From Escherichia phage FL20, in sequence record PP400781: a DNA stretch of 64,000 nucleotides; one strand, written 5' to 3'. Positions 1-64,000 of the stretch are shown here, piece by piece (position 1 is the first letter of the stretch; the number at the start of each line of letters is the position of its first letter). The translations under genes and the position numbers were made by a program. A model generated the notes under the pieces. It did no database searches. It was not told the DNA's origin and saw only the letters and a list, made by a program, of their open reading frames with translations.

Positions 1-58
1 ATATATTATCATGCGGGGAGAAGTTCCCCGCCTAATTTCTCCCAATTCGAGGTGAATA

Positions 59-1624
59 ATGTTTAGTAGATTAAAAATGCTTGCGCGTTGGGCTGATTTT
101 GACAACGACAAATACGAAGAACAAATTAAAGATAAAGCAGAGTCTATCGCCGCACCTAAAAACAATGATGGTGCTACGGAAGTAGAAATTAATGATAATT
201 TACCTGCTAGCGCGTGGAACTCTCTTACCCAGCAATTTTACAGCACCGACCAGAAAATCAGCACAACTAAGCAATTAGTTAACACATATCGCGGTTTGAT
301 GAATAACCATGAAGTCGAAAACGCTGTACAAAATATCGTTAACGATGCGATTGTATTTGAAGAAGGTCATGAAGTTGTTTCATTAAATCTTGAGGCGACT
401 GGCTTTAGTGAATCTGTAAAAGAGCGCATTCATGAAGAATTTAAAGATCTTTTAAACACTATCCAGTTTGATAGGCGCGGTCAGGATATGTTCCGTCGCT
501 GGTATGTCGATTCGCGTATTTTCTTCCATAAAATCATCGGCAAAAATCCAAAAGATGGTATCGTAGAATTACGCCAGCTTGACCCACGTAATCTTGAATA
601 CGTTCGAGAGATCATTACAGAAGACACACCGGAAGGTAAAATTTATAAAGCAACGAAAGAATATTTCATTTACACTGTAGGCAATAGCTCTTATTGCGCA
701 GGTGGTCAAGTATTCTCTCCTAATAGTCGCGTTAAAATCCCGCGTAGTGCTATTACATACGCTCACAGCGGCTTGATGGATTGCGATGATAAATATATCA
801 TTGGTTATTTGCATCGGGCTGTTAAGCCAGCAAACCAGCTTAAATTGTTGGAAGACGCAATGGTCGTTTATCGTATCACGCGTGCACCGGAACGCCGAGT
901 GTTCTTTATTGATACCGGAAACATGAACAACCGCAAGGCTGCACAGCACATGAACTCAGTGGCACAGTCTTTTAAAAACCGCGTTGTTTATGATGCATCG
1001 ACTGGTAAACTTAAAAACCAGCAAGCAAATCTATCAATGACAGAGGACTACTGGTTACAGCGTCGAGATGGTAAAGCAATCACCGACGTTACTACTTTAC
1101 CCGGTGCATCCGGTATGAGTGATATCGATGATATTCGCTACTTTAACCGTAAATTGTATGAAGCGTTGCGTGTACCATTGTCACGCAGTAATCTCTCCGA
1201 TGCTAATATGGTGATCGGTGGTGACGGTTCAGAAATTACTCGCGATGAGTTGGAATTTTCGAAATTCATTAGAACTCTGCAATCACAGTTTTCGGAAGTA
1301 TTGCGCGATCCTCTGAAATATAATCTGATTCTCAAAAATGTAATTACGGAAGACGATTGGGATCGTGAAATAAATAATATCAAGGTGGTTTTCCATCGGG
1401 ACTCTTATTATACAGAAGTTAAAGACGCGGAAATTTTAGAACGTCGAATCGGTCTAATCGAACGTATTACACCTTACATTGGTAAATATTTCTCTAACCA
1501 GACAGTGATGCGTGACATTCTGAAATATACCGATGACCAGATGGACACCGAGAAGAAACAGATCGAAGAAGAAGCGAACGATCCGCGCTTTAAACAAACT
1601 CCCGATGAAATAGAGGATTTTTAA
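59..1624 (+). CDS. 20: portal vertex protein
   Basis: 521 aa; reads colinear with T4 gp20 as recalled (TYRxLMNN, RRWYVDSRIFFHKII, GYLHRAVKPANQLKLLED); first gene of head module. Confidence 0.9.
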   Translation: MFSRLKMLARWADFDNDKYEEQIKDKAESIAAPKNNDGATEVEINDNLPASAWNSLTQQFYSTDQKISTTKQLVNTYRGLMNNHEVENAVQNIVNDAIVFEEGHEVVSLNLEATGFSESVKERIHEEFKDLLNTIQFDRRGQDMFRRWYVDSRIFFHKIIGKNPKDGIVELRQLDPRNLEYVREIITEDTPEGKIYKATKEYFIYTVGNSSYCAGGQVFSPNSRVKIPRSAITYAHSGLMDCDDKYIIGYLHRAVKPANQLKLLEDAMVVYRITRAPERRVFFIDTGNMNNRKAAQHMNSVAQSFKNRVVYDASTGKLKNQQANLSMTEDYWLQRRDGKAITDVTTLPGASGMSDIDDIRYFNRKLYEALRVPLSRSNLSDANMVIGGDGSEITRDELEFSKFIRTLQSQFSEVLRDPLKYNLILKNVITEDDWDREINNIKVVFHRDSYYTEVKDAEILERRIGLIERITPYIGKYFSNQTVMRDILKYTDDQMDTEKKQIEEEANDPRFKQTPDEIEDF

Positions 1625-1858
1625 ATGAAACAATTTATCGAAGCAATTAAAACTCGAGATCTAACGCTGATCGAAAAAGAATTTGATAAGATCATGGAGG
1701 CTAAAAAAGCCCAGATCATAGAATCCCAGCGTGTCGAAATCGCATCCAGTATCATGATCGAAGGTGAAGAAGAAAAAGACCGCGATGATGAAGATATGGA
1801 AGATGAGGACGACGAAGATCACAAAGACGATAAAAAAGACAAAGAAGACGACGAATAA
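1625..1858 (+). CDS. 67: prohead core protein, acidic C-terminus
   Basis: 77 aa, D/E-rich tail; position between 20 and 68 as in T4. Confidence 0.65.
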   Translation: MKQFIEAIKTRDLTLIEKEFDKIMEAKKAQIIESQRVEIASSIMIEGEEEKDRDDEDMEDEDDEDHKDDKKDKEDDE

Positions 1859-1870
1859 TAGGAAGCCAAC

Positions 1871-2278
1871 ATGATTAAAGATTTTACTCCTAAAGCTGAC
1901 TTAGAAACTTTTCTGCCGGAAGCACAGGAAAAATTGGACATGTTGGCTATGTTTGAGTCAGAAGAACTATTGAAAATCGTTGAAGGTATCTCCGAGGATG
2001 AGCCGGAACTGGCGGTAGCAATGCTGTCTATCATCGACGGAATTACTGTAAATGAAGCAATGGTTAAACATGTAAACGCACGCGGGGAAGTTGCACGTAA
2101 GAAAGATCGCAAAACCCGTGAGCGTAATGCTTACATGACTACTGGCCTAAGCAAAGCTAAACGCCGTCAAATTGCCCGTCGTGCTGCAAAAACCAAACGT
2201 GCAAATCCATCTATCGAACGTCATGCGGAACGTAAGCGCAAAAAAGCAATGCGTAAACGTAAGGCGTTAGGATTATAA
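1871..2278 (+). CDS. 68: prohead core protein
   Basis: 135 aa, basic C-terminus; synteny 67-68-21. Confidence 0.65.
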   Translation: MIKDFTPKADLETFLPEAQEKLDMLAMFESEELLKIVEGISEDEPELAVAMLSIIDGITVNEAMVKHVNARGEVARKKDRKTRERNAYMTTGLSKAKRRQIARRAAKTKRANPSIERHAERKRKKAMRKRKALGL

Positions 2279-2289
2279 CAGGAAACAAC

Positions 2290-2985
2290 ATGGAAAAGAA
2301 CGAATTACTGATCGAACAATGGGGCGTTCCTTGTGCTCGCGGTAGTTCGTCATTGCTTGAATCATTTGATGATAAGGCTACAGGAAATCTCTATATTCAA
2401 GGGATTTTCCTGCAAGCCGAAACGGTAAACCGCAATAAACGCTGGTATCCTCGCAGTGTTCTAGAAAATGCGGTTACTAAATACATACATGAACAAGTTG
2501 AGACACATCAAGCTCTAGGCGAACTTAATCACCCAGCAAGAGCAATGCCAGATCCATCCAATGCTTGCATCATAATTGAAAAATTATGGTGGGAAGGTAA
2601 TAACGTGATGGGTAAAGCCCGTGTTATTGAAGGGGATAAAGGCGCAGGTGATAAACTTGCTGCACTGATTCGCGCTGGCTGGATTCCTGGCGTTTCCTCC
2701 CGTGGGTTGGGTCGGTTGAAAGACTCTGGTCGCGGATACAATATTGTACAGGAAGGTTTTGTGTTGACGGTTGGTGTTGATGTTGTATGGGGTCCGAGCG
2801 CACCAGATGCGTGGGTAACTCCGGTGGTTGAGTCAACGGATAGCGATTCTAGCGCGTCAGACGCACCAGAAAGCGATAAAACCGAAAAGGTGACTAACCC
2901 TACAGCCTCACAACAAAACATCGTAGAATCGAATAATAGCGCGTTTATGGCGCTCGCAGAAGCGTTATCTAAACGCTATAAATAA
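2290..2985 (+). CDS. 21: prohead core scaffold protein and protease
   Basis: 231 aa; LGELNHP, GDKLAALIRAGWIPGVSSRGLG, WGPSAPDAWVTP match T4 gp21 as recalled. Confidence 0.9.
   Translation: MEKNELLIEQWGVPCARGSSSLLESFDDKATGNLYIQGIFLQAETVNRNKRWYPRSVLENAVTKYIHEQVETHQALGELNHPARAMPDPSNACIIIEKLWWEGNNVMGKARVIEGDKGAGDKLAALIRAGWIPGVSSRGLGRLKDSGRGYNIVQEGFVLTVGVDVVWGPSAPDAWVTPVVESTDSDSSASDAPESDKTEKVTNPTASQQNIVESNNSAFMALAEALSKRYK
2977..2984 (+). promoter_or_regulatory. T4-type late promoter TATAAATA (gene 22)
   Basis: Exact TATAAATA 33 nt upstream of gene 22 start, overlapping last codons of gene 21. Confidence 0.6.
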
Positions 2986-3016
2986 TAACGTCGTTATCAA
3001 CAAGAAGGTTATAACC

Positions 3017-3811
3017 ATGCTTAAAGAAATGCTGCTCGAAGAAGCAAAACAGATCACCGTAGACGTTGCTCTCGATGACCTGTTTGAATCCGTCGAACTG
3101 TCGCCGGAAGTAAAAGAAAATTTTGGTACTATCTACGCTCAGGCGGTAAAAGCTAATGCTGTTGCTCTGGCAGAAAGCCACATTGAAAAAATCGCCGCTA
3201 AAGCCGATGAACTGGTAGAATCAAAGGTCGAAGAAGCACGCACCGAGATTGAAACCAAACTGTACGAAGATGCAGATAAATTCCTGAATCACTTAGGCGC
3301 TAAATGGCTGGCAGAAAATAAAGAAGCCGTCACCCGTAATATTAAAGCGGATCTGTGCGAATCCCTGATTGGTTCTCTGAAAGATGTTTTCGTTACTCAC
3401 AATGTTGTAGTACCGGAAGAATCTGTAGACGTTGTTGCTGAACTTGACGAAGCACTCAAAGAAGAAAAAGAAAAAACCTCTGAACTCTTTGATGCCAAAC
3501 TGCAACTTGAAAGCGAAATTCGTGGCATGAAGCGCGAACAAGCGATCAATGAAAGCACTCGTGATCTTTCCGATACTCAGAAAGAAAAAGTAACCGCGCT
3601 GATTGAAGGTCTGGAATATAGCGAAACTTTCGATAAGAAATTAACTGCAATTGTCGAAATGGTTGCTAAGAAAGAAGACAAACCAGCGAAGATTGAAGAA
3701 TCACTAAATACTGATGCCGACAAGCTGAATGTTATTGCAGAAGCTGTCGAAGAATCAGAGAAAAAGGCAACTGTAGATTCCGGCGTATCCCGCTACCTGA
3801 ATTTCATCTAA
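3017..3811 (+). CDS. 22: prohead core scaffold protein
   Basis: 264 aa, acidic and helical, synteny 21-22-23. Confidence 0.85.
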   Translation: MLKEMLLEEAKQITVDVALDDLFESVELSPEVKENFGTIYAQAVKANAVALAESHIEKIAAKADELVESKVEEARTEIETKLYEDADKFLNHLGAKWLAENKEAVTRNIKADLCESLIGSLKDVFVTHNVVVPEESVDVVAELDEALKEEKEKTSELFDAKLQLESEIRGMKREQAINESTRDLSDTQKEKVTALIEGLEYSETFDKKLTAIVEMVAKKEDKPAKIEESLNTDADKLNVIAEAVEESEKKATVDSGVSRYLNFI

Positions 3812-3829
3812 TGTAATTCAAATCTACTT

Positions 3830-3837
3830 TATAAATA
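3830..3837 (+). promoter_or_regulatory. T4-type late promoter TATAAATA (gene 23)
   Basis: Exact TATAAATA 34 nt upstream of gene 23 ATG. Confidence 0.7.
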
Positions 3838-3870
3838 CTTTAGGTTAACAACAAACAAGGTTTAAAGAAC

Positions 3871-5469
3871 ATGAAAACTACCAAAGAACTGATGGAAAAA
3901 TGGTCCCCGCTGCTGGAGAACGAAAAACTGCCGGAAATCGCAACTGCGTCTAAGCAGAAACTGGTTGCTAAAATTCTGGAATCTCAGGAAGCGGATTTTG
4001 CTGTAGACCCGATCTATAAGGATGAAAAAGTTGTTGAAGCATTCGGTGGCTTTATCGCAGAAGCCGAAGTTGCTGGCGACCACGGTTATGACGCATCTCA
4101 GATCGCGGCTGGTCAGACTACTGGTGCAATCACTAACGTAGGTCCGGCTGTTATCGGTATGGTTCGCCGTGCTATTCCTAACCTGATCGCATTTGATATT
4201 TGTGGCGTTCAGCCGATGAGCACTCCGACTAGCCAGATCTTTGCAATCCGTTCTGTATACGGTCCAGATCCACTGGCAGGTGGCAATGCTCAGAATGTTC
4301 GTGAAGCATTCCATCCGATGTATGCGCCAGATGCTTTCCATAGCTCTCTTGCTGCTAAAGGTGCATCTGTAGGTTCTCCGACTGGGACTCCGTTTGCTAA
4401 ACTAACTATCAATACTCAGATTGAAGCAGGTGATATTGTACACCACACCTTCGCAGAAACTGGCATTGCATATCTGCAAAACGTTACCGCTGGCGCAGTA
4501 ACCCCGGCCAAATCTGGCAGCGAGTCCGAAGATGAAGTTGTCATGAAGCTGATGGAAGAAGGTAAACTGGCTGAAATCGCTTTCGGTATGGCGACTTCCA
4601 TTGCCGAAATTCAGGAAGGCTTTAACGGTTCCAGCAATAACCCGTGGGCTGAAATGTCAATGCGTATTGACAAACAGGTTGTTGAAGCGAAATCTCGCCA
4701 ACTGAAAGCCCGTTACTCTATCGAAGTTGCGCAGGATCTGCGTGCTGTACACGGTATGGATGCTGACGCTGAACTGAATGCTATCCTGGCTAACGAAGTT
4801 CTGCTGGAAATCAACCGTGAAATCGTTGACGTGATCAACTTTACCGCTCAGGTTGGTAAGACTGGTATGACTCAGACCGTTGGTTCTAAAGCTGGTGTAT
4901 TTGACCTGCAAGACCCGATCGATACTCGCGGTGCTCGTTGGGCTGGTGAATCCTTCAAATCTCTGATCTACCAGATCGACAAAGAAGCTGCTGAAATCGC
5001 TCGTCAGACTGGTCGCGGTGCTGGTAACTTTGTTATCGCTTCCCGTAACGTTGTAAACATTCTGGCTTCTGCTGATCAGGGTATCAGTCTTGCTATGCAG
5101 GGTGCTGCAAAAGGTCTGAACACCGACACCACTAAAGCTGTTTTCGCTGGTGTTCTGGCTGGTAAGTACAAAGTGTTCATCGACCAGTATGCTCGTCAAG
5201 ACTACTTCACCGTAGGTTACAAAGGCGACAACGAAATGGATGCTGGTATCTACTATGCTCCGTATGTTGCTCTGACTCCGCTGCGTGCAACTGACCCGCA
5301 GTCTTTCCACCCGGTTCTGGGCTTCAAGACTCGCTATGGCATCGGCATTAACCCGTTTGCAGACAGCAAATCCCAGGCACCGTCCGCTCGCATCACCTCC
5401 GGTATGTTGAGCAAAGACAGCGTAGGTAAAAACGCATACTTCCGTCGTGTATGGGTTAAGGGTTGCTAA
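3871..5469 (+). CDS. 23: major capsid protein
   Basis: 532 aa; strongly biased codon usage; typical gp23 sequence and position. Confidence 0.95.
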   Translation: MKTTKELMEKWSPLLENEKLPEIATASKQKLVAKILESQEADFAVDPIYKDEKVVEAFGGFIAEAEVAGDHGYDASQIAAGQTTGAITNVGPAVIGMVRRAIPNLIAFDICGVQPMSTPTSQIFAIRSVYGPDPLAGGNAQNVREAFHPMYAPDAFHSSLAAKGASVGSPTGTPFAKLTINTQIEAGDIVHHTFAETGIAYLQNVTAGAVTPAKSGSESEDEVVMKLMEEGKLAEIAFGMATSIAEIQEGFNGSSNNPWAEMSMRIDKQVVEAKSRQLKARYSIEVAQDLRAVHGMDADAELNAILANEVLLEINREIVDVINFTAQVGKTGMTQTVGSKAGVFDLQDPIDTRGARWAGESFKSLIYQIDKEAAEIARQTGRGAGNFVIASRNVVNILASADQGISLAMQGAAKGLNTDTTKAVFAGVLAGKYKVFIDQYARQDYFTVGYKGDNEMDAGIYYAPYVALTPLRATDPQSFHPVLGFKTRYGIGINPFADSKSQAPSARITSGMLSKDSVGKNAYFRRVWVKGC

Positions 5470-5553
5470 TATAAGCCAATTCCTGAAAACTCCGGTCGGG
5501 TGCAATACCCGACTTATCATAAACCTTATGACAGTGTAAAGTGTTAATTCCAA

Positions 5554-5584
5554 AGGGAAGACTCGAAAGGGTCTTCCCTTTTTG
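5554..5584 (+). terminator. rho-independent terminator after gene 23
   Basis: AGGGAAGAC-tcgaa-GTCTTCCCT hairpin followed by TTTTT. Confidence 0.8.
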
Positions 5585-5599
5585 CGTATTATAACCAGT

Positions 5600-5607
5600 T
5601 ATAAATA
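5600..5607 (+). promoter_or_regulatory. T4-type late promoter TATAAATA
   Basis: Exact TATAAATA just downstream of the gene 23 terminator. Confidence 0.45.
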
Positions 5608-5968
5608 AGGTTGCAAGCCTATATTCTATTGGGAGCGAAAATAGATACACACAACAAAGACAGGAAGATGCAGAACATCGGTGGGTTGCTAGCCTAAATC
5701 CGGTGGCTATGATATGTGATTGATTTTGATGCTGGATTTATTAAAACACAACAAACAATTCCACCAATTTTCGTAGTAACTGCATGGCAAAGGGACCAAT
5801 GAATGAAATGAGCGTTCATGTTGATATTGGGTCGGATAGATTTGGTAGATATACAGATCTGGTGTATGCCGACCTTGTTATGACATTCCAGTGTGACGCT
5901 AGCGGTAATTTTTGGTTTTGGTACGCTGTTCCCCGAATTAACCCAAAATTCTCCATAAGGAGGAATGC

Positions 5969-6121
5969 ATGAGTAAGAAAGAAAACAGCTATGTTATGAC
6001 TCGTAAGGAATACAACGAATTGATGTTAGCATTAGCTTATGCAATTATTCGTTCTGATCATGCAATTAATCTGGTAAACAAAGTTAACCGTAGCGTTGAT
6101 AATGTTTCTAGGAAGAAGTAA
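5969..6121 (+). CDS. hypothetical small protein (50 aa)
   Basis: ORF below track cutoff; strong SD AAGGAGG 5 nt upstream of ATG; sits in 23-24 intergenic region where T4 has segD. Confidence 0.4.
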   Translation: MSKKENSYVMTRKEYNELMLALAYAIIRSDHAINLVNKVNRSVDNVSRKK

Positions 6122-6160
6122 GTTTATTTTTGGAATCCTTTGGATTCCTTTTTCTTTTTG

Positions 6161-6168
6161 TATAAATA
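6161..6168 (+). promoter_or_regulatory. T4-type late promoter TATAAATA (gene 24)
   Basis: Exact TATAAATA 38 nt upstream of proposed gene 24 start. Confidence 0.65.
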
Positions 6169-6205
6169 TGATATATCCATTAAGGCAAATACAGGATTCA
6201 TAAAC

Positions 6206-7447
6206 ATGACTCATATTTTTACTGAACTGTTGCGGGAATCTACTTCCTCAGTAGCTAACCAGACAGCGCGACCGCAACTATTATCATTAACTCGCGCGGT
6301 AAACAACCTGATTTTCTCTGATCTGGTAGCAATCCAGCCAACGGATCAACCAGTATCTGCATTGTACGGCCTACGTTATCTTAATCATGATGGTCAGATG
6401 ACTTTCCGAACTGCTGCAACCTACGGTGGCGCGGTTGGTGATCGCACAGAGATTGAAGAGTTTTCAAAAGAAAAATCTTATGACGAAGGCGCACTATTCA
6501 AATCAGGCGATGTTGTATACGAAGTTGTGACCGCTGGTACAGTCGGTGAAGATGCCGCAACTCCAGAAGCTGCGATCTTTAAAGGCGTAATGACAAACAA
6601 AATTCGTTTCTATAGCGATTGTGCATCGGTAGAATACTTTGAAGATAAAAACACCGAAATTGCGTCTACCTCTATGCAGTTTGACAAGTGGCAAGTTAAT
6701 GTAGGTTCTCGTAAACTGAAAACCTCATTCACGACCGAATTGATGCAGGATCTTGAGGCAAGCCAAATCAACTCTGAAAACTCTGTAATTGATCTTCTGG
6801 CGACTGTTGCTTCCGAAGAGATCAACAAAGATATTATTCAGAAGTTGATCACTGTATCATCTCGCTATAAAATTAAAGGGATCACCCCTGATGGCGTACT
6901 TTCTCTCGTTAGCGTTCAGGATGCACCAACACAAGCGCGTGAACTTTACCGCTACGCGTGCGAGATGAGCAATCAAATGTTGCGGACTTCCTCCTTTGCT
7001 GGTACATACGTTTTGGCGTCTTCTCGCGTGGTTGGCCTCCTGCAATCATCCGGTTGGATGGAAGAAACCGACAATGCTCTAAGCGAAGGTCGTCTACGTT
7101 GCGGTCTGGAAGTGTACGCAGACACGACAACACCTTTCGATTATATGCTCGTTGGTTGTAAGCACATGATCGGTGATATGGAGAGTGTAGGTTCTCTGTT
7201 CTACTCCCCATATACAGAAGCCGACGGCGCTGGCGCGTATAAGAGCGTAATTGACCCTAATAGCTTCCAGCATCATGTAGCTATTATGAATCGTTATTCA
7301 CTATCTGTCAACCCATACACATCAAAAGTTGATCAGGAAGAACACCAGGTCATCAAGGGTGACGATTGGGGTAAAATGGCTGGACGTTCAGAAATGTCCT
7401 ACATTTTAGGAATCGAACTGCCACCGCTTGAGATTGACAACGCTTAA
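6206..7447 (+). CDS. 24: capsid vertex protein
   Basis: Start moved to ATG at 6206 (MTHIF, AGGA upstream, downstream of late promoter); gp23 paralog by position. Confidence 0.85.
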   Translation: MTHIFTELLRESTSSVANQTARPQLLSLTRAVNNLIFSDLVAIQPTDQPVSALYGLRYLNHDGQMTFRTAATYGGAVGDRTEIEEFSKEKSYDEGALFKSGDVVYEVVTAGTVGEDAATPEAAIFKGVMTNKIRFYSDCASVEYFEDKNTEIASTSMQFDKWQVNVGSRKLKTSFTTELMQDLEASQINSENSVIDLLATVASEEINKDIIQKLITVSSRYKIKGITPDGVLSLVSVQDAPTQARELYRYACEMSNQMLRTSSFAGTYVLASSRVVGLLQSSGWMEETDNALSEGRLRCGLEVYADTTTPFDYMLVGCKHMIGDMESVGSLFYSPYTEADGAGAYKSVIDPNSFQHHVAIMNRYSLSVNPYTSKVDQEEHQVIKGDDWGKMAGRSEMSYILGIELPPLEIDNA

Positions 7448-8035
7448 CTAAATATCTAACCAAGACAAGTCAGATCCGCCCAAGATTTTTTCGACGGCGG
7501 ATCTATTTTCTTGATGATATAAGTTAAAACATGGTATCCCATGTCTACGGGCAACATAAACAGCAATTCGAGTTCCTCCCGAAACGATTCCATTAACTTC
7601 TTTCGCCCAAAATAACACACAATCTACAGGATCATCAAGTGTCTCACCTAAAACTTGAGCAACATTTCTAGAAAACAGATTTTGCATGTATAACGGTATA
7701 GAACGAGGATTATCATAAACTTGTTCTAATTCATCCATCGCCAGATTTTTTTGTTCTAAGGTTTGCCATGCAATCACATCATGACCGTTATGCTTGTGGT
7801 CATAAAACTTCCAATTTGGAATGAAAATTTTTCTATAATCTGGATCGTAATATTTCATGAAAGCATTGTCCATACCGTAAGCCCCTCCAGAATGCGCTAC
7901 AACGCGATTTTCTGACAATACCCTCCCAATGGTACTAGCCATTATCAAAATGTCGCTAGGCGCTTTTCTAGAGCCTATTAAAGCACATCTACGAAGTGGT
8001 TTTACTCCAAATAGATCTTGTAACTGGTCAAACAT
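7448..8035 (-). CDS. DprA/Smf-like Rossmann (SLOG superfamily) protein
   Basis: 195 aa; ALIGSRKAP and AHSGGAYGMD resemble DprA GSR and SGxAxGxD motifs; C-terminal SGGTRIAVYVARRHGIPCF. Confidence 0.55.
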   Translation of the reverse strand: MFDQLQDLFGVKPLRRCALIGSRKAPSDILIMASTIGRVLSENRVVAHSGGAYGMDNAFMKYYDPDYRKIFIPNWKFYDHKHNGHDVIAWQTLEQKNLAMDELEQVYDNPRSIPLYMQNLFSRNVAQVLGETLDDPVDCVLFWAKEVNGIVSGGTRIAVYVARRHGIPCFNLYHQENRSAVEKILGGSDLSWLDI

Positions 8036-8188
8036 AATATTTCCTCCATAGAAAGCAATATCATACTACAAGTTAATAACAAATACAAGTATCCGCGTAG
8101 CGGAAGCGAGCACAGCGAGCAATAAAAACACTTCCAGTAATTGATTAATAAATGTTCGAAACAAATTTTTATTATTCTATAAGATAAG

Positions 8189-8214
8189 TCTTCGTTTTGA
8201 TCATAATTTAATCA
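8189..8214. repeat. 26-bp direct repeat, copy 1
   Basis: TCTTCGTTTTGATCATAATTTAATCA, identical at 8338-8363. Confidence 0.8.
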
Positions 8215-8337
8215 CACATGTAAAAACTACACAAAAGGATATCGCTTCGCGAACTCCTACGGAGTATAACATTTGTGTTACAATATGTAGTGATTAATAA
8301 TTAACCAAAGATACATTTTCTATGTTCTAAAGATCTT

Positions 8338-8363
8338 TCTTCGTTTTGATCATAATTTAATCA
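8338..8363. repeat. 26-bp direct repeat, copy 2
   Basis: Identical to 8189-8214, 149 bp apart in AT-rich non-coding region. Confidence 0.8.
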
Positions 8364-8416
8364 AACAGTATTAATATTGTGCACATGTAAACTAAAATTA
8401 TGTTAATAACATATAC

Positions 8417-8441
8417 AAAAAAGCCGCCCCGAAGGACGGCT
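8417..8441 (-). terminator. rho-independent terminator (minus strand)
   Basis: Minus-strand hairpin AGCCGTCC-TTCG-GGGCGGCT followed by U-run; just after stop of 8450..8887. Confidence 0.7.
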
Positions 8442-8449
8442 AATGTTAA

Positions 8450-8887
8450 TTATTTGTTGATAACGATCTGATTTCGGCGAATGGTAACATTACTCTTAGA
8501 GATGATCAGATCATCCGGCACTACGTTAGTTTTGTATGGTTGGAAGCGAACAAGCATCTGATTGCGTTTAGACCCTTCCTTAATCTTGATTTCCATCTGG
8601 ATATTGTTGCCTACGTGAGCAACCGCAATTTCACCTTTATTCTCATAGACCCACTTGCTGGTAACGTCTCCAGCAAAAGCCTTAATAACTTGCAATGCTT
8701 CGTCGTATGCGGTAGAGCTGTGAACTTTCAGAAGGCCAGCCGTAGAAAGACGGGAGCAGGTGATCGCCGGAGATTGCCAAACATCAACATTAATTTGCTC
8801 AATCAGAGTAACACCGCCCTGATCAACTGCTTTGAATGCTTCGAACATTGCCTTTTTCATTGCTACGTGGTTTTTACGGAATTTCAT
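8450..8887 (-). CDS. hypothetical protein (145 aa)
   Basis: Intact ORF between gene 24 and hoc; own terminator; no recognisable motif. Confidence 0.5.
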   Translation of the reverse strand: MKFRKNHVAMKKAMFEAFKAVDQGGVTLIEQINVDVWQSPAITCSRLSTAGLLKVHSSTAYDEALQVIKAFAGDVTSKWVYENKGEIAVAHVGNNIQMEIKIKEGSKRNQMLVRFQPYKTNVVPDDLIISKSNVTIRRNQIVINK

Positions 8888-8933
8888 AATTAGTCACCTC
8901 TATTGATTAGTTATTCAGAATATTAATTACAAA

Positions 8934-9209
8934 TCAGGACATTGCCCGTTTGAATGCGTCCATTATAACAGTGTTATTTGGCATGTCAACACGTTTTTGA
9001 ACTTTATTTTTAAATTTTTTGTTGATGTGGTGTTTACGATAAACAACCTTTTCACGGTTGGCGTAAGCCTCTCGTGCATCTTTTACCATCAACCATGCCT
9101 TAGCCGCATCTTGTCCGCTGATCCCGCCAATCTTTTTAGCAATATCAACAAAATTAAGACCGTGGTCTTCGCGTAGCATGTAAACCATTAACGCTGTTTT
9201 CTTGTCCAT
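8934..9209 (-). CDS. hypothetical protein, possible HTH
   Basis: Start placed at internal Met (MDKKTALMV) coupled to stop of upstream ORF; the track ORF extends to 9317. Confidence 0.4.
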   Translation of the reverse strand: MDKKTALMVYMLREDHGLNFVDIAKKIGGISGQDAAKAWLMVKDAREAYANREKVVYRKHHINKKFKNKVQKRVDMPNNTVIMDAFKRAMS

Positions 9210-9406
9210 CACTTCGCCCCATTGACGATTAACAGGATAGTGATCAGCACCGGAAACTGGATCATGATAGTGCCAATAAACCGGATAAACGCATTTTCTG
9301 ACTTCCACACATGACATGCGACTAGCTGATATACCATTGTTGCCACCAAAGCCAGAAAATACATCTCGATTGGTGTTTCTTTGATCAATCGTACAATCTC
9401 ATTCAT
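9209..9406 (-). CDS. small hydrophobic membrane protein (65 aa)
   Basis: Two hydrophobic segments; downstream of sigma70-type promoter at 9533-9560. Confidence 0.4.
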   Translation of the reverse strand: MNEIVRLIKETPIEMYFLALVATMVYQLVACHVWKSENAFIRFIGTIMIQFPVLITILLIVNGAK

Positions 9407-9532
9407 ACTTCACCTCATACATTCATAAACACAACAACGAATAATACAGTAACAGTTATCAACGCCATTTTCAACCCCACATTCATAATATTTTCTTCGC
9501 CTCACTATGACAGTAGCATGTCGATGCGTGCC

Positions 9533-9560
9533 ATTATAGGCATCTAAATCGCTCTGTCAA
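9533..9560 (-). promoter_or_regulatory. sigma70-type early promoter (minus strand)
   Basis: Minus strand reads TTGACA - 16 nt - TATAAT; lies between hoc terminator and 9406 ORF. Confidence 0.55.
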
Positions 9561-9570
9561 GCACAAAAAC

Positions 9571-9596
9571 AAAAAAAGCCACCCCGAAGGATGGCT
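9571..9596 (-). terminator. rho-independent terminator after hoc
   Basis: Minus-strand hairpin AGCCATCC-TTCG-GGGTGGCT followed by 7 U. Confidence 0.75.
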
Positions 9597-9607
9597 GATA
9601 GATTTCA

Positions 9608-10822
9608 TTAAGCAGGATGCGTTTCACGAATGCGTAGAACTCGCTCTAACGTCTCTCGGTCCAGTTTATGTAACTCTTTGGACTGATACATGAAACCATT
9701 GCGAGATTCCATGCAAGTGCAATCACTATATTTTTCTTCCGCTGCCGCGATTGTCTCCAGATCTTTGGCGTACTTGCTGGTAGAATAAACTTCTCGGTCA
9801 CGCCACTCTAACCCAGCCTCATTGAATTTAACAATCTCGTCAAATACCCACCATCCAATGTAGATAAATGAAGTTTTGCGCCACGGGATCGGGTGTACGT
9901 AACGAAACATTTTAACAACTTCCATTGAACATTTTCTACTTGTACTTGTTGCAACTTCTACTGTTTCATCTTCGATCTGTTGATATAGTTTAGCAACACA
10001 CCAGAATTTGGCTGTGTCATCGTAAGTAGCACTCTCTTTGAACAGATGACCGTCTGGAGTGATAGAAAATCCTTCCAGTGCTTCGCCAACCTCACTACCG
10101 ATCAGAGTCGGTGGTATTTGCCCTTCGCGCTGCAAATACCAGTTATATTTGATCGTCAAATTAGGCATACCGCTAGAATCGCCTACAATGTTCTCTGACA
10201 CAACATAATTAAGTAAGATCTCATTACCTAGTGCCACGGTCTTTGATTCCACCACATCCTGATCTACGTTCATTGTTGCCAGCATGATTTTAGTCGATGC
10301 GCTATTGGCTGAATTTTCCGACTCACCCCACACTTTTACAGTATACACGCCGTTTTTATCTGCTGTAAATTCTTTGATTGTAATATTCTGTTTTGTGTCT
10401 ATAACTTCTTCGCCCTTACTCCAACTATAATGTAGTTCATAGTCGTCTGCTGGAGTCTTCCCACCAGAAAATTTTACTGTTGCATGTAATTCTACGTCTT
10501 TTTGTGATGATACGTAGAAATGCGGCGGTTCGGTGATATTTACGATTAATTCCGCTTCTTCCATGAGGAAAACTTCAGATTCTACTGATTCCATCGTATC
10601 GGTATCCTGTACCGTTACTTTATAGCTACCCGCATTTTCACTTGTTGCACCTACTACAGATAGCGTAGCTGTGCTATTTTCATGTGGTTGGTCGTCTTTT
10701 GTCCATGTATATGTCAAATTGCTGGGTAATGGTTCGTCACCCGCTACAGTCGCCGTTAAGGTGAAACCATCTCCAGCAAGAAAACATCTTTTGTCAGATT
10801 TAATTGATACTGTGAAAGTCAT
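9608..10822 (-). CDS. hoc: outer capsid decoration protein Hoc (Ig-like domains)
   Basis: 404 aa; repeated beta-rich Ig-like segments (GSYKVTVQ, GVYTVKVW); position matches T4 hoc. Confidence 0.75.
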   Translation of the reverse strand: MTFTVSIKSDKRCFLAGDGFTLTATVAGDEPLPSNLTYTWTKDDQPHENSTATLSVVGATSENAGSYKVTVQDTDTMESVESEVFLMEEAELIVNITEPPHFYVSSQKDVELHATVKFSGGKTPADDYELHYSWSKGEEVIDTKQNITIKEFTADKNGVYTVKVWGESENSANSASTKIMLATMNVDQDVVESKTVALGNEILLNYVVSENIVGDSSGMPNLTIKYNWYLQREGQIPPTLIGSEVGEALEGFSITPDGHLFKESATYDDTAKFWCVAKLYQQIEDETVEVATSTSRKCSMEVVKMFRYVHPIPWRKTSFIYIGWWVFDEIVKFNEAGLEWRDREVYSTSKYAKDLETIAAAEEKYSDCTCMESRNGFMYQSKELHKLDRETLERVLRIRETHPA

Positions 10823-10888
10823 ATAAAGCCACTCCCATAGAAAATCCGAATTTAATTAATTGAAATAGTTGATTGCCATCAACCAGAT

Positions 10889-10906
10889 AACCATTGCGAG
10901 ATTCCA
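10889..10906. repeat. 18-nt duplicate of hoc 3' sequence
   Basis: AACCATTGCGAGATTCCA identical to 9694-9711 inside hoc; encodes ESRNG in both. Confidence 0.6.
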
Positions 10907-11087
10907 ATACATGAGTATTAGAATAGTGATGCAACGAGGCCGAAATAGTATCGATCTCGTCTGGGTATTTGTTCTGTTTGATGTAATACATTGATTTTGT
11001 TAGACATGTAGTATCCTCTTTTTAATTGCATAACGGAACTACAATTAAAATTATAACAAATATTTCACAACTTTTATCACCCAAAAA

Positions 11088-11813
11088 TTACTTGAGTGTG
11101 TGGAATTGGCTGTGTTTAGTCTCTCGCACCTTGACAGACCCATCGCGTTTGATATAATAGATCAGTGACTTGAGGGTGTCGTGTACATACGCGTGCGGGA
11201 AACGCTCTGGATACTTCTTCCAATCTGGAGTATTAACGATCCAGTCGAAAATCCACCACGGGCAGGAGTAGTAACCACGACCGCCACCGATCAAGCAAAT
11301 GGTCGGACGGAAGCCAGTAAGATCGCAAAATGAATCAGTGTCATGTGCTGGGGAACGATGCTCTGCTTCGTTAGAGAAAATGTTGGCTACCGGAGATTCC
11401 ACTTTAACTTCCGGTGCTTCTTCAACATCCGACTTAACTTCTTCGACCACTGGTTCAACTGCTGGAGATTCTTCTTTTGTTTCTTCAATGACGATCTCAG
11501 GTTCTTTCATTGCTTCAACCAGAGACGGATCAACTTCGTCGAATACCACTTTATCATCTGCGGTGTCTGCTGCCAGAATAAGATCGTTAATACTGGTTCC
11601 TTCTGCCGGAGTTTCTTCTTCCATTTCGGAAGCCAGTTTAGTTAATTCGGTTTCTACGAACTCGATCATGTTCTCTAACGAGAGCGTCTTTTTGACCTTA
11701 ATATCAAATTGTTTTGCGTAGTCAGCTAATTCTGTTTTAGCTGTTTTCTGTGCTTCTTTGTCGTCGGACGCCGCAATAGCGCGGAGTTCTTCGAAATATT
11801 CTTTATCAAACAT
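11088..11813 (-). CDS. inh: acidic protein, Inh-like by synteny (prohead protease inhibitor)
   Basis: 241 aa, E/D-rich; between hoc and segE as T4 inh; sequence identity to Inh not verified. Confidence 0.45.
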   Translation of the reverse strand: MFDKEYFEELRAIAASDDKEAQKTAKTELADYAKQFDIKVKKTLSLENMIEFVETELTKLASEMEEETPAEGTSINDLILAADTADDKVVFDEVDPSLVEAMKEPEIVIEETKEESPAVEPVVEEVKSDVEEAPEVKVESPVANIFSNEAEHRSPAHDTDSFCDLTGFRPTICLIGGGRGYYSCPWWIFDWIVNTPDWKKYPERFPHAYVHDTLKSLIYYIKRDGSVKVRETKHSQFHTLK

Positions 11814-11838
11814 GTTATTCTCCTGATTGGGGTGTTTG

Positions 11839-11846
11839 TATAAATA
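11839..11846 (+). promoter_or_regulatory. T4-type late promoter TATAAATA (segE/uvsW)
   Basis: Exact TATAAATA 39 nt upstream of segE ATG. Confidence 0.55.
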
Positions 11847-11884
11847 TTTGTATACTGTATTTATTGCATACGGAGATTTTTACT

Positions 11885-12616
11885 ATGGCTAAAAGATTTC
11901 ATTATGTTTATGAGATAAAGAATCTTGTAAACGGCAAATTGTATATAGGTAAACATTCTACTAACAATATGCATGATGGATATATGGGGTCTGGTGACCT
12001 TCTTCGTGCTGCATTTGAAAAATATGGCATTGAGAACTTCGAGAAGCGCATATTAAAAATGTTTGATACCGAGCAAGATGCTTACCTATACGAAAAAGAA
12101 CTTGTCACTGTTGACATTGTAAAAGATCCCAATTATTATAATGTAGTTACTGGCGGTCGTTATGACGGAGACCAGGTATACTCAGACTCTGTACGCGCTA
12201 AAATGTCTTCTTCTGCCAAAGAGCGCGTAGAACGTGATATGAAAACTGGAAAACTAAAAAAAGCAATAGTAGGTATGCGAGATAGTGTTTCCGGCAGCAC
12301 ATGGTACAGCGACGGTGTTAAATCTATACGAGTTCGAGATGGAGAAACTCCACCTGACGGATTCATCAAGGGTAATTTACATGTTGGGTGGGACCATATA
12401 GAATGGACGGAGGAACGCAAAGCCGCTAACAGGGAAATGTGTCTAAGACAAGTCCAAAAGGATCGTGAGTCCGGTGCTCTCGCCGAGCGTGTAGCAAGGC
12501 TTAACGATTTTCATACTGGTAGTAAGTGGTATAACAACGGGGTAGTTAATAAGGTCGTGAAACGCGGTGACACCCCTCCTGATGGTTTTGTTCTTGGAAA
12601 ACTTGTTAAAAGGTGA
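11885..12616 (+). CDS. segE: GIY-YIG homing endonuclease
   Basis: YVYEIKNLVNGKLYIGKH GIY-YIG motif; repeated WY..G..PPDGF DNA-binding motifs; T4 segE position. Confidence 0.8.
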   Translation: MAKRFHYVYEIKNLVNGKLYIGKHSTNNMHDGYMGSGDLLRAAFEKYGIENFEKRILKMFDTEQDAYLYEKELVTVDIVKDPNYYNVVTGGRYDGDQVYSDSVRAKMSSSAKERVERDMKTGKLKKAIVGMRDSVSGSTWYSDGVKSIRVRDGETPPDGFIKGNLHVGWDHIEWTEERKAANREMCLRQVQKDRESGALAERVARLNDFHTGSKWYNNGVVNKVVKRGDTPPDGFVLGKLVKR

Positions 12617-12620
12617 TGTG

Positions 12621-14123
12621 ATGCAAGATATTCATGTGCATTTTATGAATTATAGTTTTGTTAAAATTGAATGCTCTGATTCAATATCTATGGAACTACG
12701 AGACTATTTTTCTTTTGAGATTGAAGGTGCAAGATTTAATCCTCGTTATCGCTACGGGCAATGGGATGGGCGAATCCGGCTATTTACCTATGAAAACACT
12801 CTTCCTATCGGACTGATCAAAACTTTGGGTATCTTTGCTAAGAATATGAGCTATTCTGTTTGGATTGATCCCCGTCTTCTGGAAAAGGAGAAAATCACTA
12901 AAGAAGACATTGACAGTTGGATCGGTTCGTTGGCGATATATTCTGGCGCTAATAAGATCACCCCTCACTGGTATCAAAGTGAAGCTGTATTTCAGGGTAT
13001 ACATAATCGTCGTAGAATGTTAGTTTTGCCTACTTCTGCTGGTAAAAGTTTGATTGCTTGTTTATTATCTCGATGGTATCTGGAAAACTACGAGGGAAAG
13101 GTGTTAATCATTGTTCCAACTACTTCTCTTGTTCTCCAGATGCGTGATGACTTCATTGATTATAGGCTATTCCCTTTTGAGGCTATCCATACAATGATGA
13201 GTGGTAGCCAAAAACATCCAGGGGAACGATTGATAACTGTTTCAACTTGGCAATCTGCATGTAAGATGCCTAAAGAGTGGTTCCAGCAATACGGAATGGT
13301 TATTGTCGATGAATGTCACAAAGCAACCGCTAAAAACCTTCAAAATATTGTAAATGATATGACTCATTGCCAATTTAAGATTGGTATGACTGGTTCACCT
13401 CGTGAGGGTAAGTGTAATGCTTTGCAATACGTTGGATTGTTTGGAGATATATCTAGGATCGTAAGTATTGATCGTCTTATGGATGAAGGACAAGTTACAA
13501 AACTGAAAATCAACTGTCTATTCCTAAAATATGCTGATGATGAATGCGCGGCTATTAAGGGGAAAGAATACGCGGAAGAGATCAAATATATAACTTCACA
13601 CGGCAGACGGAATAAGTTTGTGTGTAATTTGGCACTAAAACTCGCTAAGAAGAACGAAAACGTCTTTTTAATGTTTCGCAACACTAAACACGGAAAAATG
13701 ATGTATGAAGCCTTACAGAAGGTACATGATAAGGTTTACTACATTGATGGTGGGGTTAAGACTGCGGAACGAGACGAGTTCAAAAAATTAGCGGAAGGAG
13801 AGACCGGGATCATTTGCGTCGCCTCCTACGGCGTTTTCTCTACTGGCGTTTCTATCAAGAACTTACACCATGTAATTTTCGGTCATCCTGTCAAAGAGTC
13901 TACTATTGTTCGTCAAAGTATTGGTCGTGCATTGCGTAAGCATGGTTCTAAGGATATTGCTTATGTATGGGATATTATTGATTTGTTGGGTATAAAGACA
14001 AAGAGTAAGACCGCTAAGAAGCAATATAGTCATCTCAATTACGCAACTAAGCACGGCATAGAAAGGGTTCGAGTGTACAACGAAGATAAATTCGATTATT
14101 CAACCAAAACAATCGAAATTTAA
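12621..14123 (+). CDS. uvsW: UvsW DNA/RNA helicase (SF2)
   Basis: Walker A PTSAGKS, DECH box (VIVDECHKA), motif VI; start set at MQDIH after segE stop. Confidence 0.9.
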   Translation: MQDIHVHFMNYSFVKIECSDSISMELRDYFSFEIEGARFNPRYRYGQWDGRIRLFTYENTLPIGLIKTLGIFAKNMSYSVWIDPRLLEKEKITKEDIDSWIGSLAIYSGANKITPHWYQSEAVFQGIHNRRRMLVLPTSAGKSLIACLLSRWYLENYEGKVLIIVPTTSLVLQMRDDFIDYRLFPFEAIHTMMSGSQKHPGERLITVSTWQSACKMPKEWFQQYGMVIVDECHKATAKNLQNIVNDMTHCQFKIGMTGSPREGKCNALQYVGLFGDISRIVSIDRLMDEGQVTKLKINCLFLKYADDECAAIKGKEYAEEIKYITSHGRRNKFVCNLALKLAKKNENVFLMFRNTKHGKMMYEALQKVHDKVYYIDGGVKTAERDEFKKLAEGETGIICVASYGVFSTGVSIKNLHHVIFGHPVKESTIVRQSIGRALRKHGSKDIAYVWDIIDLLGIKTKSKTAKKQYSHLNYATKHGIERVRVYNEDKFDYSTKTIEI

Positions 14124-14128
14124 TAAAT

Positions 14129-14152
14129 AGGGGCTGTATGCCCCTTATTTTT
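14129..14152 (+). terminator. rho-independent terminator after uvsW
   Basis: AGGGGC-tgtat-GCCCCT hairpin plus TATTTTT. Confidence 0.7.
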
Positions 14153-14165
14153 ACGGAGATTAAAA

Positions 14166-14402
14166 ATGATTAGTTTTAAACGATTCTTAGCCGAGGCGGT
14201 TATTGATGGTTTCATGAATAAAATCTATTCTTGTAATACTATGGAAGGTTTGGACGAGCTTGAAAAATATTATGAAAAGCGCAAGAAAGAGACCGATCTC
14301 AAACCGTCAGATGATATCTCTATTCGTGATGCAATCGCAGGTCGAAGAAAACAGTTAGAGAGTGAAAATGAGCCGGAAGAGGAGCCGGAAGAGGATTTTT
14401 AA
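14166..14402 (+). CDS. uvsW.1: UvsW.1-like small protein
   Basis: 78 aa ORF directly after uvsW, acidic C-terminus; synteny. Confidence 0.55.
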   Translation: MISFKRFLAEAVIDGFMNKIYSCNTMEGLDELEKYYEKRKKETDLKPSDDISIRDAIAGRRKQLESENEPEEEPEEDF

Positions 14403-14407
14403 GATAT

Positions 14408-14432
14408 AAAAAAGCCCCATCATTGATGGGGC
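14408..14432 (-). terminator. rho-independent terminator (minus strand, uvsY transcript)
   Basis: Palindrome GCCCCATCAttgATGGGGC followed by 6 U on minus strand. Confidence 0.65.
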
Positions 14433-14465
14433 AAAATAAACCAATTAAAATCGGTTATCAACAAA

Positions 14466-14642
14466 TTACATTAACAGCATTGTTTGCTCTACGAGTTGTT
14501 CTTGTTCTTCGCCGTTCGCATCTTCACTAATCGAACGTTCTGTTACTAGCTGTAAGCAGTAGCCAGTGTGAACAACGCCGTTTTCTGTCTGGACGGATAA
14601 CGCATCCTCGACAGGTTGTTTACAACAAATACAGATTTTCAT
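14466..14642 (-). CDS. small Cys-rich protein (58 aa), uvsY.-2-like position
   Basis: MKICICCKQP...HTGYC; ORF below track cutoff; downstream of uvsY. Confidence 0.45.
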   Translation of the reverse strand: MKICICCKQPVEDALSVQTENGVVHTGYCLQLVTERSISEDANGEEQEQLVEQTMLLM

Positions 14643-14663
14643 AAAAATTCCTCCTGCATGTAT

Positions 14664-15071
14664 TTAGCGACCAGATTCCAGCATACGCAATTCTATAGCA
14701 TTCTTGATCGCAAAGCCACGAGATTTAACGATATCAAGTGCGCGACCAGCAAAATCCATTACCATCTGGTAATATGCAATTTTCGTATCAAGTGGTAAGA
14801 TCTCGTCGTCTGCTGCCATGACAACTTTCAATTCTGATTTCTCATATTCAGCACGACACCAGTCATCACTACGGTTAGTGTAAAAATCAAGACGATTTTT
14901 CATAGCCTTTTTCTTTTTAGCCTCAAGAGCAATCGTCTCTCTTTTCGCCTCGCTGTAAATCCTTAACCACTTTGAGTATACTACCGGATTATTCAGCGCC
15001 TCCCATTGCAACTTAGTCGCATCGATCTTCATGTCAGCTTCTAATTGTTCTTTCAAATCGTTTAGGTCCAT
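14664..15071 (-). CDS. uvsY: UvsY recombination mediator
   Basis: 135 aa; length and position as T4 UvsY. Confidence 0.85.
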   Translation of the reverse strand: MDLNDLKEQLEADMKIDATKLQWEALNNPVVYSKWLRIYSEAKRETIALEAKKKKAMKNRLDFYTNRSDDWCRAEYEKSELKVVMAADDEILPLDTKIAYYQMVMDFAGRALDIVKSRGFAIKNAIELRMLESGR

Positions 15072-15118
15072 AATATCCCCTTATTCACACTAAGACCTAT
15101 ATCATATCACACACAAAA

Positions 15119-15505
15119 TCACTTTGCAAGTCTTATGCGTAGTTGTTCAAGATCATCTGGGTTATCTATTACTGAAAAGTAGATTGATACTATGATTGAG
15201 TTATCGTCGTACTGCGGAGTTACTTCTACTGTCAGGTTTCGGACCCGTGGTTCATAGTTTCGGATCGCCTCATTGATGTTTTTTGATAAGGTGTCCACTG
15301 TCAGTGGGTTCATGTTCTCAAACAGTGATTTATTGAGATCGCATCCAAACAGTGGATCAAATGGACGAGATCCCTTGCGAGTAGTCACGATCAGTAGAAT
15401 AGAATCCTTAACCGCTTTAATCCCTATGTTCTTTTTAACGTCGTTATTCCACGATCTGGATATATTGAGATCCAAATCAGTATACATCTGATTAATAGTT
15501 GCCAT
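15119..15505 (-). CDS. 25: baseplate wedge protein gp25
   Basis: TTRKGSRPFDP.FGCDL and FSVIDNPDD match T4 gp25; start set at MATIN. Confidence 0.9.
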   Translation of the reverse strand: MATINQMYTDLDLNISRSWNNDVKKNIGIKAVKDSILLIVTTRKGSRPFDPLFGCDLNKSLFENMNPLTVDTLSKNINEAIRNYEPRVRNLTVEVTPQYDDNSIIVSIYFSVIDNPDDLEQLRIRLAK

Positions 15506-15513
15506 GTTATACC

Positions 15514-16143
15514 TCAAAGAATTTTAAGGAAACTGGATAGACCTGATAATGAATATACACCAGATTCCCCGCATTCGCACTTGATCGGTACTGCCAGCGT
15601 GATTTGATTTCTTGTTAGCTCGTCGATCACTTCTTCCACTTTATCCGTGGTAAGCATATCCAGCACGCGGTCAAAGTCCTGTGCGTTCAGGTCGTCTATA
15701 TTGAATTGCTGATCTCCGATCACGATATATTCGATACATGCAATTACCATCTGCATAATATCAACATCTTCTGTAAACTTAGGTTGACGAAACTTGATTT
15801 TTACTTGTCCTAAGTCCAGAATATACGGTTCAACTTCTGGTATCTGTGTGCGTGAAACATCAAGAGAATATACTTTCTCTTTATTGCATACACCACATAC
15901 CCAAGTAGCATCAATTTTCATCTTATTGAGGCTGTGACACCATAAGAGAAGAAAAATATATTCTGCTTCGCATTTCTCTAGCTCTAATGCATTGATCCCC
16001 GTACATTCATGTATGATCTCTATAACAACCTCTGACAGCTTGCCAGTCTCTTTTGCTGCTACCAGTTTTTGAAATTCGCCGAAGGTGAAAGCACGGGCGT
16101 GTATCAACTTTTCGCCTAATTGGATCTTGAAAAAGTATTGCAT
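15514..16143 (-). CDS. 26: baseplate hub protein gp26
   Basis: 209 aa; synteny 25-26 divergent from 51. Confidence 0.8.
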   Translation of the reverse strand: MQYFFKIQLGEKLIHARAFTFGEFQKLVAAKETGKLSEVVIEIIHECTGINALELEKCEAEYIFLLLWCHSLNKMKIDATWVCGVCNKEKVYSLDVSRTQIPEVEPYILDLGQVKIKFRQPKFTEDVDIMQMVIACIEYIVIGDQQFNIDDLNAQDFDRVLDMLTTDKVEEVIDELTRNQITLAVPIKCECGESGVYSLSGLSSFLKIL

Positions 16144-16185
16144 AATAAAACACCCTTTATAAACACATAGAATTATTTAGTATTT

Positions 16186-16193
16186 TATAAATA
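16186..16193 (+). promoter_or_regulatory. T4-type late promoter TATAAATA (gene 51)
   Basis: Exact TATAAATA 21 nt upstream of gene 51 ATG. Confidence 0.65.
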
Positions 16194-16213
16194 CCCGAAA
16201 GGGGGATTATACC

Positions 16214-16984
16214 ATGAATATTATCCGAATAAAACTGCCGGAAGGTGTGCAGAGATTTAAACCATTCACGGTAAAAGATTATAGAGATTTCCTTCTGGTG
16301 TCAACTGAAATTAAGATGAATCCAGAAGAAGAACAAACGATTCTGGATGAGCTATTAGAAGAAATATATCCAGACGTAGATCCGGCATTTCGTGAATATA
16401 TTTTCCTGAATGTCTTTACTAGTTCAATTGGTAAAACTAAGATACCGCTTTGTTTTACTTGCCCGACTTGCAACAAAGAAAGAAAAATGTTGCTTAACTT
16501 ACAGGTTGAAGCATTAAAACCAATCGTTCTAGAAGCCGCAGGGCTTAAAATAACTTTCCGGTATGTTAAACCATCAACCGACTATGCAAAAACGTTTCTG
16601 GATGCGATAGAGCGTGTATCCGATGGTATTAATGATTATCTATGGACTGAATTACCGGAAGACGTTAGAGAACAGGTTATCGATTCAATCTCATTTGCTG
16701 AATTTGAAGAAGTTGTTAAGCAGATGCACACAATCAAGATCGAACAAAAGATATCTTGTTGTGAAAGTCATGACCTGAAATACATAGGTCTTCTTCCATT
16801 GTTCAAATTGTTGTTGAATCCAGATGAGTTATTCATCTTTTATCGAATAAACCATCTATTGGCAAAATCAAATTATTCTATCAGTGATCTTATGGACATG
16901 TTACCCGTCGAGAGAAACATTGCACTGACACTGGTCGAGAAAGACGTAAAAGAGGCAAACAATGCAAAGAACGGGGTTTCCTAA
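16214..16984 (+). CDS. 51: baseplate hub assembly protein gp51
   Basis: 256 aa; synteny. Confidence 0.8.
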   Translation: MNIIRIKLPEGVQRFKPFTVKDYRDFLLVSTEIKMNPEEEQTILDELLEEIYPDVDPAFREYIFLNVFTSSIGKTKIPLCFTCPTCNKERKMLLNLQVEALKPIVLEAAGLKITFRYVKPSTDYAKTFLDAIERVSDGINDYLWTELPEDVREQVIDSISFAEFEEVVKQMHTIKIEQKISCCESHDLKYIGLLPLFKLLLNPDELFIFYRINHLLAKSNYSISDLMDMLPVERNIALTLVEKDVKEANNAKNGVS

Positions 16985-18071
16985 TGTCTCAATAAAACTT
17001 TATCAGGATTATGAGGCATTTCTAAATCATCGCTTTATAGAATTGGGTGCTACCTTTGTTACAATGACTCTGCGTGATTCGATTCGTGGAGTGAACGAAG
17101 GATTGTTGCAATTCTATGATAATAAGGCGATGCATACAAAATTAAACGGGAGAGAGATCATTCAGATTTCGCTATCCACTGCTAATACAGATGAAGTGTT
17201 TAACCGAATCTATGGGATCTCTCATAGTAATGTAACAATTGACCAAAAATCTGACAACATTTTAACATTCCAGTTAAAGAGCTATCACGAAACATTAAAC
17301 CTTAAATTTTCTCGCTCATTGACAAATAACGCGGTTAATAACGTAACTAGCATGATTGATGCTATCTATAAGGAAGTTCCTTTATGGAAACCTACTATAA
17401 AGGGTGATAACGTTGTTATTCCTCGTTGTCCGTGGGTTAGTACCATAAATGACTATATGGATTTTGTGAGGGCATACGGGCAAAGCGTAGAAACCGAGTC
17501 TTTCGTGTATTGCTGGGAAGATTTTGATGGTATAACGATCGCTGGACACGATACAATATTAAAAAATGAGCCAATACCAGCTATAATCTGTGAGCCTAGA
17601 CTCATGGGGCAGTTTATTGATATGTCGCCTAATCTGATGGTTTTTAATTTCGAGTGGCAGACTAAGAGTAATGCTAAAGTTAAAAATTCATTTAGCAATG
17701 TGACATACACAACTATTGATTTTGTTACTAAGCAGTATAATAAAATTGTTGTTGGTAATGGGGATAATATTGCACACTTTGCTCATGGTGGCGCTTATGG
17801 TAATTTAACTTATAAGAATGCGTTTTTGGAAGGTTCTAAACTTGCCACAATAGAACAATATGATTCATATGCTACCGCCGTGTGTCACGGTAATTTTTCG
17901 TTGCGCCCCGGTATGGTTATTCGATTCTTTGATGAGAAGCAACAAGCACGCAATGATTTTATTGTTGACGAAGTTGTGCATGAAATTAGCCGAGAGCAAT
18001 CATTAACTCACCTGTATATGATCGGTAACAGCGAAGAATTGCAGGAAGTCAAATTTGAAGGTAAGATATAA
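16962..18071 (+). CDS. 27: baseplate hub protein gp27
   Basis: N-terminus similar to T4 gp27 (RDS..G.NEGMLQFYDSK..HTK..G.EIIQIS). Confidence 0.9.
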   Translation: MQRTGFPNVSIKLYQDYEAFLNHRFIELGATFVTMTLRDSIRGVNEGLLQFYDNKAMHTKLNGREIIQISLSTANTDEVFNRIYGISHSNVTIDQKSDNILTFQLKSYHETLNLKFSRSLTNNAVNNVTSMIDAIYKEVPLWKPTIKGDNVVIPRCPWVSTINDYMDFVRAYGQSVETESFVYCWEDFDGITIAGHDTILKNEPIPAIICEPRLMGQFIDMSPNLMVFNFEWQTKSNAKVKNSFSNVTYTTIDFVTKQYNKIVVGNGDNIAHFAHGGAYGNLTYKNAFLEGSKLATIEQYDSYATAVCHGNFSLRPGMVIRFFDEKQQARNDFIVDEVVHEISREQSLTHLYMIGNSEELQEVKFEGKI

Positions 18072-18589
18072 TGACAGAAACTAAACCTATGTTAAAATTT
18101 GTTGTTCCTGTAAAAAAATTAGAGATAAACGGGAAACATATCAAGATCCCAAAAATGGGGATTAAGCAACATCGATTATTAAAAGATGTTCGTAGCTGTG
18201 ATGAAACATTAAAGATTCTTCTTGATTCAATCTGTCCTGGGTTAAACGCTGCCGAGTCTGAATTGGTTATGCTTAACCTTTGTGCGTTTAATGGTAAGTG
18301 TCTGGAAGAAAAAGATGGTCTTAAGCTGTCTGATGTGTATATTTGTACAGAGACTGAATTTACTTTAAATGGTAAAGTCTTTAAATTTAAAAATCCAATG
18401 TATACTTCTGACCCCATTATCGATGACGCTGATTTCTTGAGTCATCATTATCACGATCCTAGTGTAGACTTCCATGATTTCCCAGCTTTTATTATGGATT
18501 GGGCTACAGGATTAAGAAAAACTATTGCACTGGATACACCGGAAGGTACTATCTATGGTGGAATTAACATATTGGATCGCCTATCATGA
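18071..18589 (+). CDS. 28: baseplate hub distal subunit gp28
   Basis: 172 aa; coupled to 27 and 29. Confidence 0.8.
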   Translation: MTETKPMLKFVVPVKKLEINGKHIKIPKMGIKQHRLLKDVRSCDETLKILLDSICPGLNAAESELVMLNLCAFNGKCLEEKDGLKLSDVYICTETEFTLNGKVFKFKNPMYTSDPIIDDADFLSHHYHDPSVDFHDFPAFIMDWATGLRKTIALDTPEGTIYGGINILDRLS

Positions 18590-20319
18590 ATGACGCATTA
18601 ACATCATTTCGCGGGATGCGCAAGGAAGCGGAAGAAAACCCGATTGATAAACTTAACAAATTAGATAAACTTGATTCTATTGATAATTTGCAAGCCGCTA
18701 CCGAATTGGTGGCGGAGACAGTAGAACAAAAATCTAATGAAGTTGTTGGTGCGGTAGAGGATAACACCGCAGCCAATGAATTGACGGCAGAGAATACCCA
18801 ATCTACCGCTGGTAATACCCAAAAAACTTATGAAGAATTGCAAAAACTCAATAATTTCTCTTCTCAGATGAACGAGAAATTACGTGGTTTTGGTGTTATG
18901 ATGGAACGTAGATTTGGTGTTGTCAGTAAAATGGCTAGCGGTATTGGTGCGATTGAAGAAGCACTGAAAAAACCGGAACAACCGCAAACAATGCCATCAC
19001 CTCAGCCAGTTTTGCCTACTGTACCGGAACAGCCTAATAATGACAACTATCAAGGTCTTCCAAAGAAAAAACCAGATGTTGAGGAACGGAAGAAAAAGAA
19101 CGCCACAGATAAGCGTAATGCCGATTCTATGGAAAATCTTCTTAAAGTTGTTCGTGGAGGATTTAAAGAAACCATAGGTATCTCCAATAAGGTCTTAGGG
19201 ATGTTATTTAAGATCACCTTGACCGCTATGGCAGAAGCCGCAAAATGGGGCGCTATTTTGATGGGTATTGTTTTTGCCATCGACACCCTTATGATTCATT
19301 TCAGATATTGGAGTGATTTATTCGAAACAAAATTCGATGAATTTATGGATAAGGCCGGAGAATGGGCTGGTCCTATTAGTGATATTTTAACTACTGTTCG
19401 TCAGGTTCGAGATTATTGGTCTAAAGGCGAATATGGAGAGTTAATTAAATCTCTTGTTATGGGTATTGGTGATGCATTCTATAAAACCTTTATCCAACTT
19501 GATCGAATTATCACTACTGGTATTGCTAAAATTCTTCGCATGATCCCCGGTATGGGTGATTATGCCGATAAGTTAGAATACGGTGCTTTAAAGTCTGCTG
19601 TCGCTAAAGGCTATAAGCCAAATGAAAGAGAACTTGAATTAATGGATAAGGTCGAGTCTGAACACGAAGAAGACAAATATGGAGAGCGCACAGGATGGAC
19701 AGGAAAAGCCCGTGATATTGGCGAGGTCATAGGCGAATCTATTAAAGATAAATTTAATGAAGGTCTTGTTAGTCTGGGCTGGAGAGATCAAAAGGATGTT
19801 GACGCAGAGAAACGACAAGAAGAATTAAAACGCGGGGAATACAAGTCTGTTTCTGCTGAACAACGATCTGCTAGTCGTAAACTTAAAATTAAAAGTGAGG
19901 GAGCGATCAATAATATTAATGAAGTTATGGAGAATTTGAGCGGTGACTATGACAAAGAAAGAATGGAAGAGTTGAAAAAGGATATTGATGTTTACCGTGA
20001 GCAAGTTCAAGATCCTACATTAGTTGAAAGTGATCGTTCTCAGTTAGAGCGTCTTATTGAAAAATTTGATGAGATGTATGCTGATAAAACTAAGGGTGTG
20101 GTTCCAACTAATCCTGTTCCTGCAACTGAAACGGAAACAGCAAAACAAGCGGAACGTACTGAACAAATGCAGAAACAAGCTGCAATCCAGCAACAAACGA
20201 CAAATCAGACCTCAAACGTAAATAATACACAAATTGTAACAAACAATAGAACTATTAAACAGGGTGCACCAACAACTAGAATTGATGCTCCCGGTACAAT
20301 TAATATGGGGAACTTTTAA
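18586..20319 (+). CDS. 29: baseplate hub protein / tail length determinator gp29
   Basis: 577 aa; synteny 28-29-48. Confidence 0.85.
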   Translation: MNDALTSFRGMRKEAEENPIDKLNKLDKLDSIDNLQAATELVAETVEQKSNEVVGAVEDNTAANELTAENTQSTAGNTQKTYEELQKLNNFSSQMNEKLRGFGVMMERRFGVVSKMASGIGAIEEALKKPEQPQTMPSPQPVLPTVPEQPNNDNYQGLPKKKPDVEERKKKNATDKRNADSMENLLKVVRGGFKETIGISNKVLGMLFKITLTAMAEAAKWGAILMGIVFAIDTLMIHFRYWSDLFETKFDEFMDKAGEWAGPISDILTTVRQVRDYWSKGEYGELIKSLVMGIGDAFYKTFIQLDRIITTGIAKILRMIPGMGDYADKLEYGALKSAVAKGYKPNERELELMDKVESEHEEDKYGERTGWTGKARDIGEVIGESIKDKFNEGLVSLGWRDQKDVDAEKRQEELKRGEYKSVSAEQRSASRKLKIKSEGAINNINEVMENLSGDYDKERMEELKKDIDVYREQVQDPTLVESDRSQLERLIEKFDEMYADKTKGVVPTNPVPATETETAKQAERTEQMQKQAAIQQQTTNQTSNVNNTQIVTNNRTIKQGAPTTRIDAPGTINMGNF

Positions 20320-21377
20320 TGAAAATTAGTGTTATCAATGATGCCGTTGATAGCTTTAAAGCGGGGGTTAAAACCTCCGCTGGTTTTACCTCAAAAAATA
20401 AAGGAAAAACATTAACCGCTCAATTCCCCGCTGAACGTGCTAGCGGTAATGATGCTAGCGGTTATTATATCAACGACTTATATAATAATGGTCTGTTATT
20501 CACTGCATACGATTATACATCTCGTACTACTGGTTCGTTGCGTGATTTCAGGAAAAAGAAAAATGTTGCTAGCGGTTTTGGCGGTAGCGTTAATATCGCT
20601 GGTTTTGATTTAAATTTGGGTGGGAGAAATGCTGCATTTGACCGAGAGGCAATTGCTAATATTCTTCTTCCTCGTAGTCAATCTGACGTTGACGCTGCTA
20701 GCCATAAGTTTAATGATGTTGGTGAATCTGTCATTTCTCGCGGTGGTGGTACTTTAGGCGGTGCTCTTTCTAATATGGCATCTACTGCCGTTTTTGGTGG
20801 TATCGAAAGTATTACTGGTGGATACCTTGCCGATCACGGTGAACAGATTTATAATACTGCGCGAAGCATGTATGCTGGTGCTGACGCACGAACTAAAAAC
20901 TACGTATGGCATCTAACCCCACGTAGTATTGAAGACCTTCGCAATATTTTGATCATATACGAAACGTTTTTAGAGTTGTCTTATGGGTCTAGTGGTATTT
21001 CCAGCACCGCAAAAGAATTAAAAGCGGAAGTTGATGCGTGGTATAAAAATACACTATTGAGAAAATCCACCCCAGAGGAAGCGAAGAGAAATGATACTCT
21101 GTTTGAAGGGATCACCGATTTTCTATCAAACGCAATTACTGTATCTAACCCGACAATATGGATGATCTCTAACTTCGGCAAGCGTACATCGTTTGAAGGG
21201 CGTAGCGATGCATTTGGTCCCGCTCAGATCTCAAGTGTACGTCTGGACAAGTCGCCTGATGGTAAGTTTAATGGCCTTGCTATTTCTCCTAACTTGCCTA
21301 GTACATTTGTTCTGGAAGTATCATTTAGAGAGATCTTGACACTTTCCCGTGGTACTATATTTGGGAGTGTGGTATAA
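20319..21377 (+). CDS. 48: baseplate tail tube cap gp48
   Basis: 352 aa; synteny. Confidence 0.85.
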   Translation: MKISVINDAVDSFKAGVKTSAGFTSKNKGKTLTAQFPAERASGNDASGYYINDLYNNGLLFTAYDYTSRTTGSLRDFRKKKNVASGFGGSVNIAGFDLNLGGRNAAFDREAIANILLPRSQSDVDAASHKFNDVGESVISRGGGTLGGALSNMASTAVFGGIESITGGYLADHGEQIYNTARSMYAGADARTKNYVWHLTPRSIEDLRNILIIYETFLELSYGSSGISSTAKELKAEVDAWYKNTLLRKSTPEEAKRNDTLFEGITDFLSNAITVSNPTIWMISNFGKRTSFEGRSDAFGPAQISSVRLDKSPDGKFNGLAISPNLPSTFVLEVSFREILTLSRGTIFGSVV

Positions 21378-22309
21378 TGTTTGATTTAAATGATTTTAAC
21401 GAACAAGCCGCTAACCTTGACTTTCAGCGATCTAACTTATTCAGCGTGGCATTTGCCACCACTCCAAGTAATAAGACACAAGCGATCCTAGAAAGTATGG
21501 GCGGTGCGGTATATGATATTATACCAAATGCATTAAATGACTATTTCGGGATTACTCGTGGTGATTATACTGACGCATTAACAAATCTTGCTGTACAGGG
21601 TGTTAGGCGTGCTGTTGATTCATCCGGTGTCAAAAAGTATCTTTTAGGTGCAATGTCATCCCGCGTAGTTCAATCTCTTCTGGGGCAATTTGATGTTGGT
21701 ACATATGCGCTTGACTGGTTCAATATGGCATATAAGACAAGCGGTCTTCTGGTGTATGCTGTTAAGGTTCCAGAAAACAGATTGAATTATGAAATGGACC
21801 GTAACCACAATGCGCCAAACATTCGAATTACCGGACGTGATTTTGATCCGCTTGTATTGAGCTTTAGAATGGACTCTAGCGCATCAAACTATAGAGCAAT
21901 GCAGGATTGGGTTAACTCAGTAGAAGACCCCGTTACAGGGCTTCGTGCGCTTCCTGTTGACGTTGAAGCAGATATTCAGGTTAACTTACATAACCGAATG
22001 GGAGTTCCTCACACGATCATGATGTTTAATGGTTGTGTTCCTGTTGGTGTGAGTGCACCGGAATTAACCTATGAAAATAACAACGAAATTACAACATTCG
22101 ATGTTACTTTTGCGTATAGGACTATGCAAACTGGTGCTGTAGGAGAGCAAGCCGCGCGAGAATGGATTGAGGATAAGGCAATAAACGCAATAACAAACAC
22201 TTTCGGCAATAATTTACTTGATAGTGGGTTATCTGCTGCTGGTAATGCTTTATCGCGTCTAAATGGCGTTGGTGGACGTGTGGTGAATACTGTCACTAAC
22301 TGGTTCTGA
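21377..22309 (+). CDS. 54: baseplate tail tube initiator gp54
   Basis: 310 aa; synteny. Confidence 0.85.
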   Translation: MFDLNDFNEQAANLDFQRSNLFSVAFATTPSNKTQAILESMGGAVYDIIPNALNDYFGITRGDYTDALTNLAVQGVRRAVDSSGVKKYLLGAMSSRVVQSLLGQFDVGTYALDWFNMAYKTSGLLVYAVKVPENRLNYEMDRNHNAPNIRITGRDFDPLVLSFRMDSSASNYRAMQDWVNSVEDPVTGLRALPVDVEADIQVNLHNRMGVPHTIMMFNGCVPVGVSAPELTYENNNEITTFDVTFAYRTMQTGAVGEQAAREWIEDKAINAITNTFGNNLLDSGLSAAGNALSRLNGVGGRVVNTVTNWF

Positions 22310-22316
22310 TAAACGA

Positions 22317-22347
22317 AAGGCGGGGATAATCCCCGCCTTTTTATTTT
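22317..22347 (+). terminator. rho-independent terminator after gene 54
   Basis: AAGGCGGGGAtaaTCCCCGCCTT hairpin plus TTTTATTTT; lies between convergent genes. Confidence 0.75.
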
Positions 22348-22826
22348 GCTAAATCATTGCAATATTTTAGTGCCTTAGTTTGAAATTCTGCGCTGTTAAG
22401 TTCTTCATAACGGTCATAATCACCGTTTAATGCTGCCTTTCTTGCTTCTTGCTCTATCTGCATGTCAGACATGATAATACAGCGATCCCGTGCTTTCATC
22501 TTCTCAAGTTGTATAGACTCTTCTTTCTGCTTGCGCAATTCTTCTTGACGCTTCTTTTCTTCTCGTGCTTTCTCTTCCCGCGCTTCTTTGATTGCATCCT
22601 TGAACATCTGCGTTTGTGGTGCTAAACCAACTTTAACTCGATCTACGTCTCGACGTTCCATTTTAGAAATAAAGCATGATTCGATCTGATCATCACTTGC
22701 ATATGCTGTTTTACATTCACGAAGCAAGAAAACCGGATCTGATTTAGCATTCATCATAGCTTCCATGTTGGCACAACCAGTAAGCATGAATGCAGCCGCA
22801 AGACCAATCAGTTTAATCATTTTCAT
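22341..22826 (-). CDS. lipoprotein with coiled-coil segment
   Basis: Signal peptide with lipobox LTGC; charged repeat KEAREEKAREEKKRQEELRKQKEE. Confidence 0.6.
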   Translation of the reverse strand: MKMIKLIGLAAAFMLTGCANMEAMMNAKSDPVFLLRECKTAYASDDQIESCFISKMERRDVDRVKVGLAPQTQMFKDAIKEAREEKAREEKKRQEELRKQKEESIQLEKMKARDRCIIMSDMQIEQEARKAALNGDYDRYEELNSAEFQTKALKYCNDLAK

Positions 22827-23647
22827 TTAGTCACCTCACCGAAAATTGTAAATTGTCTACGATTCTCATCGCCGAAAGATTCTACTACGTCGTTTACCTT
22901 GACGCAAGTCCCGCGCGGTAAAATTACTTCACATTCGCAAGGATTCCATGCAATTGACCCAACAACAAAACCTTTATGATCTTTTACGTCAATTACCCAT
23001 GATACATTACAAGAATGTTGCATCTTTCCGGTCATTGATTCATATCGATTCTCACAATAAAGGCTAGTGCTGTTTGATAGCCATCCTCCAAAGATGATCG
23101 GTGTCATGCTGGTAGATACAAAGTTTTTAAAGGTAAACTCCTTATATTCAATGATACGCTCTATTGTCTGAATGTCAAGATGTTGACCGCGATAAAGAGT
23201 ACCGTTTAACTTTTCGGTTTTATCCATGACGCAATCCATCAAATCGACAATCTCTGATATCTCATCGGTCATGTCTTCTTCCCCTAAGAGAGCACCATTT
23301 ACCCATTCGTATTGTTCAGATACATAATCACAGATTGCATTATATTCTGCTGGTGTTATGTTGTTATGTTTGTAATGTTTGAATACATTATCTCCAAAGT
23401 CTTCGGAGTGTACTTCATACATCACATTAATGATTTTCTTGACAAATCCATAATCTTGTGTCTCACGCTCAAGGAAGCGGATAACCTTCACATAATCATC
23501 AAAGTTAATCTGATCACTGATCATCTCAGTGATCATGTAACCATTAATCCCCTCAATGTCATATGTTTCGATGTAATTATCCATACGTTCCATCATTGAT
23601 TCGCGTGATTCTTCTGAAATACGAAAATCCTGTAATTTCTTGAACAT
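22823..23647 (-). CDS. ADP-ribosyltransferase, Alt/Mod-like (short paralog)
   Basis: R-S-E triad: LYRGQ, FVSTS, CECEVILPRG; same motif order as adjacent alt. Confidence 0.7.
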   Translation of the reverse strand: MFKKLQDFRISEESRESMMERMDNYIETYDIEGINGYMITEMISDQINFDDYVKVIRFLERETQDYGFVKKIINVMYEVHSEDFGDNVFKHYKHNNITPAEYNAICDYVSEQYEWVNGALLGEEDMTDEISEIVDLMDCVMDKTEKLNGTLYRGQHLDIQTIERIIEYKEFTFKNFVSTSMTPIIFGGWLSNSTSLYCENRYESMTGKMQHSCNVSWVIDVKDHKGFVVGSIAWNPCECEVILPRGTCVKVNDVVESFGDENRRQFTIFGEVTK

Positions 23648-23725
23648 TTTAAGCCTCCCATATAACAGAAAACGGGGCTAGTATAAAACTAGTCCCCGTT
23701 TGAGTCAACCATTATTTCTTAAAAA

Positions 23726-25777
23726 TTACATTTTAAATTTATCTGGCATTGCGTCTACAGATACCAGATCAGCGATAAGCTGACGTAGAGTTGCCTTATC
23801 TGCTTTCTTACGTTCGGTTTTAGCTTCGGTAATAAAGCTGGAGAAAGACAGGTCAGAAGCAGGTTTAATAACACCTTCACGGATGAATGCATCACCGTCC
23901 GCGATCATCTCGCCAGATTCTTGTAATGCTGCCAGTTCATTTTTGTTCATAATATGTGCCTCAATGTAATAAGTTTCTTGTGAATCCGTCGATGCCGTAG
24001 CACGAGTTACCGTATCAAAGGATAACACAACACCGCGAGGAAGTAAAATCTCGCATTCTTTGTAAGCAAATGCTTTGTTACCTACTGGCAAGACAGGGAT
24101 GTTTTCCGCGCCAGCAATGGAGAAAGCAACATTAGCGCCACCTTCACCACGAGAGCCAGCCATAGAATCAACACCAGCAACGGCACTAGCCACGTTTGCA
24201 TTCCAGCCGCCAAAAATGTTAGGTGCAAGGGAAGTGCTCACATAGTTTTTAAAGTAAAACGCTTTTTGCTTACGTGCAGTTTCCCACATTTGCGACCGGA
24301 AGTCCATACCACGATACAGAATAGTACCCGGATCAAGTTTAACTCCATAGTTGGAGAAGGCATTATCCAGTGCATCACACATCTTGACCAATTCTTCTGG
24401 ATCTGCGATGCCTTCAAACTCTTCCAGCTTACGGTCGGTTAGGAAGTTGTTCATATTGATGTATGCTGCATCGGCATATTCGCTCAACACAAAACCTTCC
24501 GCGCCCGGCAGATCAAGATCAATATCTGCCATCATTTCACCCATGTTGCTAGCAATTGCTTCAAACATACCGGAAGCAACATTACGTAGGGCATCGGTTT
24601 TAATCTGGGTGATGTGACTACGCAGCATTTCAGCTTTTACATCTGCTGGCATAGACTGGTCTACTCGATCCATTGCCAGGGCGGTGATCTTGTTTTCGAA
24701 TACTTCCTCGCTCATGATTTCTTTTAAGCGTTTGATTGATGCTGCGATAACTTCCGCAGACAATGGATCATATTGATCCTGAACTTTTACCAGTTCGCTT
24801 ACTGCGTATTTTGCATCGGCTTCGCTTTCAAAAATAGTACGCATGAAACCATAGCGAGTGATAATATCACTTGTCCAGTCATTCAGAGAACGAGCGGTTG
24901 AACGTTCTAAGGCTTGACGGTCAATCAGAGTATTAAACTGTTTCTTAGGTTCTGCTTCGGTGATATCTTCTTCCGGTTTAAGATTAATTTTTTCTGGATG
25001 ATTCACATAGTCGCTGTTATAGGTCGCTTGAGTTTTCAGCATTTCTTCTTTAGTCAAACGAGATTTAGCCGCTACGCGTTGTTCTGCTTCCGCGTTTCGT
25101 TCTTCTTCTGACACAAGACTAGCCGCATATGCCTCATCTTTAGTCAGAGATTCACCAGTAGCCTTAGATACCCAGCGATCACCTAAATCACTTTCTACTT
25201 TAGTGAACAAGGATTCATCAAGTTTAATCCCTTTAATCTTATCAATCGCCATCCCGCGACGCTTGACAACAACTAAAGCGATCTTTTTGCTGGTCATTAC
25301 TTCCTGCTGGAATACTTCAAACTTCGGTGTACGACGCACCAAACGCTCTATAACGCGCTTAACCAGTTCGGTCTTACCTTTCATGCGGGATACGTTAAAA
25401 CGGAACATAACAGCGTCTAATTGCGCTTTACGGGCTGTTTCCATAACCACATCAAAAGCACTTGACATAACTGCAATCGGGTTATCGCCTAGACCATTTT
25501 TAAGCTGTACAATACGACCGCTTTTGTTCATTTCGCACAGTACAACATGTGCGGTCTTGTCACCCATACGAATGATTTTAGGTGTTTTGTTGGTGAAGTT
25601 ACAAAGACGGACAATCACATCTTTATCGCGTGTCTGTACTGCAAAAAGCTGTTTAGGATTCTGCTTAGGCTTTAAGCACTGTACCGGGGCAATACTACCA
25701 AAGTTTTCTTCCTCTTCCGTCAACAGCCATTTCTCGAAAGATTCAATCATTAGATCGTCGATTTCTAAGTTAAACAT
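23726..25777 (-). CDS. alt: ADP-ribosyltransferase Alt
   Basis: 683 aa; R-S-E triad ILYRGMDF, YVSTSLAP, ECEILLPRG in C-terminal domain; position after gene 54. Confidence 0.85.
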   Translation of the reverse strand: MFNLEIDDLMIESFEKWLLTEEEENFGSIAPVQCLKPKQNPKQLFAVQTRDKDVIVRLCNFTNKTPKIIRMGDKTAHVVLCEMNKSGRIVQLKNGLGDNPIAVMSSAFDVVMETARKAQLDAVMFRFNVSRMKGKTELVKRVIERLVRRTPKFEVFQQEVMTSKKIALVVVKRRGMAIDKIKGIKLDESLFTKVESDLGDRWVSKATGESLTKDEAYAASLVSEEERNAEAEQRVAAKSRLTKEEMLKTQATYNSDYVNHPEKINLKPEEDITEAEPKKQFNTLIDRQALERSTARSLNDWTSDIITRYGFMRTIFESEADAKYAVSELVKVQDQYDPLSAEVIAASIKRLKEIMSEEVFENKITALAMDRVDQSMPADVKAEMLRSHITQIKTDALRNVASGMFEAIASNMGEMMADIDLDLPGAEGFVLSEYADAAYINMNNFLTDRKLEEFEGIADPEELVKMCDALDNAFSNYGVKLDPGTILYRGMDFRSQMWETARKQKAFYFKNYVSTSLAPNIFGGWNANVASAVAGVDSMAGSRGEGGANVAFSIAGAENIPVLPVGNKAFAYKECEILLPRGVVLSFDTVTRATASTDSQETYYIEAHIMNKNELAALQESGEMIADGDAFIREGVIKPASDLSFSSFITEAKTERKKADKATLRQLIADLVSVDAMPDKFKM

Positions 25778-25845
25778 TTTATATCCTCTAGTTGATAACC
25801 TATAAACCTATATTTATGAAAACGGGGCTTAACGCCCCCTTTTTA

Positions 25846-26058
25846 TTATAATGCACCATCGAGCAATTGCTCTAAGGTGTATCCTGAATAGTCTTTTTCA
25901 ATCAGGATATATTTTCCTACTCGTTTAATACAACCGCGCATTTCAACGTATTCTGCGTAGTTGATGGTGCGAGTTGTTCCATCTTCCAGTAATGCAGTAC
26001 CGATTTCGTTAATGCGGTCATAAGTTACGTCGGTAATGATGATTTCGATGTTAGCCAT
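25846..26058 (-). CDS. hypothetical small protein (70 aa)
   Basis: ORF directly downstream of PeSL cassette; starts MANIE like 28183..28434. Confidence 0.45.
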   Translation of the reverse strand: MANIEIIITDVTYDRINEIGTALLEDGTTRTINYAEYVEMRGCIKRVGKYILIEKDYSGYTLEQLLDGAL

Positions 26059-26123
26059 TTGATACTCCTTAGTAGTTCGTTTCGGTATGAGTGTATTATG
26101 ATATACACCATCTGTTATGTCAA
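26059..26123 (-). promoter_or_regulatory. PeSL-like early promoter cassette
   Basis: Minus strand: TTGACA, 17-nt spacer, CATAAT, conserved leader, AGGAGT RBS, ATG. Confidence 0.65.
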
Positions 26124-26129
26124 CAACTT

Positions 26130-26309
26130 TTAGAACATTTTTGAAATTAATTCTGCTTTGATTTCGCAGAGAACATCTAAAGATTTCTCGTCACCCGCTT
26201 TTGCTGCTTCTGCTTGCATTTTTGAAATGGCTTCAATGTCAGTGCAATTATAAGCCGCTTGAACTTTAGCTATTGCGATGATTGCCGATTCGATGGTTAA
26301 GTGTTTCAT
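26130..26309 (-). CDS. hypothetical small protein (59 aa)
   Basis: ORF with AGGAGAATC RBS downstream of PeSL. Confidence 0.4.
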   Translation of the reverse strand: MKHLTIESAIIAIAKVQAAYNCTDIEAISKMQAEAAKAGDEKSLDVLCEIKAELISKMF

Positions 26310-26371
26310 GTTTGATTCTCCTTTCGTTTCGGTATGTGTGCATTATAGGGGATCACCGATCCCCCTGTCAA
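26310..26371 (-). promoter_or_regulatory. PeSL-like early promoter cassette
   Basis: TTGACA / 18-nt palindromic spacer GGGGGATCGGTGATCCCC / TATAAT / leader / RBS. Confidence 0.7.
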
Positions 26372-26378
26372 CAATTTT

Positions 26379-26897
26379 TTAGTTATTTTTTAATTGCTCA
26401 TCTTGCAATAGGGCAATCACATGCTGGCGATGTTCTTCCGATTGAGGCACACCGAAAAAGTTTGTTTTGTAGAAATACTCTAATCGGTCTTCTCGTGTGC
26501 TCTCTTCCATCATGATCGCGGGTAGTCCGAGATTTCGGAAACGTCGCTTTTCTGCTGGCGTAAAATCACTGTAATACAACATAGAATCATCATTACAAGC
26601 AATGCTAAACTCATCCTTCATAAAGGAGAATATTGCGTTTAAACGCTGTTTACCGTCCACGATTTCGATCTCATAGCGAGAGCCATCATCAATCTTAGCC
26701 ATTGCGATAGCACCAACCGGAAAATCATTAATCAGGTTTTCGATAAACATACGTTTGTTTTCGGTGTCCCATACTAAAGGACGCTGATAATCTGGGTTCA
26801 TGTTGATATAGCCATCTTCTAACCATGCATCATAAACAGAGATGACAAAGTTTTTAGTATTGGTATAGTAACGGCGTTTAGGCGTTAAACGGTTCAT
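26379..26897 (-). CDS. DUF262 (ParB/GmrSD N-terminal-like) domain protein
   Basis: DYQRPLVW and IVDGKQRL match DUF262 QR and DGQQR motifs; start at MNRL coupled 1 nt after upstream stop with AGGAG RBS. Confidence 0.65.
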   Translation of the reverse strand: MNRLTPKRRYYTNTKNFVISVYDAWLEDGYINMNPDYQRPLVWDTENKRMFIENLINDFPVGAIAMAKIDDGSRYEIEIVDGKQRLNAIFSFMKDEFSIACNDDSMLYYSDFTPAEKRRFRNLGLPAIMMEESTREDRLEYFYKTNFFGVPQSEEHRQHVIALLQDEQLKNN

Positions 26898-26898
26898 G

Positions 26899-27231
26899 TT
26901 ATAGTCTCCTGAATGGATCATCACGTAAATCAATATCTTTTAAGAACTCATCCCATGAATGCCGGATATTGTTCTTAATTCTCCAGATAAGCGCAGGGAT
27001 TGAACGCTCTCCCATCTGGAAGTATGGATCATATGATCCGTATGCCCAATATGCTACTACAATTCCACAATCAGCGCAATAGTATTCTATTTCACTTGCT
27101 GGCGACCAAAGTCCATCAATATGATCGGTGATCTTGCTTTCGATGTTATGGCTATGACAATCAGGGCAACGGATGCAATGACCTTGTTTATCGTAATTTG
27201 ACGTTAGCGAATACTTAAACAATCTCATCAT
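26899..27231 (-). CDS. Cys/His-rich zinc-ribbon-like protein
   Basis: CIRCPDCHSH ... CADCG paired CxxC motifs; overlaps neighbours by 4 nt. Confidence 0.5.
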   Translation of the reverse strand: MMRLFKYSLTSNYDKQGHCIRCPDCHSHNIESKITDHIDGLWSPASEIEYYCADCGIVVAYWAYGSYDPYFQMGERSIPALIWRIKNNIRHSWDEFLKDIDLRDDPFRRL

Positions 27232-27944
27232 AGATCCTTATTTGCTTCAAATACTGCCTTTGCGAATCCTCGCGGGGTAAGTGACCTGATAGTCTTTGTT
27301 TTCGTTCCTTTCCCGCCTAGCTTAGAATGCTGTTTACTGTACCCTTTATTAATCTGCAAAGGTTTCTTTTCTGGCATTATAAAGCCTTGTCCGGTCCATA
27401 AGCAAGTCTTTTTTGGGTACATATCACGGGCGGCAATATACTCAGGAAACGTAGGATGCTTATCATCTTCCGGCAAATAACCGCCATATTCCCACGGATG
27501 GAACATATAATCAGGCTTACGCCACATGCTAGAGATAACGCTTACAGGATTCTCTATCATGTAGGGAACTCCTAGCCATTCACCCAAATAAGCGGTTATT
27601 TTAGCTGCCCTTACATCATGAACTTGAATCAATGGTCCTTGTTCTAGTTTCTTTCGTTCAAAGTGCGCAGCGCCACTAACAGCTAAATTGGTGCACGGTG
27701 GGAATGCAAAGATAATATCCGGTTTCCCCCATTCAAGGTCCATTGCTCTTTCCAGCCAATTCAAATCAATCCAGGTGTTTACATAGGTAATGTTTTGATG
27801 TTCAAATCGGGTATTATATTTTTTGTATGTACCGTGGTCGCCATCATCAGCATTAAAGCAGATCACCTTATGACCTGCTTTAGCCCATTCTAGCCCCATT
27901 ATCCCCGATCCGTCAAAGTTGCAGAATATTAATTTTTGTTTCAT
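27228..27944 (-). CDS. C5-cytosine methyltransferase-like protein (short)
   Basis: FCNFDGSG (motif I-like), FAFPPCTNLAVSG (PC motif IV-like), YMIENP (ENV motif VI-like); only 238 aa, no clear target-recognition domain. Confidence 0.45.
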   Translation of the reverse strand: MKQKLIFCNFDGSGIMGLEWAKAGHKVICFNADDGDHGTYKKYNTRFEHQNITYVNTWIDLNWLERAMDLEWGKPDIIFAFPPCTNLAVSGAAHFERKKLEQGPLIQVHDVRAAKITAYLGEWLGVPYMIENPVSVISSMWRKPDYMFHPWEYGGYLPEDDKHPTFPEYIAARDMYPKKTCLWTGQGFIMPEKKPLQINKGYSKQHSKLGGKGTKTKTIRSLTPRGFAKAVFEANKDL

Positions 27945-28186
27945 ATACGACCCTTTAACCCAGCACAGATTTTAGTCGGTTCTTTACCGTGCCACATTAA
28001 GTAAAGTCCGTTAATGCGACCTTGTTTTGTGTGTGATTCTTTTCTGATCTTCTTATAGTGTCGTGCTTCCTCAACCGATTGTTTAGAATACCAATCATAA
28101 AGGAAGAGGAACAAAGGCCAGCCATTAGCGACCTTAATACAGTTATTCAAAAATTCCTTATTTCGTTTAATTAATTTTCTTTTCAC
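27941..28186 (-). CDS. hypothetical small basic protein (81 aa)
   Basis: Translationally coupled within the 28434-to-26379 operon. Confidence 0.45.
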   Translation of the reverse strand: MKRKLIKRNKEFLNNCIKVANGWPLFLFLYDWYSKQSVEEARHYKKIRKESHTKQGRINGLYLMWHGKEPTKICAGLKGRI

Positions 28187-28434
28187 GCTGCCCCCATTGG
28201 TTTGATAGTAACAGAATCTAAAAGACCTTTGTTAGCCAGTTCGCGGCAAGTTTTCAGATCCGCAACTTCCCAGCCAGCCGCAATCAGGTTATCAATCAGG
28301 CTGTTAGCAACTTCTTCGCTCATGAAAGAGCACTGTTTGCCGATGGTGTAGCGCACACGCTGTAATTTCAGTTTACGGAAGCCTTTAACGTTCAGGTCTT
28401 TAGCGATTTTCTTTGCGGTTTCGATGTTAGCCAT
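28183..28434 (-). CDS. hypothetical small protein (83 aa)
   Basis: First gene after PeSL; N-terminus MANIE shared with 25846..26058. Confidence 0.5.
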   Translation of the reverse strand: MANIETAKKIAKDLNVKGFRKLKLQRVRYTIGKQCSFMSEEVANSLIDNLIAAGWEVADLKTCRELANKGLLDSVTIKPMGAA

Positions 28435-28503
28435 TGTTTGATTCTCCTAAGTGGTATCTCGTCTTGATGGTTGTATTGTAGGGGAGTTATCCTCCCCTGT
28501 CAA
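28435..28503 (-). promoter_or_regulatory. PeSL-like early promoter cassette
   Basis: TTGACA / palindromic spacer GGGGAGGATAACTCCCC / TACAAT / leader / AGGAGAATC RBS. Confidence 0.7.
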
Positions 28504-28550
28504 CACTTTTTATAAAATTATTTGTTAATTTCTGGTGCGTTGCTAGGATA

Positions 28551-28685
28551 TTAACCTTCTTTAACTCCGAGGTATTTCGCAACCATCCCTACAATCTTCT
28601 GTGCTACTACAATGTCAAATTTCAGATAATCTTCGCCGTGGGTTTCAATGATATATGCTTCACATGCTGCTTTAGTCTCGAACAT
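28551..28685 (-). CDS. truncated paralog of 31801..31968 (44 aa)
   Basis: MFETKAACEAYIIETHGEDYLKFDIVVAQKI; TAA replaces TAC, shortening it by 12 codons relative to the paralog. Confidence 0.45.
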   Translation of the reverse strand: MFETKAACEAYIIETHGEDYLKFDIVVAQKIVGMVAKYLGVKEG

Positions 28686-28747
28686 TTTTATTCTCCTATT
28701 TCGTTTCGTTATGTGTGTATTATAGGGGATCTCCCGATCCCCGTCAA
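28686..28747 (-). promoter_or_regulatory. PeSL-like early promoter cassette
   Basis: TTGACG / palindromic 17-nt spacer with two GATC / TATAAT / leader / RBS. Confidence 0.65.
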
Positions 28748-28761
28748 CAACTTTTTTAAAA

Positions 28762-29043
28762 TTATTCGTGATTAGTTTCGATGTTGTGCATTTTGCACCA
28801 GTTCAGCCAATCACCCAGATCCTGATAGTTAATTCTTTTATCTGCTGCCATCGTTTTTGTCTTGATACCCATATGTGCGTTATGAGTAAGCATTTTTACA
28901 GTGAACTCAATTTTATCACCTTTAGCTTTAACATCAACCAGTTTGGTCCACTGGCTACCAGCTCCGCGAATGTTCATACCAACGATGTTTCCGATGTATG
29001 CTTCTTTGTTTTTCAGGATTTCGGTTGCTTTGATGAATTTCAT
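28762..29043 (-). CDS. hypothetical small protein (93 aa)
   Basis: ORF downstream of PeSL. Confidence 0.5.
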   Translation of the reverse strand: MKFIKATEILKNKEAYIGNIVGMNIRGAGSQWTKLVDVKAKGDKIEFTVKMLTHNAHMGIKTKTMAADKRINYQDLGDWLNWCKMHNIETNHE

Positions 29044-29105
29044 TTTTGATTCTCCAGTTCGTTTCGGTATGTGTGTATTATGCTATGTTCTTACTTTGGT
29101 GTCAA
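29044..29105 (-). promoter_or_regulatory. PeSL-like early promoter cassette
   Basis: TTGACA / 17 nt / CATAAT / conserved leader ACACACATACCGAAACGAA / RBS. Confidence 0.65.
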
Positions 29106-29113
29106 CAACTTTT

Positions 29114-29383
29114 TTAGATATTTTCAGAAATAAATTTTAAAACTTGACGTAAATGTTTCTCATCTTTGATAGTCGCCGGAAGTTCTTCTTTTACTTCCTG
29201 TGCAAGATAGATATTTCCGTTCCAAGTGAAAGATCCGTCTTCGTTTACGCGATAGCTGAACATCCACTCGCAATCATTTTCGATTTCATATACACACAGA
29301 AGGGTGTAATCGTTAAAGCTATTGATTTCAAGGTCGAAGCCGTGACGTTTTGCAAAGTTGGTAGTGGTTTTAGTCAGCGCCAT
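29114..29383 (-). CDS. hypothetical small protein (89 aa)
   Basis: ORF downstream of PeSL. Confidence 0.5.
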   Translation of the reverse strand: MALTKTTTNFAKRHGFDLEINSFNDYTLLCVYEIENDCEWMFSYRVNEDGSFTWNGNIYLAQEVKEELPATIKDEKHLRQVLKFISENI

Positions 29384-29452
29384 TGTTTGATTCTCCTAAG
29401 TGGTATCTCGTTTCGATGGGTGTATTATGCTATAGGCGTGATCTGGTGTCAA
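29384..29452 (-). promoter_or_regulatory. PeSL-like early promoter cassette
   Basis: TTGACA / 17 nt / CATAAT / leader variant shared with cassette at 28435. Confidence 0.65.
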
Positions 29453-29476
29453 CAACTTTTTTAAAATTTTATGCAA

Positions 29477-29502
29477 TAAAAAAGCCGACACTAAGGTCGG
29501 CT
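29477..29502 (-). terminator. rho-independent terminator (minus strand)
   Basis: Minus-strand hairpin AGCCGACCttagTGTCGGCT followed by 7 U. Confidence 0.65.
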
Positions 29503-29509
29503 AATAAAA

Positions 29510-29818
29510 TCATTTAGACAAATAATCATTCAGTGCAATCCGGTTGGCGTATGCTGGTGTTACGTCAATCGCAATCACTTTAACGCGTGCTTTCTTGCGA
29601 CCTGGGTTTTCTCGTAACCAGTGCTCATGACCGTGAACATTTTTATACTGCGATGCTTCTTCGAAGGTACGGATCGGACCTGGATAATCTGCGTAAAGGA
29701 TCTCTAGGTCTTCGGTGATGTAAAAATATACATCATAATTACTGTTCTCTAGTTTAAGCAGAGACTTTCGGAACATTGGGAGATTTTCGCGGGTAAATTC
29801 AAAGATATTATCTTTCAT
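29510..29818 (-). CDS. small protein, HxHW family member A
   Basis: YDVYFYITEDLEILYADY ... HGHEHW ... VKVIAIDV; paralog of B-G. Confidence 0.55.
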   Translation of the reverse strand: MKDNIFEFTRENLPMFRKSLLKLENSNYDVYFYITEDLEILYADYPGPIRTFEEASQYKNVHGHEHWLRENPGRKKARVKVIAIDVTPAYANRIALNDYLSK

Positions 29819-29871
29819 AGTATTATCCTCAATAGTTGGATGAAAAGGGGTGGGGCTTAACGCCCCGTATA

Positions 29872-30159
29872 TTAAAACAGTCCTTCCTGTACACCGTAGT
29901 AGAGTTCATCGCTGATAATTTCATTAATGCGACGGTGTGCATATTCCTGATTTGCGAAGTTATCAGCAAGTTCTACTTTAGTTTCGCCGTCATGAGTCCA
30001 TTTAGTGATAACTTTACCATCTGCAAATTTGAAGTTGAACTCTTTAGCTACCGCATCGCGTACCAGACGTGCGAACTTGTTGTTACGGATTGCATTATCG
30101 GTTTCGTGTGCAGCGTGAGCGAATTTGTTAACTTTCAGAGTGATAGTAATGTATGCCAT
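29872..30159 (-). CDS. hypothetical small protein (95 aa)
   Basis: ORF downstream of PeSL. Confidence 0.5.
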   Translation of the reverse strand: MAYITITLKVNKFAHAAHETDNAIRNNKFARLVRDAVAKEFNFKFADGKVITKWTHDGETKVELADNFANQEYAHRRINEIISDELYYGVQEGLF

Positions 30160-30234
30160 AATTTGATTCTCCTAGTTAGAAAGTGTATCTCGTTTCGATG
30201 GGGATATTATGCTATACACCCGATCTTATGTCAA
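30160..30234 (-). promoter_or_regulatory. PeSL-like early promoter cassette
   Basis: TTGACA / 17 nt / CATAAT / leader / AGGAGAATC RBS. Confidence 0.65.
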
Positions 30235-30240
30235 CACTTT

Positions 30241-30519
30241 TTATAAAATAATTTTTTGATATTTTTCTATGATGTTTGTGTAGGTCACGTCAACCGCTAG
30301 CACCGTTGCTTCGAATCCACCGTTTAACCAATGGCTATGATCATGATCGTGAAAGAAACCTAGACCAGTACGAAGACCTTCTTTATATTCGGCGCGTACA
30401 TTTAGATCATCATCGATAAACAGATAAAACCATGAATTTTTACTAGGATTGATGATACAACCTTTCAGATTAGGGAGAATATCACGACTAAGAATAAACT
30501 TATCACCTACTTTGAGCAT
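30241..30519 (-). CDS. small protein, HxHW family member B
   Basis: WFYLFIDDDLNVRAEY ... HDHDHSHW ... ATVLAVDV; start at MLKVG. Confidence 0.55.
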   Translation of the reverse strand: MLKVGDKFILSRDILPNLKGCIINPSKNSWFYLFIDDDLNVRAEYKEGLRTGLGFFHDHDHSHWLNGGFEATVLAVDVTYTNIIEKYQKIIL

Positions 30520-30533
30520 AATATTTTCCTCAC

Positions 30534-30842
30534 TTATAAAGTTTGACCGTTGTTTTTCGCGTAATGCTGAATGCGTGCTTGATCTGCTTCCGCTGGTGAT
30601 AGATTCCATGCAACCACTACAACTTCTGACGCATCGTCATCCGTTTTTGATACCCAATGATTGTGATTCATACAGTTATTTGCTATCGAGTGAGAAAATG
30701 ATTGCGTCACTGGAGACGTATAATCATAGTAACGGATTTTCAGATTTTCATCAACGTACAAGTAGATCGTATACGGCTTATATTCAGTAACCAGTAACAG
30801 ACAGTTACGCAATTCTGGGAAAATCTTTTTAGTTAATTTCAT
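30534..30842 (-). CDS. small protein, HxHW family member C
   Basis: YTIYLYVDENLKIRYYDY ... NHNHW ... VVVVAWNL; start at MKLTKK. Confidence 0.5.
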   Translation of the reverse strand: MKLTKKIFPELRNCLLLVTEYKPYTIYLYVDENLKIRYYDYTSPVTQSFSHSIANNCMNHNHWVSKTDDDASEVVVVAWNLSPAEADQARIQHYAKNNGQTL

Positions 30843-30843
30843 T

Positions 30844-31062
30844 TTATAATCCTCGGTCGCGGCTATAGTACACGGTACGCCATACAATTTCATGTTTCGT
30901 GTCGCTCCAGCACACGATCTCATTTACTCTTAAATCTTTGTTATCAACAAAAGATGAACATTGTGACGCTTCTTTCATCATTTTATCTGCTGTTTTCTCA
31001 TCAAATACAGCACAGATTTCTTTATACACTCGATAATCTTTGAATTGACTCTGAATACCCAT
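30844..31062 (-). CDS. hypothetical small protein, tandem paralog 1
   Basis: FKDYRVYKEICAVFDEKTADKMMKEASQCSSF resembles the next ORF. Confidence 0.4.
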   Translation of the reverse strand: MGIQSQFKDYRVYKEICAVFDEKTADKMMKEASQCSSFVDNKDLRVNEIVCWSDTKHEIVWRTVYYSRDRGL

Positions 31063-31279
31063 AATTAACACCATTCCAACCAATTGTTTTTGAGAAAACG
31101 TTTATCCACTGTTGAGTGTAGCATGTTTCTTTCCATGATACAATACGAGTAGAATAATGGTTTTTGTTTCCAGAAAAGGACGGGCATTTTGATGCATCTT
31201 CCATCATCTTTTCGGCGAACTCTGGTGCGTATACTCGCAGGATCTGTTGATATGCTTTGTATTCTTTAAATTTGCTCAT
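31022..31279 (-). CDS. hypothetical small protein, tandem paralog 2
   Basis: FKEYKAYQQILRVYAPEFAEKMMEDASKCPSF resembles the previous ORF; 3' end overlaps it. Confidence 0.4.
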   Translation of the reverse strand: MSKFKEYKAYQQILRVYAPEFAEKMMEDASKCPSFSGNKNHYSTRIVSWKETCYTQQWINVFSKTIGWNGVNYGYSESIQRLSSV

Positions 31280-31544
31280 AATCATTCACTACCTTATCAG
31301 CTTCTTTTGTTGTTTTTACATCAACTGCGATAACTCGTAAAGGTTCGTCATGGTTCCACCAGTGGTCATGAATATCAGCTTGTGATTTATCACAAAAGGA
31401 ATCACGAATATCATTTTTACATTTATAGCTAATGTGACCGTCATAGTCAACATAAAGGTAATTATCGAAAATCGGCGTTTTTAAGATCATACCGAAAAAT
31501 CTTTCTTTGTGTGTCTTATCCAGTGTTGCAGTAATTCGCATCAT
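31266..31544 (-). CDS. small protein, HxHW family member D
   Basis: NYLYVDYDGHISYKC ... HDHWWNH ... LRVIAVDV. Confidence 0.55.
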   Translation of the reverse strand: MMRITATLDKTHKERFFGMILKTPIFDNYLYVDYDGHISYKCKNDIRDSFCDKSQADIHDHWWNHDEPLRVIAVDVKTTKEADKVVNDYEQI

Positions 31545-31556
31545 AATATATTCCTC

Positions 31557-31736
31557 TTAGAAAGGGATGGTCATTTCTTGAGCTTGTACATTCTCGTTAG
31601 GATTAAACTTCATCCAGCCGATATTGTCTACCAGCATATGCACATTTTTATCATATCCTACGTGGGTAGTCAATACTGTATGTGCTTTACCTTCAATGAT
31701 GAGTTCCATGTACTTCTGAACTTCGATAGCTTTCAT
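31557..31736 (-). CDS. hypothetical small protein (59 aa)
   Basis: ORF below track cutoff, immediately downstream of PeSL. Confidence 0.4.
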   Translation of the reverse strand: MKAIEVQKYMELIIEGKAHTVLTTHVGYDKNVHMLVDNIGWMKFNPNENVQAQEMTIPF

Positions 31737-31797
31737 TTTGATTCTCCGTTTGTTGTCTTGATGGGAGTATCTTACTACTCCCTTTAATCATTGTCAA
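31737..31797 (-). promoter_or_regulatory. PeSL-like early promoter cassette
   Basis: TTGACA / 17 nt / TAAGAT with hairpin GGGAGTAgtaagaTACTCCC overlapping -10. Confidence 0.6.
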
Positions 31798-31800
31798 CTA

Positions 31801-31968
31801 TTATTTGTTAATTTCCGGTGCGTTGCTCGGATAGTAACCTTCTTTAACACCTAGATATTTTGCAACCATTCCGGTGATCTTCTGTGCTACTACGATATCG
31901 AATTTCAGGTAGTCTTCACCGTGGTTTGCTACAATGTATGCTTCGCATTCTGCTTTAGTCTCGAACAT
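31801..31968 (-). CDS. hypothetical small protein (56 aa), full-length paralog of 28551..28685
   Basis: MFETKAECEAYIVANHGEDYLKFDIVVAQKITGMVAKYLGVKEGYYPSNAPEINK. Confidence 0.5.
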   Translation of the reverse strand: MFETKAECEAYIVANHGEDYLKFDIVVAQKITGMVAKYLGVKEGYYPSNAPEINK

Positions 31969-32031
31969 TTTTGATTCTCCTATATCTCGTTGGTATGTGT
32001 GCATTATAGGGGATCACCGATCCCCTGTCAA
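31969..32031 (-). promoter_or_regulatory. PeSL-like early promoter cassette
   Basis: TTGACA / GGGGATCGGTGATCCCC / TATAAT / leader / RBS. Confidence 0.7.
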
Positions 32032-32038
32032 CAACTTT

Positions 32039-32341
32039 TTATTCTTCGTCTTTATCTTTATATGCGTATTTCATAAATTTGTCTGCTACTTCGTCCGCGT
32101 TTTCAGGTTCTACATCTGACGCTAGGACAACAGCTAGTTCGGTTTTGTCGTTTCCATCATACCAATGATTATGAGTGTCTTTTTCTTCGATATAAAACGA
32201 ATCATTTGGAGTTGGGCGACAATATACGTCTAAATTCCCATCGATATAAAAGATCCAATCCGAATACAAAATGATTGTTTTAGCCAGATTTTTATTGTCT
32301 CTTACAAAAGGTTCCGCGACAAATAGCTTAGTTTGTTCCAT
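32039..32341 (-). CDS. small protein, HxHW family member E
   Basis: WIFYIDGNLDVYCR ... HNHWYDG ... ELAVVLASDV; start at MEQTK. Confidence 0.55.
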   Translation of the reverse strand: MEQTKLFVAEPFVRDNKNLAKTIILYSDWIFYIDGNLDVYCRPTPNDSFYIEEKDTHNHWYDGNDKTELAVVLASDVEPENADEVADKFMKYAYKDKDEE

Positions 32342-32357
32342 AGTAATTTCCTCAAAA

Positions 32358-32549
32358 TTATACAGCTTCGTAAACTTCCCAATGTCCAACACCAGCACGC
32401 TTAACGAAAAGGTTTTCTTTGATGTTATTCATAAACGTCTGGATGGATTTAATGCGGTTGGAAGGTTTCCAGTCTTCGTTGGCATTGCGGCGATACATCA
32501 TAACATTACCAGTTCGCTTATATTCAGCAACCATTTTAAGACCACACAT
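32358..32549 (-). CDS. hypothetical small protein (63 aa)
   Basis: ORF downstream of a variant cassette. Confidence 0.4.
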   Translation of the reverse strand: MCGLKMVAEYKRTGNVMMYRRNANEDWKPSNRIKSIQTFMNNIKENLFVKRAGVGHWEVYEAV

Positions 32550-32627
32550 AATATTATCCTCAATTTGTGGGAGAGTATTACCCTCCCGATTATTGTTATA
32601 CTACATTACGCAAAATGGCGTGTCAAT
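32550..32627 (-). promoter_or_regulatory. variant early promoter with leader stem-loop
   Basis: TTGACA / spacer / TATAAC, then hairpin GGGAGggtaatactCTCCC in leader, RBS GAGGATAA. Confidence 0.5.
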
Positions 32628-32926
32628 GCTTCTTTTGCTGTTCCGCTAAGATTCTCGATCTCTCCTGGCATAACATCAACCGCAAGAACTTCTACAACAT
32701 CCTCTGATCCTAACCAGTGAGTATGACCTTTGTAGAACTTGATAACCAGACTACCTTCCTCATCCCATTTAACGCTATCGCTAGCCCACCACACATCACC
32801 GTCGATAAAGTTGATGTAAAGCACACTACGCCACATTGAATCGGTTACTTTCAATATTGCGCCTTTCATCTCTTCCACGGTGTGGTCTTCCATTTTGAAG
32901 ACCTCGCCTACTTGAACTTTTGCCAT
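32606..32926 (-). CDS. small protein, HxHW family member F
   Basis: VLYINFIDGDVWWASD ... HTHWLGSED ... VEVLAVDV; start at MAKVQ. Confidence 0.55.
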   Translation of the reverse strand: MAKVQVGEVFKMEDHTVEEMKGAILKVTDSMWRSVLYINFIDGDVWWASDSVKWDEEGSLVIKFYKGHTHWLGSEDVVEVLAVDVMPGEIENLSGTAKEALTRHFA

Positions 32927-32927
32927 G

Positions 32928-33194
32928 TTACATGCTCCGAATATGTTTAGCTGCATCTTCCAGTTCGTCGATAGTGACACTGTGTGCCAGTAAGTGTACT
33001 GGTTGTGGTTCTTCACCTTCCATAGTATTGATCAGATGACCGTTTCCTGGGTGGAATGTATCGTTGCCGTTCCAAATAGCATACACATCATCTTCTGTTA
33101 CGTAGATAATAAGTCCAATCGGTGATTCTGGTAATTGAAAAATTTTACCCACTGCATCTTTGCGATTGTCTACGATATCTTTTACTGTCTTCAT
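32928..33194 (-). CDS. small protein, divergent HxHW-family-like member G
   Basis: GLIIYVTEDDVYAIW ... HPGNGH ... HLLAHSVTID; weaker motif match. Confidence 0.4.
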   Translation of the reverse strand: MKTVKDIVDNRKDAVGKIFQLPESPIGLIIYVTEDDVYAIWNGNDTFHPGNGHLINTMEGEEPQPVHLLAHSVTIDELEDAAKHIRSM

Positions 33195-33213
33195 TTAGTT
33201 ACCTCTCGTTAAA

Positions 33214-33393
33214 TTACATCACAATCACGCCAGCCGTAGAAAGTTGATGTTTCAACTGAGCATTTTCTGCTACCGTCAAATCAATGATTTCTTGTGACGC
33301 TGCAATCATATAACCATTGGTGATATTGTTTTGCATCAGTTCAATGGTTTCTTCGTTGTAGCGGATTTTAGCGATGATTTCGTTGAAGTTCAT
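33214..33393 (-). CDS. hypothetical small protein (59 aa)
   Basis: Start at MNFNEII just downstream of PeSL RBS. Confidence 0.4.
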   Translation of the reverse strand: MNFNEIIAKIRYNEETIELMQNNITNGYMIAASQEIIDLTVAENAQLKHQLSTAGVIVM

Positions 33394-33456
33394 TTTTGAT
33401 TCTCCTAGTTCGTTTCGGTATGTGTGTATTATAGGGGATCGGTGATCCCCTGTCAA
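33394..33456 (-). promoter_or_regulatory. PeSL-like early promoter cassette
   Basis: TTGACA / GGGGATCACCGATCCCC / TATAAT / leader / RBS. Confidence 0.7.
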
Positions 33457-33469
33457 CAACTTTTCTGAA

Positions 33470-33946
33470 TTATTTTTCTTGATGCTCGCGCTCGTACTTT
33501 TCGAAATAAAATTCTACTGGCTGGTCATGAATTGACAGCAAGCCAAAGCGTTTAGCCGCTCGCAATCCCATATTGCGCTGAATGTACTTCTGGAAGTTCT
33601 CGCGTATACACTTACGCCAGTATTCTAAGCCCATACAGCTTTTATAAAGATTGCATTGCACACACGCCGGATTCATGTTATCAAGTATATCATGCTCCGG
33701 TTTATGCATTCCTACAACCTTATACTTCCACGATCCATCATCATTACGGGCAATTCGTCCATTTTCATCATAGACTACCTTTGAGCGTCGCAATACTGGT
33801 TTGATGTGGTCTGCGTGCCAGCGATCCCCTAGTTCCTCGCCACAATAGGCGCAACGTCCACCATATTTCATTTTCAGGATCTGGCGTTGCTCTTTCTTTG
33901 ACAATTTTTTAGGTTTAGGGGCTTTCGCCCCTTCATTATCACACAT
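33470..33946 (-). CDS. HNH endonuclease
   Basis: CAYCGEEL...WHADHIKP...ACVQCN HNH zinc-finger motif; overlaps ligase 3' end by 8 nt. Confidence 0.75.
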   Translation of the reverse strand: MCDNEGAKAPKPKKLSKKEQRQILKMKYGGRCAYCGEELGDRWHADHIKPVLRRSKVVYDENGRIARNDDGSWKYKVVGMHKPEHDILDNMNPACVQCNLYKSCMGLEYWRKCIRENFQKYIQRNMGLRAAKRFGLLSIHDQPVEFYFEKYEREHQEK

Positions 33947-35441
33947 CGAATACCTCTTTTACTGTATTTGCAGTGGTCTTGTCGTAGCGAATACGTTTGA
34001 TGATTGGGAGAAATAAAGAGAACTCCGGTTCATCTTCTTTACGTGATTTGCTGCGGATATACCCGTTGCATGTCATCTCAATGACTTTTCCAATCAGGTT
34101 ATGACGGTCAGACCATAACATTTCTCTGTCAAGTTCATTTCGACGGTCAAACGGAATCACACGTTCAATACCATCATCGCCTTTTTCGGTTGTGGTGTCG
34201 GTCAATCCCGATCCGGTGTTAGTCATCATTCGTCCGCACGCACTACGGACAGTAAAACCTCCTACCTTATTAGGATCTTTACTATGCGGATATACATCAA
34301 CAATTTCCGCGTCGAAGTCAATCACTTCTTTAAATTTAACCTGATCTTTACTGCGACGATCTTCAAATACACCATGTAAATTTTTAAGGATAATACCTTC
34401 TAAGCCCATGTTTACATAGCGATGATATACTTCGCGAGCTTCATCGATATTGTTAACTACAGTATTTTCGATTATCTGAACACGAGGATCGTTAAGTTCT
34501 TCAACAATCTGTTTTAGTTCTTCGAATCGATCTTTATATTGCTTCGTTGCTTTCTCGTTTCCGTAATACACATCACGGTCGATAACATCCCAGACAGTGT
34601 AAACAATACATTGGGCTTCTTCTTTTGGAATAGTTCCTTTCAGTGATTTGTTGAGGATACCATTTCCGGTCTGACGGTCTGCAACAACGGATTCTTTTAC
34701 TGCTTCCGCTACTGGCGTTAATGGCATTTCCTCTTCTTCAAATATCCATGACAGAGTACCATCATAAACGCTTTCAACGAAGTTCTGCGCTGGTGTTTGC
34801 GAAAGGGTAGGCATATATACCAATTCGCCATCTAGAACAATTCCACGGCCTCGTAGACGCTCTAAAACCGCAAACAAATCATCAAGTCCCTGATAGGTAT
34901 TACCTGAGCGGGTATAGATTGCTAATGTTTCCCCGTCAATATCAGCCATACCACGAGCGCCATCGCTTTTAAGTTGTGCATACGCCGGATACTTGATATT
35001 AGCAATAGTCTTATCAGAACATGACGATGCAAGGTGACACGGTTGCTGGGGGATCAGTTTCTTCCATACCTTGTTTGCAGTGGTAGCGGAACAACCACAT
35101 TCCAGATCACGATTCAGAACCATCATTGCAACTTTAGCATCATCTTCTGACAAGCAAGTCAGAGTATCGGTAACTAGCTGTAATGCTGCGTTACCAGTTA
35201 CTTGACGCGTGGCAAGTTTATTTTTAAAGACCTGTAATGCACCGGATAAAGACAATACAGACGAATAGCGAGATGGTTTATCGTATTTCTTTACGCCAAA
35301 CGTAACCTGTTTGCAATATGCCAGATAAAAGCATTCTTTCAGTGTTTCATTGCTTGCAGATTCTTTCAGGATCTTTTCTTTCAGCGATGTTTTGTCGGTC
35401 GCTGCAAGCTGGTTAATGATATTAAGAATTGACATTTTCAC
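33939..35441 (-). CDS. 30: ATP-dependent DNA ligase
   Basis: Adenylation motif AQLKSDGARG (KxDG), C-terminal FKEVIDFDAEIV; colinear with T4 gp30 as recalled. Confidence 0.9.
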   Translation of the reverse strand: MKMSILNIINQLAATDKTSLKEKILKESASNETLKECFYLAYCKQVTFGVKKYDKPSRYSSVLSLSGALQVFKNKLATRQVTGNAALQLVTDTLTCLSEDDAKVAMMVLNRDLECGCSATTANKVWKKLIPQQPCHLASSCSDKTIANIKYPAYAQLKSDGARGMADIDGETLAIYTRSGNTYQGLDDLFAVLERLRGRGIVLDGELVYMPTLSQTPAQNFVESVYDGTLSWIFEEEEMPLTPVAEAVKESVVADRQTGNGILNKSLKGTIPKEEAQCIVYTVWDVIDRDVYYGNEKATKQYKDRFEELKQIVEELNDPRVQIIENTVVNNIDEAREVYHRYVNMGLEGIILKNLHGVFEDRRSKDQVKFKEVIDFDAEIVDVYPHSKDPNKVGGFTVRSACGRMMTNTGSGLTDTTTEKGDDGIERVIPFDRRNELDREMLWSDRHNLIGKVIEMTCNGYIRSKSRKEDEPEFSLFLPIIKRIRYDKTTANTVKEVFDV

Positions 35442-35901
35442 CTCGTTTTGTTAAACGTTCACGAATATCATTGAGGATACTACAAAATTCCGATTCAGTC
35501 AATATAGTCTTTAACGGATCAGTTCCACCTATGCTATGACGCAATTTCTTATTTCCGGTAGAGAGTAATGCTTTACAAAATTCTGGGTTATTCCGTGCCA
35601 TCGTAACAAATGCCAGATGTACCAGTCTGTAATAATGCTCACTCATTCGATGAATAGGGCGACCCTGAAAATATAACATGTGATTCTCAATCTTTTCAGT
35701 TCTTCCGGTTCTTTTTGCTTTGCCACCGTGCATCAAAAAGATTTCTCTTTGTCTCTGAGGGTTCTTAAATCTTAGCCCCTGTAAAAATCCTTCTGTGCTG
35801 TTAATATCGCAACCAAATAGACGGAATGGTCTTTTATTGAAGTTACTCAATTCACCCGATGGATAAGGTCCACCCGCATAGATATCAATTTCAGAAGTCA
35901 T
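35422..35901 (-). CDS. NADAR (YbiA-like) domain protein
   Basis: IYAGGPYPSGELSNF...STEGFLQGLRF resembles YbiA/NADAR N-terminal core; sits in the 30.x position. Confidence 0.6.
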   Translation of the reverse strand: MTSEIDIYAGGPYPSGELSNFNKRPFRLFGCDINSTEGFLQGLRFKNPQRQREIFLMHGGKAKRTGRTEKIENHMLYFQGRPIHRMSEHYYRLVHLAFVTMARNNPEFCKALLSTGNKKLRHSIGGTDPLKTILTESEFCSILNDIRERLTKRGENVNS

Positions 35902-36055
35902 TGAAACTAATCTCGCTAATCATAGAGAACGGATCATAATCGTCATGAGGAATATCGATAGTAATCGAATGAGGATTTACCCATACACCAAACTGGTCTT
36001 CTTCGGCGAATACTTCGGTATGGATTTCGTGGATGTTTACATTCATAGTTTTCAT
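35891..36055 (-). CDS. hypothetical small protein (54 aa)
   Basis: ORF below track cutoff; stop overlaps NADAR start (ATGACTTCTGA). Confidence 0.35.
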   Translation of the reverse strand: MKTMNVNIHEIHTEVFAEEDQFGVWVNPHSITIDIPHDDYDPFSMISEISFNDF

Positions 36056-36137
36056 AATAAAATTCCTTAATAATCAATAACTTACAAAATCATATAGCCA
36101 AAATATAGGCGGGATTATTACCCGCCGTTTAAAATCA

Positions 36138-36461
36138 TTAACCGTAAACTACCACAATATTCTGTTTGTGTGTTACAGTCCATTTCAGGTCGATCTCTTC
36201 TTCCTTCTTAACGCCGTTAATAACGTCTGGATGAGGAACTTTATTAAGTTTCCCATGAGGAAGCAACACAGTCTTGCCCAGCAATTCTTTATCAACGTTA
36301 TCGCCGATATCAATAATCTTACCGACTAAAGGAATCTCTCCCATAGTTCGTTTTTGCTCGATGATAATACCAAAATCGCTCTTTACTTCGGTCCCTGCGC
36401 TTTCCGCTTTAGCTTCAATGATCACATAGTCACCAAGTGCTTTAGGAGTTTTAACGGTCAT
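36138..36461 (-). CDS. 31: co-chaperonin for GroEL (GroES-like) gp31
   Basis: 107 aa; GroES-like beta pattern, position before cd. Confidence 0.75.
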   Translation of the reverse strand: MTVKTPKALGDYVIIEAKAESAGTEVKSDFGIIIEQKRTMGEIPLVGKIIDIGDNVDKELLGKTVLLPHGKLNKVPHPDVINGVKKEEEIDLKWTVTHKQNIVVVYG

Positions 36462-36497
36462 AATTTTCTTACCTCTTCAATTCATCTCAATAATAAA

Positions 36498-37116
36498 TTA
36501 TTTATATTTCGCGACCTTTGGATTTCGCCGCAGACCGGAATGTATTTGCGCTATACAACAATAAGAAACATTAAACATATCAGCTATAATTTGCTTCTTA
36601 ACTTTTCCTTTAAGCCGCATTATTTCTTCGACTTGCGCATTTGTCAGTTTTGCCCGTGAGTGGTTTTCACCGACATTGTTATTGAGTCCAGTTATAAATG
36701 AATGTCTCATATTTTCTAGTAAGGTTACTATTTCTAGATTCCACACAAAATTGCAGGTTTTTACACCATTGATGTGATTAACCTCAAGTCCGGTAAACGT
36801 CTCCTAGAAATGCATTTGCTACAAGTCGATGTATCTTTTCGGCTTTAACTGAGATTTTACCATTGTCTTTTTGTTTTGACAATGTTGAATAATAATATCC
36901 ATATCGGTCTAAAATTGGTTTTATTATTTTACCAGCACGTTTTTGTTGTACGAGCTTAATATTACCGGGAGAAACTTCTCTATAAAATTCGATACTTCGG
37001 TCAATAGATCTCAATCTACCATAATTAGAGATTTCATACCACGGATAACCTACAGCTTGTCTCCATTCTTCCGGCGCTGGTAATATGATATTATCATCTT
37101 TTGTTTCCATTGTCAA
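36498..37116 (-). pseudogene. frameshifted NUMOD4-HNH homing endonuclease
   Basis: Upstream ORF has NUMOD4 (GYPWYEISNYGRLRS) and IHRLVANAF; HNH core EVNHINGVKTCNFVWNLEIVT...ENHSRAKLT continues in another frame. Confidence 0.6.
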
Positions 37117-37439
37117 CTGCCACCGTACATTTCGACGATCTGCGCTGGAGTCAGCCCGTCTACATTAATCAGACTATCAAGCCCAAAACTACGAAAACCT
37201 TCAACTGCAATTTCATATACTGGCAAAGATGTTTCTGATTCTTTACGCGGTTTTTCAACATTCGGAACTAACCACTTTTCGTATGTTTCGAAAGGCATCA
37301 GTGCCGGATCTCTCGTGGCGATCATCTCGCGGACAGTACCATCTTTCTTAGTAAACTGCAAAGAGTGAGTACCGACCGAAAACATTTTCTTTAGTGCTTC
37401 ACGAAGTGCGATATTATCAATTTGTTCAGTCATTATCAA
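37113..37439 (-). CDS. hypothetical protein (108 aa)
   Basis: ORF coupled between cd and the endonuclease remnant. Confidence 0.5.
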   Translation of the reverse strand: MIMTEQIDNIALREALKKMFSVGTHSLQFTKKDGTVREMIATRDPALMPFETYEKWLVPNVEKPRKESETSLPVYEIAVEGFRSFGLDSLINVDGLTPAQIVEMYGGS

Positions 37440-37932
37440 TACCCTTCAAATCAGTCAATAATGCTTTTGGAATACGCGTGATCGTAATATCTGCATTATT
37501 CAGAATATCAGCCCAATCACGCCCACCATTTCGATCATATGTGTCGCAATAGTATAGATGTTTAATTCCACTGTTTGCAATTGCTTTAGCGCAATCTGGA
37601 CATGGTGAAGCAGTACACCACATACTAGCCCCTTCAATCGATACACCGCTACGGGCAGCAAACAAAATAGCATTTAATTCAGCGTGGATCTCGTTTTTCT
37701 GTGACCATGCACTATGTTCTGGTCGTTTTTCTGGGATCATTTTGCCGTCATCATCCAGCCAGCCGTTTTTATGTGCATGACAGCTACAATTTACTTGCCC
37801 TGCTGGAGTTCCGTTAAATCCAGTAGAAATGATTCGCCCGTCTTTTTCGATCAGTGCGCCTACCTTCCACGAAACACATTTAGAGTTCTTTGCGATCAGA
37901 TAGGCGATCTGCATGTAAGTTTGTGACAACAT
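37426..37932 (-). CDS. cd: dCMP deaminase
   Basis: Zinc-binding HAELNAI and PCPDCAKAI motifs; colinear with T4 Cd. Confidence 0.9.
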   Translation of the reverse strand: MLSQTYMQIAYLIAKNSKCVSWKVGALIEKDGRIISTGFNGTPAGQVNCSCHAHKNGWLDDDGKMIPEKRPEHSAWSQKNEIHAELNAILFAARSGVSIEGASMWCTASPCPDCAKAIANSGIKHLYYCDTYDRNGGRDWADILNNADITITRIPKALLTDLKGIDND

Positions 37933-37953
37933 AATATAATCCTCACATATTAA

Positions 37954-38157
37954 TTAACCGTATACGCGAAAGTATTCTACTGATCCGTCGCTATACTGTT
38001 TTACATTGAATGTATTCACACCACGGTCATTGCTCATAATGACATACACACTTCGACGCTCGTCCACAAACGGGTTAACTGGTGCTGGTTCAATCTCAAC
38101 ATTAAAACCACGTTTAGCAAGTGCTTCGCCTAATTGCTTGAGTTTATCGGTAAACAT
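37954..38157 (-). CDS. hypothetical small protein (67 aa)
   Basis: ORF between cd and pseT. Confidence 0.45.
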   Translation of the reverse strand: MFTDKLKQLGEALAKRGFNVEIEPAPVNPFVDERRSVYVIMSNDRGVNTFNVKQYSDGSVEYFRVYG

Positions 38158-39035
38158 TAAAAGTCTCCGTAGTTAACCTGAAAACATTCTACGCCAATTG
38201 AGCGGTACATGTCAACCACTTGATCACGGTCATCTACCGCCAAAACAACATGATAACGTGGTGCAATTTCAGAGAAGAAAATCTCTTTCTTTACTTCATG
38301 GTCTGGACGTCGATCATTAGTTTCACGCTGGAAGTGATCGCTAGGTTCAATACCATGTTCACGCAGCCATTGCAGAGTATCTTCTTCGCAAACATCCTCA
38401 CGCCCTGAGCATGTAATGATACGATAACCATTATCACGATACAGTTTAAGCATTTCGATCACTTGCGGACGCGGTTTATCTTCTTTGACCTTTGTCCAGT
38501 CAAACGGATGACGACCGCCCTTATCCGCTAATGTCCCATCAATATCAAAGATCACTGCCTTTGGCAGCATGGTATTCGGTTTGTATACTTCTTGACCCAT
38601 ATATTCCTGCATCAGATAAAATTGGTTACGCAAATGAGAAAGTGGAATTGCTTTCTCGCCTCGATAGAAATTACGTTTCTTTAGTGTCTCAAATGATTCA
38701 TTGAACACTTGTTCAGTATACACCGCGTTAAATTCTTTTGCAAGTTCTTTGTAGAATACACGATGTTTTTCTTTCAGGTTAGTATCAGAGATAATGATAC
38801 TCAATCCGCGTGATAGAGTCTCACGAGCAATCATTCTCTGAATAGACTCTACCAGCTTTTCTTTTTCCTTAGTATACTTGTATTTCAAATGTGAGTCAAC
38901 ACCAAACAACATAAGACGAAGATCATCGCGATTCACATTACGATAATTACTAAACCGTTTACATGTTTCCATAGCCCATGTAGTTTTACCGGACCCAGAA
39001 CAACCAACGGTTAAAATCACTTCACATTTCGGCAT
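38157..39035 (-). CDS. pseT: polynucleotide 5'-kinase / 3'-phosphatase
   Basis: P-loop GCSGSGKTT and HAD motif DIDGTL; start set at MPKCEVIL overlapping upstream stop. Confidence 0.9.
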   Translation of the reverse strand: MPKCEVILTVGCSGSGKTTWAMETCKRFSNYRNVNRDDLRLMLFGVDSHLKYKYTKEKEKLVESIQRMIARETLSRGLSIIISDTNLKEKHRVFYKELAKEFNAVYTEQVFNESFETLKKRNFYRGEKAIPLSHLRNQFYLMQEYMGQEVYKPNTMLPKAVIFDIDGTLADKGGRHPFDWTKVKEDKPRPQVIEMLKLYRDNGYRIITCSGREDVCEEDTLQWLREHGIEPSDHFQRETNDRRPDHEVKKEIFFSEIAPRYHVVLAVDDRDQVVDMYRSIGVECFQVNYGDF

Positions 39036-39487
39036 TATTTCTCCTTCGGTTTGCACCGTTCCTCATTAAGTTCTTTTCGATAATAACACATGATCAACTT
39101 ACTTTCAAGTGTATATCTCTTAATATCCGCAAGCCAGACTCTGAATTTTTGGGAGTCCTCCCACGACATAGAAACTCTAGGTTTACCGTCTATTGTATCC
39201 ACTTTCAGGTCAATGTCAACTTTTTCTATTGGTGCTGGTAGTGGAGGATGTAATTTCGGTTCCTGTGAATAATGGTCCATTGTACACGAAGAAAGAGCAA
39301 ATACAATAGGCACAGCGAAGACATGGATTATGGCGGTCTGAAAATTCTTATGTGCTTCCTTAAACAACCAGTGTATCACGAAAATTGAAAACACCATCAG
39401 GATAATAATGCTTGCACCTATCCCCAGATAATCAACCAGATTAAAATTGCTTATCTGCTCTTGCGTAGGCAATATTTCTATGCTCAT
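39035..39487 (-). CDS. putative o-spanin-like lipoprotein
   Basis: Hydrophobic N-terminus with lipobox-like ALSSC, proline-rich linker; coupled to upstream TM protein; T4 spanin position. Confidence 0.45.
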   Translation of the reverse strand: MSIEILPTQEQISNFNLVDYLGIGASIIILMVFSIFVIHWLFKEAHKNFQTAIIHVFAVPIVFALSSCTMDHYSQEPKLHPPLPAPIEKVDIDLKVDTIDGKPRVSMSWEDSQKFRVWLADIKRYTLESKLIMCYYRKELNEERCKPKEK

Positions 39488-39807
39488 TTAGTAGCCTCCT
39501 TTAATTCTTCGGTAAACTCCTTAAATGAATCATTAAGCTGTTTCTCTACCAACTTGGGTTTTTGTGCTACTACATAGCCTCGTGTAGCGTCTTTCATTGC
39601 TTTGTTTTGTTCTTCTGCAAACTTAGTTCTTATTCCGTACATCTCCTTTTGTAGTGAGTCTACGACCTTCATCTTTTCATCTGTCTTTTTCTTATACTCT
39701 GTAAATTCCTGATTTAATCGGTCCACCTCCTTTTTATTTTCCCACCACATATTGCCACCTACCCCCAGCAACACAGATATGATAACAATGTATATCAGCT
39801 TTGACAT
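39484..39807 (-). CDS. putative i-spanin (N-terminal TM, coiled coil)
   Basis: Start at MSKLIYIVIISVLLGVGG TM helix then charged helical region; 4-nt overlap with next gene. Confidence 0.55.
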   Translation of the reverse strand: MSKLIYIVIISVLLGVGGNMWWENKKEVDRLNQEFTEYKKKTDEKMKVVDSLQKEMYGIRTKFAEEQNKAMKDATRGYVVAQKPKLVEKQLNDSFKEFTEELKEATK

Positions 39808-39821
39808 ATTACCCCCAACGA

Positions 39822-39845
39822 CAAAAGGCGGGGAACTAGCCCCGC
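39822..39845 (-). terminator. putative terminator after rnlA (minus strand)
   Basis: Hairpin GCGGGGCtagtTCCCCGC followed by short U-run. Confidence 0.45.
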
Positions 39846-39851
39846 TTATTA

Positions 39852-41021
39852 TTACCAATCAATCTTATCAGCCGGAATCAGTTTCTTATAATTCCGTAGA
39901 TAGTAAGTTTTCATTGAAGCCAGAATACGGTCATAATCAAGACCATCAAATGCAATCATCAGACACATGAAAATATATGATTGTGCATCACCATGTTTAC
40001 GTGATTCGATAGTCGCATTGGATGCATATGTCTTTCTGTCTTCTCCCGCGTGTGCGTTATAAAATTCTGTTGCTGTCGTAAAGGCATTGCGAAGAATGGA
40101 CCTGAATGCTTCCTCGAATAGCTCAATTCGTTCCAGTGCTTCCGGTTCTCCTTCATATGCAGCACGCAAATCATCGGTTTCGCTTTCTACGACATAGTAG
40201 ATCAGGTTATTAGGAAACATAGATGTGTTTTTAATGTTATGCACACCAATATACCATTCACTCTTCACCTTGAACATTTGACCGTCTTTAGTGCGTGCAA
40301 CAATTCCTTCGATACCTTCTGCGGTCCGAACTTCATCAAGAATATTGCTAAAACGCGCTGAATCAACCTGTAACGCATTTACCAGATGAGGACGTAGGAT
40401 TGCGTCAGCAAATAGCATTTGATGCGGTACGTACTCTCCTGTGACGTTATGGCGTACATTCAGAAGTGTTAGCGACGGTTCAGAATATTCTACAACAATT
40501 CGGTTGCTGGGTGCTGTATATTCAAAGTTGAAAGTATAATCAGACCCAATATCAGCAATCTTAGCGCGTAGATCCGCATACTTCTCTGAATACAGAAGAC
40601 CGTTTGCTCTCTCTGCCTGGCTTGAGTACAAGGCCGCTTTAGACTTCAACTGAACATAGCCGTTATCAATGTAGGTGCTTACTAGACTACCGTCCATTTT
40701 GTCCATGACCATTTCCACATCTTCCGACTTAAAGCGAGCGCGATCATTCTCGCCTAAATTAAAAAACTTCTCCATAGGACGAGATGCAATGCGGACCGGA
40801 CGACCTTTATCGTCAATTTCAAACATGATCCCGCGACACTCTAACGCATCTGGTTTATTCCACATTTCCGGTTTGCTCAAGTACAGATAACTAAAAATGC
40901 GCATACGGGTTTGCATCGCCGTAATTTCATCTTTGTAATAGAACGTATCAGATCCGTCACATAGTGCCATCAGATTTTTGAACAATGCTAAAACTTTTTT
41001 GTTGTTTTCTTTTGTTGACAT
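39852..41021 (-). CDS. rnlA: RNA ligase 1
   Basis: ALECRGIMFE and ligase KxDG motif MDKMDGSL; colinear with T4 Rnl1; start may be slightly internal. Confidence 0.85.
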   Translation of the reverse strand: MSTKENNKKVLALFKNLMALCDGSDTFYYKDEITAMQTRMRIFSYLYLSKPEMWNKPDALECRGIMFEIDDKGRPVRIASRPMEKFFNLGENDRARFKSEDVEMVMDKMDGSLVSTYIDNGYVQLKSKAALYSSQAERANGLLYSEKYADLRAKIADIGSDYTFNFEYTAPSNRIVVEYSEPSLTLLNVRHNVTGEYVPHQMLFADAILRPHLVNALQVDSARFSNILDEVRTAEGIEGIVARTKDGQMFKVKSEWYIGVHNIKNTSMFPNNLIYYVVESETDDLRAAYEGEPEALERIELFEEAFRSILRNAFTTATEFYNAHAGEDRKTYASNATIESRKHGDAQSYIFMCLMIAFDGLDYDRILASMKTYYLRNYKKLIPADKIDW

Positions 41022-41418
41022 AATTTGTGTTCCATTCTGGTTTAAATTTGGTGATCAAAACAGGTTCTTCGATATCGGCAGTGCTTATAATATCCTTACC
41101 CGTTGGATTCTCGATGTACAACTCAAAGCACTGTCGGTAATAGAATGTTACTGTCTTACCTTCCTCTAGCGCCTTATGAATATTCTTACTCTTGCGAGTA
41201 TCCGCTGTTGGTGTTTGTCTGTTAATGCTAGTCCGGTAATAATTGATCCGCTTTCTGAGATTGACAGTCTGACCAATGTATACCAGTTCATCATCAACAA
41301 CAATAGCGTAAAGAACATTTAAACGGTTCTTCTGAGGCGGCAGAATCACATCACCATCTTTACACTCTAAACATGAATATTTAACGAATCCATAGTTTTC
41401 TATTAGCTCATTAATCAT
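40957..41418 (-). CDS. denA: GIY-YIG nuclease, endonuclease II-like
   Basis: LYAIVVDDELVYIGQT...R..NYY GIY-YIG-like motif; position between rnlA and nrdB as T4 denA. Confidence 0.6.
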   Translation of the reverse strand: MINELIENYGFVKYSCLECKDGDVILPPQKNRLNVLYAIVVDDELVYIGQTVNLRKRINYYRTSINRQTPTADTRKSKNIHKALEEGKTVTFYYRQCFELYIENPTGKDIISTADIEEPVLITKFKPEWNTNYVNKRKQQKSFSIVQKSDGTM

Positions 41419-41434
41419 TATCCTTTCCTCACGT

Positions 41435-41461
41435 CACAACAAAGGCGGGATTTCTCCCGCC
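41435..41461 (-). terminator. putative terminator (minus strand)
   Basis: Hairpin GGCGGGAGaaaTCCCGCC followed by TTTGTTGT. Confidence 0.4.
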
Positions 41462-41468
41462 CACCTTA

Positions 41469-41867
41469 TTAACTTTCCAGAATATCGCGAGCTTCGTTAC
41501 GCTCCTTGATGATTTTCAGGACAAATTCCAGTTTTTCTTTGTTCAGTGTTCCGTTTTCCATTGCTTCTTTGACGGTAAACACTCCGCCACCTTGCCCGTA
41601 TACAGTGACAGTGATTTCACCTAACATCGTGGTATGAAAACCGCCAATTTTCGGTGATTCGAAAGAAACAATTACCTCGCGAACAGTATTACCGTCGTTG
41701 ATTTCTGAGAGGGTAATGTCGTTTTTGTAGGCGGTTGCTTTAACCATACGGATCAGCATAGTCTGATCTGGGGAGATGGTCATTTTGTCCATTGCATGTT
41801 GCAATGCAGCGTAACCGAAAACTTTAACGAAGTCCAGAACATCTTTGCGAGTTTGAAATTTAATCAT
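41469..41867 (-). CDS. hypothetical protein (132 aa)
   Basis: ORF immediately downstream of PeSL. Confidence 0.5.
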   Translation of the reverse strand: MIKFQTRKDVLDFVKVFGYAALQHAMDKMTISPDQTMLIRMVKATAYKNDITLSEINDGNTVREVIVSFESPKIGGFHTTMLGEITVTVYGQGGGVFTVKEAMENGTLNKEKLEFVLKIIKERNEARDILES

Positions 41868-41929
41868 CTTGGTACTCCTTAGTTGTTTTGGTGTGGGAGT
41901 ATCTTACTACTCCCGTGATATGCTGTCAA
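41868..41929 (-). promoter_or_regulatory. PeSL-like early promoter cassette
   Basis: TTGACA / 17 nt / TAAGAT with GGGAGTAgtaagaTACTCCC hairpin / RBS. Confidence 0.6.
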
Positions 41930-41937
41930 CTGCTTTT

Positions 41938-42087
41938 TTATGCAACCGCAAACATCAACATTTGAACATTCTTGGCTGTCTGGCTTTCAAAGTTCTGACA
42001 TTCTTTGATAATGTCCTCTACTTTCTCGCCGGAGATCTCCGCGTAAGTTTCGATTGCCATTTTCAGTACCGAGTCAAAGTTGTTCAT
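41938..42087 (-). CDS. hypothetical small protein (49 aa)
   Basis: ORF below track cutoff, downstream of PeSL. Confidence 0.35.
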   Translation of the reverse strand: MNNFDSVLKMAIETYAEISGEKVEDIIKECQNFESQTAKNVQMLMFAVA

Positions 42088-42154
42088 TTGATTCTCCTTA
42101 AAGTTTATTTCGTTTCGATGGGGGTATATTAATACCCCCGTTATTCAGTGTCAA
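42088..42154 (-). promoter_or_regulatory. PeSL-like early promoter cassette
   Basis: TTGACA / spacer / TAATAT with palindrome GGGGGTATtaatATACCCCC. Confidence 0.6.
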
Positions 42155-42373
42155 CTACTTTTTAATGACAATTTCGAATTTTGCTACCTTGCGTCCTCGT
42201 TTATTGAAAGCAACCCACGGACGGTTTTCAATATAGAACAATTCTTCGCCAATAATGAATACTGGCTGATTGTAAAGGCGACCCATCAGGTCACGCTGGC
42301 GAATGGTAGTAGATTCGTATACTTCGCCTACTACAAAGTGTTTGCTGATAGAGTCGGTGCAAGTAAATTTCAT
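42155..42373 (-). CDS. hypothetical small protein (72 aa)
   Basis: ORF downstream of PeSL. Confidence 0.45.
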   Translation of the reverse strand: MKFTCTDSISKHFVVGEVYESTTIRQRDLMGRLYNQPVFIIGEELFYIENRPWVAFNKRGRKVAKFEIVIKK

Positions 42374-42435
42374 TTTGATTCTCCTTTGTTTCGTTTCGAT
42401 GGGAGTATCTTACTACCCCCGTTATTCAGTGTCAA
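42374..42435 (-). promoter_or_regulatory. PeSL-like early promoter cassette
   Basis: TTGACA / 17 nt / TAAGAT / leader CGAAACGAAACAAAGGAGAATC. Confidence 0.6.
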
Positions 42436-42442
42436 CTACTTT

Positions 42443-42661
42443 TTACTTGTTGTATTCATTCCACCATTTGGTGAGCTTATCAATTATTTTTGTGTTTCTA
42501 TCCAACTTCTCCCACCGTTTTCTAGGGTTTATCAACCGGAATAGGTAAGGTGTACTTGTTAAGTGAACTCGGTCAATGTAGTGATTGATGTACTGTTTTT
42601 CGATTCTAAGTTTCATCTTTTTACGATGAAAATATGCAATGACTTGTTCTTCTGTTTCCAT
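42443..42661 (-). CDS. hypothetical small protein (72 aa)
   Basis: Start at METEEQ after GGAGGAAC RBS. Confidence 0.45.
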   Translation of the reverse strand: METEEQVIAYFHRKKMKLRIEKQYINHYIDRVHLTSTPYLFRLINPRKRWEKLDRNTKIIDKLTKWWNEYNK

Positions 42662-42712
42662 ATGTTCCTCCGTTTCGATGTGTATTATGCTATGGCAAGA
42701 TCCTATTGTCAA
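42662..42712 (-). promoter_or_regulatory. PeSL-like early promoter cassette (short form)
   Basis: TTGACA / 17 nt / CATAAT / short leader. Confidence 0.55.
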
Positions 42713-42759
42713 CACCCAATAACAAAAAAGTCGCCACTATGGGCGACTTTGAACAAACA

Positions 42760-43236
42760 TTAATCATGACCGTGATTTGCAATATCCGCTCGCGTCTTAT
42801 CTTTGTGATTTCCTACGTCAAAGACACGATAACCATTTTCACGCAAAACTTTAATCACTTCTGGGTTATCCTCAAAGACTCCGACAACTTCATCTTTATC
42901 AAAGGATTTAATTACCTCTAATTTGATGTGATAGTCTTTACGGGAATCGGTACGGCCTCTCATAAAGATTTTATCAAAACACACCCCGTTAGAAATTAAC
43001 CAATCAATTGTTTCCATGTAAGCATGTGAACTTCGTCCGGTGAGGATGTAAATCAAATGCCCGTTGTCGGAAAGAGCATTAATAACACGAATTACATCGT
43101 AAATGGGGGAATCTCCCCCACATGCCTTGTTATATTCGATCCATGACTCGACTTTATCAAGATTTTCGGTTGGCATCTTTGCTAGTCGATGTGTTGGATC
43201 TGTGATCGTAAAATCTAAATCGACAAAATATATCAT
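42760..43236 (-). CDS. HAD-superfamily phosphatase-like protein
   Basis: N-terminal FVDLDFTI (DxDxT) motif, later ILTGRSS and GxFEDN. Confidence 0.5.
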   Translation of the reverse strand: MIYFVDLDFTITDPTHRLAKMPTENLDKVESWIEYNKACGGDSPIYDVIRVINALSDNGHLIYILTGRSSHAYMETIDWLISNGVCFDKIFMRGRTDSRKDYHIKLEVIKSFDKDEVVGVFEDNPEVIKVLRENGYRVFDVGNHKDKTRADIANHGHD

Positions 43237-44393
43237 AGATATTTCCCGAATCGGTTGTAGTCATCGTCTGTTAAATCGGTATTAACCTGAGATACCAGAT
43301 ACATAATCTCTACTTCCTGCGCTGCATTCTGTACTTCGTCAGAGTTCAACCATTTACGCATCCACGGTAACGGATGACGACGAACACTAAACGGGCTTTT
43401 CAGTCCGGCAGCACGCATACGGGAATCTGCCAGGTATTCTACATAGGTTTTCAGAATTTCCGGTGACAGGTTAGGAATTGCCCCCATTGCGAATAGGTGG
43501 TCTACCCATTCTTTTTCTTGCTCGACAACATCCAGAAAGATTTTCGTTGCTTCGCCTTCAAGTTCTTCCGCAATCTGTTTCCACTCATCACCATCAACCC
43601 CCGTTTGCCATTGACGAATAATGTATTGTGTGCCTTTTAAGTGAAGTTGTTCATCACGCGCAATAAATTTCATGATCTTCGCGTTACCTTCCAGTAAACC
43701 ACGTTCGGCAAAGCTGAAAGTACATGCAAAGGACACATAAAAACGAATTGCTTCCAGTGCATTGACGCAGTGTGCACACAGATAAATCGAAGCCATCAGA
43801 TCTCGTTTTGTATCTTCAAAAAATCTTCTTGCATCATCTAATGCTGTCTGGTCGTCTCGTTCTTCCCAATAGCGGAGATCTTCTTTTGCATTCTCATACT
43901 TACGAATCCAATAAAGAACATCATCATAATATTTCCCGATAGATTCCGCTCGCTTCATGATAGCAGGGTTATCGATGATCTGGTCGAACTCACTAGCCGG
44001 ATCAATGAAACAGTTACGCATAATGTGTGTATAGCTTCGGCTATGAATCGTTTCGCTGAATGTCCATGTTTGCAACCATGTATCGAGAGTTGGATCAGAT
44101 ACAATTGGACCAAATGCTGCGGACGGTGCGCGACCTTGAATAGAATCAAGTAATGTCTGATACTTCAAGTTTTCAGTAAAGAAACGTTTTTCAACATCGC
44201 CCATATTCAGATACTGAATGCGGTCGGTTGCAAGTGAAATTTCTTCGGGGCGCCAAAAAAATGACAATTGCTTTTCGATCAGTTCTTCAAATACTTGATG
44301 ACGCTGAATATCATAGCGAGCGATACCCAACCCACTACCCAGAAACATTGGTTCGTTCATAATATCAACATGTTCGCGGTTAAATACGCTCAT
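43233..44393 (-). CDS. nrdB: ribonucleotide reductase small subunit
   Basis: 386 aa; di-iron ligand pattern; no intron seen in this copy. Confidence 0.9.
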   Translation of the reverse strand: MSVFNREHVDIMNEPMFLGSGLGIARYDIQRHQVFEELIEKQLSFFWRPEEISLATDRIQYLNMGDVEKRFFTENLKYQTLLDSIQGRAPSAAFGPIVSDPTLDTWLQTWTFSETIHSRSYTHIMRNCFIDPASEFDQIIDNPAIMKRAESIGKYYDDVLYWIRKYENAKEDLRYWEERDDQTALDDARRFFEDTKRDLMASIYLCAHCVNALEAIRFYVSFACTFSFAERGLLEGNAKIMKFIARDEQLHLKGTQYIIRQWQTGVDGDEWKQIAEELEGEATKIFLDVVEQEKEWVDHLFAMGAIPNLSPEILKTYVEYLADSRMRAAGLKSPFSVRRHPLPWMRKWLNSDEVQNAAQEVEIMYLVSQVNTDLTDDDYNRFGKYL

Positions 44394-44740
44394 TAATTCA
44401 CCTCACTATCACTTTTTAACACAAAAGATCTTAGTATTTCTGTTTACTTCGCTATCCTGCTGCAATTCCTGCACAGCTTCAAAACAATTTTGATGTGATG
44501 AAAACTCTACGCTGGTAACAGTTCCTTTATTATATGATCCTACGCTAACGGAAAGCAATAACCATACAGTAGCCATTATCCGACAACCTCAAAACATTTA
44601 TCATCAGGAAGAATCGCCCATTCTACACCATATTCATCCTCGACGTAGTCAAGTCCCATCATGTCGAGCATCATATTCATCACCAACAACAAAGCTATCA
44701 GCTAGTTCAAAATCTACAGCAACACATTTTAATTTGGTCA

Positions 44741-44801
44741 TAATAAAATCCTCACTTGTTTTTGATGGTTGTATTATAGCGGGGATTTCTCCCCGCGTCA
44801 A
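44741..44801 (-). promoter_or_regulatory. PeSL-like early promoter cassette
   Basis: TTGACG / palindromic spacer GCGGGGAGAAATCCCCGC / TATAAT. Confidence 0.6.
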
Positions 44802-44809
44802 CACTTATT

Positions 44810-47053
44810 TTACAGCTTGCAAGATGAGCACTCGCTAGCGTCTTCCGTACCATCTGCACCGTCGCGAACGTTCGCATAATACAGGGTTTTCAGACCGTAA
44901 TGTTGAGCGAACAACATATCATCTAACACATCAGCAATATCGACTTTACCAGTCTTATAAGTGCTTGGATCATAGGATGTATTGGAACTAATCGCCTGAT
45001 CTACAAACTTCTGCATGATCGCTGCCAGTGTCAGATAGGGCTTGTTACCTTTCTTGATCAGTGTCCAAAGCAGGTCAATAACATCAGCATTATTCTCTAC
45101 GTTCGGAATAACCTGATTAAATTGCCCTTCTTTCGATCCTTTAACCGATACAATCCCGCGAGGTGGTTCAATACCGTTTGTGCTGTTAGACACCTGAGAA
45201 GATGACTCACAAGGCATCAGCGCCGAAAGCGTACTGTTACGAATGCCATATTTTTTCAGGTCTTCGCGCAGTTCTTCCCAATCCATCTCATACACCGGAT
45301 CAACCAGTTCATCTACTGTCTTTTTGTACCAGTCGATAGGCAGTTCACCGCGACCATAACGTGTTTCATGCATCAGTTCGCAAGCACCCTTCTCTTTAGC
45401 CAGTTGCACACTAGCCTTAATCAGAGCATATTGCAAGCGTTCAAACGTTTTATGCGTAAACTCGCTAGCGTCTTCATATGTGAAGAAATTATCTGCTAGA
45501 TATGATGCAAAGTTAGTCACACCAACACCCAGAGAGCGACGTTTTTTGGCTGTCAGAGCTTGTTCTACAGGATAATCCTGATAATCTAACAGGTTGTCCA
45601 GTGCACGCACCATAACCATAGCAATGCGTTCTACTTCTTCCATATTTTCGATATCAAAGTTTCCTAAAACATATGCTGCCAAAGTACATAGGCTGATCTC
45701 TGAATCATCACGACCCATCGGTTTTGTAGGCAGAGCAATTTCACAACACAGGTTAGATTGTTTAATCGGTGCTACATTACGAATAAACGCCCCGTGATTG
45801 TTCATGTTGTCTGTGAACGTTGGGTAGATTCGACCAGTGTTAAAACGTTCAATTGCCACCGCTAAAAACAGGTCTTCGGCTTTAACACGAGTTTTACGAA
45901 CACTCGGATCTTTTTCCAGTTTTTCGTAAAGTTGGCGGAAACCTTCCTCGTCTCGGAAGTACAGATCCCACAACAAGCCACCCGCAACATCTGGACTAAA
46001 CAGAGTAATGTAATCCCGTTTAAGGAATCGCTCTACCATCAGGTTATTAATCTGTACGCCGTAGTCAAGATGGCGAATGCGGTTATCTTCCACGCCCTTA
46101 TTGTTCTTTAACACAATCAGACTTTCAAACTCTAAATGCCACATTGGGTAATAGAGTGTCGCTGCCCCGCCACGAATACCGCCTTGTGAGCATGACTTAA
46201 CGGCAGTCTGAAAATGTTTCCAGAATGGGATAACTCCAGTATGACGAACTTCACCATGCCCGATCTTAGATCCTTCCGCGCGAATCATGCCAGCGTTGAT
46301 ACCGATACCAGCACGCTTGCTAATATACTTGATGATTGCATTTGCGGTTTCATTAATACCCTGCAATGAGTCATCACTTTCAATCACCACACACGAACTA
46401 AATTGGCGTGTTGGGGTACGCACACCTGCCATAATCGGAGTAGGCAGAGAGATTTGCTTATTCGCAACCGCATTATAAAAATCAATCACATGTTCAAGTC
46501 GATTTTCTGTCTCTTCTTGATGCAAGCACATACCGATCAGCATATACGCAAATTGCGGTGTTTCGATGATTTTCTTAGTGCTGCGATCTTGAACAAGATA
46601 TTTCTCTTTTAACTGCATCGCACCAGCATAGGTCATTTTAAAATCAAGTTTATGGTCGATGAATTTCTCCAGATATTCCACTTCTTCACGGGAATACTTT
46701 TGCAGAATTTCGCGATCATATTTTCCGGTTGCAATATTACGCTCAATATGGCTGTAAAAATCAATCGGTTGGAATTGACCGTATACTGATTTGCGAAGCG
46801 CGAACATTGCAAGGTTACTTGCTACATATTGATAATCGGGTGTTTCTACAGTAATGTTATCTGCTGCGACCTTAATCAATACTTTCTGGATATCGTTGGT
46901 AGACATACCTTCTGTCAGAAGTGGTTCAACCATATCAAACAATTCATATGGATCAACGTTATGACCTTCGGCTGCCGCTTCCAGAATTTTCATTACTTTT
47001 TCTTTTTCAAAAGGAACAGTCAGACCGGAAGACTTAACAACATTTTTAATCAT
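44810..47053 (-). CDS. nrdA: ribonucleotide reductase large subunit
   Basis: 747 aa; N-terminal ATP-cone, catalytic NLCCEI, C-terminal CSSC; class Ia. Confidence 0.95.
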   Translation of the reverse strand: MIKNVVKSSGLTVPFEKEKVMKILEAAAEGHNVDPYELFDMVEPLLTEGMSTNDIQKVLIKVAADNITVETPDYQYVASNLAMFALRKSVYGQFQPIDFYSHIERNIATGKYDREILQKYSREEVEYLEKFIDHKLDFKMTYAGAMQLKEKYLVQDRSTKKIIETPQFAYMLIGMCLHQEETENRLEHVIDFYNAVANKQISLPTPIMAGVRTPTRQFSSCVVIESDDSLQGINETANAIIKYISKRAGIGINAGMIRAEGSKIGHGEVRHTGVIPFWKHFQTAVKSCSQGGIRGGAATLYYPMWHLEFESLIVLKNNKGVEDNRIRHLDYGVQINNLMVERFLKRDYITLFSPDVAGGLLWDLYFRDEEGFRQLYEKLEKDPSVRKTRVKAEDLFLAVAIERFNTGRIYPTFTDNMNNHGAFIRNVAPIKQSNLCCEIALPTKPMGRDDSEISLCTLAAYVLGNFDIENMEEVERIAMVMVRALDNLLDYQDYPVEQALTAKKRRSLGVGVTNFASYLADNFFTYEDASEFTHKTFERLQYALIKASVQLAKEKGACELMHETRYGRGELPIDWYKKTVDELVDPVYEMDWEELREDLKKYGIRNSTLSALMPCESSSQVSNSTNGIEPPRGIVSVKGSKEGQFNQVIPNVENNADVIDLLWTLIKKGNKPYLTLAAIMQKFVDQAISSNTSYDPSTYKTGKVDIADVLDDMLFAQHYGLKTLYYANVRDGADGTEDASECSSCKL

Positions 47054-47121
47054 ATTACCTCACTTCATATTTTAGCAGGAACAAGTTTATCCTCCATATT
47101 GGGGGCTTTCGCCCCCTTTGT

Positions 47122-48354
47122 TTATACTGCCATTTGAGCGGTGATTGCTGGATGGCTTTGATAGTTGTGAATTTTAAAGTCTTTCGGAGTCTTTGTCAAT
47201 ACCTCATCTAAAGATTTAAATTCCGGCAACTCAATCGTTGGTTTATCAAACGGAACACGGCTTAACTGTTCCATAACTTGATCAAAATGGTTTTTGTAAA
47301 TGTGAGTATCTCCACCAGAGAAAATCAGTTCTCCTACCTCAAGATCACACATTTTCGCTATGATGTGAGTTAACAGCGCATAGCTGGCGACGTTAAAGGG
47401 CAAGCCTAAAAAGCTGTCTACGCTTCTCTGAAACCACATACAAGACAGTTTACCTTCATTGACGTAGAATTGCACGAAAGGATGACATACACCCAATACA
47501 GCATTATGTGTTCCTTGTACGTTCCATGAGTCAATAATGATCCGGCGATCCGTTGGATTGTTTTTAATTTGTTCAATCACGTTTTGTAACTGGTCTTCCC
47601 AAATCTTCTGGCGATAGACATATTCTTCATCGTCTTTAGTGCTCGATGTGTCTACGTCCATACTAGCAAAGATCGTGGTATCTGGTGCTAAAATATCCCC
47701 ACCCAGATAATCACTATCAAGCAGATAACCGAAATAACCATCATCTACCCATTCCTGGAATCCCCACAAGCAATATGCATCATTAACAAAATTAGATTGA
47801 GTCTTCCAGTGGTCTGCTACTAAGAATAGATTATACTCAGAATCAAACTCTTCATAACGCATACCACGCCAGATAGCACATAAACGGTCTTCTGTTTCAT
47901 TGGTTGGCGTAAAGTCTTCTACCCACGGGTGCTTAAATGTATGTGCATATTTGCTCTTAACGCGCTTAATTTTGATTTCACCGTGTGGATGAATCGGTTT
48001 GCGTCGCCATGCCATACCATACATATTGCCGACATTATAACCATTGAATCGCAAAGGATTCTTTTCTTTCATATCAAGACAGTTGCCGCGCCAAATGTCG
48101 AAGGCTTCTTCGTCAAACTTACCGCGTGTAATTTCCTGTAAGCGACGGCGGTCAAGTGATCCCTCCATAAACCATAGCAATTCACCAATTACAGAGGCTG
48201 TAGCCATCTTTTTAGTGGTCAGTAAGGGGAAACCCTTGCTTAAGTCAATTCGCATTTCTGCACCGAATTTAGAGAGCGTACCTATCCCCGTTCGGTCTTC
48301 ACGAGGCCAGCCATTATCAAGAACATCACGCAACAGTTTCAAATATTCTTTCAT
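47122..48354 (-). CDS. td: thymidylate synthase with ~125-aa insertion
   Basis: ThyA motifs CHPFVQFYV, GKLSC, QRSVDSFLGLPFN, ASYALL; extra residues between the YGxxWR and DQL..V..IKNNPTDRRII regions. Confidence 0.85.
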   Translation of the reverse strand: MKEYLKLLRDVLDNGWPREDRTGIGTLSKFGAEMRIDLSKGFPLLTTKKMATASVIGELLWFMEGSLDRRRLQEITRGKFDEEAFDIWRGNCLDMKEKNPLRFNGYNVGNMYGMAWRRKPIHPHGEIKIKRVKSKYAHTFKHPWVEDFTPTNETEDRLCAIWRGMRYEEFDSEYNLFLVADHWKTQSNFVNDAYCLWGFQEWVDDGYFGYLLDSDYLGGDILAPDTTIFASMDVDTSSTKDDEEYVYRQKIWEDQLQNVIEQIKNNPTDRRIIIDSWNVQGTHNAVLGVCHPFVQFYVNEGKLSCMWFQRSVDSFLGLPFNVASYALLTHIIAKMCDLEVGELIFSGGDTHIYKNHFDQVMEQLSRVPFDKPTIELPEFKSLDEVLTKTPKDFKIHNYQSHPAITAQMAV

Positions 48355-48622
48355 CCCACATCACCTTTTTCTTATTGATTGCTTTCTTACGCAGTTTTGC
48401 TACTGTCTCGTCAATATCGATAAAGACAACGCCACGGTCGAATACAGTAGCAGGTCTTGAGATATCGCTATTTTCTTGCACAGGAAGCCATGATGCGCTC
48501 GCTTCATCATAGAGATATTGTAAACCGTAATAATCTACGGCTACTGCGTAGTTTTCACTGGTAGCCGTCCATAATTGAATAATACCGACTTTCATTATTG
48601 TTCCCGTCCGCAATGTAAGCAC
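48326..48622 (-). CDS. hypothetical protein (98 aa)
   Basis: ORF between frd and td. Confidence 0.4.
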   Translation of the reverse strand: MLTLRTGTIMKVGIIQLWTATSENYAVAVDYYGLQYLYDEASASWLPVQENSDISRPATVFDRGVVFIDIDETVAKLRKKAINKKKVMWDERIFETVA

Positions 48623-48688
48623 CGACTACCAGCAAACATTAAAGATTCACCACAATGTTTGCACTCATAATCTGTCAGAATTTTCATG

Positions 48689-49270
48689 TTACGCCTTCTT
48701 ACGTTCTAAAATTTGTTCGCTGATCAGGTAATTATCAAGGAAGTAATTATGTTCTTCTTTGGTTACAAAGTCAAAATACAATTCCTGAATCATTTCCTTA
48801 GATATACCAACATCATATTCAAATGGATCGTTGATCCCTGAACGTTGAACATACGTTAACACAATACGGTCCGCAAAGTCAACTGCTTTTTCAATCAGGG
48901 AAGGTCCACCAATAACGCTTACCAAACCTTGCAATTTCTCTATGACTTCTAATAATTCCTTCAATCCACCATCATTAGTAATCGCGGTATACACATCAGG
49001 TTGTTCGCCGTTTTTTGCTGTCGGTGCTGGCTTACTGGTATCGGTACTAACAACCACATTCACACGACCTTCCAGTGCTTTAGGAAGACTTTCAAAGGTA
49101 TTGCGTCCCATTACAACCGCCGCAAGATCAACATCTCCCATAGTGCGCATTTTAAAGTTTTCCATGTCCTTTTTGATTGGACGACCCCACGGTAAACCGC
49201 CTTTAAAACCAAAAGACCAATTTTCATCCGACATTTTAGTGTCACCAATCGCAAATACACATTGAATCAT
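48689..49270 (-). CDS. frd: dihydrofolate reductase
   Basis: 193 aa; GLPWGRP motif; T4 frd position. Confidence 0.85.
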   Translation of the reverse strand: MIQCVFAIGDTKMSDENWSFGFKGGLPWGRPIKKDMENFKMRTMGDVDLAAVVMGRNTFESLPKALEGRVNVVVSTDTSKPAPTAKNGEQPDVYTAITNDGGLKELLEVIEKLQGLVSVIGGPSLIEKAVDFADRIVLTYVQRSGINDPFEYDVGISKEMIQELYFDFVTKEEHNYFLDNYLISEQILERKKA

Positions 49271-49285
49271 AATATAAATCTCCTA

Positions 49286-49615
49286 TCAAACCAGCTTGAG
49301 ATAGTTTTCGTTAACGTTTTCTTCTGTGATCTCGGTTTTAAACTCATTACCAACATCAGGAGAAACATAATAGCGTTCGGAATAATCACGCCACATTTTC
49401 AGTAGGCTGACACCAACATTAACACCATTTTCCCAGAAACGGAAGATAATTTTATTTGCGGTGTAGCGGTAATCGCTTTGAATCAAGCTGCCATCACCGC
49501 GACGTGATTCATAAACCGTAATACATTCACGGTTAGCGGCTTTAAGACATTCTTCAATAGTGCCGCATGAGATAATTTCGGTTGAGTCGTTTACGATTTG
49601 TTCTACAGTCCACAT
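49286..49615 (-). CDS. hypothetical protein (109 aa)
   Basis: ORF downstream of PeSL; frd.x position. Confidence 0.5.
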   Translation of the reverse strand: MWTVEQIVNDSTEIISCGTIEECLKAANRECITVYESRRGDGSLIQSDYRYTANKIIFRFWENGVNVGVSLLKMWRDYSERYYVSPDVGNEFKTEITEENVNENYLKLV

Positions 49616-49674
49616 AATATAATCCTCTCTTTGTTTCGATGTGTGTATTATACATTACCACATCAGCATGTCAA
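49616..49674 (-). promoter_or_regulatory. PeSL-like early promoter cassette
   Basis: TTGACA / 16 nt / TATAAT / leader CACACATCGAAACAAAGAGAGGATT. Confidence 0.6.
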
Positions 49675-49701
49675 CACCTTTTTCATAAAATTTTAGTCAA
49701 T

Positions 49702-49726
49702 AAAAAAGCCTCCCCGAAGGAAGGCT
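49702..49726 (-). terminator. rho-independent terminator after gene 32
   Basis: Minus-strand hairpin AGCCTTCC-TTCG-GGGAGGCT followed by 6 U. Confidence 0.7.
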
Positions 49727-49736
49727 TTAAAATTCA

Positions 49737-50738
49737 TTACATCCCTAACAGAGCGTCAAGATCATCCAGATCAGAAGCGGAGGAAGTACCGCCACCCAGA
49801 TCCAGCGATGCCATCAGGTCATCAGCGGAAGAATCTAACGCCGTGCTAGCTGCGTTAATACCAACTACAGTGCTAGCTGCGTTAATACCAACTACAGTGC
49901 TAGCTGCGTTAATACCAGAATCGAATGCATTCATCTGTGCGTCAAAATCGTCAAGCTGGCTGTTAATCGCTGCCGCAGCACTGGAAGCCGCAGCACCAGC
50001 TACCATAGAAACGCCCATAGTTTTCTTAAATTTTGTTTCCAGTTCATCGAACGGTTTAAACTGGCTAGGCGCTACAATCTCACTCAGATCAACCATGTTT
50101 TCCATCAGATATTTCTGATATGCTTCGTCTTCAATTTTCGGAAGCTGTGATTGCTGCATGAAACGAGAATCATCATAGTTCTGGTGTTTATCAACCTTCT
50201 TAGCTTTCAGGAGGAAGTTAGCACCAGAGAACACACAAGTTACATCGACCGGAACTTCGCCCATATCGGTATTCACGTTCACCATTGCAACGATCTTATC
50301 ATAAATTTTCTGACCGAAGCGGAATTTGAATACCTTACCTTCATTTTCTGGTGCTTGAGGATCTTTCAGTACCAGAATATTTGCGTAGTAAGACGCTTTA
50401 CGCTTAATCAGTTGCCATTCGGTTTTATCGGTATTGTACAGGTCTTTTTCGTTAATATATTTGCACACAGGGCAAGAATCAAAATCACCGTGGGTGCTGG
50501 AGCAGTTTTCCCAATACCATTTGCCATTAACTTTGAAGGAATGGTTTACCAGTTTCACAATCGGCAGACCGTCTTCTGTCTTAGACGGCAGGAAGCGAAT
50601 CAGGGCTTCACCGTTACCTGCTGCATCAGTCTTAATCTTCCACTCTTTTGGATCTTCTTTGGAGAAACCGTTGCCACCTTTCAGTGCGGCCAGTTGAGCT
50701 TGCAGTTTGGAGCTATCTTGACGACGAAACATGTTCAT
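49737..50738 (-). CDS. 32: single-stranded DNA-binding protein gp32
   Basis: N-terminal KxKx-like basic region, [13 protein letters not shown], zinc ligands [16 protein letters not shown]; acidic C-terminal domain. Confidence 0.9.
49843..49916. repeat. 27-bp tandem repeat (about 2.7 copies) in gene 32 C-terminal domain
   Basis: GTGCTAGCTGCGTTAATACCAACTACA repeated; encodes GINAASTVV x2-3. Confidence 0.85.
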
Positions 50739-50798
50739 AATTATACCTCTTTATACATTAACTATTGATTAATTTACGTTTTATACTATATCAGATAC

Positions 50799-51395
50799 TT
50801 AATTGCTTGTCAATACTTTATCAATTATATCTAACAGTTTTGGCTTTCTATTTTCAAATTCTAACATCTCTTCGGGAGAAATGTCAACTACTTCTGTTTT
50901 GTTGAAAAAGTTTGGGTCTATAGCATCAGCAACAAAGTTTCTCGCAAGTGCTGCCGCTTTCTCATGAACATATATTCCCAAATATATCAACTTCTTTCTT
51001 TCGACCTGAATATTGGCAACATATTTACCATCTCGTTTATAAAGACTAACACCGATATATTCAGACGATCGACCTTTCTGTTTACCCATATTTCTTGAGT
51101 TTTGTTGCTCGTTCGCATCTCTCAAGTTTTCAATCCGATTATCTGTTATAATTCGGTTAACATGGTCAACGTATTTTGGCATGTATCCATGATGCATAAA
51201 GAAAATTATTCTATGCTCTTTATGATGTTTACCATCGATACACACCAATCTGTATCCATGACTAGGATTAACTCCACCCGCTCTAGATCCGACTTTATGC
51301 TTTCTGTTTGTCGATATCTTGCGAATCAGCTTACCGTTATCATATTTAAAGAGTTCATGACAACGAGCATACAATTCAGGATCATATGTTTTCAC
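50799..51395 (-). CDS. HNH homing endonuclease with AP2 DNA-binding domain
   Basis: HNH core GYRLVCIDGKHHKEHR...VDHVNRIITDNRIENLR; AP2-like YIGVSLYKRDGKYVANIQ; between 32 and 59 where T4 carries segG. Confidence 0.8.
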   Translation of the reverse strand: MKTYDPELYARCHELFKYDNGKLIRKISTNRKHKVGSRAGGVNPSHGYRLVCIDGKHHKEHRIIFFMHHGYMPKYVDHVNRIITDNRIENLRDANEQQNSRNMGKQKGRSSEYIGVSLYKRDGKYVANIQVERKKLIYLGIYVHEKAAALARNFVADAIDPNFFNKTEVVDISPEEMLEFENRKPKLLDIIDKVLTSN

Positions 51396-52059
51396 CTTTT
51401 AACCTCGATATTTCTTTACACTCTTTAACTACTTTAACAAATAATGCTCTTGCTTTTGCGGCGTCAATAACAAGTAGTTTCTTGTACGCCTTCATTTTAA
51501 CACTATAAGTTTGCCAAATCAAGTCTTTGGCTACCTTGTCGTGTTCGTCGATTATATTTAGAAAGCTATCTAACAACATAAACGACTCAAACGATATAAT
51601 CCGATTTTGCAGTAGTTTAAAGATACCGCTAGTTTCGGTTGCGGGATTATATGTAATTAGCTCTTTAAGAGTAACCCCGCGTTTCTCTGAGAAGTATACA
51701 AGACTTTTAATGTCATCGTCAAATCTTGTTGCTGCATCTGTTATCTTTCCTATGTATTCCATATAAAAGCCGTATGCGTCAACATCAGTGATTTCACCTA
51801 CCCATGCATCGGTATTAGCTACCAGATTGCTTAGGAATAGGAAGTATAATTCTCTTAGATTGTACTTTTCCGCTAATTTTGCGAAATAATACTTATCTCT
51901 GCGTTTATTGAATGCGGCATCAGATAACCGCATCCTCCAATTATATTTTACGCAATCATAACGCCCGTTCATATGAGCTTTCATCATGCAATATAACATA
52001 TACACAGATTTAGCATTAATTCGCATATCTGGATCTGGAGGAAGACGGTTTCTGATCAT
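51382..52059 (-). CDS. 59: helicase loader gp59
   Basis: GKSVY.LY...HMNG.YD..KYNW.MR.SDAA..KRRDKY.F.KL similar to T4 gp59. Confidence 0.9.
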   Translation of the reverse strand: MIRNRLPPDPDMRINAKSVYMLYCMMKAHMNGRYDCVKYNWRMRLSDAAFNKRRDKYYFAKLAEKYNLRELYFLFLSNLVANTDAWVGEITDVDAYGFYMEYIGKITDAATRFDDDIKSLVYFSEKRGVTLKELITYNPATETSGIFKLLQNRIISFESFMLLDSFLNIIDEHDKVAKDLIWQTYSVKMKAYKKLLVIDAAKARALFVKVVKECKEISRLKGENI

Positions 52060-52068
52060 ACATACCCC

Positions 52069-52338
52069 TTAAATATCGAGAGTGTTGGTCGGTTCGTCGA
52101 TCACTCCCTTCCTGAGCGTTCTATTTACTATACATTCTTGTGTGATCTTGTCAATAATGGACACCGGAATATATTTCTGATAGTGACCATATTCTATAGA
52201 GTTTTCCTCTACAAACTGAGTTGTCGCTTCAAGATAAGTCAATCCCTCTTCAACAACCAGTTTTTCGATTGCAAGACCGTTTGCTGTTTTATTCGCGGCT
52301 TTTACCGCATGTTCATTAAGCATTGAACACCCGATCAT
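52069..52338 (-). CDS. 33: late transcription accessory protein gp33
   Basis: YLEATT.F.EENSI similar to T4 gp33; synteny 59-33-dsbA. Confidence 0.7.
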   Translation of the reverse strand: MIGCSMLNEHAVKAANKTANGLAIEKLVVEEGLTYLEATTQFVEENSIEYGHYQKYIPVSIIDKITQECIVNRTLRKGVIDEPTNTLDI

Positions 52339-52591
52339 AGAGTTCTACTGCTTCATCGCGTTCTGCTTCGAAGGTTTCGCGCTGTTGCTGGTGATACAGT
52401 TTAAACAGAATGCCCCACATTTTACCATCTACGCCTAATTCTTCTTTAGCACGCTGTTTGATCTCTTTGATCTTATCGCCATATGCTTCTTGAATGGTTT
52501 TCTGATCACTGGCTTCTTTAATCAGTTGTGCCAGGGTATTTCCGTGCACTGCTTCGTCAAATACTACTTTTTCTTTTTTCTGTTCAGTCAT
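52316..52591 (-). CDS. dsbA: dsDNA-binding protein DsbA
   Basis: FDEA.HG..LA..IKEASD, ELGVDGKM, FEAE..E.VELYD.VF match T4 DsbA. Confidence 0.75.
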   Translation of the reverse strand: MTEQKKEKVVFDEAVHGNTLAQLIKEASDQKTIQEAYGDKIKEIKQRAKEELGVDGKMWGILFKLYHQQQRETFEAERDEAVELYDRVFNA

Positions 52592-52595
52592 AATA

Positions 52596-53192
52596 TTAAC
52601 CCTCTTTCGTCATTAATTGAAAACCACGTTCAGCTTTTGAAATTTCGCTAGGACTTAAATCGTCACCAACATATTCTAGCATCATTTCTCGGATAATGTC
52701 AAGTGCTTTTTCATCACCTGATTTTAACTCGAACTCAAGTTCATAGTGAGCATCTCCCATGACTTCGCCGACTTTGCAATAATAGAAAGTGTCTTTGCAC
52801 ATTTCCACTATAGCACCCTCAAGGTCAAGTGTCAATGACTTGAGGTATGTCATTACTTGCAACAAAGGAACTATAAGGTCGGAGTTTACGCCTAGACTAT
52901 CAACATAGTGATAGAAATCATCCATTGTTGAAAAAGTAATTTCTTCTCGGTTGAATAGTCCAGATTCACCATCACCTATTTTGATCATGATCAATGATCT
53001 ATTAACGTCAAGTCGAGCATAAATTCCTTTTCGACGCAGTGCATGATCTTCGGTATCATAATAAAATTCGTGTTTTAGAGTGTTAGCATGATCTACGATA
53101 TTGTACCCGTCATACATTGCCGCCCACAAATCACAGATGGTTTCGACGCCAATTTGTGAGTGTACATAGTATTTTAATTCAAGTTCTTTCAT
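52596..53192 (-). CDS. CYTH-like (triphosphate tunnel metalloenzyme family) protein
   Basis: N-terminal ELELKYYV (ExExK), YYDTEDHALRRKGIYARLD, C-terminal HYELEFELK; not present between dsbA and rnh in T4. Confidence 0.55.
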   Translation of the reverse strand: MKELELKYYVHSQIGVETICDLWAAMYDGYNIVDHANTLKHEFYYDTEDHALRRKGIYARLDVNRSLIMIKIGDGESGLFNREEITFSTMDDFYHYVDSLGVNSDLIVPLLQVMTYLKSLTLDLEGAIVEMCKDTFYYCKVGEVMGDAHYELEFELKSGDEKALDIIREMMLEYVGDDLSPSEISKAERGFQLMTKEG

Positions 53193-53202
53193 GTGTCAAC
53201 CC

Positions 53203-54150
53203 TTAGAACTCACCAATTTTCTGTAACATTTTAACTAACGCATTTGTTACAAAATAGTTATAAATTTTACCGCGTGGTGCTGGTTTAGATTTTTCCCATG
53301 CTAACAAAATTTCATATTCGATGTTATCGGGAATAAATTCAAAATCAATAAGTTCGCGGTTTTCGTCAAAGCGTCGTGCTTCTTCCTCTGTCATCAAAGA
53401 CTTTGGATCTTCGGCATCGAAAATTTGCTCTAACCATTTGGTTGCAATTGGTTTAGCTCGTTCTCCTTCCAGTCGTGAGATAATGAAATCACTACGGCAC
53501 TTGATCGAAGCTACACCGTCTTTTGCGTCACCCTTAACACATTTTACCATAAGGTCTTTGTAAGGGCTACCATATTTGCATTTCTTCCATGCTTTCTGTA
53601 CTGGCGCCCACTGTTTCACATTTTTGTATTTGTGCAACTGTGTGTAGTCACCATCGCCGGAGTTGATTAGCACCTGGCGACCTTCTACAGAAAACTTTTT
53701 AGTTAATACAGCGATTATGTCATCTGCTTCAACTTTGTCAACCTTAATAACGTGATAAGGCATGTTCTCTTTAAACTCTTCGGTGATCTTATTGATCGCA
53801 GCAAAGATCATCTCCCAATCACGCGGATCTGCGTCTCGTTTTTCCTTACGGTTGCGTTTATAGTAAGGGGCGATATCACGTCGCCAGTAACCTTTGCTTG
53901 AATCAAAAGCAAGTACCGTAATAGGGTATTGCTCTTTGAATTTTGTCATATTATAACGCATGGTGTCAAGAATAAGATGACGGATCATGCCTTCATTAAT
54001 AGGATCTTCCGGTTTAAAGGTATGCGAGATAGTGGCAATCATAAGCTGCGACATATCAATCAAATGCACACCTTCCGGTAGTTTATCTTCTGGATCATCG
54101 AAGAAATCATTAAGTGTAGCGGTCGTTTTTGTAAACGGGTTATACGTCAT
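53203..54150 (-). CDS. rnh: RNase H (5'-3' exonuclease, FEN family)
   Basis: GYWRRD, MPY.V...DK.EADD.IAVL.KKFS.EG, SGDGD.TQLHKY.NVKQW, PRGKIY.YFV match T4 RNase H. Confidence 0.9.
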   Translation of the reverse strand: MTYNPFTKTTATLNDFFDDPEDKLPEGVHLIDMSQLMIATISHTFKPEDPINEGMIRHLILDTMRYNMTKFKEQYPITVLAFDSSKGYWRRDIAPYYKRNRKEKRDADPRDWEMIFAAINKITEEFKENMPYHVIKVDKVEADDIIAVLTKKFSVEGRQVLINSGDGDYTQLHKYKNVKQWAPVQKAWKKCKYGSPYKDLMVKCVKGDAKDGVASIKCRSDFIISRLEGERAKPIATKWLEQIFDAEDPKSLMTEEEARRFDENRELIDFEFIPDNIEYEILLAWEKSKPAPRGKIYNYFVTNALVKMLQKIGEF

Positions 54151-54152
54151 AA

Positions 54153-54338
54153 TTAAGTTCTCTCCACTCTCACAACAACATATTCTTCAAACGAGTTAGA
54201 TACTTCACGGTCATACCCGTATTTCTCCATAACTCGCAGAATTGCATTGTTTAATTCGGCACGGAAATAATTGTAATCCTTATCAGGGATTCTGTCAACT
54301 ACCCATTTTGCACCTTCTGACAAATCAACTTTAACCAT
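54153..54338 (-). CDS. hypothetical small protein (61 aa)
   Basis: ORF coupled upstream of rnh. Confidence 0.4.
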   Translation of the reverse strand: MVKVDLSEGAKWVVDRIPDKDYNYFRAELNNAILRVMEKYGYDREVSNSFEEYVVVRVERT

Positions 54339-54344
54339 AATATA

Positions 54345-54910
54345 TCATCCTCTTTTTGGAAAATTTAAATAAGCATACTCGCCAACTCTTTCATGTGCTG
54401 CACGGTCATAAGCCTTAGCCGCCTCAACTTCTGTCTCAAAGTATCCTAGATGTATATTCTTTCGATTGATAACAATATACGCCTTCCACGGCTTTTTCTT
54501 GCTTGTTGATAATGATACACCTTTATATTTGCTATGACAAGCCTTTTTCTTTGAGACGTTAAACTGATTTTGCTGTTCTGTTGCTTCTCTCATGTTTGAC
54601 GGTCTATTGTTAGTTTTGTCTTGGTCTATGTGATCTATTAGTTCAACCTGAGTACCATACTCTAAAAACCAGACAACTCTATGTACAAATAGATTAAGTT
54701 TATGACCATTGTTATAAAATGTAAAGTATAAATATCCTTCTTTATGGAGACGTTACCCTTACCACATCACCTTTTTTGTATCTGGACCCTTCTTTTCGGA
54801 ATCCAGCAGCTACAGAATCCTTTAAATGGTATAATATTCCATCAACATGATAAAATCTACCTTTTATCGCTTTCTGTGTCTCGATATCCCAAAATTTTGT
54901 TTTTGCCACA
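54345..54910 (-). pseudogene. degraded HNH-AP2 homing endonuclease (paralog of 50799..51395)
   Basis: AP2 part intact from internal Met (YKGVSL...KPWKAYIVINRKNIHLGYF); HNH motif HRVVW...IDHIDQDKTNNRPSN in frame but without start; N-terminal part in another frame. Confidence 0.55.
54727..54734 (+). promoter_or_regulatory. T4-type late promoter TATAAATA
   Basis: Exact TATAAATA 227 nt upstream of gene 34, inside the endonuclease remnant. Confidence 0.35.
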
Positions 54911-54960
54911 ACAACACCTCACACAATAAATAATTTCATATTATAACAGGAGACCCAATA

Positions 54961-57900
54961 ATGGCAGATTTTTCTCAACATTTCAAGGCCACATTTGGCT
55001 TTGACGCTGGTAATGAAAAGGTCGTCAATGTAGCATACGCAGATAAAAACACATCAACGGATGCGGTCAACGTTGAATTTTTCAATTACCATAATGGTAT
55101 TACTCAGTATGACACAACTCGCGGTTATGATCAATACGGAACTACAATCTATCAAAACCGTCCATATTATGCAAAAGAAGATATCACAAAGCCAGCAGGT
55201 GATTTTGACCCGACTAAATGGCAAGCACTGCGCACGGACCCACGTTGGGATTATGTTGCAGCCACTTCCGGTGATACTCCTTTAAAGTCTGGTGATTATA
55301 TCGCAGCAGATGGTCAATTTGCAAACTTGACTTTCTCTATGCCAACTAAACCAGCAGAGGGAGACACTATAACAGTAAAAGATATCGGTGGCAAGTGTGG
55401 TGTTAACGAATTATCGTTCTTGAGTTCAGGACACGAGTTTTACCATAACGGTAATGTGTATAACCGAAAATGGTATTGCACTACCCCGTATGCAATGAAC
55501 TATTTCATCTTTGTTCGGAATCGTTGGCATGTTTATCAGACGGGAACAGAGCCGCGCGGTGTGTACGCACAGCCAGCGATTGATGCTATTCAAATGCAGA
55601 ATGGTGATCAGGTATTTCGTCGTAGTTCGTTGGGTAATATTACCTTAGTGCTTCCTAAGTTTGCCAACAATGGCGACATGATCCAGACTACAGACCTTGA
55701 CGGATTAACCGCAACCAACCACGTTACGGTTAAAGTTCATGAGCACGCAGAAGAACAATCAATTGGCACGTCCGGTCTAAAAGAGATTATCGGTAAGCGT
55801 AGCGGTCATGGTGTATTCATCTTTGACAAGACGGAAAACTTATGGCGTTTGTGGGATGATGATCAGTCTGTTCGTCTTAACCCGATCATCAATGACACTC
55901 GCTTGCAACCTAATAGCTATGTTGCTGTATTTGGTGGTCGTGATGTTACTCTGACGCTGCCGACCAATGTCGAGCCGGGTGATCGTATTCAAGTTTCTAT
56001 GCAGTATATGCACGGAAACCAGACTTGCCGAATCATTACCTCAGAAGAGGATACAAAAATCCTTATGCAGAAAAACATGGTTCAGTTTCCTAAGCGTAGC
56101 GAGTACCCATTCAATGGGACCGATACATGGACTGGAGTGTCTGAATTGTCTTTCAACGCTGCAAATGATTATGTACCTTATCTGGAGTTCTCTTATTCAG
56201 AAGGTGATGATGGTAAGAAATACTGGTTGGTGGCACATGCTCACCCGATTGTAGAACGAGTAGATCCGACTCGTAAAGATCGTGTTGGTGTAATTGCACT
56301 GGCTACCCAGGATGAAACAAACAAAAACCATGAAGATAATCCTAGCGACGAAGTTGCGGTGACTCCAAAGGTTCTGGCTAACAAAACAGCCAACGAAACT
56401 CGACGCGGTATTGCTCGCATTGCGACTCAAGCGGAAACGCATCAAGATACTGGTTCCAACTTCCTGGATGATGTTATCGTTACGCCTAAAAAGTTAAATG
56501 ACTGTGTTGCTACCGAAGCCCGTCGTGGTGTGATGGAAATTGCAACCCAGCACGAAACCAATGAAGGTTTAGACGATACCCGCGCTATTACTCCTAAGAA
56601 ATTAGAAGAACGTCGCGCTTCCGAAGATCTCGCTGGTATTGCTGAAATTGTTCAGGTTGGCGGTAGTGCTGCCGCTCGACGTGGCGAAGCTGGTACAGGG
56701 ATCTATAACATCAACGACCATGCTAAAATTGTTACGCCACAAAACATCAACGAAGTCAAGGCGACCGAAACTTCCCGTGGTGTTGGCTATCTGGCAACTG
56801 ACGCGGAAGTGCAAGGGGCTACAGAATCAACCCCGCAAGATGCTTTACTAATCACGACTCGCACGCTAACGAAACGTACTGCTACCGAATCTCGCACTGG
56901 TATCGCTGAAATTGCAACTCAGGAAGAAACAAACTTAGGTCAAAGTGATAACCATATCATCACGCCTAAAAAGCTGCATACTCGCCGCGCAACGGAAACT
57001 TTACACGGTTTAGCAGAAATTGCAACTCAGTCGGAATTTGACGCAGGTCTTGACGATGCTCGCATTTCTACCCCATTGAAGATTAAAACCTTCTTTGAGA
57101 ATGCACAGCGTTTGAAAGTAGATCCGACTCAGGGGCTTAACCTTACTGGTGATTTGTGGCAAGGTATCATGATCAGCGGTCTGGATGCAACCGAAGACAC
57201 AAAAGGTGTCTCTAAAGTTGCTACTACTCAGCTTACGGATGCTGGTCAAGATGATACTACAATCATCACTCCTAAAAAGCTGCAAGGCAAAAAGGCCACC
57301 GAAGGTAAAGAAGGTATTATCCGAGTTGGTACTCAAGCCGAAACCGTGGCTGGTATTATGGACAATGTAGCAATTTCTCCGAAGAACTTCAAATATGTTG
57401 TTCAGACAGAGGATACATGGAAAGCAACCGAAGCGCGTCGTGGATTCTTGAAAGTTGCTACTCAGGAAAACTGTTTTGTTGGTGATAATCTGCAAGGTTC
57501 TACTCAAGAACTAGGAAACTACCAGCATGACGGAATTGCTGTTACCCCTAAAGGATTAAACTACGCACTTGCTAATTTCTTACCTAAGATGGCAACCGCT
57601 CAGAATAGTTTGAAATTGGGTAACGTAGAGGCCGCTAAATGGGCGCGTAGAGACGTTGACCAGACCATTGAGAGCAATTACACGTTTAATAAAAAAGTTA
57701 ACGTGAAGGGCGATTTAGAGTGCTTAAAATCTGGTTCCTTTGAAACTCTGTCTGTGACTAAGAACTCAACCGATGATCCGAGTAATGGTCATCTGGTGTT
57801 GGGTGAGCGTGGAGTTGACGGTCACACCGGAATTACTCTGCATGGCACAACCGCATCGGAAGGCATGGAAAACTCATGGTCTATTATCGTTGGTGGCACT

Positions 57901-58701
57901 GGAACATCTCAAGTTGTTGATAGTAATGCTATCGCTTTCGGTAAAATCAATGATGGTGGAGTCGTCGAGCATTACGCCTTTGCTATGGAACACAATGGCG
58001 ACGCGACAGCATATAGAGACTTTATTGCAGGTCGTAACCTGTATGCGAAACAAGGCGGTTTATACATTGTTGACCAGTCTAATCCGGCAATGACTCGTTC
58101 CCCAGATGGTATGCTGAATATCGGTCACGGTGGAAGTGTTAACATCAAGGCAGGTCATCAAACGTTAACTACAGAGATCGCCGGACAGAAATATCAGATC
58201 GTCCACGCAGGAAACGCAGACGAAGTTCTTAACCGTCAGTTTGTTAAGAATGCTGGCGATACAATGGTCGGTAAGCTGACTATGGATAATGCGCCTATTG
58301 TTTCTGTTAAGCATGAAGCTAGCGCGGCAACCGCTCCGGCAATCAGCAACATCGGTTTCTGGAATATGCGCGTTACTACCCAGAACATCAAAGAAACTTA
58401 TCCAGAGAAGAAAAACGGTACTCTGATGCAATGGGGTACTGACGCGGACGGGCTTACCCAGCTTTGGTCCCCCGATGGTACTCATAAACATTATATCCGT
58501 TCCGGTACTGGTGGTCAATGGACCGCATGGGGTGAAATTTACACCAAACAGAATAAGCCTACCGCTCAGGAAATCGGGGCAGTAGTTGCAGAAGGTGGTT
58601 TAATGAACTCTATGACGGTTCGTGACTGGATCAAAGTTGGTAATGTTAAAATCATCGCCAATAATCTGACTCGTACCGTAGACTTTATCTGGGAAGACTA
58701 A
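54961..58701 (+). CDS. 34: long tail fibre proximal subunit gp34
   Basis: 1246 aa; about nine ~36-aa repeats of type ATExRRGIAEIATQxET; position after rnh. Confidence 0.9.
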   Translation: MADFSQHFKATFGFDAGNEKVVNVAYADKNTSTDAVNVEFFNYHNGITQYDTTRGYDQYGTTIYQNRPYYAKEDITKPAGDFDPTKWQALRTDPRWDYVAATSGDTPLKSGDYIAADGQFANLTFSMPTKPAEGDTITVKDIGGKCGVNELSFLSSGHEFYHNGNVYNRKWYCTTPYAMNYFIFVRNRWHVYQTGTEPRGVYAQPAIDAIQMQNGDQVFRRSSLGNITLVLPKFANNGDMIQTTDLDGLTATNHVTVKVHEHAEEQSIGTSGLKEIIGKRSGHGVFIFDKTENLWRLWDDDQSVRLNPIINDTRLQPNSYVAVFGGRDVTLTLPTNVEPGDRIQVSMQYMHGNQTCRIITSEEDTKILMQKNMVQFPKRSEYPFNGTDTWTGVSELSFNAANDYVPYLEFSYSEGDDGKKYWLVAHAHPIVERVDPTRKDRVGVIALATQDETNKNHEDNPSDEVAVTPKVLANKTANETRRGIARIATQAETHQDTGSNFLDDVIVTPKKLNDCVATEARRGVMEIATQHETNEGLDDTRAITPKKLEERRASEDLAGIAEIVQVGGSAAARRGEAGTGIYNINDHAKIVTPQNINEVKATETSRGVGYLATDAEVQGATESTPQDALLITTRTLTKRTATESRTGIAEIATQEETNLGQSDNHIITPKKLHTRRATETLHGLAEIATQSEFDAGLDDARISTPLKIKTFFENAQRLKVDPTQGLNLTGDLWQGIMISGLDATEDTKGVSKVATTQLTDAGQDDTTIITPKKLQGKKATEGKEGIIRVGTQAETVAGIMDNVAISPKNFKYVVQTEDTWKATEARRGFLKVATQENCFVGDNLQGSTQELGNYQHDGIAVTPKGLNYALANFLPKMATAQNSLKLGNVEAAKWARRDVDQTIESNYTFNKKVNVKGDLECLKSGSFETLSVTKNSTDDPSNGHLVLGERGVDGHTGITLHGTTASEGMENSWSIIVGGTGTSQVVDSNAIAFGKINDGGVVEHYAFAMEHNGDATAYRDFIAGRNLYAKQGGLYIVDQSNPAMTRSPDGMLNIGHGGSVNIKAGHQTLTTEIAGQKYQIVHAGNADEVLNRQFVKNAGDTMVGKLTMDNAPIVSVKHEASAATAPAISNIGFWNMRVTTQNIKETYPEKKNGTLMQWGTDADGLTQLWSPDGTHKHYIRSGTGGQWTAWGEIYTKQNKPTAQEIGAVVAEGGLMNSMTVRDWIKVGNVKIIANNLTRTVDFIWED

Positions 58702-58735
58702 TTAAAGGGGGCGAAAGCCCCCCTATGGGGTTATT

Positions 58736-59875
58736 ATGACACAAGAGATAGAATTACGCAACACTGGAATTAGGTTTGCGCATTTCGACGAAGACTCTGC
58801 GACATTTACCAACATTTCAGAAAATAACTCTGTGATGTATAAGCTGGAAGTGCGCGGATCTAATGCGGATTCTACCAAACCAGCAAGAATTAGATTTAAT
58901 GGAGTGGAGATCGTCGGGACTGGCTATGAGACTGGCCTAAACTTTAAAGTTTTTACTCCAACTGGACAATTGCACGAAGAAAAGGTATTCTATGGTCGTG
59001 GTGCTGTATTGGGAATGCGTGATTATCTTTATTTGCTAAAAGGCGACTATATCATTGCGATGGCAACGCATGGAGAATTGTTTGCAGATCCGATAAGTGA
59101 TGATATATTTTCTAAGCTGGGATCTGTATCATTCCCGAATCACATTTTGTTACAGCAAATGCCTCGTGTATCCTATGCAGCAATTTATTCGACTAAAATG
59201 GGCAAAATTGTGTGCGAAGGGATGCAAGCAACGCACGGAGAAGGTCAAGATTCGTCTATACAGATCGAGAAAGTTTATGATACTATAGACGATCTTGCAA
59301 TAACAGGAACACCACAACGATTTTTAGATTATCCGGTTGAATATGTTAGCGAAGATGCCGAACATTTCGAGCTAATACAATGGCCTCATGATGAGATCAG
59401 CGCACCACTTGAATATTTTAACATAAAGGCAGGTGACAAACTATCAATATCCTTTGAATTGTTCCGTGATAGTGCCGCAGCCGCAGCCAACGTAACAGCG
59501 CGTTTCTATCACAACTACTTCACCGATGGACAATATCAAACTGGTGTTCGATACAATGCCAGCAAAAAAGACCAATGGGAAAAGTTTGAAGCCGTCTATA
59601 CCGTACCGGAAGGAGTTGATAGTGTTGCCACTGGTTGTATCAGATATCCAACCAACTCAAATGAAGGTATTGTTAAAATTAGAAACATACTAATAACGCC
59701 GATCAGTGGAGTCGTCAAAACTACTGGTCCGACTTCATTTGGTGTTAATGGTGTTAGAACAACTCATATTCAGGATAACGGTGATTTTACTAACCCTGTA
59801 ATGAGTCTTCTTAAACTGCCTAGAGATAATAAACACATCACATCCAACAACTTTAAAGAGTTCGATGTTGATTAA
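58736..59875 (+). CDS. 35: long tail fibre hinge connector gp35
   Basis: 379 aa; synteny 34-35-36. Confidence 0.75.
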   Translation: MTQEIELRNTGIRFAHFDEDSATFTNISENNSVMYKLEVRGSNADSTKPARIRFNGVEIVGTGYETGLNFKVFTPTGQLHEEKVFYGRGAVLGMRDYLYLLKGDYIIAMATHGELFADPISDDIFSKLGSVSFPNHILLQQMPRVSYAAIYSTKMGKIVCEGMQATHGEGQDSSIQIEKVYDTIDDLAITGTPQRFLDYPVEYVSEDAEHFELIQWPHDEISAPLEYFNIKAGDKLSISFELFRDSAAAAANVTARFYHNYFTDGQYQTGVRYNASKKDQWEKFEAVYTVPEGVDSVATGCIRYPTNSNEGIVKIRNILITPISGVVKTTGPTSFGVNGVRTTHIQDNGDFTNPVMSLLKLPRDNKHITSNNFKEFDVD

Positions 59876-59886
59876 CATTTTTAACA

Positions 59887-59917
59887 AGCCGATCCTCGGG
59901 GTCGGCTTTATTTTTAT
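59887..59917 (+). terminator. rho-independent terminator after gene 35
   Basis: AGCCGACCccgaGGATCGGCT hairpin followed by TTATTTTTAT. Confidence 0.7.
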
Positions 59918-60036
59918 ACAGTTGGTTAAAACATAACCAAAACGAAGAAAGATCTTTAGAATAATAGAAAATTTGTTTCGGTTAAAAAATAGTCAGTGCC
60001 TACGGCACGTCGCGAAGCGATATTTTGTTAACATTC

Positions 60037-60044
60037 TATAAATA
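60037..60044 (+). promoter_or_regulatory. T4-type late promoter TATAAATA (gene 36)
   Basis: Exact TATAAATA 34 nt upstream of gene 36 ATG. Confidence 0.65.
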
Positions 60045-60077
60045 CTCGGAACTATAACTAATTTTTGAGGTTACTTT

Positions 60078-61568
60078 ATGGCAGATTTGAAACATGGATC
60101 TACTGTAGGCGGATCTCCCATTTGGACGCAAGGAAACTTGACGATCCAGCCAGCGGGGGATCAGCTTTTCTACAAAGGTCATAAAATCTATACCGCTTTT
60201 GATAAACCTTCGGCTGCCGATTTTGATGCTGTTAGTGCTAAAGACGGTGGCACATTTCAAAAGCAAGTTCATTTCGAGGAAGGTTTAAGCGTAGGTAGCG
60301 CATCGGCTGGAGAAACCAAAAAGAACGGGATCTTTAAAGGAAATAGTGATGCGGCTAACTTTGATGGTGTAAGTTGGGGTTTGCATTCGTGGAAATCTAT
60401 TGGTTTTGTTAATGCTCGTGATGATGTTATCATGGCTTATATTGACACTACCACAGGTGATTTTAAAACTAAAGGGACTATCGAAGGGACAACCATTAAA
60501 GACACAGGTCAACGCGTCTATAGCCCTGTTAATAAACCAACGAATAATGATTTAGATTTGGTGTCTCGTCGCGGTGATACCCTCACAGGAACATATAATT
60601 TAAACACGGTCACTGTTAAACTATCGGTTGATTCGAAATTAATTGCAAGGGAACGTGATTTAATTAATTTTGATGCGACTAAGATCTATTATGGTAACGT
60701 TCTTGATACGTTGGTCTTCCGAAGTAAAGATGAGCCTACCATTTTTGTTAATGGCAGAGAAGGTCGTTTTTATCACACCAACAATAAACCAACTAAAGCC
60801 GATGTTGGGCTAGGCAATGTCACCAATGATGCACAGGTTAAACGTGCTGGTGACATTATGGAAGGTAACTTGCAAGCGCCTAGAATGTTGGCGACAAACG
60901 ATCCTGCTGGTCCTAATGAATTGGTTCGTTTGAGCTACTTTGAGAGAAAATCAATGGTAGCAAATCCAACCATCATTGGAAACGTTGATTGGAACACTCT
61001 TATTAATCGCGGTATCTATCGTGTGGAAAATGCTGGGTCAGGTACTAATAAACCGTCTGATAGCTATTATAACGGCGTTTTGATGGTATATCGCCCAGAA
61101 GATGCGGTCGGTACTCGTCGAATTGTTCAGGTGTATTATCCTGAATCTATTGACCATCCGATGTGCTGGCGTTCGTGTTCTAATGAATCATGGACTGCAT
61201 GGAACTATGTAGATCACCGTAAATTGGCTGATATTCGCTATGTTAACGTAACTGGCGATACCATGACAGGACCGTTAACTGTTCCGGCTGCAAACGGTGT
61301 TAGAACAGCTAGAGGTGCATATAATGGTGATAACTACTATGCTGGACTTAATAGCTTAAATGGTACAGCAATGATTCATCGTGTTAGCGATATTAAAGCG
61401 CACGAGAAACTAGGAATCACACATGATTCTAAAATTATTTTCGTTAAATCTCGTGGCAATACTCAGGACACCGATACCTTTGAATTATACCACGAAGGAC
61501 ATAAACCAACTCCTGATGAGGTTGGCGCGGTTCCGCTCAATGCGGTAATTGATTTTGGTACTTTCTAA
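60078..61568 (+). CDS. 36: long tail fibre distal connector gp36 (extended form)
   Basis: N-terminus MADLKHGSTVGGSPIWTQGN..PAGD..YKGHKIY matches T4 gp36; 496 aa, much longer than T4 gp36. Confidence 0.75.
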   Translation: MADLKHGSTVGGSPIWTQGNLTIQPAGDQLFYKGHKIYTAFDKPSAADFDAVSAKDGGTFQKQVHFEEGLSVGSASAGETKKNGIFKGNSDAANFDGVSWGLHSWKSIGFVNARDDVIMAYIDTTTGDFKTKGTIEGTTIKDTGQRVYSPVNKPTNNDLDLVSRRGDTLTGTYNLNTVTVKLSVDSKLIARERDLINFDATKIYYGNVLDTLVFRSKDEPTIFVNGREGRFYHTNNKPTKADVGLGNVTNDAQVKRAGDIMEGNLQAPRMLATNDPAGPNELVRLSYFERKSMVANPTIIGNVDWNTLINRGIYRVENAGSGTNKPSDSYYNGVLMVYRPEDAVGTRRIVQVYYPESIDHPMCWRSCSNESWTAWNYVDHRKLADIRYVNVTGDTMTGPLTVPAANGVRTARGAYNGDNYYAGLNSLNGTAMIHRVSDIKAHEKLGITHDSKIIFVKSRGNTQDTDTFELYHEGHKPTPDEVGAVPLNAVIDFGTF

Positions 61569-61572
61569 TATT

Positions 61573-61596
61573 AGCGGGGATTCTCCCCGCTTTTCT
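61573..61596 (+). terminator. terminator-like hairpin after gene 36
   Basis: AGCGGGGAttcTCCCCGCT followed by TTTTCT. Confidence 0.55.
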
Positions 61597-61636
61597 AAAT
61601 AATATTATTCTAATAACCGTTTAAGGATTTTATAAA

Positions 61637-64000
61637 ATGGCAGATTTAAACAGAATCCAGTTTAAACGCACTAGCGCAGCCGGACGTAAACCGGATGCTG
61701 GTACGATGAATCCGGGAGAGTTGGCAATTAACTTAGCAGACCAATATCTGCTTACAAAAAATGATGATGGGCAAATTGTTAATTTAAGCTGCCCTCCTGT
61801 TTATGATAAAGGCTTTAATGTAAACGGTCGTGTTGTTGTAGATGACCTTGTGTGGAGTAATACCGCAAACTATTTCGATGATCCGACCGCACGAAATCTT
61901 GATAAATTTGGGGCGTTTCGTACTAATGATATGGATGGTCATCTAGCATTGGCTTTGCATATTCCCCATCCTAGCGGTATAAATCATGCTCGTGGGTTGG
62001 ATTTTACTTATGGTTCTAACGTTGTTCCTACTGTAAAAACCTATGGTTATAACGCTGATGGTGTATTGGCATATTCATATCGCATGTATCACGAAGGTGA
62101 TAAGCCTAGTCCGTCAGAATTGAATGTGTACAGCAAACAAGAAGTAGATCGGATGTTCCAGAAGACCATCAACTTTGGTGTAGAAACTGGTTGGTTTAAA
62201 ATTGCTACCGCCTTTATTCCGCAAAATTATGGACGTAGCTTGAAAATTAGATTGATTGGTGGAAATGGGTGGAACGTAGGACAAACTGGACAATGTAATA
62301 TTATTGAACTTGTTATAAGGACTAGCAACGGTTCGCCTAAAGGAATTAACTTTGTTGCGTATCATCATGTTTCTGGTTACGAAAATCAATTTTGTGCCAT
62401 TAATACAGGTGATGACACTTATGATATCTATGCATATTACTTCGAATTTACTAATATGGTAATGGCCGAATATCAAGCGTCCAGCGATGTTAATTTAACT
62501 GTACTTGATCGACCTGAATATGTAGGCGATAAACCTGTAGCTGACCATATCTATGATGCATATACAATACACTCCTTTAACAGTTTCAGTAACCGTGGAA
62601 CGTTAAATTTTGCTGGAAACCATCAAGGCCAATATGACATTGAGCATTTGAACGAACAACAAACAAATGCTAAGAAAATGTTGCGTCGCTTCCGTAGTTC
62701 TGCTCCTGCCACTATCTGGCACGAAAGTGTTGATGACCAAAATTATCGTCTTGCTACTGGATATACCGATGTAACCCAACAATTATTGCTTTCGGCTGTA
62801 ACCGGTTTGCATATTCGTAGATTGACCATCGATGGTGGCTTAGGTTCCGGTTCTAATGCTGGTATTGATATTCGTCGAGGACCAAACGAAGCAAGCCATT
62901 TTAATTTTATGGATTATCGCACTGGTCAAGATGTTCGTAATGGTTGGTTTGGTTTTGGTGATTTGACGACCAAAGATTTTATTTGGTGGAACGATAACGG
63001 TCAAAACTCGATAAACTTGATTGAAAACGGTGAATTACATATTACTGGCGGTAAAGGCCAGAAAATTGTAATGAATAGCGAAGTTGCATTATCTGAAAAT
63101 GCTCGTTTGGCTGTTAAAGGTGGCAATTATGGCTTAATTTTTAGAAATGATGGTACTGGTTTCCATATACTGACTACCGATTTAAAAGATTCTTTTGGTA
63201 ATTGGAATAATCGTAGACCATTCAGCTATGATTTTGCGGACGGTGGATTATATTTAGGTGGCACTGAAACCGCTCGGTGTTTGCATCTGGGAATTGATGG
63301 TAGCACTCGTCTTGAAGACAACCTGTTCTTTAAAGCTGGTTCTCGTCAGTCTATGGACTATATGGAACTCGTCCATTGGGGGGCAAGCAATACAGGTCGA
63401 AATAACGTTTTAAGTCTTCGTGACTCAAAAGGATTTTTCGCAGAATTTGAACGATTGGGTGATAATACCATTAAAAACACCTTCTTCGGAAGATTTAAAG
63501 TCAATGGTGATTCTAACGCTATTACCATTAATGCTCCTACTGATTCTGATGCTGTTTATGTGAAAGGTACTTGTAACGATGTAGATAACTGGTATATCGG
63601 TAAAGGTGGTGCTGGTAATGGATTAGTTTTTTGTAGTTATAGGTCTAATGCGGCTGTTCATCTCACAGATAATGGTGAGGTTTTATTAGCCCCACAAAAC
63701 ACCGCAATTGTTAACATAAATCGCGACCGTATACACATCAACGGAACACAGTGGGTGGCACACCAGTCAGGCGGCTGGGGTGACCAATGGGGATTAGAAG
63801 CGCCGATATTTGTCGATTATAATTATGTTTCACCGGACTGTTATTATCCGATTATCAAAGGAAGAAGTTTAATCACCAATCAAGGGTATACAACTGCCGT
63901 CGATTTTGGTATGCGTCGTACCCCTAACAATTGGGGACAAGCAATTATTCGTGTTGGATCTGCGGAGAACTCGCCAGCGGCTGGTCATCCTCAAGCTGTA
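61637..64000 (+). CDS. 37: long tail fibre distal subunit gp37 (partial, continues past window end)
   Basis: N-terminus MADLNRIQFKRTSAAGRKPDAGTMNPGELAINL matches T4 gp37; first ~150 codons read without a stop, remainder not translated codon by codon. Confidence 0.8.
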   Translation, partial: MADLNRIQFKRTSAAGRKPDAGTMNPGELAINLADQYLLTKNDDGQIVNLSCPPVYDKGFNVNGRVVVDDLVWSNTANYFDDPTARNLDKFGAFRTNDMDGHLALALHIPHPSGINHARGLDFTYGSNVVPTVKTYGYNADGVLAYSYRMYHEGDKPSPSELNVYSKQEVDRMFQKTINFGVETGWFKIATAFIPQNYGRSLKIRLIGGNGWNVGQTGQCNIIELVIRTSNGSPKGINFVAYHHVSGYENQFCAINTGDDTYDIYAYYFEFTNMVMAEYQASSDVNLTVLDRPEYVGDKPVADHIYDAYTIHSFNSFSNRGTLNFAGNHQGQYDIEHLNEQQTNAKKMLRRFRSSAPATIWHESVDDQNYRLATGYTDVTQQLLLSAVTGLHIRRLTIDGGLGSGSNAGIDIRRGPNEASHFNFMDYRTGQDVRNGWFGFGDLTTKDFIWWNDNGQNSINLIENGELHITGGKGQKIVMNSEVALSENARLAVKGGNYGLIFRNDGTGFHILTTDLKDSFGNWNNRRPFSYDFADGGLYLGGTETARCLHLGIDGSTRLEDNLFFKAGSRQSMDYMELVHWGASNTGRNNVLSLRDSKGFFAEFERLGDNTIKNTFFGRFKVNGDSNAITINAPTDSDAVYVKGTCNDVDNWYIGKGGAGNGLVFCSYRSNAAVHLTDNGEVLLAPQNTAIVNINRDRIHINGTQWVAHQSGGWGDQWGLEAPIFVDYNYVSPDCYYPIIKGRSLITNQGYTTAVDFGMRRTPNNWGQAIIRVGSAENSPAAGHPQAV

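Follow-up and report, generated by a model that had tools for sequence, protein, structure and literature searches.

Why do two otherwise unrelated genes of one phage, ORF185 and ORF190, begin with the same five residues (MANIE), encoded by the same nucleotides? The 64-kb stretch of DNA analysed here (the window) is 97–99% identical to FL15, RB49 and phi1, and its genes match RB49p185–p198 one for one; by its sequence, it is Krischvirus, an RB49-like T4-type coliphage. The part between 25.8 and 33.5 kb matches the ORFan-rich RB49 stretch that Arbiol et al. 2010 (PMC2839356) named hyperplastic region HPR3. The equivalents of RB49p185–p198 are annotated as hypothetical proteins, and six of the locus genes had no Pfam match and only PHROG matches of unknown function.

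The repeated cassettes of the window are the published PeSLs (promoter-early stem-loops; Arbiol et al. 2010, PMC2839356), elements of about 100 bp whose inter-copy recombination deletes, inserts and swaps the intervening ORFans. The experiments of that study covered the ORF190–195 part of this same locus, where a mini-circle of RB49 ORF191–194 formed and was encapsidated during infection; the crossover zone published for this mini-circle includes the leader common to the ORF190 and ORF194 cassettes (PMC2839356). That paper and Comeau et al. 2014 (PMC4122927) give the start codon as the 3′ boundary of the PeSL. As defined in the former, the element lies in hyperplastic regions ahead of ORFans, has an AT-rich tract between the preceding stop codon and the −35 element, and carries a stable stem-loop, often polyG...polyC, that sits in, across or beside the promoter and serves as terminator or attenuator.

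A cassette of the window opens with an AT-rich tract, followed by a near-consensus sigma-70 promoter and a conserved leader, and closes with GGAG and the ATG; the promoter spacer often contains a G/C hairpin. On the minus strand, many small early ORFans of this region lie behind such a cassette (Table 1). Seven minus-strand promoters are predicted from matches to the consensus (−35 TTGACA, −10 TATAAT). An A-rich tract of the form (T)AAAAA(A)GTTG or AAAAAGTG stands directly 5′ of TTGAC, and GGAG is followed after 6–9 nt by ATG in all nine aligned cassettes. The spacer hairpin, of GGGGATCGGTGATCCCC type, is clear in the PeSLs of ORF186, ORF190, ORF191 and ORF205 and in the PeSL at 33393; in the spacers of PeSL185 and PeSL193 a G/C hairpin is not obvious. 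The cassettes are mosaics: each spacer type is found with each leader type, in all four possible combinations. The ORF185 PeSL itself looks mosaic, with a type-1 leader in its 5′ part and a type-2 ACT(A/T)AGGAG insert in its 3′ part.

Table 1. Genes, shared starts and PeSL cassettes of the locus, in window coordinates.
Feature	Position	Strand	Details
ORF185 (= RB49p185)	25846..26058	-	70 aa; ORFan; PHROG 10679; T1-like Drexlerviridae homologues
ORF190 (= RB49p190)	28183..28434	-	83 aa; ORFan; PHROG 14908
17-nt repeat AATGGCTAACATCGAAA, copy 1	26043..26059	-	Position −1, start codon and first 5 codons of ORF185; putative recipient
17-nt repeat AATGGCTAACATCGAAA, copy 2	28419..28435	-	ORF190 start; putative donor (native)
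PeSL before ORF185	26059..26129	-	−35 TTGACA 26118–26123; −10 CATAAT 26095–26100; leader CATACCGAAACGAACTACTAAGGAGTATCAA
PeSL before ORF186	26310..26378	-	Promoter 12/12 consensus; GGGGGATCGGTGATCCCC hairpin in spacer
PeSL before ORF190	28435..28550	-	−35 28498–28503; −10 TACAAT 28475–28480; spacer hairpin GGGGAGGATAACTCCCC; type-2 leader CATCAAGACGAGATACCACTTAGGAGAATCAAACA
33-nt identical block, copy 1	28430..28462	-	28 nt of leader including SD, and ATGGC (ORF190)
33-nt identical block, copy 2	29379..29411	-	Before and into ORF194
PeSL before ORF194	29384..29509	-	Terminator-like hairpin 29483–29502; −35 29447–29452; −10 29424–29429
PeSL before ORF191	28686..28761	-	
PeSL before ORF193	29044..29113	-	Type-B spacer; type-1 leader
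ORF189.1 start GTGAAAAGAAAATTAAT	28170..28186	-	MKRKLI; direct imperfect repeat of ORF189 start, 15/17
ORF189 start ATGAAACAAAAATTAAT	27928..27944	-	MKQKLI; Dcm-like methyltransferase
Predicted sigma-70 promoters	26123, 26371, 28503, 28747, 29105, 29452, 30234	-	Consensus match 11–12/12

The common start had been predicted, and it is confirmed: both genes begin with ATGGCTAACATCGAAA (16 nt, MANIE) before continuing as ...TCATCATT in ORF185 and as ...CCGCAAAG in ORF190, and the exact repeat spans 17 nt. When up to two mismatches were allowed, these two sites were the only matches in the window, and none of 100 shuffles reached two matches. An open reading frame at 33214..33393 that shares CGAAATCATC in register with ORF185 was taken as chance, as its translation looked unrelated. 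A partial third copy at 28776–28792, in the C-terminus of ORF193 (MHNIET), was taken as coincidence because the segment is kept in the ORF193 homologue of the L002 locus (MYDIES). Outside the repeat the two genes are unrelated, also as predicted: BLASTP gave no alignment at E ≤ 100, and they fall into different PHROGs (10679 and 14908). Remote paralogy, or a common ancestral N-terminal module, could draw on the five shared residues and on nothing else; with neither an alignment nor a common PHROG, and with ORF185 homologues that lack MANIE, we regard it as the least probable of the explanations considered here.

The original prediction went further, describing cassette homology that extends into the first codons and an identical leader variant before ORF190 and ORF194. 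The second of these holds, over 33 nt that contain AAGTGGTATCTCGT. Continuous homology from cassette into codons, however, was not found. The leaders of ORF185 and ORF190 are different variants that differ by a 3-nt indel just 5′ of the ATG, and the block is therefore, in this window, an island of identity that begins at position −1. The sequence ATGGC follows the cassette in all four window cassettes with an ACT(T/A)AGGAG-type leader insert and in none of the five others.

Sharing of this length is rare. Among the 87 gene starts of the window, the next-longest start common to non-paralogues measures 11 nt, and of the 33,153 pairs formed by the 258 starts called across RB49, ORF185 and ORF190 have the longest start in common. 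A null model in which codons were shuffled within each codon position gives a genome-wide expectation for RB49 of 0.017 pairs sharing at least 16 nt. At 11–13 nt this null is two- to fivefold too low against the observed counts (12 pairs vs 5 at a minimum of 11 nt, and 3 vs 0.6 at a minimum of 13 nt), so that the true genome-wide chance of such a pair is probably 0.02–0.1; the start-sharing statistics are, moreover, post hoc. This fatter tail and the post hoc selection are what speak for pure coincidence, in which two of about 260 genes simply happen to be alike over 16 nt at their start. We nonetheless consider coincidence distinctly unlikely. The null expectation already disfavours it, each of the two genes is driven by a cassette, and they lie within one region at a distance of 2.4 kb. 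The block, moreover, belongs natively to one gene family but not to the other, and a second, independent case occurs in another lineage (both described below).

Comparison of the two gene families indicates which of the genes owned the start. The motif NIE(T/A)AKK is kept in diverged ORF190 homologues (MNIEAAKK in L045, MLTIETAKK in L049 and, internally, EINEIKAIAK in L002), with xIE(T/A)AKK retained by homologues at 57–73% identity; in L045 the leader, CCACTTAGGAGAATCAAA, is unchanged as well. Homologues of ORF185, by contrast, begin with MVTSKK-, MAIKVTKKETK- or MLKCTIKTIR-. In tblastn searches with ORF185 against Drexlerviridae, the matches begin at query residues 5–8, and in the family alignment invariant columns start at residues 7–8, just past the block. 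Thus, the block is native to the family of the donor and foreign to that of the recipient, whose homology resumes directly after it. Given that NIE(T/A)AKK belongs natively to ORF190-type genes and that ORF185 homologues can be aligned only past the block, the ORF185 start has probably been overwritten from an ORF190-type start, a polarity read from distant ORF185 homologues (39–56% identity) whose N-termini are variable anyway. MANIE had been proposed as the common start of the cassette; the family comparisons instead identify it as the N-terminus of ORF190 itself, apparently copied once onto ORF185. The direction of this event appears to be new, whereas the shuffling of cassettes is already published.

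The block is invariant in all nine Krischvirus loci examined, and there is therefore no polymorphism within it to trace. Such invariance would also be expected under two explanations based on selection. Under convergent selection on the translation-initiation region, the two genes would independently have reached, or kept fixed, the alanine second codon and the A-rich, unstructured first codons favoured in early phage genes. This agrees with the folding of the 5′ mRNA of ORF185, ORF190 and ORF194, which has an MFE of about −3 to −5 kcal/mol and is much weaker than in shuffled sequences (z = +1.3 to +1.95). An exact scan of IMG/VR for the 16-mer returned 31 loci, three of them Krischvirus, all with ORF185 or ORF190, and the others unrelated matches; in several unrelated phage contigs (for example, L014, L015, L032 and L041) the 16-mer stands at a readable gene start with SD-like sequence upstream, as convergence would allow. 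Selection on initiation does not, however, readily account for identity at all four synonymous third positions, at base −1 and at the base after codon 5, and the starts of other cassette-driven genes are quite different. Nor are the recipient N-termini, here and in the second lineage, a general optimum; each is that of a neighbour in the same genome. Shared starts of at least 13 nt were found in 4 of 33,746 pairs within genomes and in 0 of 19,482 pairs between genomes, a difference in the direction opposed to convergence but from too few genomes for significance. We judge convergence unlikely, if the most plausible of the rival explanations.

T4 RegA binds the initiation regions of early mRNAs. 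The block might accordingly be a shared RNA operator, for RegA or a similar translational repressor, conserved for regulation; it overlaps the AUG, and regA and regB are annotated in RB49. Only two genes carry it, however, similarity to RegA sites is not evident, and an operator leaves unexplained why the block is the native coding sequence of ORF190. We consider this very improbable, with only paralogy ranking lower.

Relatives of the window were compared for the junctions that exchange would leave. In ECD7, JK32, MIZ4/5, JSE and RB49 the locus varies by single-gene or block indels. ORF186 is absent from ECD7 and JK32, with a crossover in CATACCGAAACGAA, and in the relatives without this gene its PeSL has recombined with that of ORF185. 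ORF191 is absent from JK32, where a crossover between ACACAT and CAAGAC has left a chimeric cassette composed of the ORF190 and ORF191 PeSLs, and the whole of ORF186–191 is absent from MIZ4/5, with junctions within cassettes; chimeric cassettes were found in ECD7, JK32 and MIZ5. RB49 ORF192 and JSE gene 199 are both inserted at the upstream edge of the ORF191 PeSL, where the deletions in MIZ4/5 and JK32 also have their left junction, and slot 192 is occupied by ORF192 in RB49 and by an unrelated gene in JSE and is empty in the window. ORF189.1 is absent from JSE, JK32 and L006, with a junction inside the ORF189.1/ORF189 start repeat (15/17 nt). L006 also carries a deletion that joins an upstream ORF to the middle of ORF190 at a 7-nt imperfect microhomology, which is of the illegitimate type. 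Together with the published PeSL model, the natural chimeric cassettes uphold the general idea that recombination between promoter/RBS cassettes moves gene bodies, but not the swap proposed for MANIE in particular. Most junctions in relatives do lie inside cassettes; those associated with cassettes, however, all map to the leader or the AT-rich edge, 5′ of the ATG, and none lies at the MANIE block.

The MIZ4/5 deletion bears on a further possibility, namely that the 16-nt copies are direct repeats flanking a mobile 2.4-kb block (ORF190–ORF186), which would have arrived as a mini-circle and recombined in Campbell fashion with a gene start of matching sequence. PeSL mini-circles are documented, the ORF189.1 module is likewise bounded by gene-start repeats with an indel junction inside them, and MIZ4/5 lack the entire block along with ORF191. 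Yet the MIZ4/5 junctions fall in cassettes rather than in the 16-nt repeats and ORF185 still starts with MANIE there, while an ORF185 target that must already hold the 16-mer merely pushes the question back. Entry by this route seems to us quite improbable, a little more so than coincidence. The 2.4-kb block includes a Dcm-like methyltransferase and a gene with a GmrSD_N domain.

If different coding bodies were exchanged behind a cassette with a MANIE start, as originally predicted, further bodies and intermediates might be found. No third body behind cassette and MANIE was present in isolate loci, IMG/VR or metagenomes, and the two known leaders are different variants, neither of which fits this part of the prediction. 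Likewise, no junction or intermediate at the block was detected in the isolate loci, in 63 matched phage-collection records or in the IMG/VR and metagenome scans. A gapped-pattern scan of metagenome contigs recovered five loci and no hybrid with the ORF190 leader on an ORF185 body or the reverse, and the IMG/VR, phage-collection and metagenome scans gave no arrangement of ORF191, PeSL190, MANIE and ORF185 body without the intervening block. Metagenomic Krischvirus variants have an ORF185 leader, GAACCACTAAGGAGTATCAAAA, that more closely resembles the one before ORF190 when the printed sequences are compared by eye; in some, about 20 of 22 positions agree between the two leaders, with a single gap (also counted by eye). 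If this count holds, it would give an exchange tract of roughly −22 to +16. Location of the exact ORF185 crossover from the L002 homologue was given up, as amino acid identity is 56% and the GAAA-microhomology joins are out of frame.

A parallel case was found in an uncultured relative, L046. Here the ORF194h start, ATGGCAATCATCAC, resembles that of the unrelated neighbour ORF198h, with the first 14 nt in common. The resulting MAIIT is unique to L046 among 99 ORF194 homologues and native to ORF198, and the chance expectation, extrapolated from the codon-shuffle null, is roughly 0.001 for about 190 pairs. The phage collection held no closer isolate of this lineage, its best matches being Krischvirus at about 72% identity over 14–23% of the query. 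Judged from these starts, the same kind of event appears to have occurred independently in a second lineage, from ORF198h to ORF194h.

With the repeat, its rarity, the identity of the cassettes, the cassette junctions of relatives and the donor/recipient polarity as observations, we infer an event and an order of steps: it is moderately probable, in our estimate, that the MANIE block is the scar of one PeSL exchange that ended in the codons of ORF185. The downstream end of this exchange would have fallen about 16 nt into the coding sequence rather than in the leader, so that the SD region, the ATG and the first five codons of ORF190 were pasted onto ORF185 in place of its original N-terminus. 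A short conversion patch is one possible route; alternatively, a deletion may have fused the ORF190 start to the ORF185 body, with the ORF190–186 block re-inserted later via a cassette. With leaders that differ and identity that begins, in the window, only at −1, the scar model requires a subsequent re-assortment of the upstream part, which could have come from cassette–cassette crossovers, mostly between the −10 element and the ATG, so that only the coding part stayed behind as an island of identity. The chimera might have been tolerated, as such small proteins would depend little on their first residues and the imported start would keep the initiation region open and unstructured.

More broadly, we would give even chances to the reading that PeSL-type tracts in T4-like hyperplastic regions repeatedly end a few codons inside ORFans and replace their N-termini with those of unrelated neighbours. 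The functional cassette, which captures and expresses foreign gene bodies, would then include the start and the first 4–5 codons, and ORFan shuffling would regularly yield N-terminal chimeras. The cases behind this wider reading are the ORF190 to ORF185 transfer in Krischvirus, the ORF198h to ORF194h transfer in L046, and the ORF189.1/ORF189 start repeat as an indel junction. Nothing new need be invoked for the cassettes or for their part in gene shuffling, the mechanism being published and in part demonstrated at this same locus. If the scar model is true, it refines where PeSL exchanges resolve, as endpoints can fall in the first codons and donor and recipient can be distinguished. The N-termini of ORFans in such regions may then be chimeric, which bears on annotation and homology inference for very small phage proteins, and within-genome sharing of starts by unrelated genes could serve as a simple signature of past exchanges in other phages.

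The closest known system is that of the PeSLs of RB49/phi1 and other T4-type phages (PMC2839356; PMC4122927); the phage genus studied there is the same, as are the anatomy and the indel and swap behaviour with chimeric cassettes. What differs here is that one exchange, with its parallel in L046, apparently ended 14–16 nt inside a gene and produced an N-terminal chimera; in term searches of Arbiol et al. 2010 (PMC2839356) and Comeau et al. 2014 (PMC4122927), neither N-termini nor homology into coding sequence came up. Integron cassettes (attC/attI) are likewise single ORFs captured close to a promoter and excised in the form of small circles, but PeSL exchange involves neither integrase nor attC and would proceed by homologous or short-homology recombination through the phage machinery; the RB49 annotation includes uvsX, uvsY and gene 46/47. 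The Hendrix/Juhala model reportedly describes morons and mosaicism through illegitimate recombination in tailed phages. Gain of morons is thought to be independent of conserved flanking repeats. Like PeSL genes, morons are small accessory genes with their own promoter and terminator that come and go between conserved genes; at this locus, however, repeated cassettes contain the majority of junctions, and it is the L006 deletion that is of the illegitimate type. Short conserved sequences at the boundaries of modules belong to the Susskind–Botstein modular theory of lambdoid phages and have reportedly been described for HK620-type phages. In lambdoid phages such short homologies at gene boundaries are preferred crossover points, and the ORF189.1/ORF189 start repeat behaves alike, whereas in this virulent T4-type phage the repeats are complete expression cassettes or gene starts rather than linkers between the functional modules of temperate phages. 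A contrast between PeSLs and both morons and illegitimate recombination is also drawn in the published Discussion.

Our results bear out the claim in the original prediction that two otherwise unrelated genes, ORF185 and ORF190, share a start encoding MANIE. Every gene between 23.6 and 34 kb of the window lies on the minus strand, and the shared start falls in an exact 17-nt repeat, downstream of which the two sequences diverge. No further copy occurs in the window with two mismatches allowed, and none of 100 shuffles contained two matches. The proteins are, judging by their sequences, unrelated: BLASTP gives no alignment at E ≤ 100, they are assigned to different PHROGs, and neither has a Pfam match. 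Remote paralogy is accordingly a less likely source of the shared codons. The block also matches AATGCACAACATCGAAA at 14/17 positions at 28776-28792 (-), in the C-terminus of ORF193 (KMHNIETNHE); this partial third copy is probably a coincidence, since a distant homologue of ORF193 has conserved the segment that holds it (MYDIES).

Features of the window, with RB49 equivalents where assigned
Feature	Position	Strand	Description
ORF185	25846..26058	-	70 aa; start ATGGCTAACATCGAAA (MANIE); RB49p185
ORF190	28183..28434	-	83 aa; start ATGGCTAACATCGAAA (MANIE); RB49p190
ORF194	29114..29383	-	RB49p194
Exact 17-nt repeat	26043-26059 and 28419-28435		AATGGCTAACATCGAAA
ORF189.1 start	28170-28186	-	GTGAAAAGAAAATTAAT
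ORF189 (Dcm-like) start	27928-27944	-	ATGAAACAAAAATTAAT
Predicted mRNA 5' ends	26025-26100, 28400-28480, 29350-29430	-	ORF185, ORF190, ORF194
173-nt duplication	28517-28689 and 31800-31972		85% identity
Tandem small ORFs	29510..29818, 30241..30609, 30534..30923, 31266..31544, 32039..32398, 32606..33016, 32928..33194	-	within 29510-33194

The window shares 97-99% identity with Krischvirus genomes, FL15, RB49 and phi1 among them, and its cassettes are the promoter-early stem-loops (PeSLs) known from RB49 and phi1. A PeSL comprises an AT-rich tract, a sigma-70 consensus promoter, a stem-loop, a Shine-Dalgarno sequence (SD) and an ATG; about 50 occur per genome, chiefly in hyperplastic regions ahead of ORFans, and modular shuffling via PeSLs has been both proposed and shown, with the ORF190-195 part of this locus as the main example (PMC2839356). 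Seven putative minus-strand promoters in the window match 11-12 of the 12 consensus positions, several with GGGGATCGGTGATCCCC-type hairpins in the spacer. The identical leader variant claimed for the cassettes at 28435 and 29384 is also confirmed, with 33 identical bases (ACGAGATACCACTTAGGAGAATCAAACA+ATGGC, including AAGTGGTATCTCGT) ahead of 28434 and 29383. Because the reported crossover zone of an RB49 ORF191-194 mini-circle contains this block (PMC2839356), the ORF190/ORF194 leader identity already has an experimental explanation.

When nine cassettes of the window were aligned with 30 nt of downstream coding sequence, two spacer types (a G/C hairpin plus TATAAT, or ...TATAGCATAAT) and two leader types (CATACCGAAACGAA..., or CAT-C(G/A)A(A/G)ACGAGATA with an ACT(T/A)AGGAG-type insert) were found in all four combinations, the pattern that recombination within cassettes predicts. 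ATGGC follows all four insert-bearing cassettes (185, 190, 194 and 198) and none of the other five. The proposal that cassette homology extends into the first codons stands only in part. The shared codons are real, but the ORF185 and ORF190 leaders are different variants with a 3-nt indel between SD and ATG, and identity in the window starts at position -1; the MANIE block is thus an island of identity rather than a smooth continuation of the cassette. In some metagenomic Krischvirus variants, the ORF185 leader is GAACCACTAAGGAGTATCAAAA, which matches the ORF190 leader at ~20/22 positions with one gap (counted from the printed sequences). Given this match, the related tract probably spanned about -22 to +16.

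Shared starts might also arise by convergence, through selection that keeps the initiation region open. The leaders and starts at the predicted mRNA 5' ends form much weaker structures than dinucleotide-shuffled versions of themselves (z = +1.3 to +1.95), and several unrelated contigs of phages contain the 16-mer common to the two starts, placed so that it is readable as the beginning of a gene. Nonetheless, convergence is less likely than exchange, as it explains neither the exact identity at synonymous sites nor the match of each recipient to a neighbour in its own genome; selection for open initiation probably helps a chimera to persist. A RegA-type operator is likewise a less likely account of the repeat.

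Pure chance, too, is less likely. After the ORF185/ORF190 pair, the longest start shared by non-paralogues among the window's 87 called gene starts is 11 nt. In the complete RB49 genome, put together from five fetched pieces (258 called starts, 33,153 pairs), the longest shared start is that of ORF185 and ORF190; a null in which codons are shuffled within each codon position predicts 0.017 pairs sharing at least 16 nt. Since the observed 11-13 nt tail exceeds this null 2-5-fold, we put the true genome-wide chance of such a start at 0.02-0.1, and it is lower still because each of the two genes is driven by a cassette and 2.4 kb separates them. Non-homologous pairs shared at least 13 nt in 4/33,746 cases within genomes versus 0/19,482 between genomes, which is the right direction for an exchange in an underpowered test.

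The homologues of the two genes suggest a polarity. Homologues of ORF190 (57-73% identity) start with MNIEAAKK (L045), MLTIETAKK (L049), MKVDAAKK (L046) and MLNAAKK (L048), the L045 gene has the same leader as the window (CCACTTAGGAGAATCAAA), and in contig L002 the ORF190-homologous domain is internal (...EINEIKAIAKALGVKGFRK). The NIE(T/A) motif is therefore native to the ORF190 family. ORF185 homologues come from one metagenomic contig (56% identity) and 42 phage records of ~46-52 kb, the four examined all being Drexlerviridae (T1-like); they start MVTSKK-IIIDVTYD, MAIKVTKKETK-IINVTFD or MLKCTIKTIR-VVNVTFD. In tblastn, the aligned part begins at query residues 5-8, and the family's first invariant columns are at residues 7-8, just past the shared block. 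The simplest reading of these sequences is that the first five codons of ORF185 came from an ORF190-type start.

Several other features of these families were observed. L002 (Logan SRR18080419_2831), a distant contig, clusters ORF185, 193, 194 and 190 homologues at 6001-7390, in a different order and behind TTGACC...TAGGAGA-type cassettes; a 49-aa N-terminal extension precedes its ORF190 domain, and among the neighbouring genes are ones for a serine recombinase and OmpW-like proteins. P0016, a metagenomic protein of 139 aa, ends in ~31 residues that share 90% identity with the C-terminus of ORF190; the acidic N-terminal region before them is unrelated, and the protein may represent a further ORF190 fusion. 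Intergenic regions of all four Drexlerviridae examined carry a hairpin and a ...CG(G/A)AACG...-type leader resembling that of PeSLs. Phage genomes of ~50 kb contain many homologues of ORF185 and ORF194, and a 176-nt piece of the Dcm-like gene (27394-27569) has ~80% nucleotide identity to Salmonella phages of ~46-51 kb; judging from such matches, exchange of these ORFans seems to take place across unrelated families of phages.

Two parallels were found. In an uncultured Krischvirus relative (L046; ENA ERZ27235406 k119_4708) whose alt gene is 46% identical to that of the window, the ORF198 homologue starts ATGGCAATCATCACTATT (MAIITIT) and the unrelated ORF194 homologue ATGGCAATCATCACCAAA (MAIITKTT). 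Their first 14 nt, ATGGCAATCATCAC (MAIIT), are identical (5909-5922 and 6525-6538), and their leaders differ. MA(I/Y)ITIT is native to ORF198; the usual ORF194 start is M-x-x-(S/T)-KTT, and MAIIT-KTT, one residue longer, occurs only in L046 among 99 homologues. MAIIT-KTT is exactly what would result if the two starts had been joined at an ATCAC microhomology with a shift of one codon. In the window, the ORF189.1 and ORF189 starts match at 15/17 nt (RTGAAAMRAAAATTAAT; MK(R/Q)KLI), each overlapping the stop codon of the preceding gene. ORF189.1 is missing in JSE, JK32 and L006 (a 166-kb metagenomic Krischvirus contig), with the junction ...GCAGCGTGAAA/CAAAAATTAAT inside the shared start; this repeat is an indel boundary without a cassette.

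Comparison of the window with RB49, JSE, JK32, ECD7, MIZ5 and L006 showed that cassette-bounded junctions are abundant at the locus, each upstream of the ATG. ECD7 and JK32 lack ORF186 and keep one cassette, PeSL186 (the cassette ahead of ORF186) at left and PeSL185 at right, with the crossover in CATACCGAAACGAA. JK32 also lacks ORF191, leaving a PeSL191-PeSL190 chimera joined at ACACAT/CAAGAC, and MIZ4/5 lack ORF186-191, the order there being ORF193 stop, chimeric cassette, MANIE-ORF185. In the slot after ORF193, RB49 has ORF192 (locus L001, 5959-6435) and JSE an unrelated gene (gene 199; locus L042, 5252-5563); nothing occupies it in the window and phi1, both of which lack RB49 ORFan192. Both inserts encode hydrophobic, signal-peptide-like N-termini behind a hairpin and SD with no full promoter cassette, and are bounded at right by the AT-rich edge of PeSL191 and at left directly by the ORF193 stop. 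RB49 ORF195-196 is flanked by two copies of a 97-nt stretch, of which the window has one. The junction at ~5990-6030 of L006 (ENA ERZ1689768 NODE_5) is illegitimate, not cassette-mediated: a ~2-kb deletion joins window ~28346 to ~30318, fusing ORF 30241..30609, frame-shifted, to mid-ORF190 at the microhomology CCAT(T/C)GG. The predicted swapping of gene bodies between cassette copies agrees with the abundance of cassette-bounded junctions, but none in the relatives compared falls within the MANIE block, and scans of IMG/VR and metagenome contigs found only ORF185 and ORF190 bodies, and no third, behind cassette plus MANIE. That the block is a Campbell-type flanking repeat of ORF190-186 is less likely than an exchange.

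Elsewhere at the locus, the 173-nt duplication comprises ORF191 and a paralogue at 31801..31968 (MFETKA(A/E)CEAY...), each with its own cassette ahead; ORF191 of the window stops early, at 44 aa versus 55 aa in RB49. The tandem small ORFs share C-terminal ...H-x-H-W... and ...(A/I)VDV... motifs, judged by eye, and look like a locally expanded ORFan family.

Because of its rarity, its polarity and the two parallels, we somewhat favor the view that MANIE is the scar of an exchange that ended in the first codons, on evidence that is good but circumstantial; neither relatives nor scans yielded a polymorphic junction or intermediate. Neither the cassettes and their recombination nor the 190/194 leader identity is new. 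Both PMC2839356 and PMC4122927 depict a PeSL that stops at the start codon, and searching them by term turned up nothing on exchange endpoints inside first codons or on the N-terminal chimeras that would result. Such a scar would be a refinement of this known mechanism, not a new kind of system.

Follow-up and report, generated by a model that had tools for sequence, protein, structure and literature searches.

PeSL-type early promoter cassettes in and beyond the alt-to-gene-30 region of Escherichia phage FL20, a relative of RB49 and phi1

Composite early promoter/stem-loop elements (PeSLs) were defined in coliphages RB49 and phi1, in the region of phi1 ORF185-212 (Arbiol, Comeau, Kutateladze, Adamia and Krisch 2010, Genome Biol Evol 2:140; PMC2839356), in a study that included lacZ promoter and terminator assays. 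They were later extended to the pairs T4/PST and KVP40/nt-1 (Comeau, Arbiol and Krisch 2014; PMC4122927), in which composite promoter-terminator motifs of differing sequence lie, as in FL20, in hyperplastic regions and at the indel boundaries of close genome pairs. For RB49, the consensus of early promoters fits the mapped 5' ends of early transcripts (Nolan et al. 2006; PMC1524935). Early promoters of T4 and RB49 are like the cassettes described here in their host sigma-70 type, their A-rich tract at -40 to -44, their C-rich -3 to -1 positions and their placement ahead of early genes and novel ORFs, and those of RB49 also in having T or C at -12 (PMC1524935). T4 early promoters have the T4-type -35 GTTTAC, whereas the cassettes have TTGACA, in a promoter set within a longer conserved unit (hairpin, leader and ribosome-binding site [RBS]).

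We analyzed a window of 64,000 nucleotides from Escherichia phage FL20 (PP400781), a T4-like coliphage of the genus Krischvirus (the RB49/phi1/JSE group) with approximately 96% (94-98%) identity to Krischvirus genomes. The repeated cassettes in this window are very probably the PeSLs of an RB49/phi1-type phage, acting as self-contained early-expression modules in intergenic gaps. They are real repeats, already described and partly assayed in the same RB49/phi1 region, and thus not new. Cassette 31953-32041 includes the complete 68-nt RB49 PeSL206/205 (68/70 identical, the gap in the window being 2 nt longer), which gave strong lacZ fusion expression of about 13,000 Miller units (PMC2839356), and cassette 28675-28765 is identical to RB49 PeSL192/191 at 72/76 positions; the early promoter/stem-loop/RBS reading of the preliminary description is supported. 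FL20 and RB49/phi1 share the genus, the genome region, the architecture (AT-rich tract with a stop codon, sigma-70 promoter, stem-loop, Shine-Dalgarno, ATG), a stem-loop in one of several positions, and the indel loci that vary between genomes (ORF192, ORF195/196 and ORF210/211). Nothing essential separates them; FL20 has its own combination of modules and its own hairpin alleles, among them a mismatched hybrid stem at 30234.

An nhmmer search with a profile made from the copies located 16 full cassettes, each of them on the minus strand (E 7e-20 to 9e-11), with the next-best match at E 0.022. When the 10 copies at 26-33.5 kb alone went into the model, it recovered the other six, at 41.8-49.7 kb (E 1.6e-13 to 9e-4), and 20 first-order Markov random windows yielded no match. 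A sigma-70 consensus scan, independent of the profile, scored all 16 copies at 10/12 or better. The motif TTGAC-N19-ATAAT occurs 12 times in the window, always on the minus strand (0.45 expected), and GGGGATC-N3-GATCCCC three times (0.03 expected). The cassettes are therefore where they had been placed, on one strand and far above chance, and the ends of the range first given, 26059-49674, are exact, being the base preceding the first ATG and the base at which the last -35 begins. At least 17 copies had been claimed; the repeat family stands, the strict count is 16, and the element at 32550-32640, which is probably the 17th, fits only loosely. The features, with the ORF that each cassette would drive, are as follows.

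23648-23725, minus strand: composite promoter/terminator beyond 26059-49674, TTGACT-17-TATACT; 12-13 bp hairpin over the -10 (dG -18.3), then TTTTCTGTT
25846-33472, minus strand: hyperplastic region between alt and HNH/gene 30, homologous to phi1 ORF185-ORF209
26047-26140, minus strand: PeSL cassette, -35 TTGACA at 26123-26118, -10 CATAAT at 26100-26095, nhmmer E 8e-16; weak stem over -10, dG -6.4; ORF 25846-26058 (phi1 ORF185 homologue)
26297-26386, minus strand: PeSL cassette, spacer hairpin GGGGGATCGGTGATCCCC with two GATC, -10 TATAAT; ORF 26130-26309 (ORF186 homologue)
28426-28521, minus strand: PeSL cassette, spacer hairpin GGGGAGGATAACTCCCC (dG -17.9 with outer pairs; kept at the site in 10 relatives), -10 TACAAT; ORF 28183-28434 (ORF190 homologue)
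28675-28765, minus strand: PeSL cassette, TTGACG, spacer hairpin GGGGATCGGGAGATCCCC, TATAAT, RBS GGAGAATAAAA; truncated ORF 28551-28685 (ORF191 homologue)
29028-29120, minus strand: PeSL-type cassette without stem-loop, TTGACA-17-CATAAT, spacer invariant across 10 relatives; ORF 28762-29043 (ORF193 homologue)
29377-29469, minus strand: PeSL cassette, TTGACA-17-CATAAT, one GATC, promoter stem absent; ORF 29114-29383 (ORF194 homologue)
29483-29502, minus strand: canonical terminator hairpin and T-run just upstream of cassette 29377-29469 (terminator scan, repeat family)
30153-30252, minus strand: PeSL cassette, mismatched hybrid stem over -10; ORF 29872-30159 (ORF198 homologue)
31723-31813, minus strand: PeSL cassette, stem GGGAGTA/TACTCCC, -10 TAAGAT in the stem's loop and 3' arm; ORF 31557-31736 (ORF204 homologue)
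31953-32041, minus strand: PeSL cassette, spacer hairpin GGGGATCGGTGATCCCC; ORF 31801-31968 (ORF205 homologue)
32550-32640, minus strand: PeSL-like element outside the profile, -35 at 32626, TTGACA-17-TAGTAT, RBS GAGGATAATATTATG
33378-33472, minus strand: chimeric PeSL cassette, spacer hairpin GGGGATCACCGATCCCC; ORF 33214-33393 (ORF209 homologue)
41849-41943, minus strand: PeSL cassette, stem GGGAGTA/TACTCCC over -10 TAAGAT; ORF 41469-41867
42077-42172, minus strand: PeSL cassette, stem GGGGGTAT/ATACCCCC over -10 TAATAT; ORF 41938-42087
42356-42447, minus strand: PeSL cassette, stem GGGGGTA/TACTCCC (one G-T pair) over -10 TAAGAT; ORF 42155-42373
42635-42729, minus strand: PeSL cassette, TTGACA-17-CATAAT, one GATC, internal stem absent
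42727-42750: canonical terminator immediately upstream of cassette 42635-42729
44726-44816, minus strand: PeSL cassette downstream of nrdA, TTGACG, spacer hairpin GCGGGGAGAAATCCCCGC, TATAAT, RBS GAGGATTTTATTATG
49601-49691, minus strand: PeSL cassette, TTGACA-16-TATAAT, weak stem; ORF 49286-49615
49702-49729: terminator upstream of cassette 49601-49691

The dense block at 25.8-33.5 kb is the alt-to-gene-30 region. Its description as hyperplastic holds: it is syntenic with phi1 ORF185-ORF212, where PeSLs were defined, and takes in the loci of PeSL193/192, 206/205 and 211/210 (PMC2839356). It contains about 25 small ORFs together with 10 full cassettes and the looser one, in a module combination of the phage's own, lacking ORF192 (an ORFan assigned to HPR3; PMC2839356), ORF195/196 and ORF210/211 and having an extra ORF at 32928-33194. 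All 10 of the cassette-driven ORFs tested fall in PHROGs families of unknown function. The cassette family occurs at 483 places in 58 of 50,697 phage records, all from Escherichia or Shigella phages of the Krischvirus-type group. The looser element, 32550-32640, has a leader different from that of the full cassettes, the stop codon of the upstream gene within its spacer and a stem-loop (GGGAGGGTAATACTCTCCC) downstream of its -10. The element at 23648-23725, between alt and an alt-like ORF183 homologue, has no nhmmer match to the cassette profile; the homologous site in GEC-3S is annotated as a promoter.

Every cassette fills an entire intergenic gap as a repeated unit of 65-95 bp, in the order stop codon, A-rich tract, TTGACA, spacer of 16-18 nt, -10, A/C-rich leader (79% A+C), GGAG-type RBS and ATG. 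As first described, the A-rich tract is followed by TTGACA (14 copies) or TTGACG (two), and the three -10 hexamers originally listed, TATAAT (six), CATAAT (five) and TAAGAT (three), cover 14 of the 16 copies, with TAATAT and TACAAT in one each. Conserved sequence is not confined to the hexamers but continues into AAAAAGTTG on the upstream side and ACACNCAT..CGAAACGA on the downstream side. The spacer is 17 nt long in 14 copies, and 16 and 18 nt in the others, within the range reported; a GC-rich inverted repeat had been ascribed to every spacer, but lies inside it in only six (-35 starts 44801, 33456, 32031, 28747, 28503 and 26371). A stem overlaps the -10 in another seven, strongly in four (42435, 42154, 41929 and 31797) and weakly or with mismatches in three (30234, 26123 and 49674), and an internal stem is absent from three (42712, 29452 and 29105), the last of which has no stem nearby either. 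In ten copies the hairpin is stable (-9.5 to -17.9 kcal/mol).

The two-GATC spacer singled out in the preliminary description is present in four copies, and seven of the 16 spacers have at least one GATC, similarly placed, 3-5 nt beyond the -35. With 11 sites in 272 nt of spacer and 351 in the 64,000 nt of the window, GATC is about seven times denser in the spacers. Such a pattern might reflect Dam methylation or SeqA sensitivity, such that injected, fully methylated DNA and new, under-methylated DNA are transcribed differently. We regard this as highly improbable, given that GATC-free alleles (GGGGAGGTTAAACTCCCC, GGGAGTA.., GCGGGGA..) take the place of GATC alleles at the same sites, that GATC is lost in some orthologues, that in the class overlapping the -10 the GAT merely extends the stem, and that the genome-wide count is neither high nor low (351 versus 342 expected). 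Because the copies are related by descent, the spacer sites are not independent observations.

Stem sequence varies in a way that keeps pairing. Among 149 cassettes (the window plus 10 relatives) we observed alternative, perfectly paired stems, namely GGGAGTA/TACTCCC or GGGGGTA/TACCCCC, GGGTGTAT/ATACACCC or GGGGATAT/ATATCCCC, and GGGGATC/GATCCCC or GGGGAG/CTCCCC, and orthologous sites bear different hairpin alleles, with compensated stems, among relatives; the stem structure appears from these alignments to be under selection. Cassette 30234 (30153-30252) combines the 5' arm GGGTGTAT of one allele with the 3' arm ATATCCCC of the other, and its hybrid stem has a dG of -6.3, where the two perfectly paired alleles of relatives reach -12.6 and -12.7. 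Were the -35/-10 palindromes instead operators for a dimeric phage or host protein that shuts early promoters, and not hairpins, a perfect palindrome in the spacer would be in the classic position, and GGGGATC-N3/4-GATCCCC does recur in four cassettes of the window and, among relatives, is the allele seen most often. This explanation is very unlikely: the stems shift in sequence and position with pairing kept by compensatory changes, unrelated hairpin alleles substitute at the same site, three cassettes have no palindrome, and an isolated stem-loop placed between promoter and reporter cut lacZ expression, an RNA-level effect (PMC2839356). Neither allele swapping at orthologous sites nor the RegB-like RBS considered below is mentioned in PMC2839356, and these are two small additions to the known PeSL picture.

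The internal hairpins have no T-run behind them and were not called as terminators in a consensus terminator scan, and three cassettes are closely preceded by a separate canonical terminator (29483-29502, 42727-42750 and 49702-49729), which suggests that the stems inside the cassettes differ from terminators. The first of these, with its cassette, is the PeSL subclass whose stem-loop lies in the AT-rich upstream region. Both observations would also fit a reading in which the hairpins chiefly shield 3' ends or are processed by RNase, and so determine how stable the upstream mRNA is, rather than end transcription. We consider that role unlikely, since the PeSL211/210 stem-loop alone reduced lacZ to the level of rrnB T1 (PMC2839356), in an assay that cannot separate termination from processing; the word 'terminator' would be carried over to these hairpins from one published reporter construct.

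Taking promoter activity, stem-loop attenuation and mini-circle formation from the literature on PeSLs, we propose that unmodified host RNA polymerase would read the A-rich, UP-like tract and near-consensus sigma-70 promoter right after infection. The GC-rich hairpin, whether it sits within the spacer, across the -10 or a little further upstream, precedes the cassette's own start site and so would be transcribed only by read-through from the preceding unit; it may attenuate or terminate that transcript and insulate neighbouring units. The short A/C-rich leader, in which little structure is expected, and the GGAG Shine-Dalgarno would favour efficient translation of the small gene that follows. 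RegB nuclease may then cut the conserved GGAGAATCAAA, shutting off early mRNA.

This last step is suggested by resemblance to the T4 RegB/S1 sites, which likewise lie in early intergenic regions and have an A-rich tract after a GGAG Shine-Dalgarno. The strong-site consensus of T4 RegB, GGAGRAYARAA (cut GG*AG), lies in early-gene translation initiation regions, and the diverged regB of RB49 is active (PMC3014915). GGAGAATCAAA, present in ten cassette RBSs, is a putative cleavage site matching 10 of the 11 consensus positions, through which RegB of the phage could silence early mRNAs; GGAGAATAAAA, in one cassette RBS (28675-28765), matches all 11. GGAGRAYNRAA occurs 12 times in the window (1.2 expected), 11 of them inside cassettes. 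The putative sites differ from those of T4 in that the RB49-group RegB has diverged and 10 of the 11 copies have C at position 8, where the T4 consensus has A; we found no description in the literature of Krischvirus RegB specificity beyond GGAG/GGAU.

Because a unit of 65-95 bp recurs many times in one orientation, the very active homologous recombination of the phage would cross between copies, and such crossovers may delete, insert or swap promoter-plus-gene modules while leaving genes and expression intact. Rearrangement breakpoints at cassettes, proposed earlier as a check on this reading, were found in related genomes, as were chimeric cassettes: in comparison with 11 relatives, eight of 18 indel events break within a cassette or no more than 15 bp from one. 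Cassettes with 15 bp margins make up 3.1% of the window (P = 2.7e-8), but under a more conservative null model of gene junctions (about 16 of 90 bearing a cassette) the enrichment weakens to P = 0.008; it could also arise because viable recombinants are the ones that survive, and not from a raised exchange rate. A possible, although less probable, explanation is that these are ordinary strong early promoters with RBSs, alike only by functional constraint, and passive repeats with no particular part in genome plasticity, at which indels end merely because intergenic breakpoints survive. The near-consensus hexamers and Shine-Dalgarno are such constraints, the enrichment under the junction null is just P = 0.05 once same-site events are merged (6/16), and most of the 10 of 18 indels away from cassettes are explained otherwise, at least four being homing-endonuclease genes. 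Against this, the leader ACACACATACCGAAACGA and the AAAAAGTTG tract are conserved at positions without a known promoter role, crossovers inside cassettes are visible as chimeras and as the hybrid stem, modules inserted in relatives have a cassette at both ends, and mini-circles with PeSL junctions have been recovered by inverse PCR and sequenced (PMC2839356).

Individual events show the exchange of PeSL-bounded modules at single sites. ORF186 is missing in two relatives, with breakpoints inside cassettes 26297-26386 and 26047-26140 and a chimeric cassette at the indel; the downstream half of 26047-26140 is that of the single chimeric cassette in the OZ035808 'Krischvirus RB49' assembly. Insertions fall exactly at cassette 28675-28765 in G2494 (+529 bp) and reference RB49 (+537 bp, ORF192), an RB49 insertion of 406-427 bp (ORF195/196) breaks within cassette 29377-29469, and others break in cassette 49601-49691 (GEC-3S, +1143 bp; OZ035808, +348 bp). 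Cassette 41849-41943 bounds a 138-bp module (ORF 41938-42087) missing in two relatives. ORF210, or ORF210 with ORF211, is present in eight relatives and missing from FL20, and cassette 33378-33472 is by alignment a chimera whose upstream flank resembles phi1 PeSL212/210 and whose post-hairpin part resembles phi1 PeSL210/209.

Intergenic gaps on the minus strand between 26.0 and 49.7 kb share one layout: the upstream gene's stop codon, an A-rich tract whose last bases, immediately 5' of the -35 element, have the consensus AAAAAGTTG, TTGACA or TTGACG, a spacer of 16-18 nt, a -10 hexamer, a leader rich in A and C and resembling ACACACATACCGAAACGA, a GGAG-type ribosome-binding site (RBS) and ATG. 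For those cassettes at 25.8-33.5 kb in which the upstream stop codon was located by direct reading of the sequence, it precedes the -35 element by 3-17 nt. A profile search of the window for this cassette returned exactly 16 matches (E = 7e-20 to 9e-11), all on the minus strand, with the next best at E = 0.022. The result is not circular, because a model built from the 10 copies at 26-33.5 kb alone recovers the 6 copies at 41.8-49.7 kb and because the cassette model gave zero matches in 20 random windows. The repeats noticed in the preliminary description are therefore real, although its count of at least 17 becomes 16 under the strict profile. One more element, the 17th (-35 at 32626), combines a promoter with a stem-loop 3' of the -10 hexamer but differs in its leader, which places it outside the profile, and a composite promoter/terminator at 23648-23725 lies beyond the range first described (26059-49674).

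Simpler patterns agree with the profile. TTGAC-N19-ATAAT occurs 12 times in the window (0.45 expected) and GGGGATC-N3-GATCCCC three times (0.03 expected); an independent sigma-70 scan finds at least 10 of 12 consensus matches in all 16 cassettes and 12 of 12 in three of them; and a generic repeat finder groups the copies as families D1-D5. All 16 have a Shine-Dalgarno (SD) sequence and start codon at the 3' end, with the ATG 5-8 nt after the SD (GGAGAAT(C/A) in 11 cassettes, GGAGTA(C/T)C in two, GAGGATT in two and GGAGGAAC in one). The motif AGGAGAATCAAA, allowed up to two mismatches, is not significant on its own (16 matches against 9.0 expected); only its exact and near-exact copies inside cassettes stand out. 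At gathering thresholds no Rfam family matched anywhere in the window, and the leader and hairpins are therefore not a known RNA family. Sigma-70 matches inside genes (39219, 38215, 27916 and others) were rejected as cassette copies, being within coding sequence and without leader and RBS. Among 50,697 phage records the cassette sequence family was found in 58, all Escherichia or Shigella phages of the Krischvirus group, at 6-11 BLAST-detectable places per record.

The window region shares 94-98% identity with Krischvirus genomes (RB49, phi1, JSE, GEC-3S, ELT4 and others) and is identical to none. Its dense block of cassettes at 25.8-33.5 kb is flanked by alt and by the HNH/gene 30 ligase genes; it shows synteny with phi1 ORF185-ORF212 and covers the loci studied when promoter-early stem-loops (PeSLs) were defined in phi1 and RB49 (Arbiol et al. 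2010; PMC2839356). PeSLs combine a sigma-70 consensus promoter, preceded by an AT-rich tract, with a stem-loop and with the downstream gene's SD and ATG; the stem-loop takes one of five positions (in the spacer, over the -35, over the -10, in the upstream AT-rich region or 3' of the -10). They number about 52 per genome, are intergenic, concentrate in hyperplastic regions, stand mostly 5' of ORFans, and are associated with insertions, deletions and replacements between closely related genomes (PMC2839356). The window cassettes share the promoter, AT-rich tract, stem-loop, SD/ATG, intergenic position, indel association and orthology, so that every testable defining sequence feature of the family is present. 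Cassette 31953-32041 includes the complete 68-nt RB49 PeSL206/205 (identity 68/70), cassette 28675-28765 is identical to RB49 PeSL192/191 at 72 of 76 positions, and the PeSL211/210 stem, GGGGATC/GATCCCC, is common to four window cassettes. In the GEC-3S record the homologous gaps already carry promoter annotation.

The earlier reading of these repeats as PeSL-like early promoter/stem-loop/RBS elements is thus supported both by the defining features and by orthology to the RB49 and phi1 elements: the cassettes are real, the interpretation is right, and the feature has already been described at the same locus of sister genomes. The PeSL idea was extended in 2014 to T4/PST and KVP40/nt-1 (PMC4122927). 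Our additions are modest: hairpin alleles are swapped while their stems stay compensated, one stem is a hybrid, the RBS resembles a RegB site, and the indels divide into a PeSL type and a homing-endonuclease type. The designation of 25.8-33.5 kb as a hyperplastic region also stands, since the 7.6-kb block from alt to gene 30 holds 10 of the 16 cassettes and the downstream ORFs tested (10/10) match solely PHROGs families of unknown function.

A GC-rich inverted repeat had been described in every spacer, which is true of six cassettes; the remaining 10 differ. In four, a strong stem overlaps the -10 and places the hexamer in its loop and 3' arm; in three, the stem over the -10 is weak or mismatched; the last three are without a stem. 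A canonical terminator hairpin with a T-run lies directly upstream of two of the three stem-less cassettes and of the weak-stem cassette 49674 (named, like others below, by its -35 start; 49601-49691), and cassette 29105 (29028-29120) has no stem-loop, internal or just upstream. The internal hairpins are stable, yet all lack a T-run after the stem, and a terminator scan picked up none of them. The spacer with two GATC sites is present, in four copies, and at least one GATC occurs in 7 of 16 spacers.

We compared stems across 149 cassettes parsed from the window and 10 relatives. Alternative, perfectly paired stems with changes on both arms include GGGAGTA/TACTCCC and GGGGGTA/TACCCCC, with GGGTGTAT/ATACACCC and GGGGATAT/ATATCCCC as further two-sided alternatives, and GGGGATC/GATCCCC, GGGGAG/CTCCCC and GCGGGGA/TCCCCGC are other paired versions. 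The site upstream of the ORF209 homologue reads GGGGATCaccGATCCCC, GGGGATCgggaGATCCCC or GGGGAGgttaaaCTCCCC depending on the phage, with the leader unchanged, and the commonest hairpin allele carries its loop in either orientation, ACC or GGT, at orthologous sites. In window cassette 30234 (30153-30252) the 5' arm belongs to one allele and the 3' arm to the other; the resulting hybrid stem has two mismatches and a dG of -6.3, compared with about -12.6 for the parental alleles. Taken together, the alleles and the hybrid stem favour a selected hairpin over a sequence-specific operator, and they show exchange within cassettes. We rank low the possibility that the spacer palindrome is an operator, because alleles without the palindrome sequence take its place at orthologous sites. 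A role as a Dam switch, for which the spacer GATC sites would be the targets, is also ranked low: GATC-free hairpin alleles take over at orthologous sites, which argues against an obligatory role of these sites. Over the whole window GATC is at expectation (351 observed, 342 expected); GGCC is strongly under-represented (22 observed, 68 expected from trinucleotides). The phage DNA methyltransferase at 27228-27944 (minus), which has no Pfam match, is a poor candidate for a GATC methylase; its FPPC and ENP motifs, found by eye, fit the Dcm or C-5 cytosine methylase label that it carries in some relatives.

We evaluated gene gain and loss by comparing the window with 11 related sequences, with BLAST matches chained. 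A search of IMG/VR with the gene 30 ligase had found two close loci and four distant ones (ligase identity 42-44%); relatives were drawn from the GenBank phage collection, and the distant IMG/VR loci L004-L007 were left out. Among 18 distinct indel or replacement events, 8 have a breakpoint in a cassette or within 15 bp of one.

Insertions and missing modules relative to the window (cassettes on the minus strand)
ORF186 module: present in the window, missing from OZ035808 (a 'Krischvirus RB49' assembly) and an ECD7-like contig
Cassette 28675-28765: ORF192 insertion in reference RB49 and G2494
Cassette 29377-29469: ORF195/196 insertion in reference RB49 and OZ035808
Cassette 33378-33472: ORF210-only insertion, one event, in phi1, GEC-3S, ELT4, the ECD7-like contig and OZ035808
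Cassette 33378-33472: ORF210+211 insertion, a second event, in reference RB49, G2494 and FL37
Cassettes 41849-41943 to 42077-42172: 138-bp module missing from the ECD7-like contig and IMG/VR locus L003
Cassette 49601-49691: two different insertions, two events, of 1143 bp in GEC-3S and 348 bp in OZ035808

Cassettes with 15-bp margins make up 3.1% of the window, so that a uniform null gives P = 2.7e-8 for 8 of 18 events; a stricter null, with about 16 of 90 gene junctions at cassettes, gives P = 0.008, and merging same-site events (6 of 16) gives P = 0.05. The junction sequences are stronger evidence of shuffling than these statistics. Cassette 33456 (33378-33472) is chimeric, its upstream flank being that of phi1 PeSL212/210 and its downstream part that of phi1 PeSL210/209, and a single cassette in OZ035808 consists of the promoter and hairpin of window cassette 26371 (26297-26386) joined to the leader end and gene of cassette 26123 (26047-26140). 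The expectation that related genomes would differ at cassette boundaries is borne out by these chimeras and by the 8 events. A 1971-bp deletion in L003 (window 28346..30318) was rejected as cassette-mediated: it ends within ORFs, with a 16-bp overlap, 66-80 bp from cassettes. At 44553-44578 four relatives are longer by 147-150 bp, with a junction overlap of 23-26 bp; this seems to be a short-repeat-mediated deletion in the window that truncates or fuses small ORFs just downstream of cassette 44726-44816. The two RB49-named records, OZ035808 and NC_005066, differ by cassette-bounded modules (ORF186 and ORF192 are in NC_005066 and missing from OZ035808), and OZ035808 may be a different isolate bearing the species name.

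PeSLs are among the few concrete, partly tested mechanisms proposed for the gain, loss and shuffling of small accessory genes in T4-like phages with expression kept. The window adds a further, independent genome whose sequence directly shows the footprints that this mechanism predicts: chimeric cassettes where indels join, a hybrid stem and a duplicated cassette-flanked module. The general picture is unchanged, and the practical value lies in annotation: the 16 gaps should be labelled early promoters/PeSLs, and both the block at 25.8-33.5 kb and the cluster at 41.8-42.7 kb should be treated as accessory and recombination-prone.

The duplicated module involves a 55-codon gene at 31801-31968 (minus), downstream of cassette 32031 (31953-32041), whose product is 89% identical in amino acids to that of 28551-28685 (minus), downstream of cassette 28747 (28675-28765). 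Both genes are flanked by cassettes on either side, and the pair looks like a module copied within the genome. In the copy at 28551-28685, homologous to phi1 ORF191, codon 45 is an in-frame TAA (44 rather than 55 aa), and relatives have 168-bp ORFs annotated at this position. Tandem paralogues of about 90-105 aa with an H-W motif (26-30% identity, BLASTP E = 1e-4 to 3e-12) also occur in the region.

Tandem H-W paralogues
29510-29818, minus strand
30241-30519, minus strand
30534-30842, minus strand
31266-31544, minus strand
32606-32926, minus strand
32039-32341, minus strand (probable member)

On the same strand, ORF 30844-31062 and its neighbour at about 31022-31285 form another paralogous pair (39% identity). 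Local duplication is thus a further way in which the hyperplastic region grows. An 88-aa ORF at 32928-33194 (minus), missing from 10 of 11 relatives and shared by G2494 only, is an insertion placed exactly between the homologues of ORF208 and ORF209, with no flanking cassette. The region also includes a GmrSD_N/DUF262-type domain (26379-26897, minus; Pfam E = 6e-20) and the methyltransferase gene.

Each cassette is most likely a self-contained early-expression unit. Host RNA polymerase would initiate at its strong promoter, because PeSL206/205, of identical sequence, gave strong lacZ expression (PMC2839356) and because the mapped 5' ends of early transcripts are stated to fit the consensus predicted for RB49 early promoters (Nolan et al. 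2006; PMC1524935). Since the cassette's own start lies downstream of the hairpin, solely read-through transcripts of the preceding unit would contain it. To judge from one published construct, in which the PeSL211/210 stem-loop matched the rrnB T1 terminator in lowering downstream expression (PMC2839356), the hairpin would reduce this read-through; with the T-run missing, it may act by termination or by processing. The leader (79% A+C, 9% G), presumably unstructured, would aid translation from the GGAG Shine-Dalgarno. Since the units are direct repeats of 65-95 bp, homologous recombination between cassettes would delete, insert or swap promoter-plus-gene modules; circular DNAs with ORF192 or ORF210 arise from exchange between neighbouring PeSLs (PMC2839356).

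The conserved RBS GGAGAATCAAA, in ten copies, agrees with the T4 RegB/S1 strong-site consensus GGAGRAYARAA at 10 of 11 positions, and the RBS GGAGAATAAAA, in one copy, at all 11; GGAGRAYNRAA occurs 12 times in the window (1.2 expected), 11 of them within cassettes. Given its A+C content, the leader is likely to be unpaired around this site, and the match suggests that early mRNAs from the cassettes would be RegB targets. The regB of RB49 is active though diverged (PMC3014915), and the PeSL paper of Arbiol et al. makes no mention of RegB (PMC2839356). A second translation-initiation motif, GAGGAWWWTAYTATG, has eight exact copies (0.18 expected), on the minus strand only.

Exact copies of the second translation-initiation motif
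29816-29830, minus strand
30517-30531, minus strand
31542-31556, minus strand
32339-32353, minus strand
32547-32561, minus strand
37930-37944, minus strand
44739-44753, minus strand
49613-49627, minus strand

Its users are mostly internal (non-first) genes of early units, plus two cassettes, and it includes GGAU, also listed as a cleavable core in a review of RegB (PMC3014915).

It is conceivable, but very improbable, that the cassette does more than combine a promoter and an insulator, with the double-GATC palindrome of the spacer making early promoters responsive to Dam methylation or SeqA and, in addition, RegB cutting at the conserved GGAGAATCAAA. In that case every shuffled gene of unknown function would bring along an on-switch, an insulator and two means of shut-off, linked to replication in one case and to mRNA inactivation in the other. 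As a separate point, the hairpin alleles, including the loop flip ACC/GGT, move between cassettes independently of the leader, which would point to palindrome-centred exchange. To our knowledge, the Krischvirus-type phage group has no MotA-type middle transcription.

Genes or fragments of homing endonucleases account for 4 of the 10 non-cassette indel events, and such indels are a second route of plasticity, without cassettes.

Homing-endonuclease genes and fragments
11864-12616, plus strand: SegE-like GIY-YIG, beside uvsW
36498-37116, minus strand: NUMOD4, at 36784-37116
50799-51395, minus strand: HNH_3/AP2, between genes 32 and 59
54345-54593, minus strand: AP2-only ORF

Near-consensus sigma-70 promoters without the cassette leader (TTGACA-16/17-TATAAT or TATAGT) lie at 8944-9004, 9533-9560 and 50785-50813 (minus), the one at 9560 coming after a canonical terminator (9572-9599); they probably belong to a wider PeSL class. 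The ORF at 54961-58701 (1246 aa, plus), with no Pfam match, is probably the proximal long tail-fibre gene by its position after genes 32 and 59, and contains repeated 43-nt units (56287-57049, plus) spaced 108-372 nt apart that encode G-I-A-E-I-A-T-Q-like motifs. Gene 32 (49737-50738, minus) contains, at 49843-49917, 2.8 perfect tandem copies of a 27-nt repeat; they encode GINAASTVV units near the C-terminal end of gp32, the single-strand DNA-binding protein, and GEC-3S and OZ035808 have one full unit fewer.

Follow-up and report, generated by a model that had tools for sequence, protein, structure and literature searches.

A PeSL-bounded five-gene early cassette in the RB49-like coliphage FL20, with a C5-methylase-like protein and a stand-alone DUF262 domain

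Introduction

In Escherichia phage FL20 (sequence record PP400781), an RB49-like Krischvirus coliphage, five minus-strand open reading frames lie between two promoters of the PeSL type and span positions 28434 to 26379 of the 64,000-nt stretch that was analyzed here, which we call the window. One frame encodes a 238 amino acid protein that resembles C5-methyltransferases, another a small zinc-ribbon protein and the last a DUF262 domain. The question that this locus raises is whether these genes act together as one DNA-modification or anti-restriction module, as was suggested in an earlier note on this DNA, or whether they are independent accessory genes that share a transcript. Orphan methylases are an established anti-restriction strategy of phages (PMC11541004), and PeSLs, which combine a strong early promoter with a terminator, drive modular shuffling in RB49 and phi1 (PMC2839356).

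Organization of the five genes

The unit begins with orf83 (28183..28434; 83 aa, ATG start), the equivalent of RB49p190 (PHROG 14908, E 5e-59), followed by orf81 (27941..28186; 81 aa, GTG start; RB49p189.1; PHROG 7065, E 5e-38), the C5-methylase-like gene (27228..27944; 238 aa; RB49p189; PHROG 757), the zinc-ribbon gene (26899..27231; 110 aa; RB49p188; PHROG 2993) and the DUF262 gene (26379..26897; 172 aa; RB49p187; PHROG 1583), all on the minus strand. All coordinates in the earlier note were confirmed, and the motifs that it quoted were found again: FDGSG, PPC and ENP in the 238-aa protein, the CxxC pairs in the 110-aa protein, and DYQRPLVW and DGKQR in the 172-aa protein. The genes had been described as joined by ATGA-type overlaps or 1-nt gaps. 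This holds for the orf81/methylase and methylase/zinc-ribbon junctions, which are ATGA overlaps, and for the zinc-ribbon/DUF262 junction, where a TAA stop is followed by a 1-nt gap, but the overlap between orf83 and orf81 is GTGA. The zinc-ribbon gene has a second ATG 3 nt past the first and, as read from the sequence, a Shine-Dalgarno-like purine run precedes all five starts.

The five frames are genuine genes, all with a match to a PHROG family (E 5e-34 to 2e-89). The ratios of synonymous to nonsynonymous differences (20:6 and 11:5 for the methylase, 8:2 for the zinc ribbon, 9:2 and 7:3 for DUF262) among Krischvirus alleles indicate that these three genes are under purifying selection, and the differences in orf83 are nearly all synonymous. 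In orf81 the ratio is near 1 (8:7 and 5:7), a far weaker constraint. An NCBIfam search with the five proteins gave no useful match, and no nuclease domain was found in any of the five frames with Pfam, NCBIfam and PADLOC.

The flanking PeSL sites

A PeSL is defined as a consensus sigma-70 promoter with an embedded GC-rich hairpin, located between genes in the RB49-type hyperplastic region (PMC2839356), and both flanking sites have this architecture in their sequence. The upstream PeSL (28475..28503, minus strand) consists of a -35 TTGACA (28503-28498), a hairpin GGGGAG-GATAA-CTCCCC (28497-28481) and a -10 TACAAT (28480-28475). The arrangement TTGACA-17-TACAAT matches 11 of the 12 sigma-70 consensus positions with a 6-bp stem between the hexamers, and an AGGAG Shine-Dalgarno lies between this site and the orf83 ATG. 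This anatomy agrees with the proposed start of the unit at an early promoter of the PeSL type. The downstream PeSL (26342..26371, minus strand) is TTGACA-18-TATAAT, a 12/12 match, with a hairpin GGGGATC-GGT-GATCCCC of 7-bp stem; it begins 7 nt past the stop codon of the DUF262 gene, the last of the unit, and the next gene behind it is a 59-aa ORF (26309-26130). The downstream hairpin is likely the terminator of the five-gene unit, and its promoter is predicted to drive the 59-aa ORF. There are six PeSL-type sites in the window, all on the minus strand, with G/C stems of 6-7 bp at 28503 and 26371, and no promoter of comparable strength was found within the five-gene unit.

Promoter and terminator functions were demonstrated experimentally for the PeSL cassettes of RB49 and phi1 (Arbiol et al. 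2010, PMC2839356), and by analogy we infer both activities for the two sites described here. Early in infection the host sigma-70 RNA polymerase would initiate at the 28503 PeSL and produce a single polycistronic mRNA, from which the five frames would be translated in a coupled manner, with attenuation at the next PeSL hairpin (~26365-26348). The cassettes of RB49 and phi1 have the same combination of consensus promoter, embedded hairpin and Shine-Dalgarno in the same genome region (RB49 ORF183-21x), flank non-essential ORFs and vary by insertions and deletions at their PeSLs. Yet those carry a single ORFan, whereas here five coupled genes are found in a cassette that is almost fixed in the genus.

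The 238 amino acid C5-methylase-like protein

In the 238-aa protein we found motif I (FDGSG, residues 10-14), motif IV (PPC, with Cys84), motif VI (ENP, residues 131-133) and a motif IX-like segment, RSLTPRG (residues 220-226). In an alignment of 61 diverse homologues, C84, E131 and P133 are invariant, N132 is conserved in at least 90% and Arg220 is invariant or nearly so. By our reading of the alignment, acidic residues are also conserved at the ends of strands 2 and 3 (the motif II/III positions), as expected of adenosyl-cofactor binding. Motif I is F10-D-G12-S-G14 here and LFDxTG in the family consensus, and some members lack the Gly. A motif X of the GN(A/S)V type is absent, the protein stopping ~12 residues past RSLTPRG, and binding of SAM is not assured, given the poor conservation of motif I in the family together with the lack of a clear motif X. 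The protein has no target-recognition domain, only ~35 residues lying between the K178-T180-W183 strand and motif IX, and its length of 238 aa compares with ~320 or more in canonical C5-methylases.

Sequence searches gave nothing or marginal matches. The match to the Pfam family PF00145 covers only the N-terminal residues 10-93 and, at 13.5 bits (E 0.048), stays below the gathering threshold of 22 bits; just two of the 61 family members reach E < 0.01. A single-sequence search against solved structures found no match, and the family profile gave only marginal ones in the PDB (M.HaeIII, E 0.65; DNMT2, E 1.2). With hhalign against M.HhaI, motif IV alone was aligned, FPPCTNLAVSG on GFPCQAFSISG, at low probability. 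The fold assignment rests for this reason on the predicted structure, which is a class I Rossmann methyltransferase fold whose nearest solved relatives are C5-methylase catalytic domains. Its neighbours are the DNMT3A/3B catalytic domain, M.HhaI and the prophage CP-933R protein 3g7u, and the best matches are DNA enzymes. The model thus supports the C5-methyltransferase-like reading of the earlier note, in its fold as in the catalytic Pro-Cys and ENP motifs, and the outcome named there as a refutation, profile searches placing this protein outside the methyltransferase fold and the 172-aa protein outside DUF262, did not occur.

The family comprises more than 7,300 proteins in 1,136 clusters at 50% identity, is usually encoded by a lone gene, and occurs in 1,520 of 50,697 phage records (~3%) from many genera. 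It is a large, phage-specific branch of the C5-methyltransferase fold without a target-recognition domain. With the orphan Dcm-type C5-methylases of phages it shares the fold, the motif IV Pro-Cys, the placement of the motif VI Glu-Asn-x, the RxLTPR segment and the setting of a lone early phage gene without a cognate nuclease. Unlike these PF00145 enzymes it is short, without a target-recognition domain or recognisable motif X, weak in motif I and below the Pfam threshold, and Krischvirus DNA has no reported methylation product.

DNA modification and restriction

Published HPLC/MS data revealed no detectable modified nucleosides in TB34, a Krischvirus that carries the locus at ~98% identity to the window, and RB49 DNA is, according to published work, cut by the 5mC-sensitive enzymes HpaII and NheI. 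Sparse, site-specific methylation may be compatible with these negative bulk data. In a literature search no experiments on RB49 methylation or on any member of this methylase family were found, and in BASEL the presence of methylase genes had no simple relation to resistance against restriction. Several restriction sites are rarer in the window than expected: GAATTC (0 observed, 15.7 expected), AAGCTT (0, 13.5), CCWGG (20, 71) and GGCC (22, 68). Such avoidance would fit a phage whose DNA is largely unmodified, and to such a phage site-specific protection would be of benefit.

In vivo, the 238-aa protein might also be something other than a DNA methyltransferase: a pseudo-enzyme, a DNMT2-like tRNA m5C methylase, or a C5-pyrimidine enzyme that, like CmoX, uses another cofactor or transfers another group. 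CmoX is a carboxymethyltransferase. The unmodified nucleosides of TB34 and the cutting of RB49 DNA by HpaII agree with this option, as do the sub-threshold Pfam score, the absence of motif X and of a target-recognition domain, and a motif I that is degenerate in many members. Against a pseudo-enzyme, the invariant Cys84 and Glu131 together with purifying selection favour an active C5-pyrimidine enzyme; the acidic ends of strands 2 and 3 fit an adenosyl cofactor, the best structural matches are DNA enzymes, and an abundant non-methyl adduct would have been revealed by the TB34 HPLC/MS as well. We consider this option rather unlikely.

A difference between two near-identical isolates also touches on the locus. 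According to published data SAP is BrxU-sensitive and reportedly modified, and TB34 is BrxU-resistant and unmodified. In the first 50 kb of their 165 kb, the sole structural difference that we found is a tandem duplication in SAP of the 79-bp downstream PeSL cassette, which sits directly 3' of the five-gene operon.

The 172 amino acid DUF262 protein

The 172-aa protein matches Pfam GmrSD_N (PF03235) with E 5.9e-20, above the gathering score, and contains all three DUF262 motifs, QRxxxW (Q38-W43), DGKQR (81-85) and FxxxN (F142-N146), as these were defined together with the Menshen NsnABC architecture (PMC12065111). Structure prediction gives the ParB/Srx superfamily fold of ParB, BrxU and SspE, and the C-terminal GVPQSEEH is an invariant motif specific to the family. 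Neither a ParBDB DNA-binding domain nor a nuclease domain is present. The protein is a bare, stand-alone ParB/DUF262 domain, which bears out what had been proposed from its motifs. Its relatives and those of the zinc ribbon were gathered by tblastn on phage records and by pattern scans of viral contigs; k-mer searches returned seven relatives for the DUF262 protein and one for the zinc ribbon.

With GmrSD, BrxU, SspE and Menshen NsnA the protein shares the N-terminal ParB/DUF262 NTP-binding domain, with the same motifs and fold. Unlike them, it is encoded by a lytic phage and ends after this domain. A type IV enzyme of the GmrSD type was rejected, as the chain ends at residue 172 and no DUF1524/HNH nuclease is fused or adjacent, and a Menshen system was rejected as well, with no NsnA ParBDB, no NsnB ABC-ATPase and no NsnC, the next gene being the 59-aa ORF with its own promoter.

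One hypothesis for such a bare domain is an anti-defence decoy that acts independently of the methylase. By analogy with the defence proteins, it would bind NTP and pair with the ParB/DUF262 domains of host GmrSD/BrxU, SspE, NsnA, PD-T4-2 or Dazbog, thereby blocking their activation. It would fit a protein that retains the three motifs and lacks DNA-binding and effector domains, and whose best defence-model matches are NsnA (E 6e-20, aligned over positions 48-187 of 385 only) and PD-T4-2_A (E 5e-12). The early promoter, the region rich in accessory genes and the homologues in early or accessory regions of Slopekvirus and the temperate phage ST64B point the same way. However, Krischvirus DNA is reportedly unmodified, so that GmrSD-type enzymes should not target these phages, and in TB34, which has the gene, unmodified DNA already explains the BrxU resistance. 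As its mechanism also comes from analogy only, we regard a decoy as decidedly unlikely.

The zinc-ribbon protein and the small ORFs

Among six zinc-ribbon homologues from six phage groups, C22, C25, C52, C55, E47, Y64, G65 and P69 are invariant and a YWAYGSYDP motif is conserved. The Pfam TFIIB zinc ribbon matches the 110-aa protein with E 5.6e-4, under the cut-off. Judged by these residues the protein is a four-Cys zinc ribbon with two conserved CxxC knuckles, as the earlier note had claimed.

Its CxxC...DHIDG...CxxC segment superficially resembles an HNH/His-Me finger, and a prophage was the original source of GmrSD, as discussed in PMC13390438. These two points would suit a phage-borne exclusion system in which DUF262 recognises competing T-even phages by their modified DNA and the zinc ribbon serves as the nuclease of a split GmrSD. 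Yet DH is conserved in none of five homologues, which keep only the four Cys and YWAYGSYDP, so that the 110-aa protein cannot be classed as an HNH nuclease; Pfam, NCBIfam and PADLOC gave no HNH or DUF1524 match, and the zinc-ribbon and DUF262 genes are never together outside Krischvirus. The unconserved DH appears to refute such a system largely, and we hold it to be very improbable.

Of the two small proteins, that of orf83 shows a weak match to the C-terminal region of the UG35 DRT reverse-transcriptase model (E 2.6e-5), and that of orf81 is small and basic.

Distribution and gene linkage

The window is ~98% identical to phage RB49, in which the unit corresponds to RB49p190 to p187. The arrangement is already known, being annotated in RB49 and ~55 other Krischvirus genomes, and the five-gene operon was found in 56 of 58 Krischvirus records. 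Phage JSE covers 89% of the unit, and ELT3 and ELT4 carry ~725 bp of extra DNA that lies upstream of the unit and outside it. An IMG/VR contig (L011) has no orf81 match and keeps the methylase, zinc-ribbon and DUF262 genes; orf81 is the variable member of the unit.

By looking at other viruses, a different picture of these partners is obtained. Among 80 viral loci with a methylase homologue, zinc-ribbon, DUF262 or orf83 genes lie within 6 kb at the Krischvirus locus only, and a DUF262 or zinc-ribbon gene was found at none of the 79 others (0/79), which indicates that the methylase family functions without them. The DUF262 and zinc-ribbon genes occur singly in other phage groups and do not co-occur outside Krischvirus; zinc-ribbon homologues stand alone in Queuovirinae, Felixounavirus, Gorganvirus and Jedunavirus, and ~22 of 27 non-redundant short-DUF262 loci (a raw count) have no methylase nearby, an adjacent one being counted at 3-5 of the 27. 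In two to three other lineages (also a raw count) short DUF262 homologues adjoin unrelated DNA methylases: an N6_N4 methylase (E 8e-20) near the DUF262 gene, followed by a 437-aa ParB_N+N6_N4 fusion (L136), a DUF4942+MTS methylase (L115) and, by a weak match (E 1e-3), an overlapping SPPY methylase (L005). Two further candidate neighbours were rejected, a 'PPCS' methylase that is a low-complexity Ala-rich ORF (L132) and a Dam-like ORF without Pfam support (L127).

These data bear directly on the possibility that methylase, zinc ribbon and DUF262 form one split modification module, in which the ParB/DUF262 domain, alone or together with the zinc ribbon, would give NTP-dependent loading or targeting on DNA to a methylase that lacks a target-recognition domain. 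The three genes are coupled and kept together in Krischvirus, even in the contig without orf81; short DUF262 homologues adjoin other methylases, and the widespread phage and plasmid ParB-N-methyltransferase fusions offer an analogy, as there too an early or accessory region couples a DNA methylase genetically to a domain of the ParB superfamily. The likeness is limited, since in fusions such as the 437-aa ParB_N+N6_N4_Mtase the domains are joined, of ParB_N and N6/N4 type, whereas here the genes are separate with the zinc-ribbon gene between them, the domains are of DUF262 and C5 type, and the linkage is restricted to one genus. With partner genes missing at all 79 other methylase loci, most short-DUF262 loci lacking a methylase, zinc ribbons standing alone in four other phage groups and no modified bases reported for TB34 or RB49, a split module seems unlikely. 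The single modification or anti-restriction module of the earlier note is not sustained by the separate travel of its genes, nor by the TB34 and RB49 data.

A variant of a split module takes its lead from the duplicated PeSL in SAP, directly 3' of the operon. An NTP-gated ParB-like clamp would bring the minimal C5 enzyme to DNA early in infection, maybe together with the zinc ribbon, as a module that had gone unrecognised, and changes in expression could alter the view that type IV enzymes such as BrxU have of the phage. We find this variant improbable.

A probable sparse-site orphan methylase in an accessory cassette

A more probable explanation, to which we assign a probability of about one half, is that the unit is an early accessory cassette, bounded by PeSLs and located in the hyperplastic region of this RB49-like Krischvirus, with a probable sparse-site orphan methylase. 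It would be a genus-specific mosaic of independently mobile phage genes. The 238-aa protein is most likely an orphan SAM-dependent DNA C5-methylase, and the lone-gene occurrence of its family across many genera is the pattern that orphan methylases of phages show. Cys84 would serve as the nucleophile toward C6 of the flipped cytosine and Glu131 as the proton donor to N3. The enzyme would recognise a short sequence that is infrequent in replicating phage DNA and so protect against a subset of host restriction enzymes, with an amount of 5mC under the detection of bulk nucleoside HPLC. The 172-aa protein most likely, at low certainty, binds NTP together with either a partner protein or DNA, and might assist a methylase in engaging DNA, as in the ParB-N-methylase fusions, or interfere with DUF262-based defences of the host. 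The remaining three proteins, the zinc ribbon among them, would be independent accessory proteins.

The five-gene unit is an accessory cassette, whose genes are already in public genomes and separate in other phages, and it is not a demonstrated DNA-modification system. For its bare DUF262 domain, the candidate roles are those of a methylase helper or of a decoy that acts against the growing set of DUF262-based defences. Krischviruses are used in phage therapy collections, which makes the difference in modification or BrxU sensitivity between SAP and TB34 practically relevant. The family of the 238-aa protein is routinely annotated as 'DNA methyltransferase' or 'Dcm', and the sole genus with published nucleoside data shows no modification. 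Knowing the function of this minimal C5 enzyme would help to predict the restriction fate of therapeutic coliphages and Klebsiella phages, and would correct or validate thousands of annotations.

Gene organization and promoters

The five minus-strand ORFs proposed in the earlier note are all present: orf83 (28434–28183, 83 aa), orf81 (28186–27941, 81 aa, with a GTG start), the methylase-like gene (27944–27228, 238 aa), the zinc-ribbon gene (27231–26899, 110 aa) and the DUF262 gene (26897–26379, 172 aa). From first to last, neighbouring genes are joined by a GTGA overlap, two ATGA overlaps and a 1-nt gap, and each start is preceded by a Shine-Dalgarno-like purine-rich stretch. The unit does begin, as had been claimed, at a promoter-early stem-loop (PeSL): ahead of orf83 lies a near-consensus sigma-70 promoter, TTGACA-17-TACAAT (28503–28475, minus strand), with a GGGGAG/CTCCCC hairpin between its predicted hexamers. 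A second promoter built in this way, with perfect hexamers (26371–26342, minus strand), starts 7 nt past the DUF262 stop codon. These flanking sites are PeSL cassettes as described for RB49 and phi1, where PeSLs were shown to work both as strong early promoters and as terminators, and to bring about modular shuffling of genes in hyperplastic regions (PMC2839356). The 64-kb window holds six sites of this design, all on the minus strand (26371, 28503, 28747, 32031, 33456 and 44801), with consensus hexamers and a 6–7 bp G/C hairpin in the spacer; the spacers at 26371, 32031 and 33456 are near-identical, making these sites potential recombination partners.

Conservation in Krischvirus

The unit region is 97–99% identical to that of about 55 Krischvirus genomes. 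Its RB49 equivalents are RB49p190, p189.1, p189, p188 and p187, directly upstream of alt, and RB49p189, the methylase-like gene, carries the RefSeq label 'DNA methyltransferase'. At least 80% of the unit is present in 56 of the 58 phage records that have the neighbouring alt gene at ≥95% identity, and in the genes other than orf81 synonymous differences outnumber non-synonymous ones. Because the arrangement is nearly ubiquitous in alt-bearing records, is annotated in RB49 and shows this synonymous excess, we conclude that it is real, conserved within the genus and already in public annotation. In phage JSE only 89% of the unit as a whole is covered. The unstable member is orf81, which is the least constrained gene (synonymous to non-synonymous ratio near 1) and is missing from the IMG/VR contig L011. 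There, at 5774–6004, a 76-aa ORF with an orf83-like C-terminus abuts the methylase gene. Residues 12–75 of orf83 weakly match positions 722–785 of the PADLOC model for the UG35 defence-associated reverse transcriptase (E 2.6e-5), which may reflect a shared small helical domain or chance.

Predicted proteins

The 238-aa protein gives only a weak, below-threshold match to the Pfam C5-methylase model (E 0.048) and no match among NCBIfam profiles, yet it matches PHROG 757 ('DNA methyltransferase') with an E of 2e-89. Its family is large: one search collected over 7,300 proteins, and a separate one gave 1,136 clusters at 50% identity. Members occur in 1,520 of 50,697 phage records, among them Dhillonvirus, T1-like, Webervirus and rV5-like phages, and nearly all are 210–260 aa long. 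Across 61 diverse family members that were aligned, Cys84 (FPPC), Glu131 and Pro133 (ENP), Lys178, Thr180, Trp183 and Arg220 are invariant, whereas the FxGxG putative SAM motif of the 238-aa protein is not conserved. The alignment leaves no space for a target-recognition domain, and little of the protein is left beyond a motif IX-like RSLTPRG. The predicted fold and the catalytic dyad thus support a C5-cytosine enzyme, and in this respect the earlier assignment stands; membership of a curated C5-methylase family does not, since neither Pfam nor NCBIfam places the protein there at the sequence level. We found no biochemical study of this family in the literature.

The 110-aa protein is a four-Cys zinc ribbon, as had been proposed, with C22, C25, C52 and C55 invariant among homologues and a conserved YWAYGSYDP motif. 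We also considered it as an HNH nuclease, which would form a split GmrSD with the DUF262 protein; this reading was dropped because its candidate catalytic His is not conserved.

The stand-alone DUF262 call was borne out for the 172-aa protein. Pfam GmrSD_N matches it well above threshold, and the three DUF262 motifs (QRxxxW, DGxQR and FxxxN, as defined in PMC12065111) are invariant among its short homologues, which also share a particular C-terminal GVPQSEEH motif. Its predicted structure (pLDDT 85.7) resembles the pNOB8 ParB N-domain, BrxU, PadC, SspE, KorB and sulfiredoxin. Menshen NsnA and PD-T4-2_A are its top matches among defence models, and the likeness of both is confined to the DUF262 portion. 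With neither a ParBDB DNA-binding domain nor a nuclease, the protein is a bare ParB/DUF262 domain, predicted to bind nucleotide. Overall, the domain calls of the earlier note were largely right.

Gene neighbourhoods

One of the questions that is raised by this arrangement is whether the genes work together. Seen from the methylase gene, the answer is no: a zinc-ribbon, DUF262 or orf83 gene lies within 6 kb of a methylase homologue only in Krischvirus, in 1 of 80 viral contigs. Slopekvirus and prophage ST64B, the latter in its early-left region, have the DUF262 gene but no methylase with it, and in Nonagvirus, Gorganvirus, Jedunavirus and Felixounavirus the zinc-ribbon gene stands by itself. 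Most of 27 non-redundant loci with short DUF262 genes have no methylase neighbour, but in three (a raw count) the gene directly adjoins an unrelated DNA methylase: in contig L136 (4001–6850) its neighbour is an N6_N4 methylase gene, after which comes a ParB_N-N6_N4 fusion, in L115 (4001–6449) it lies beside a DUF4942+MTS methylase, and in L005 (3953–5507) it is overlapped by an SPPY methylase gene with weak Pfam support. Such adjoining genes echo the known ParB-methylase fusions. These neighbourhoods in unrelated viral contigs may indicate a recurrent DUF262-methylase link, and a functional one is possible on this weak signal. The earlier proposal of a DNA-modification or anti-restriction module is thus supported only in part.

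In Salmonella Felixounavirus VSe11 (L138, 1483–3186) the zinc-ribbon homologue overlaps the start of a dihydrofolate reductase gene, followed by thymidylate synthase, and thus lies within a nucleotide-metabolism operon. In Klebsiella Slopekvirus VAC66 (L008, 2926–4418) the short DUF262 gene overlaps a downstream 304-aa gene that has no Pfam match and could be a lineage-specific partner.

DNA modification and restriction

Carrying an orphan methylase is an established way for phages and plasmids to counter restriction (PMC11541004). In the BASEL collection there was no simple relation of phage methylase genes to restriction resistance. RB49, which plates on E. coli K-12, has DNA that is cut by HpaII and NheI (PMC4041780). 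In Krischvirus TB34, whose locus is 98.0% identical to ours with a few residue differences in four of the five proteins, no modified nucleosides were detectable by HPLC/MS in a 2026 Durham phage study (PMC13390438). By a maximal-order Markov expectation over the whole window (1–64000), GAATTC (15.7 expected), AAGCTT (13.5), CTGCAG (7.5) and GGTACC (7.8) are absent, CCWGG (20 vs. 71) and GGCC (22 vs. 68) are rarer than expected, and GATC, CGCG, TCGA and GCTAGC occur as expected. This strong avoidance of several restriction sites fits a phage with mostly unmodified DNA.

Phage SAP is 99.96% identical to TB34, but while TB34 is unmodified and BrxU-resistant, SAP is reported to contain 5hmdC and alpha-glucosyl-5hmdC, for which no pathway is known, and to be BrxU-sensitive (PMC13390438). 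Within the five-gene locus their coding sequences are identical. Immediately 3' of the DUF262 gene, relative to TB34, SAP carries a tandem duplication of a 79-bp PeSL cassette, located between the DUF262 gene and a 59-aa ORF (window 26300–26378; 612–690 in compared record L006 vs. L007). The first 50 of 165 kb show no other structural difference, and the duplication accounts for 79 of the 112 bp by which the genomes differ in length. This stretch holds 20 differences: the duplication, 11 single-base indels, mostly in homopolymer runs, and eight substitutions, all at CCWGG sites of TB34 (8 of 28), where SAP reads CCSGG (CCCGG or CCGGG). Changes from CCWGG to CCSGG are the pattern expected of nanopore miscalls at Dcm-type 5mC. 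The substitutions look like a sequencing artefact at such sites and not real divergence, which hints that SAP DNA was methylated at CCWGG, by host Dcm or by the phage enzyme. The duplication may be irrelevant to SAP chemistry, which a mixed lysate would explain more simply.

Proposed role

In the mechanism that we propose, host RNA polymerase would transcribe the unit early from the PeSL at 28503 and the five proteins would be produced through coupled translation. The 238-aa enzyme would most likely methylate cytosine at C5 in a short, sparse motif of phage DNA, at a level too low for bulk HPLC to register, and might protect it from some restriction enzymes; we give the 238-aa protein about an even chance of being active as a DNA methylase. 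More tentatively, the 172-aa protein may bind nucleotide and either assist the methylase or work independently of it, in anti-defence or in DNA binding. The whole unit would be a mosaic particular to the genus, put together by PeSL-mediated shuffling, rather than a conserved system of several components. As an accessory cassette the locus is already known and annotated, though uncharacterised, and it combines parts of familiar types: an orphan gene for a C5-methylase-like protein, a ParB/DUF262 domain and the PeSL cassette itself. The duplication in SAP provides a concrete, testable difference that adjoins the phage's only methylase-like gene.
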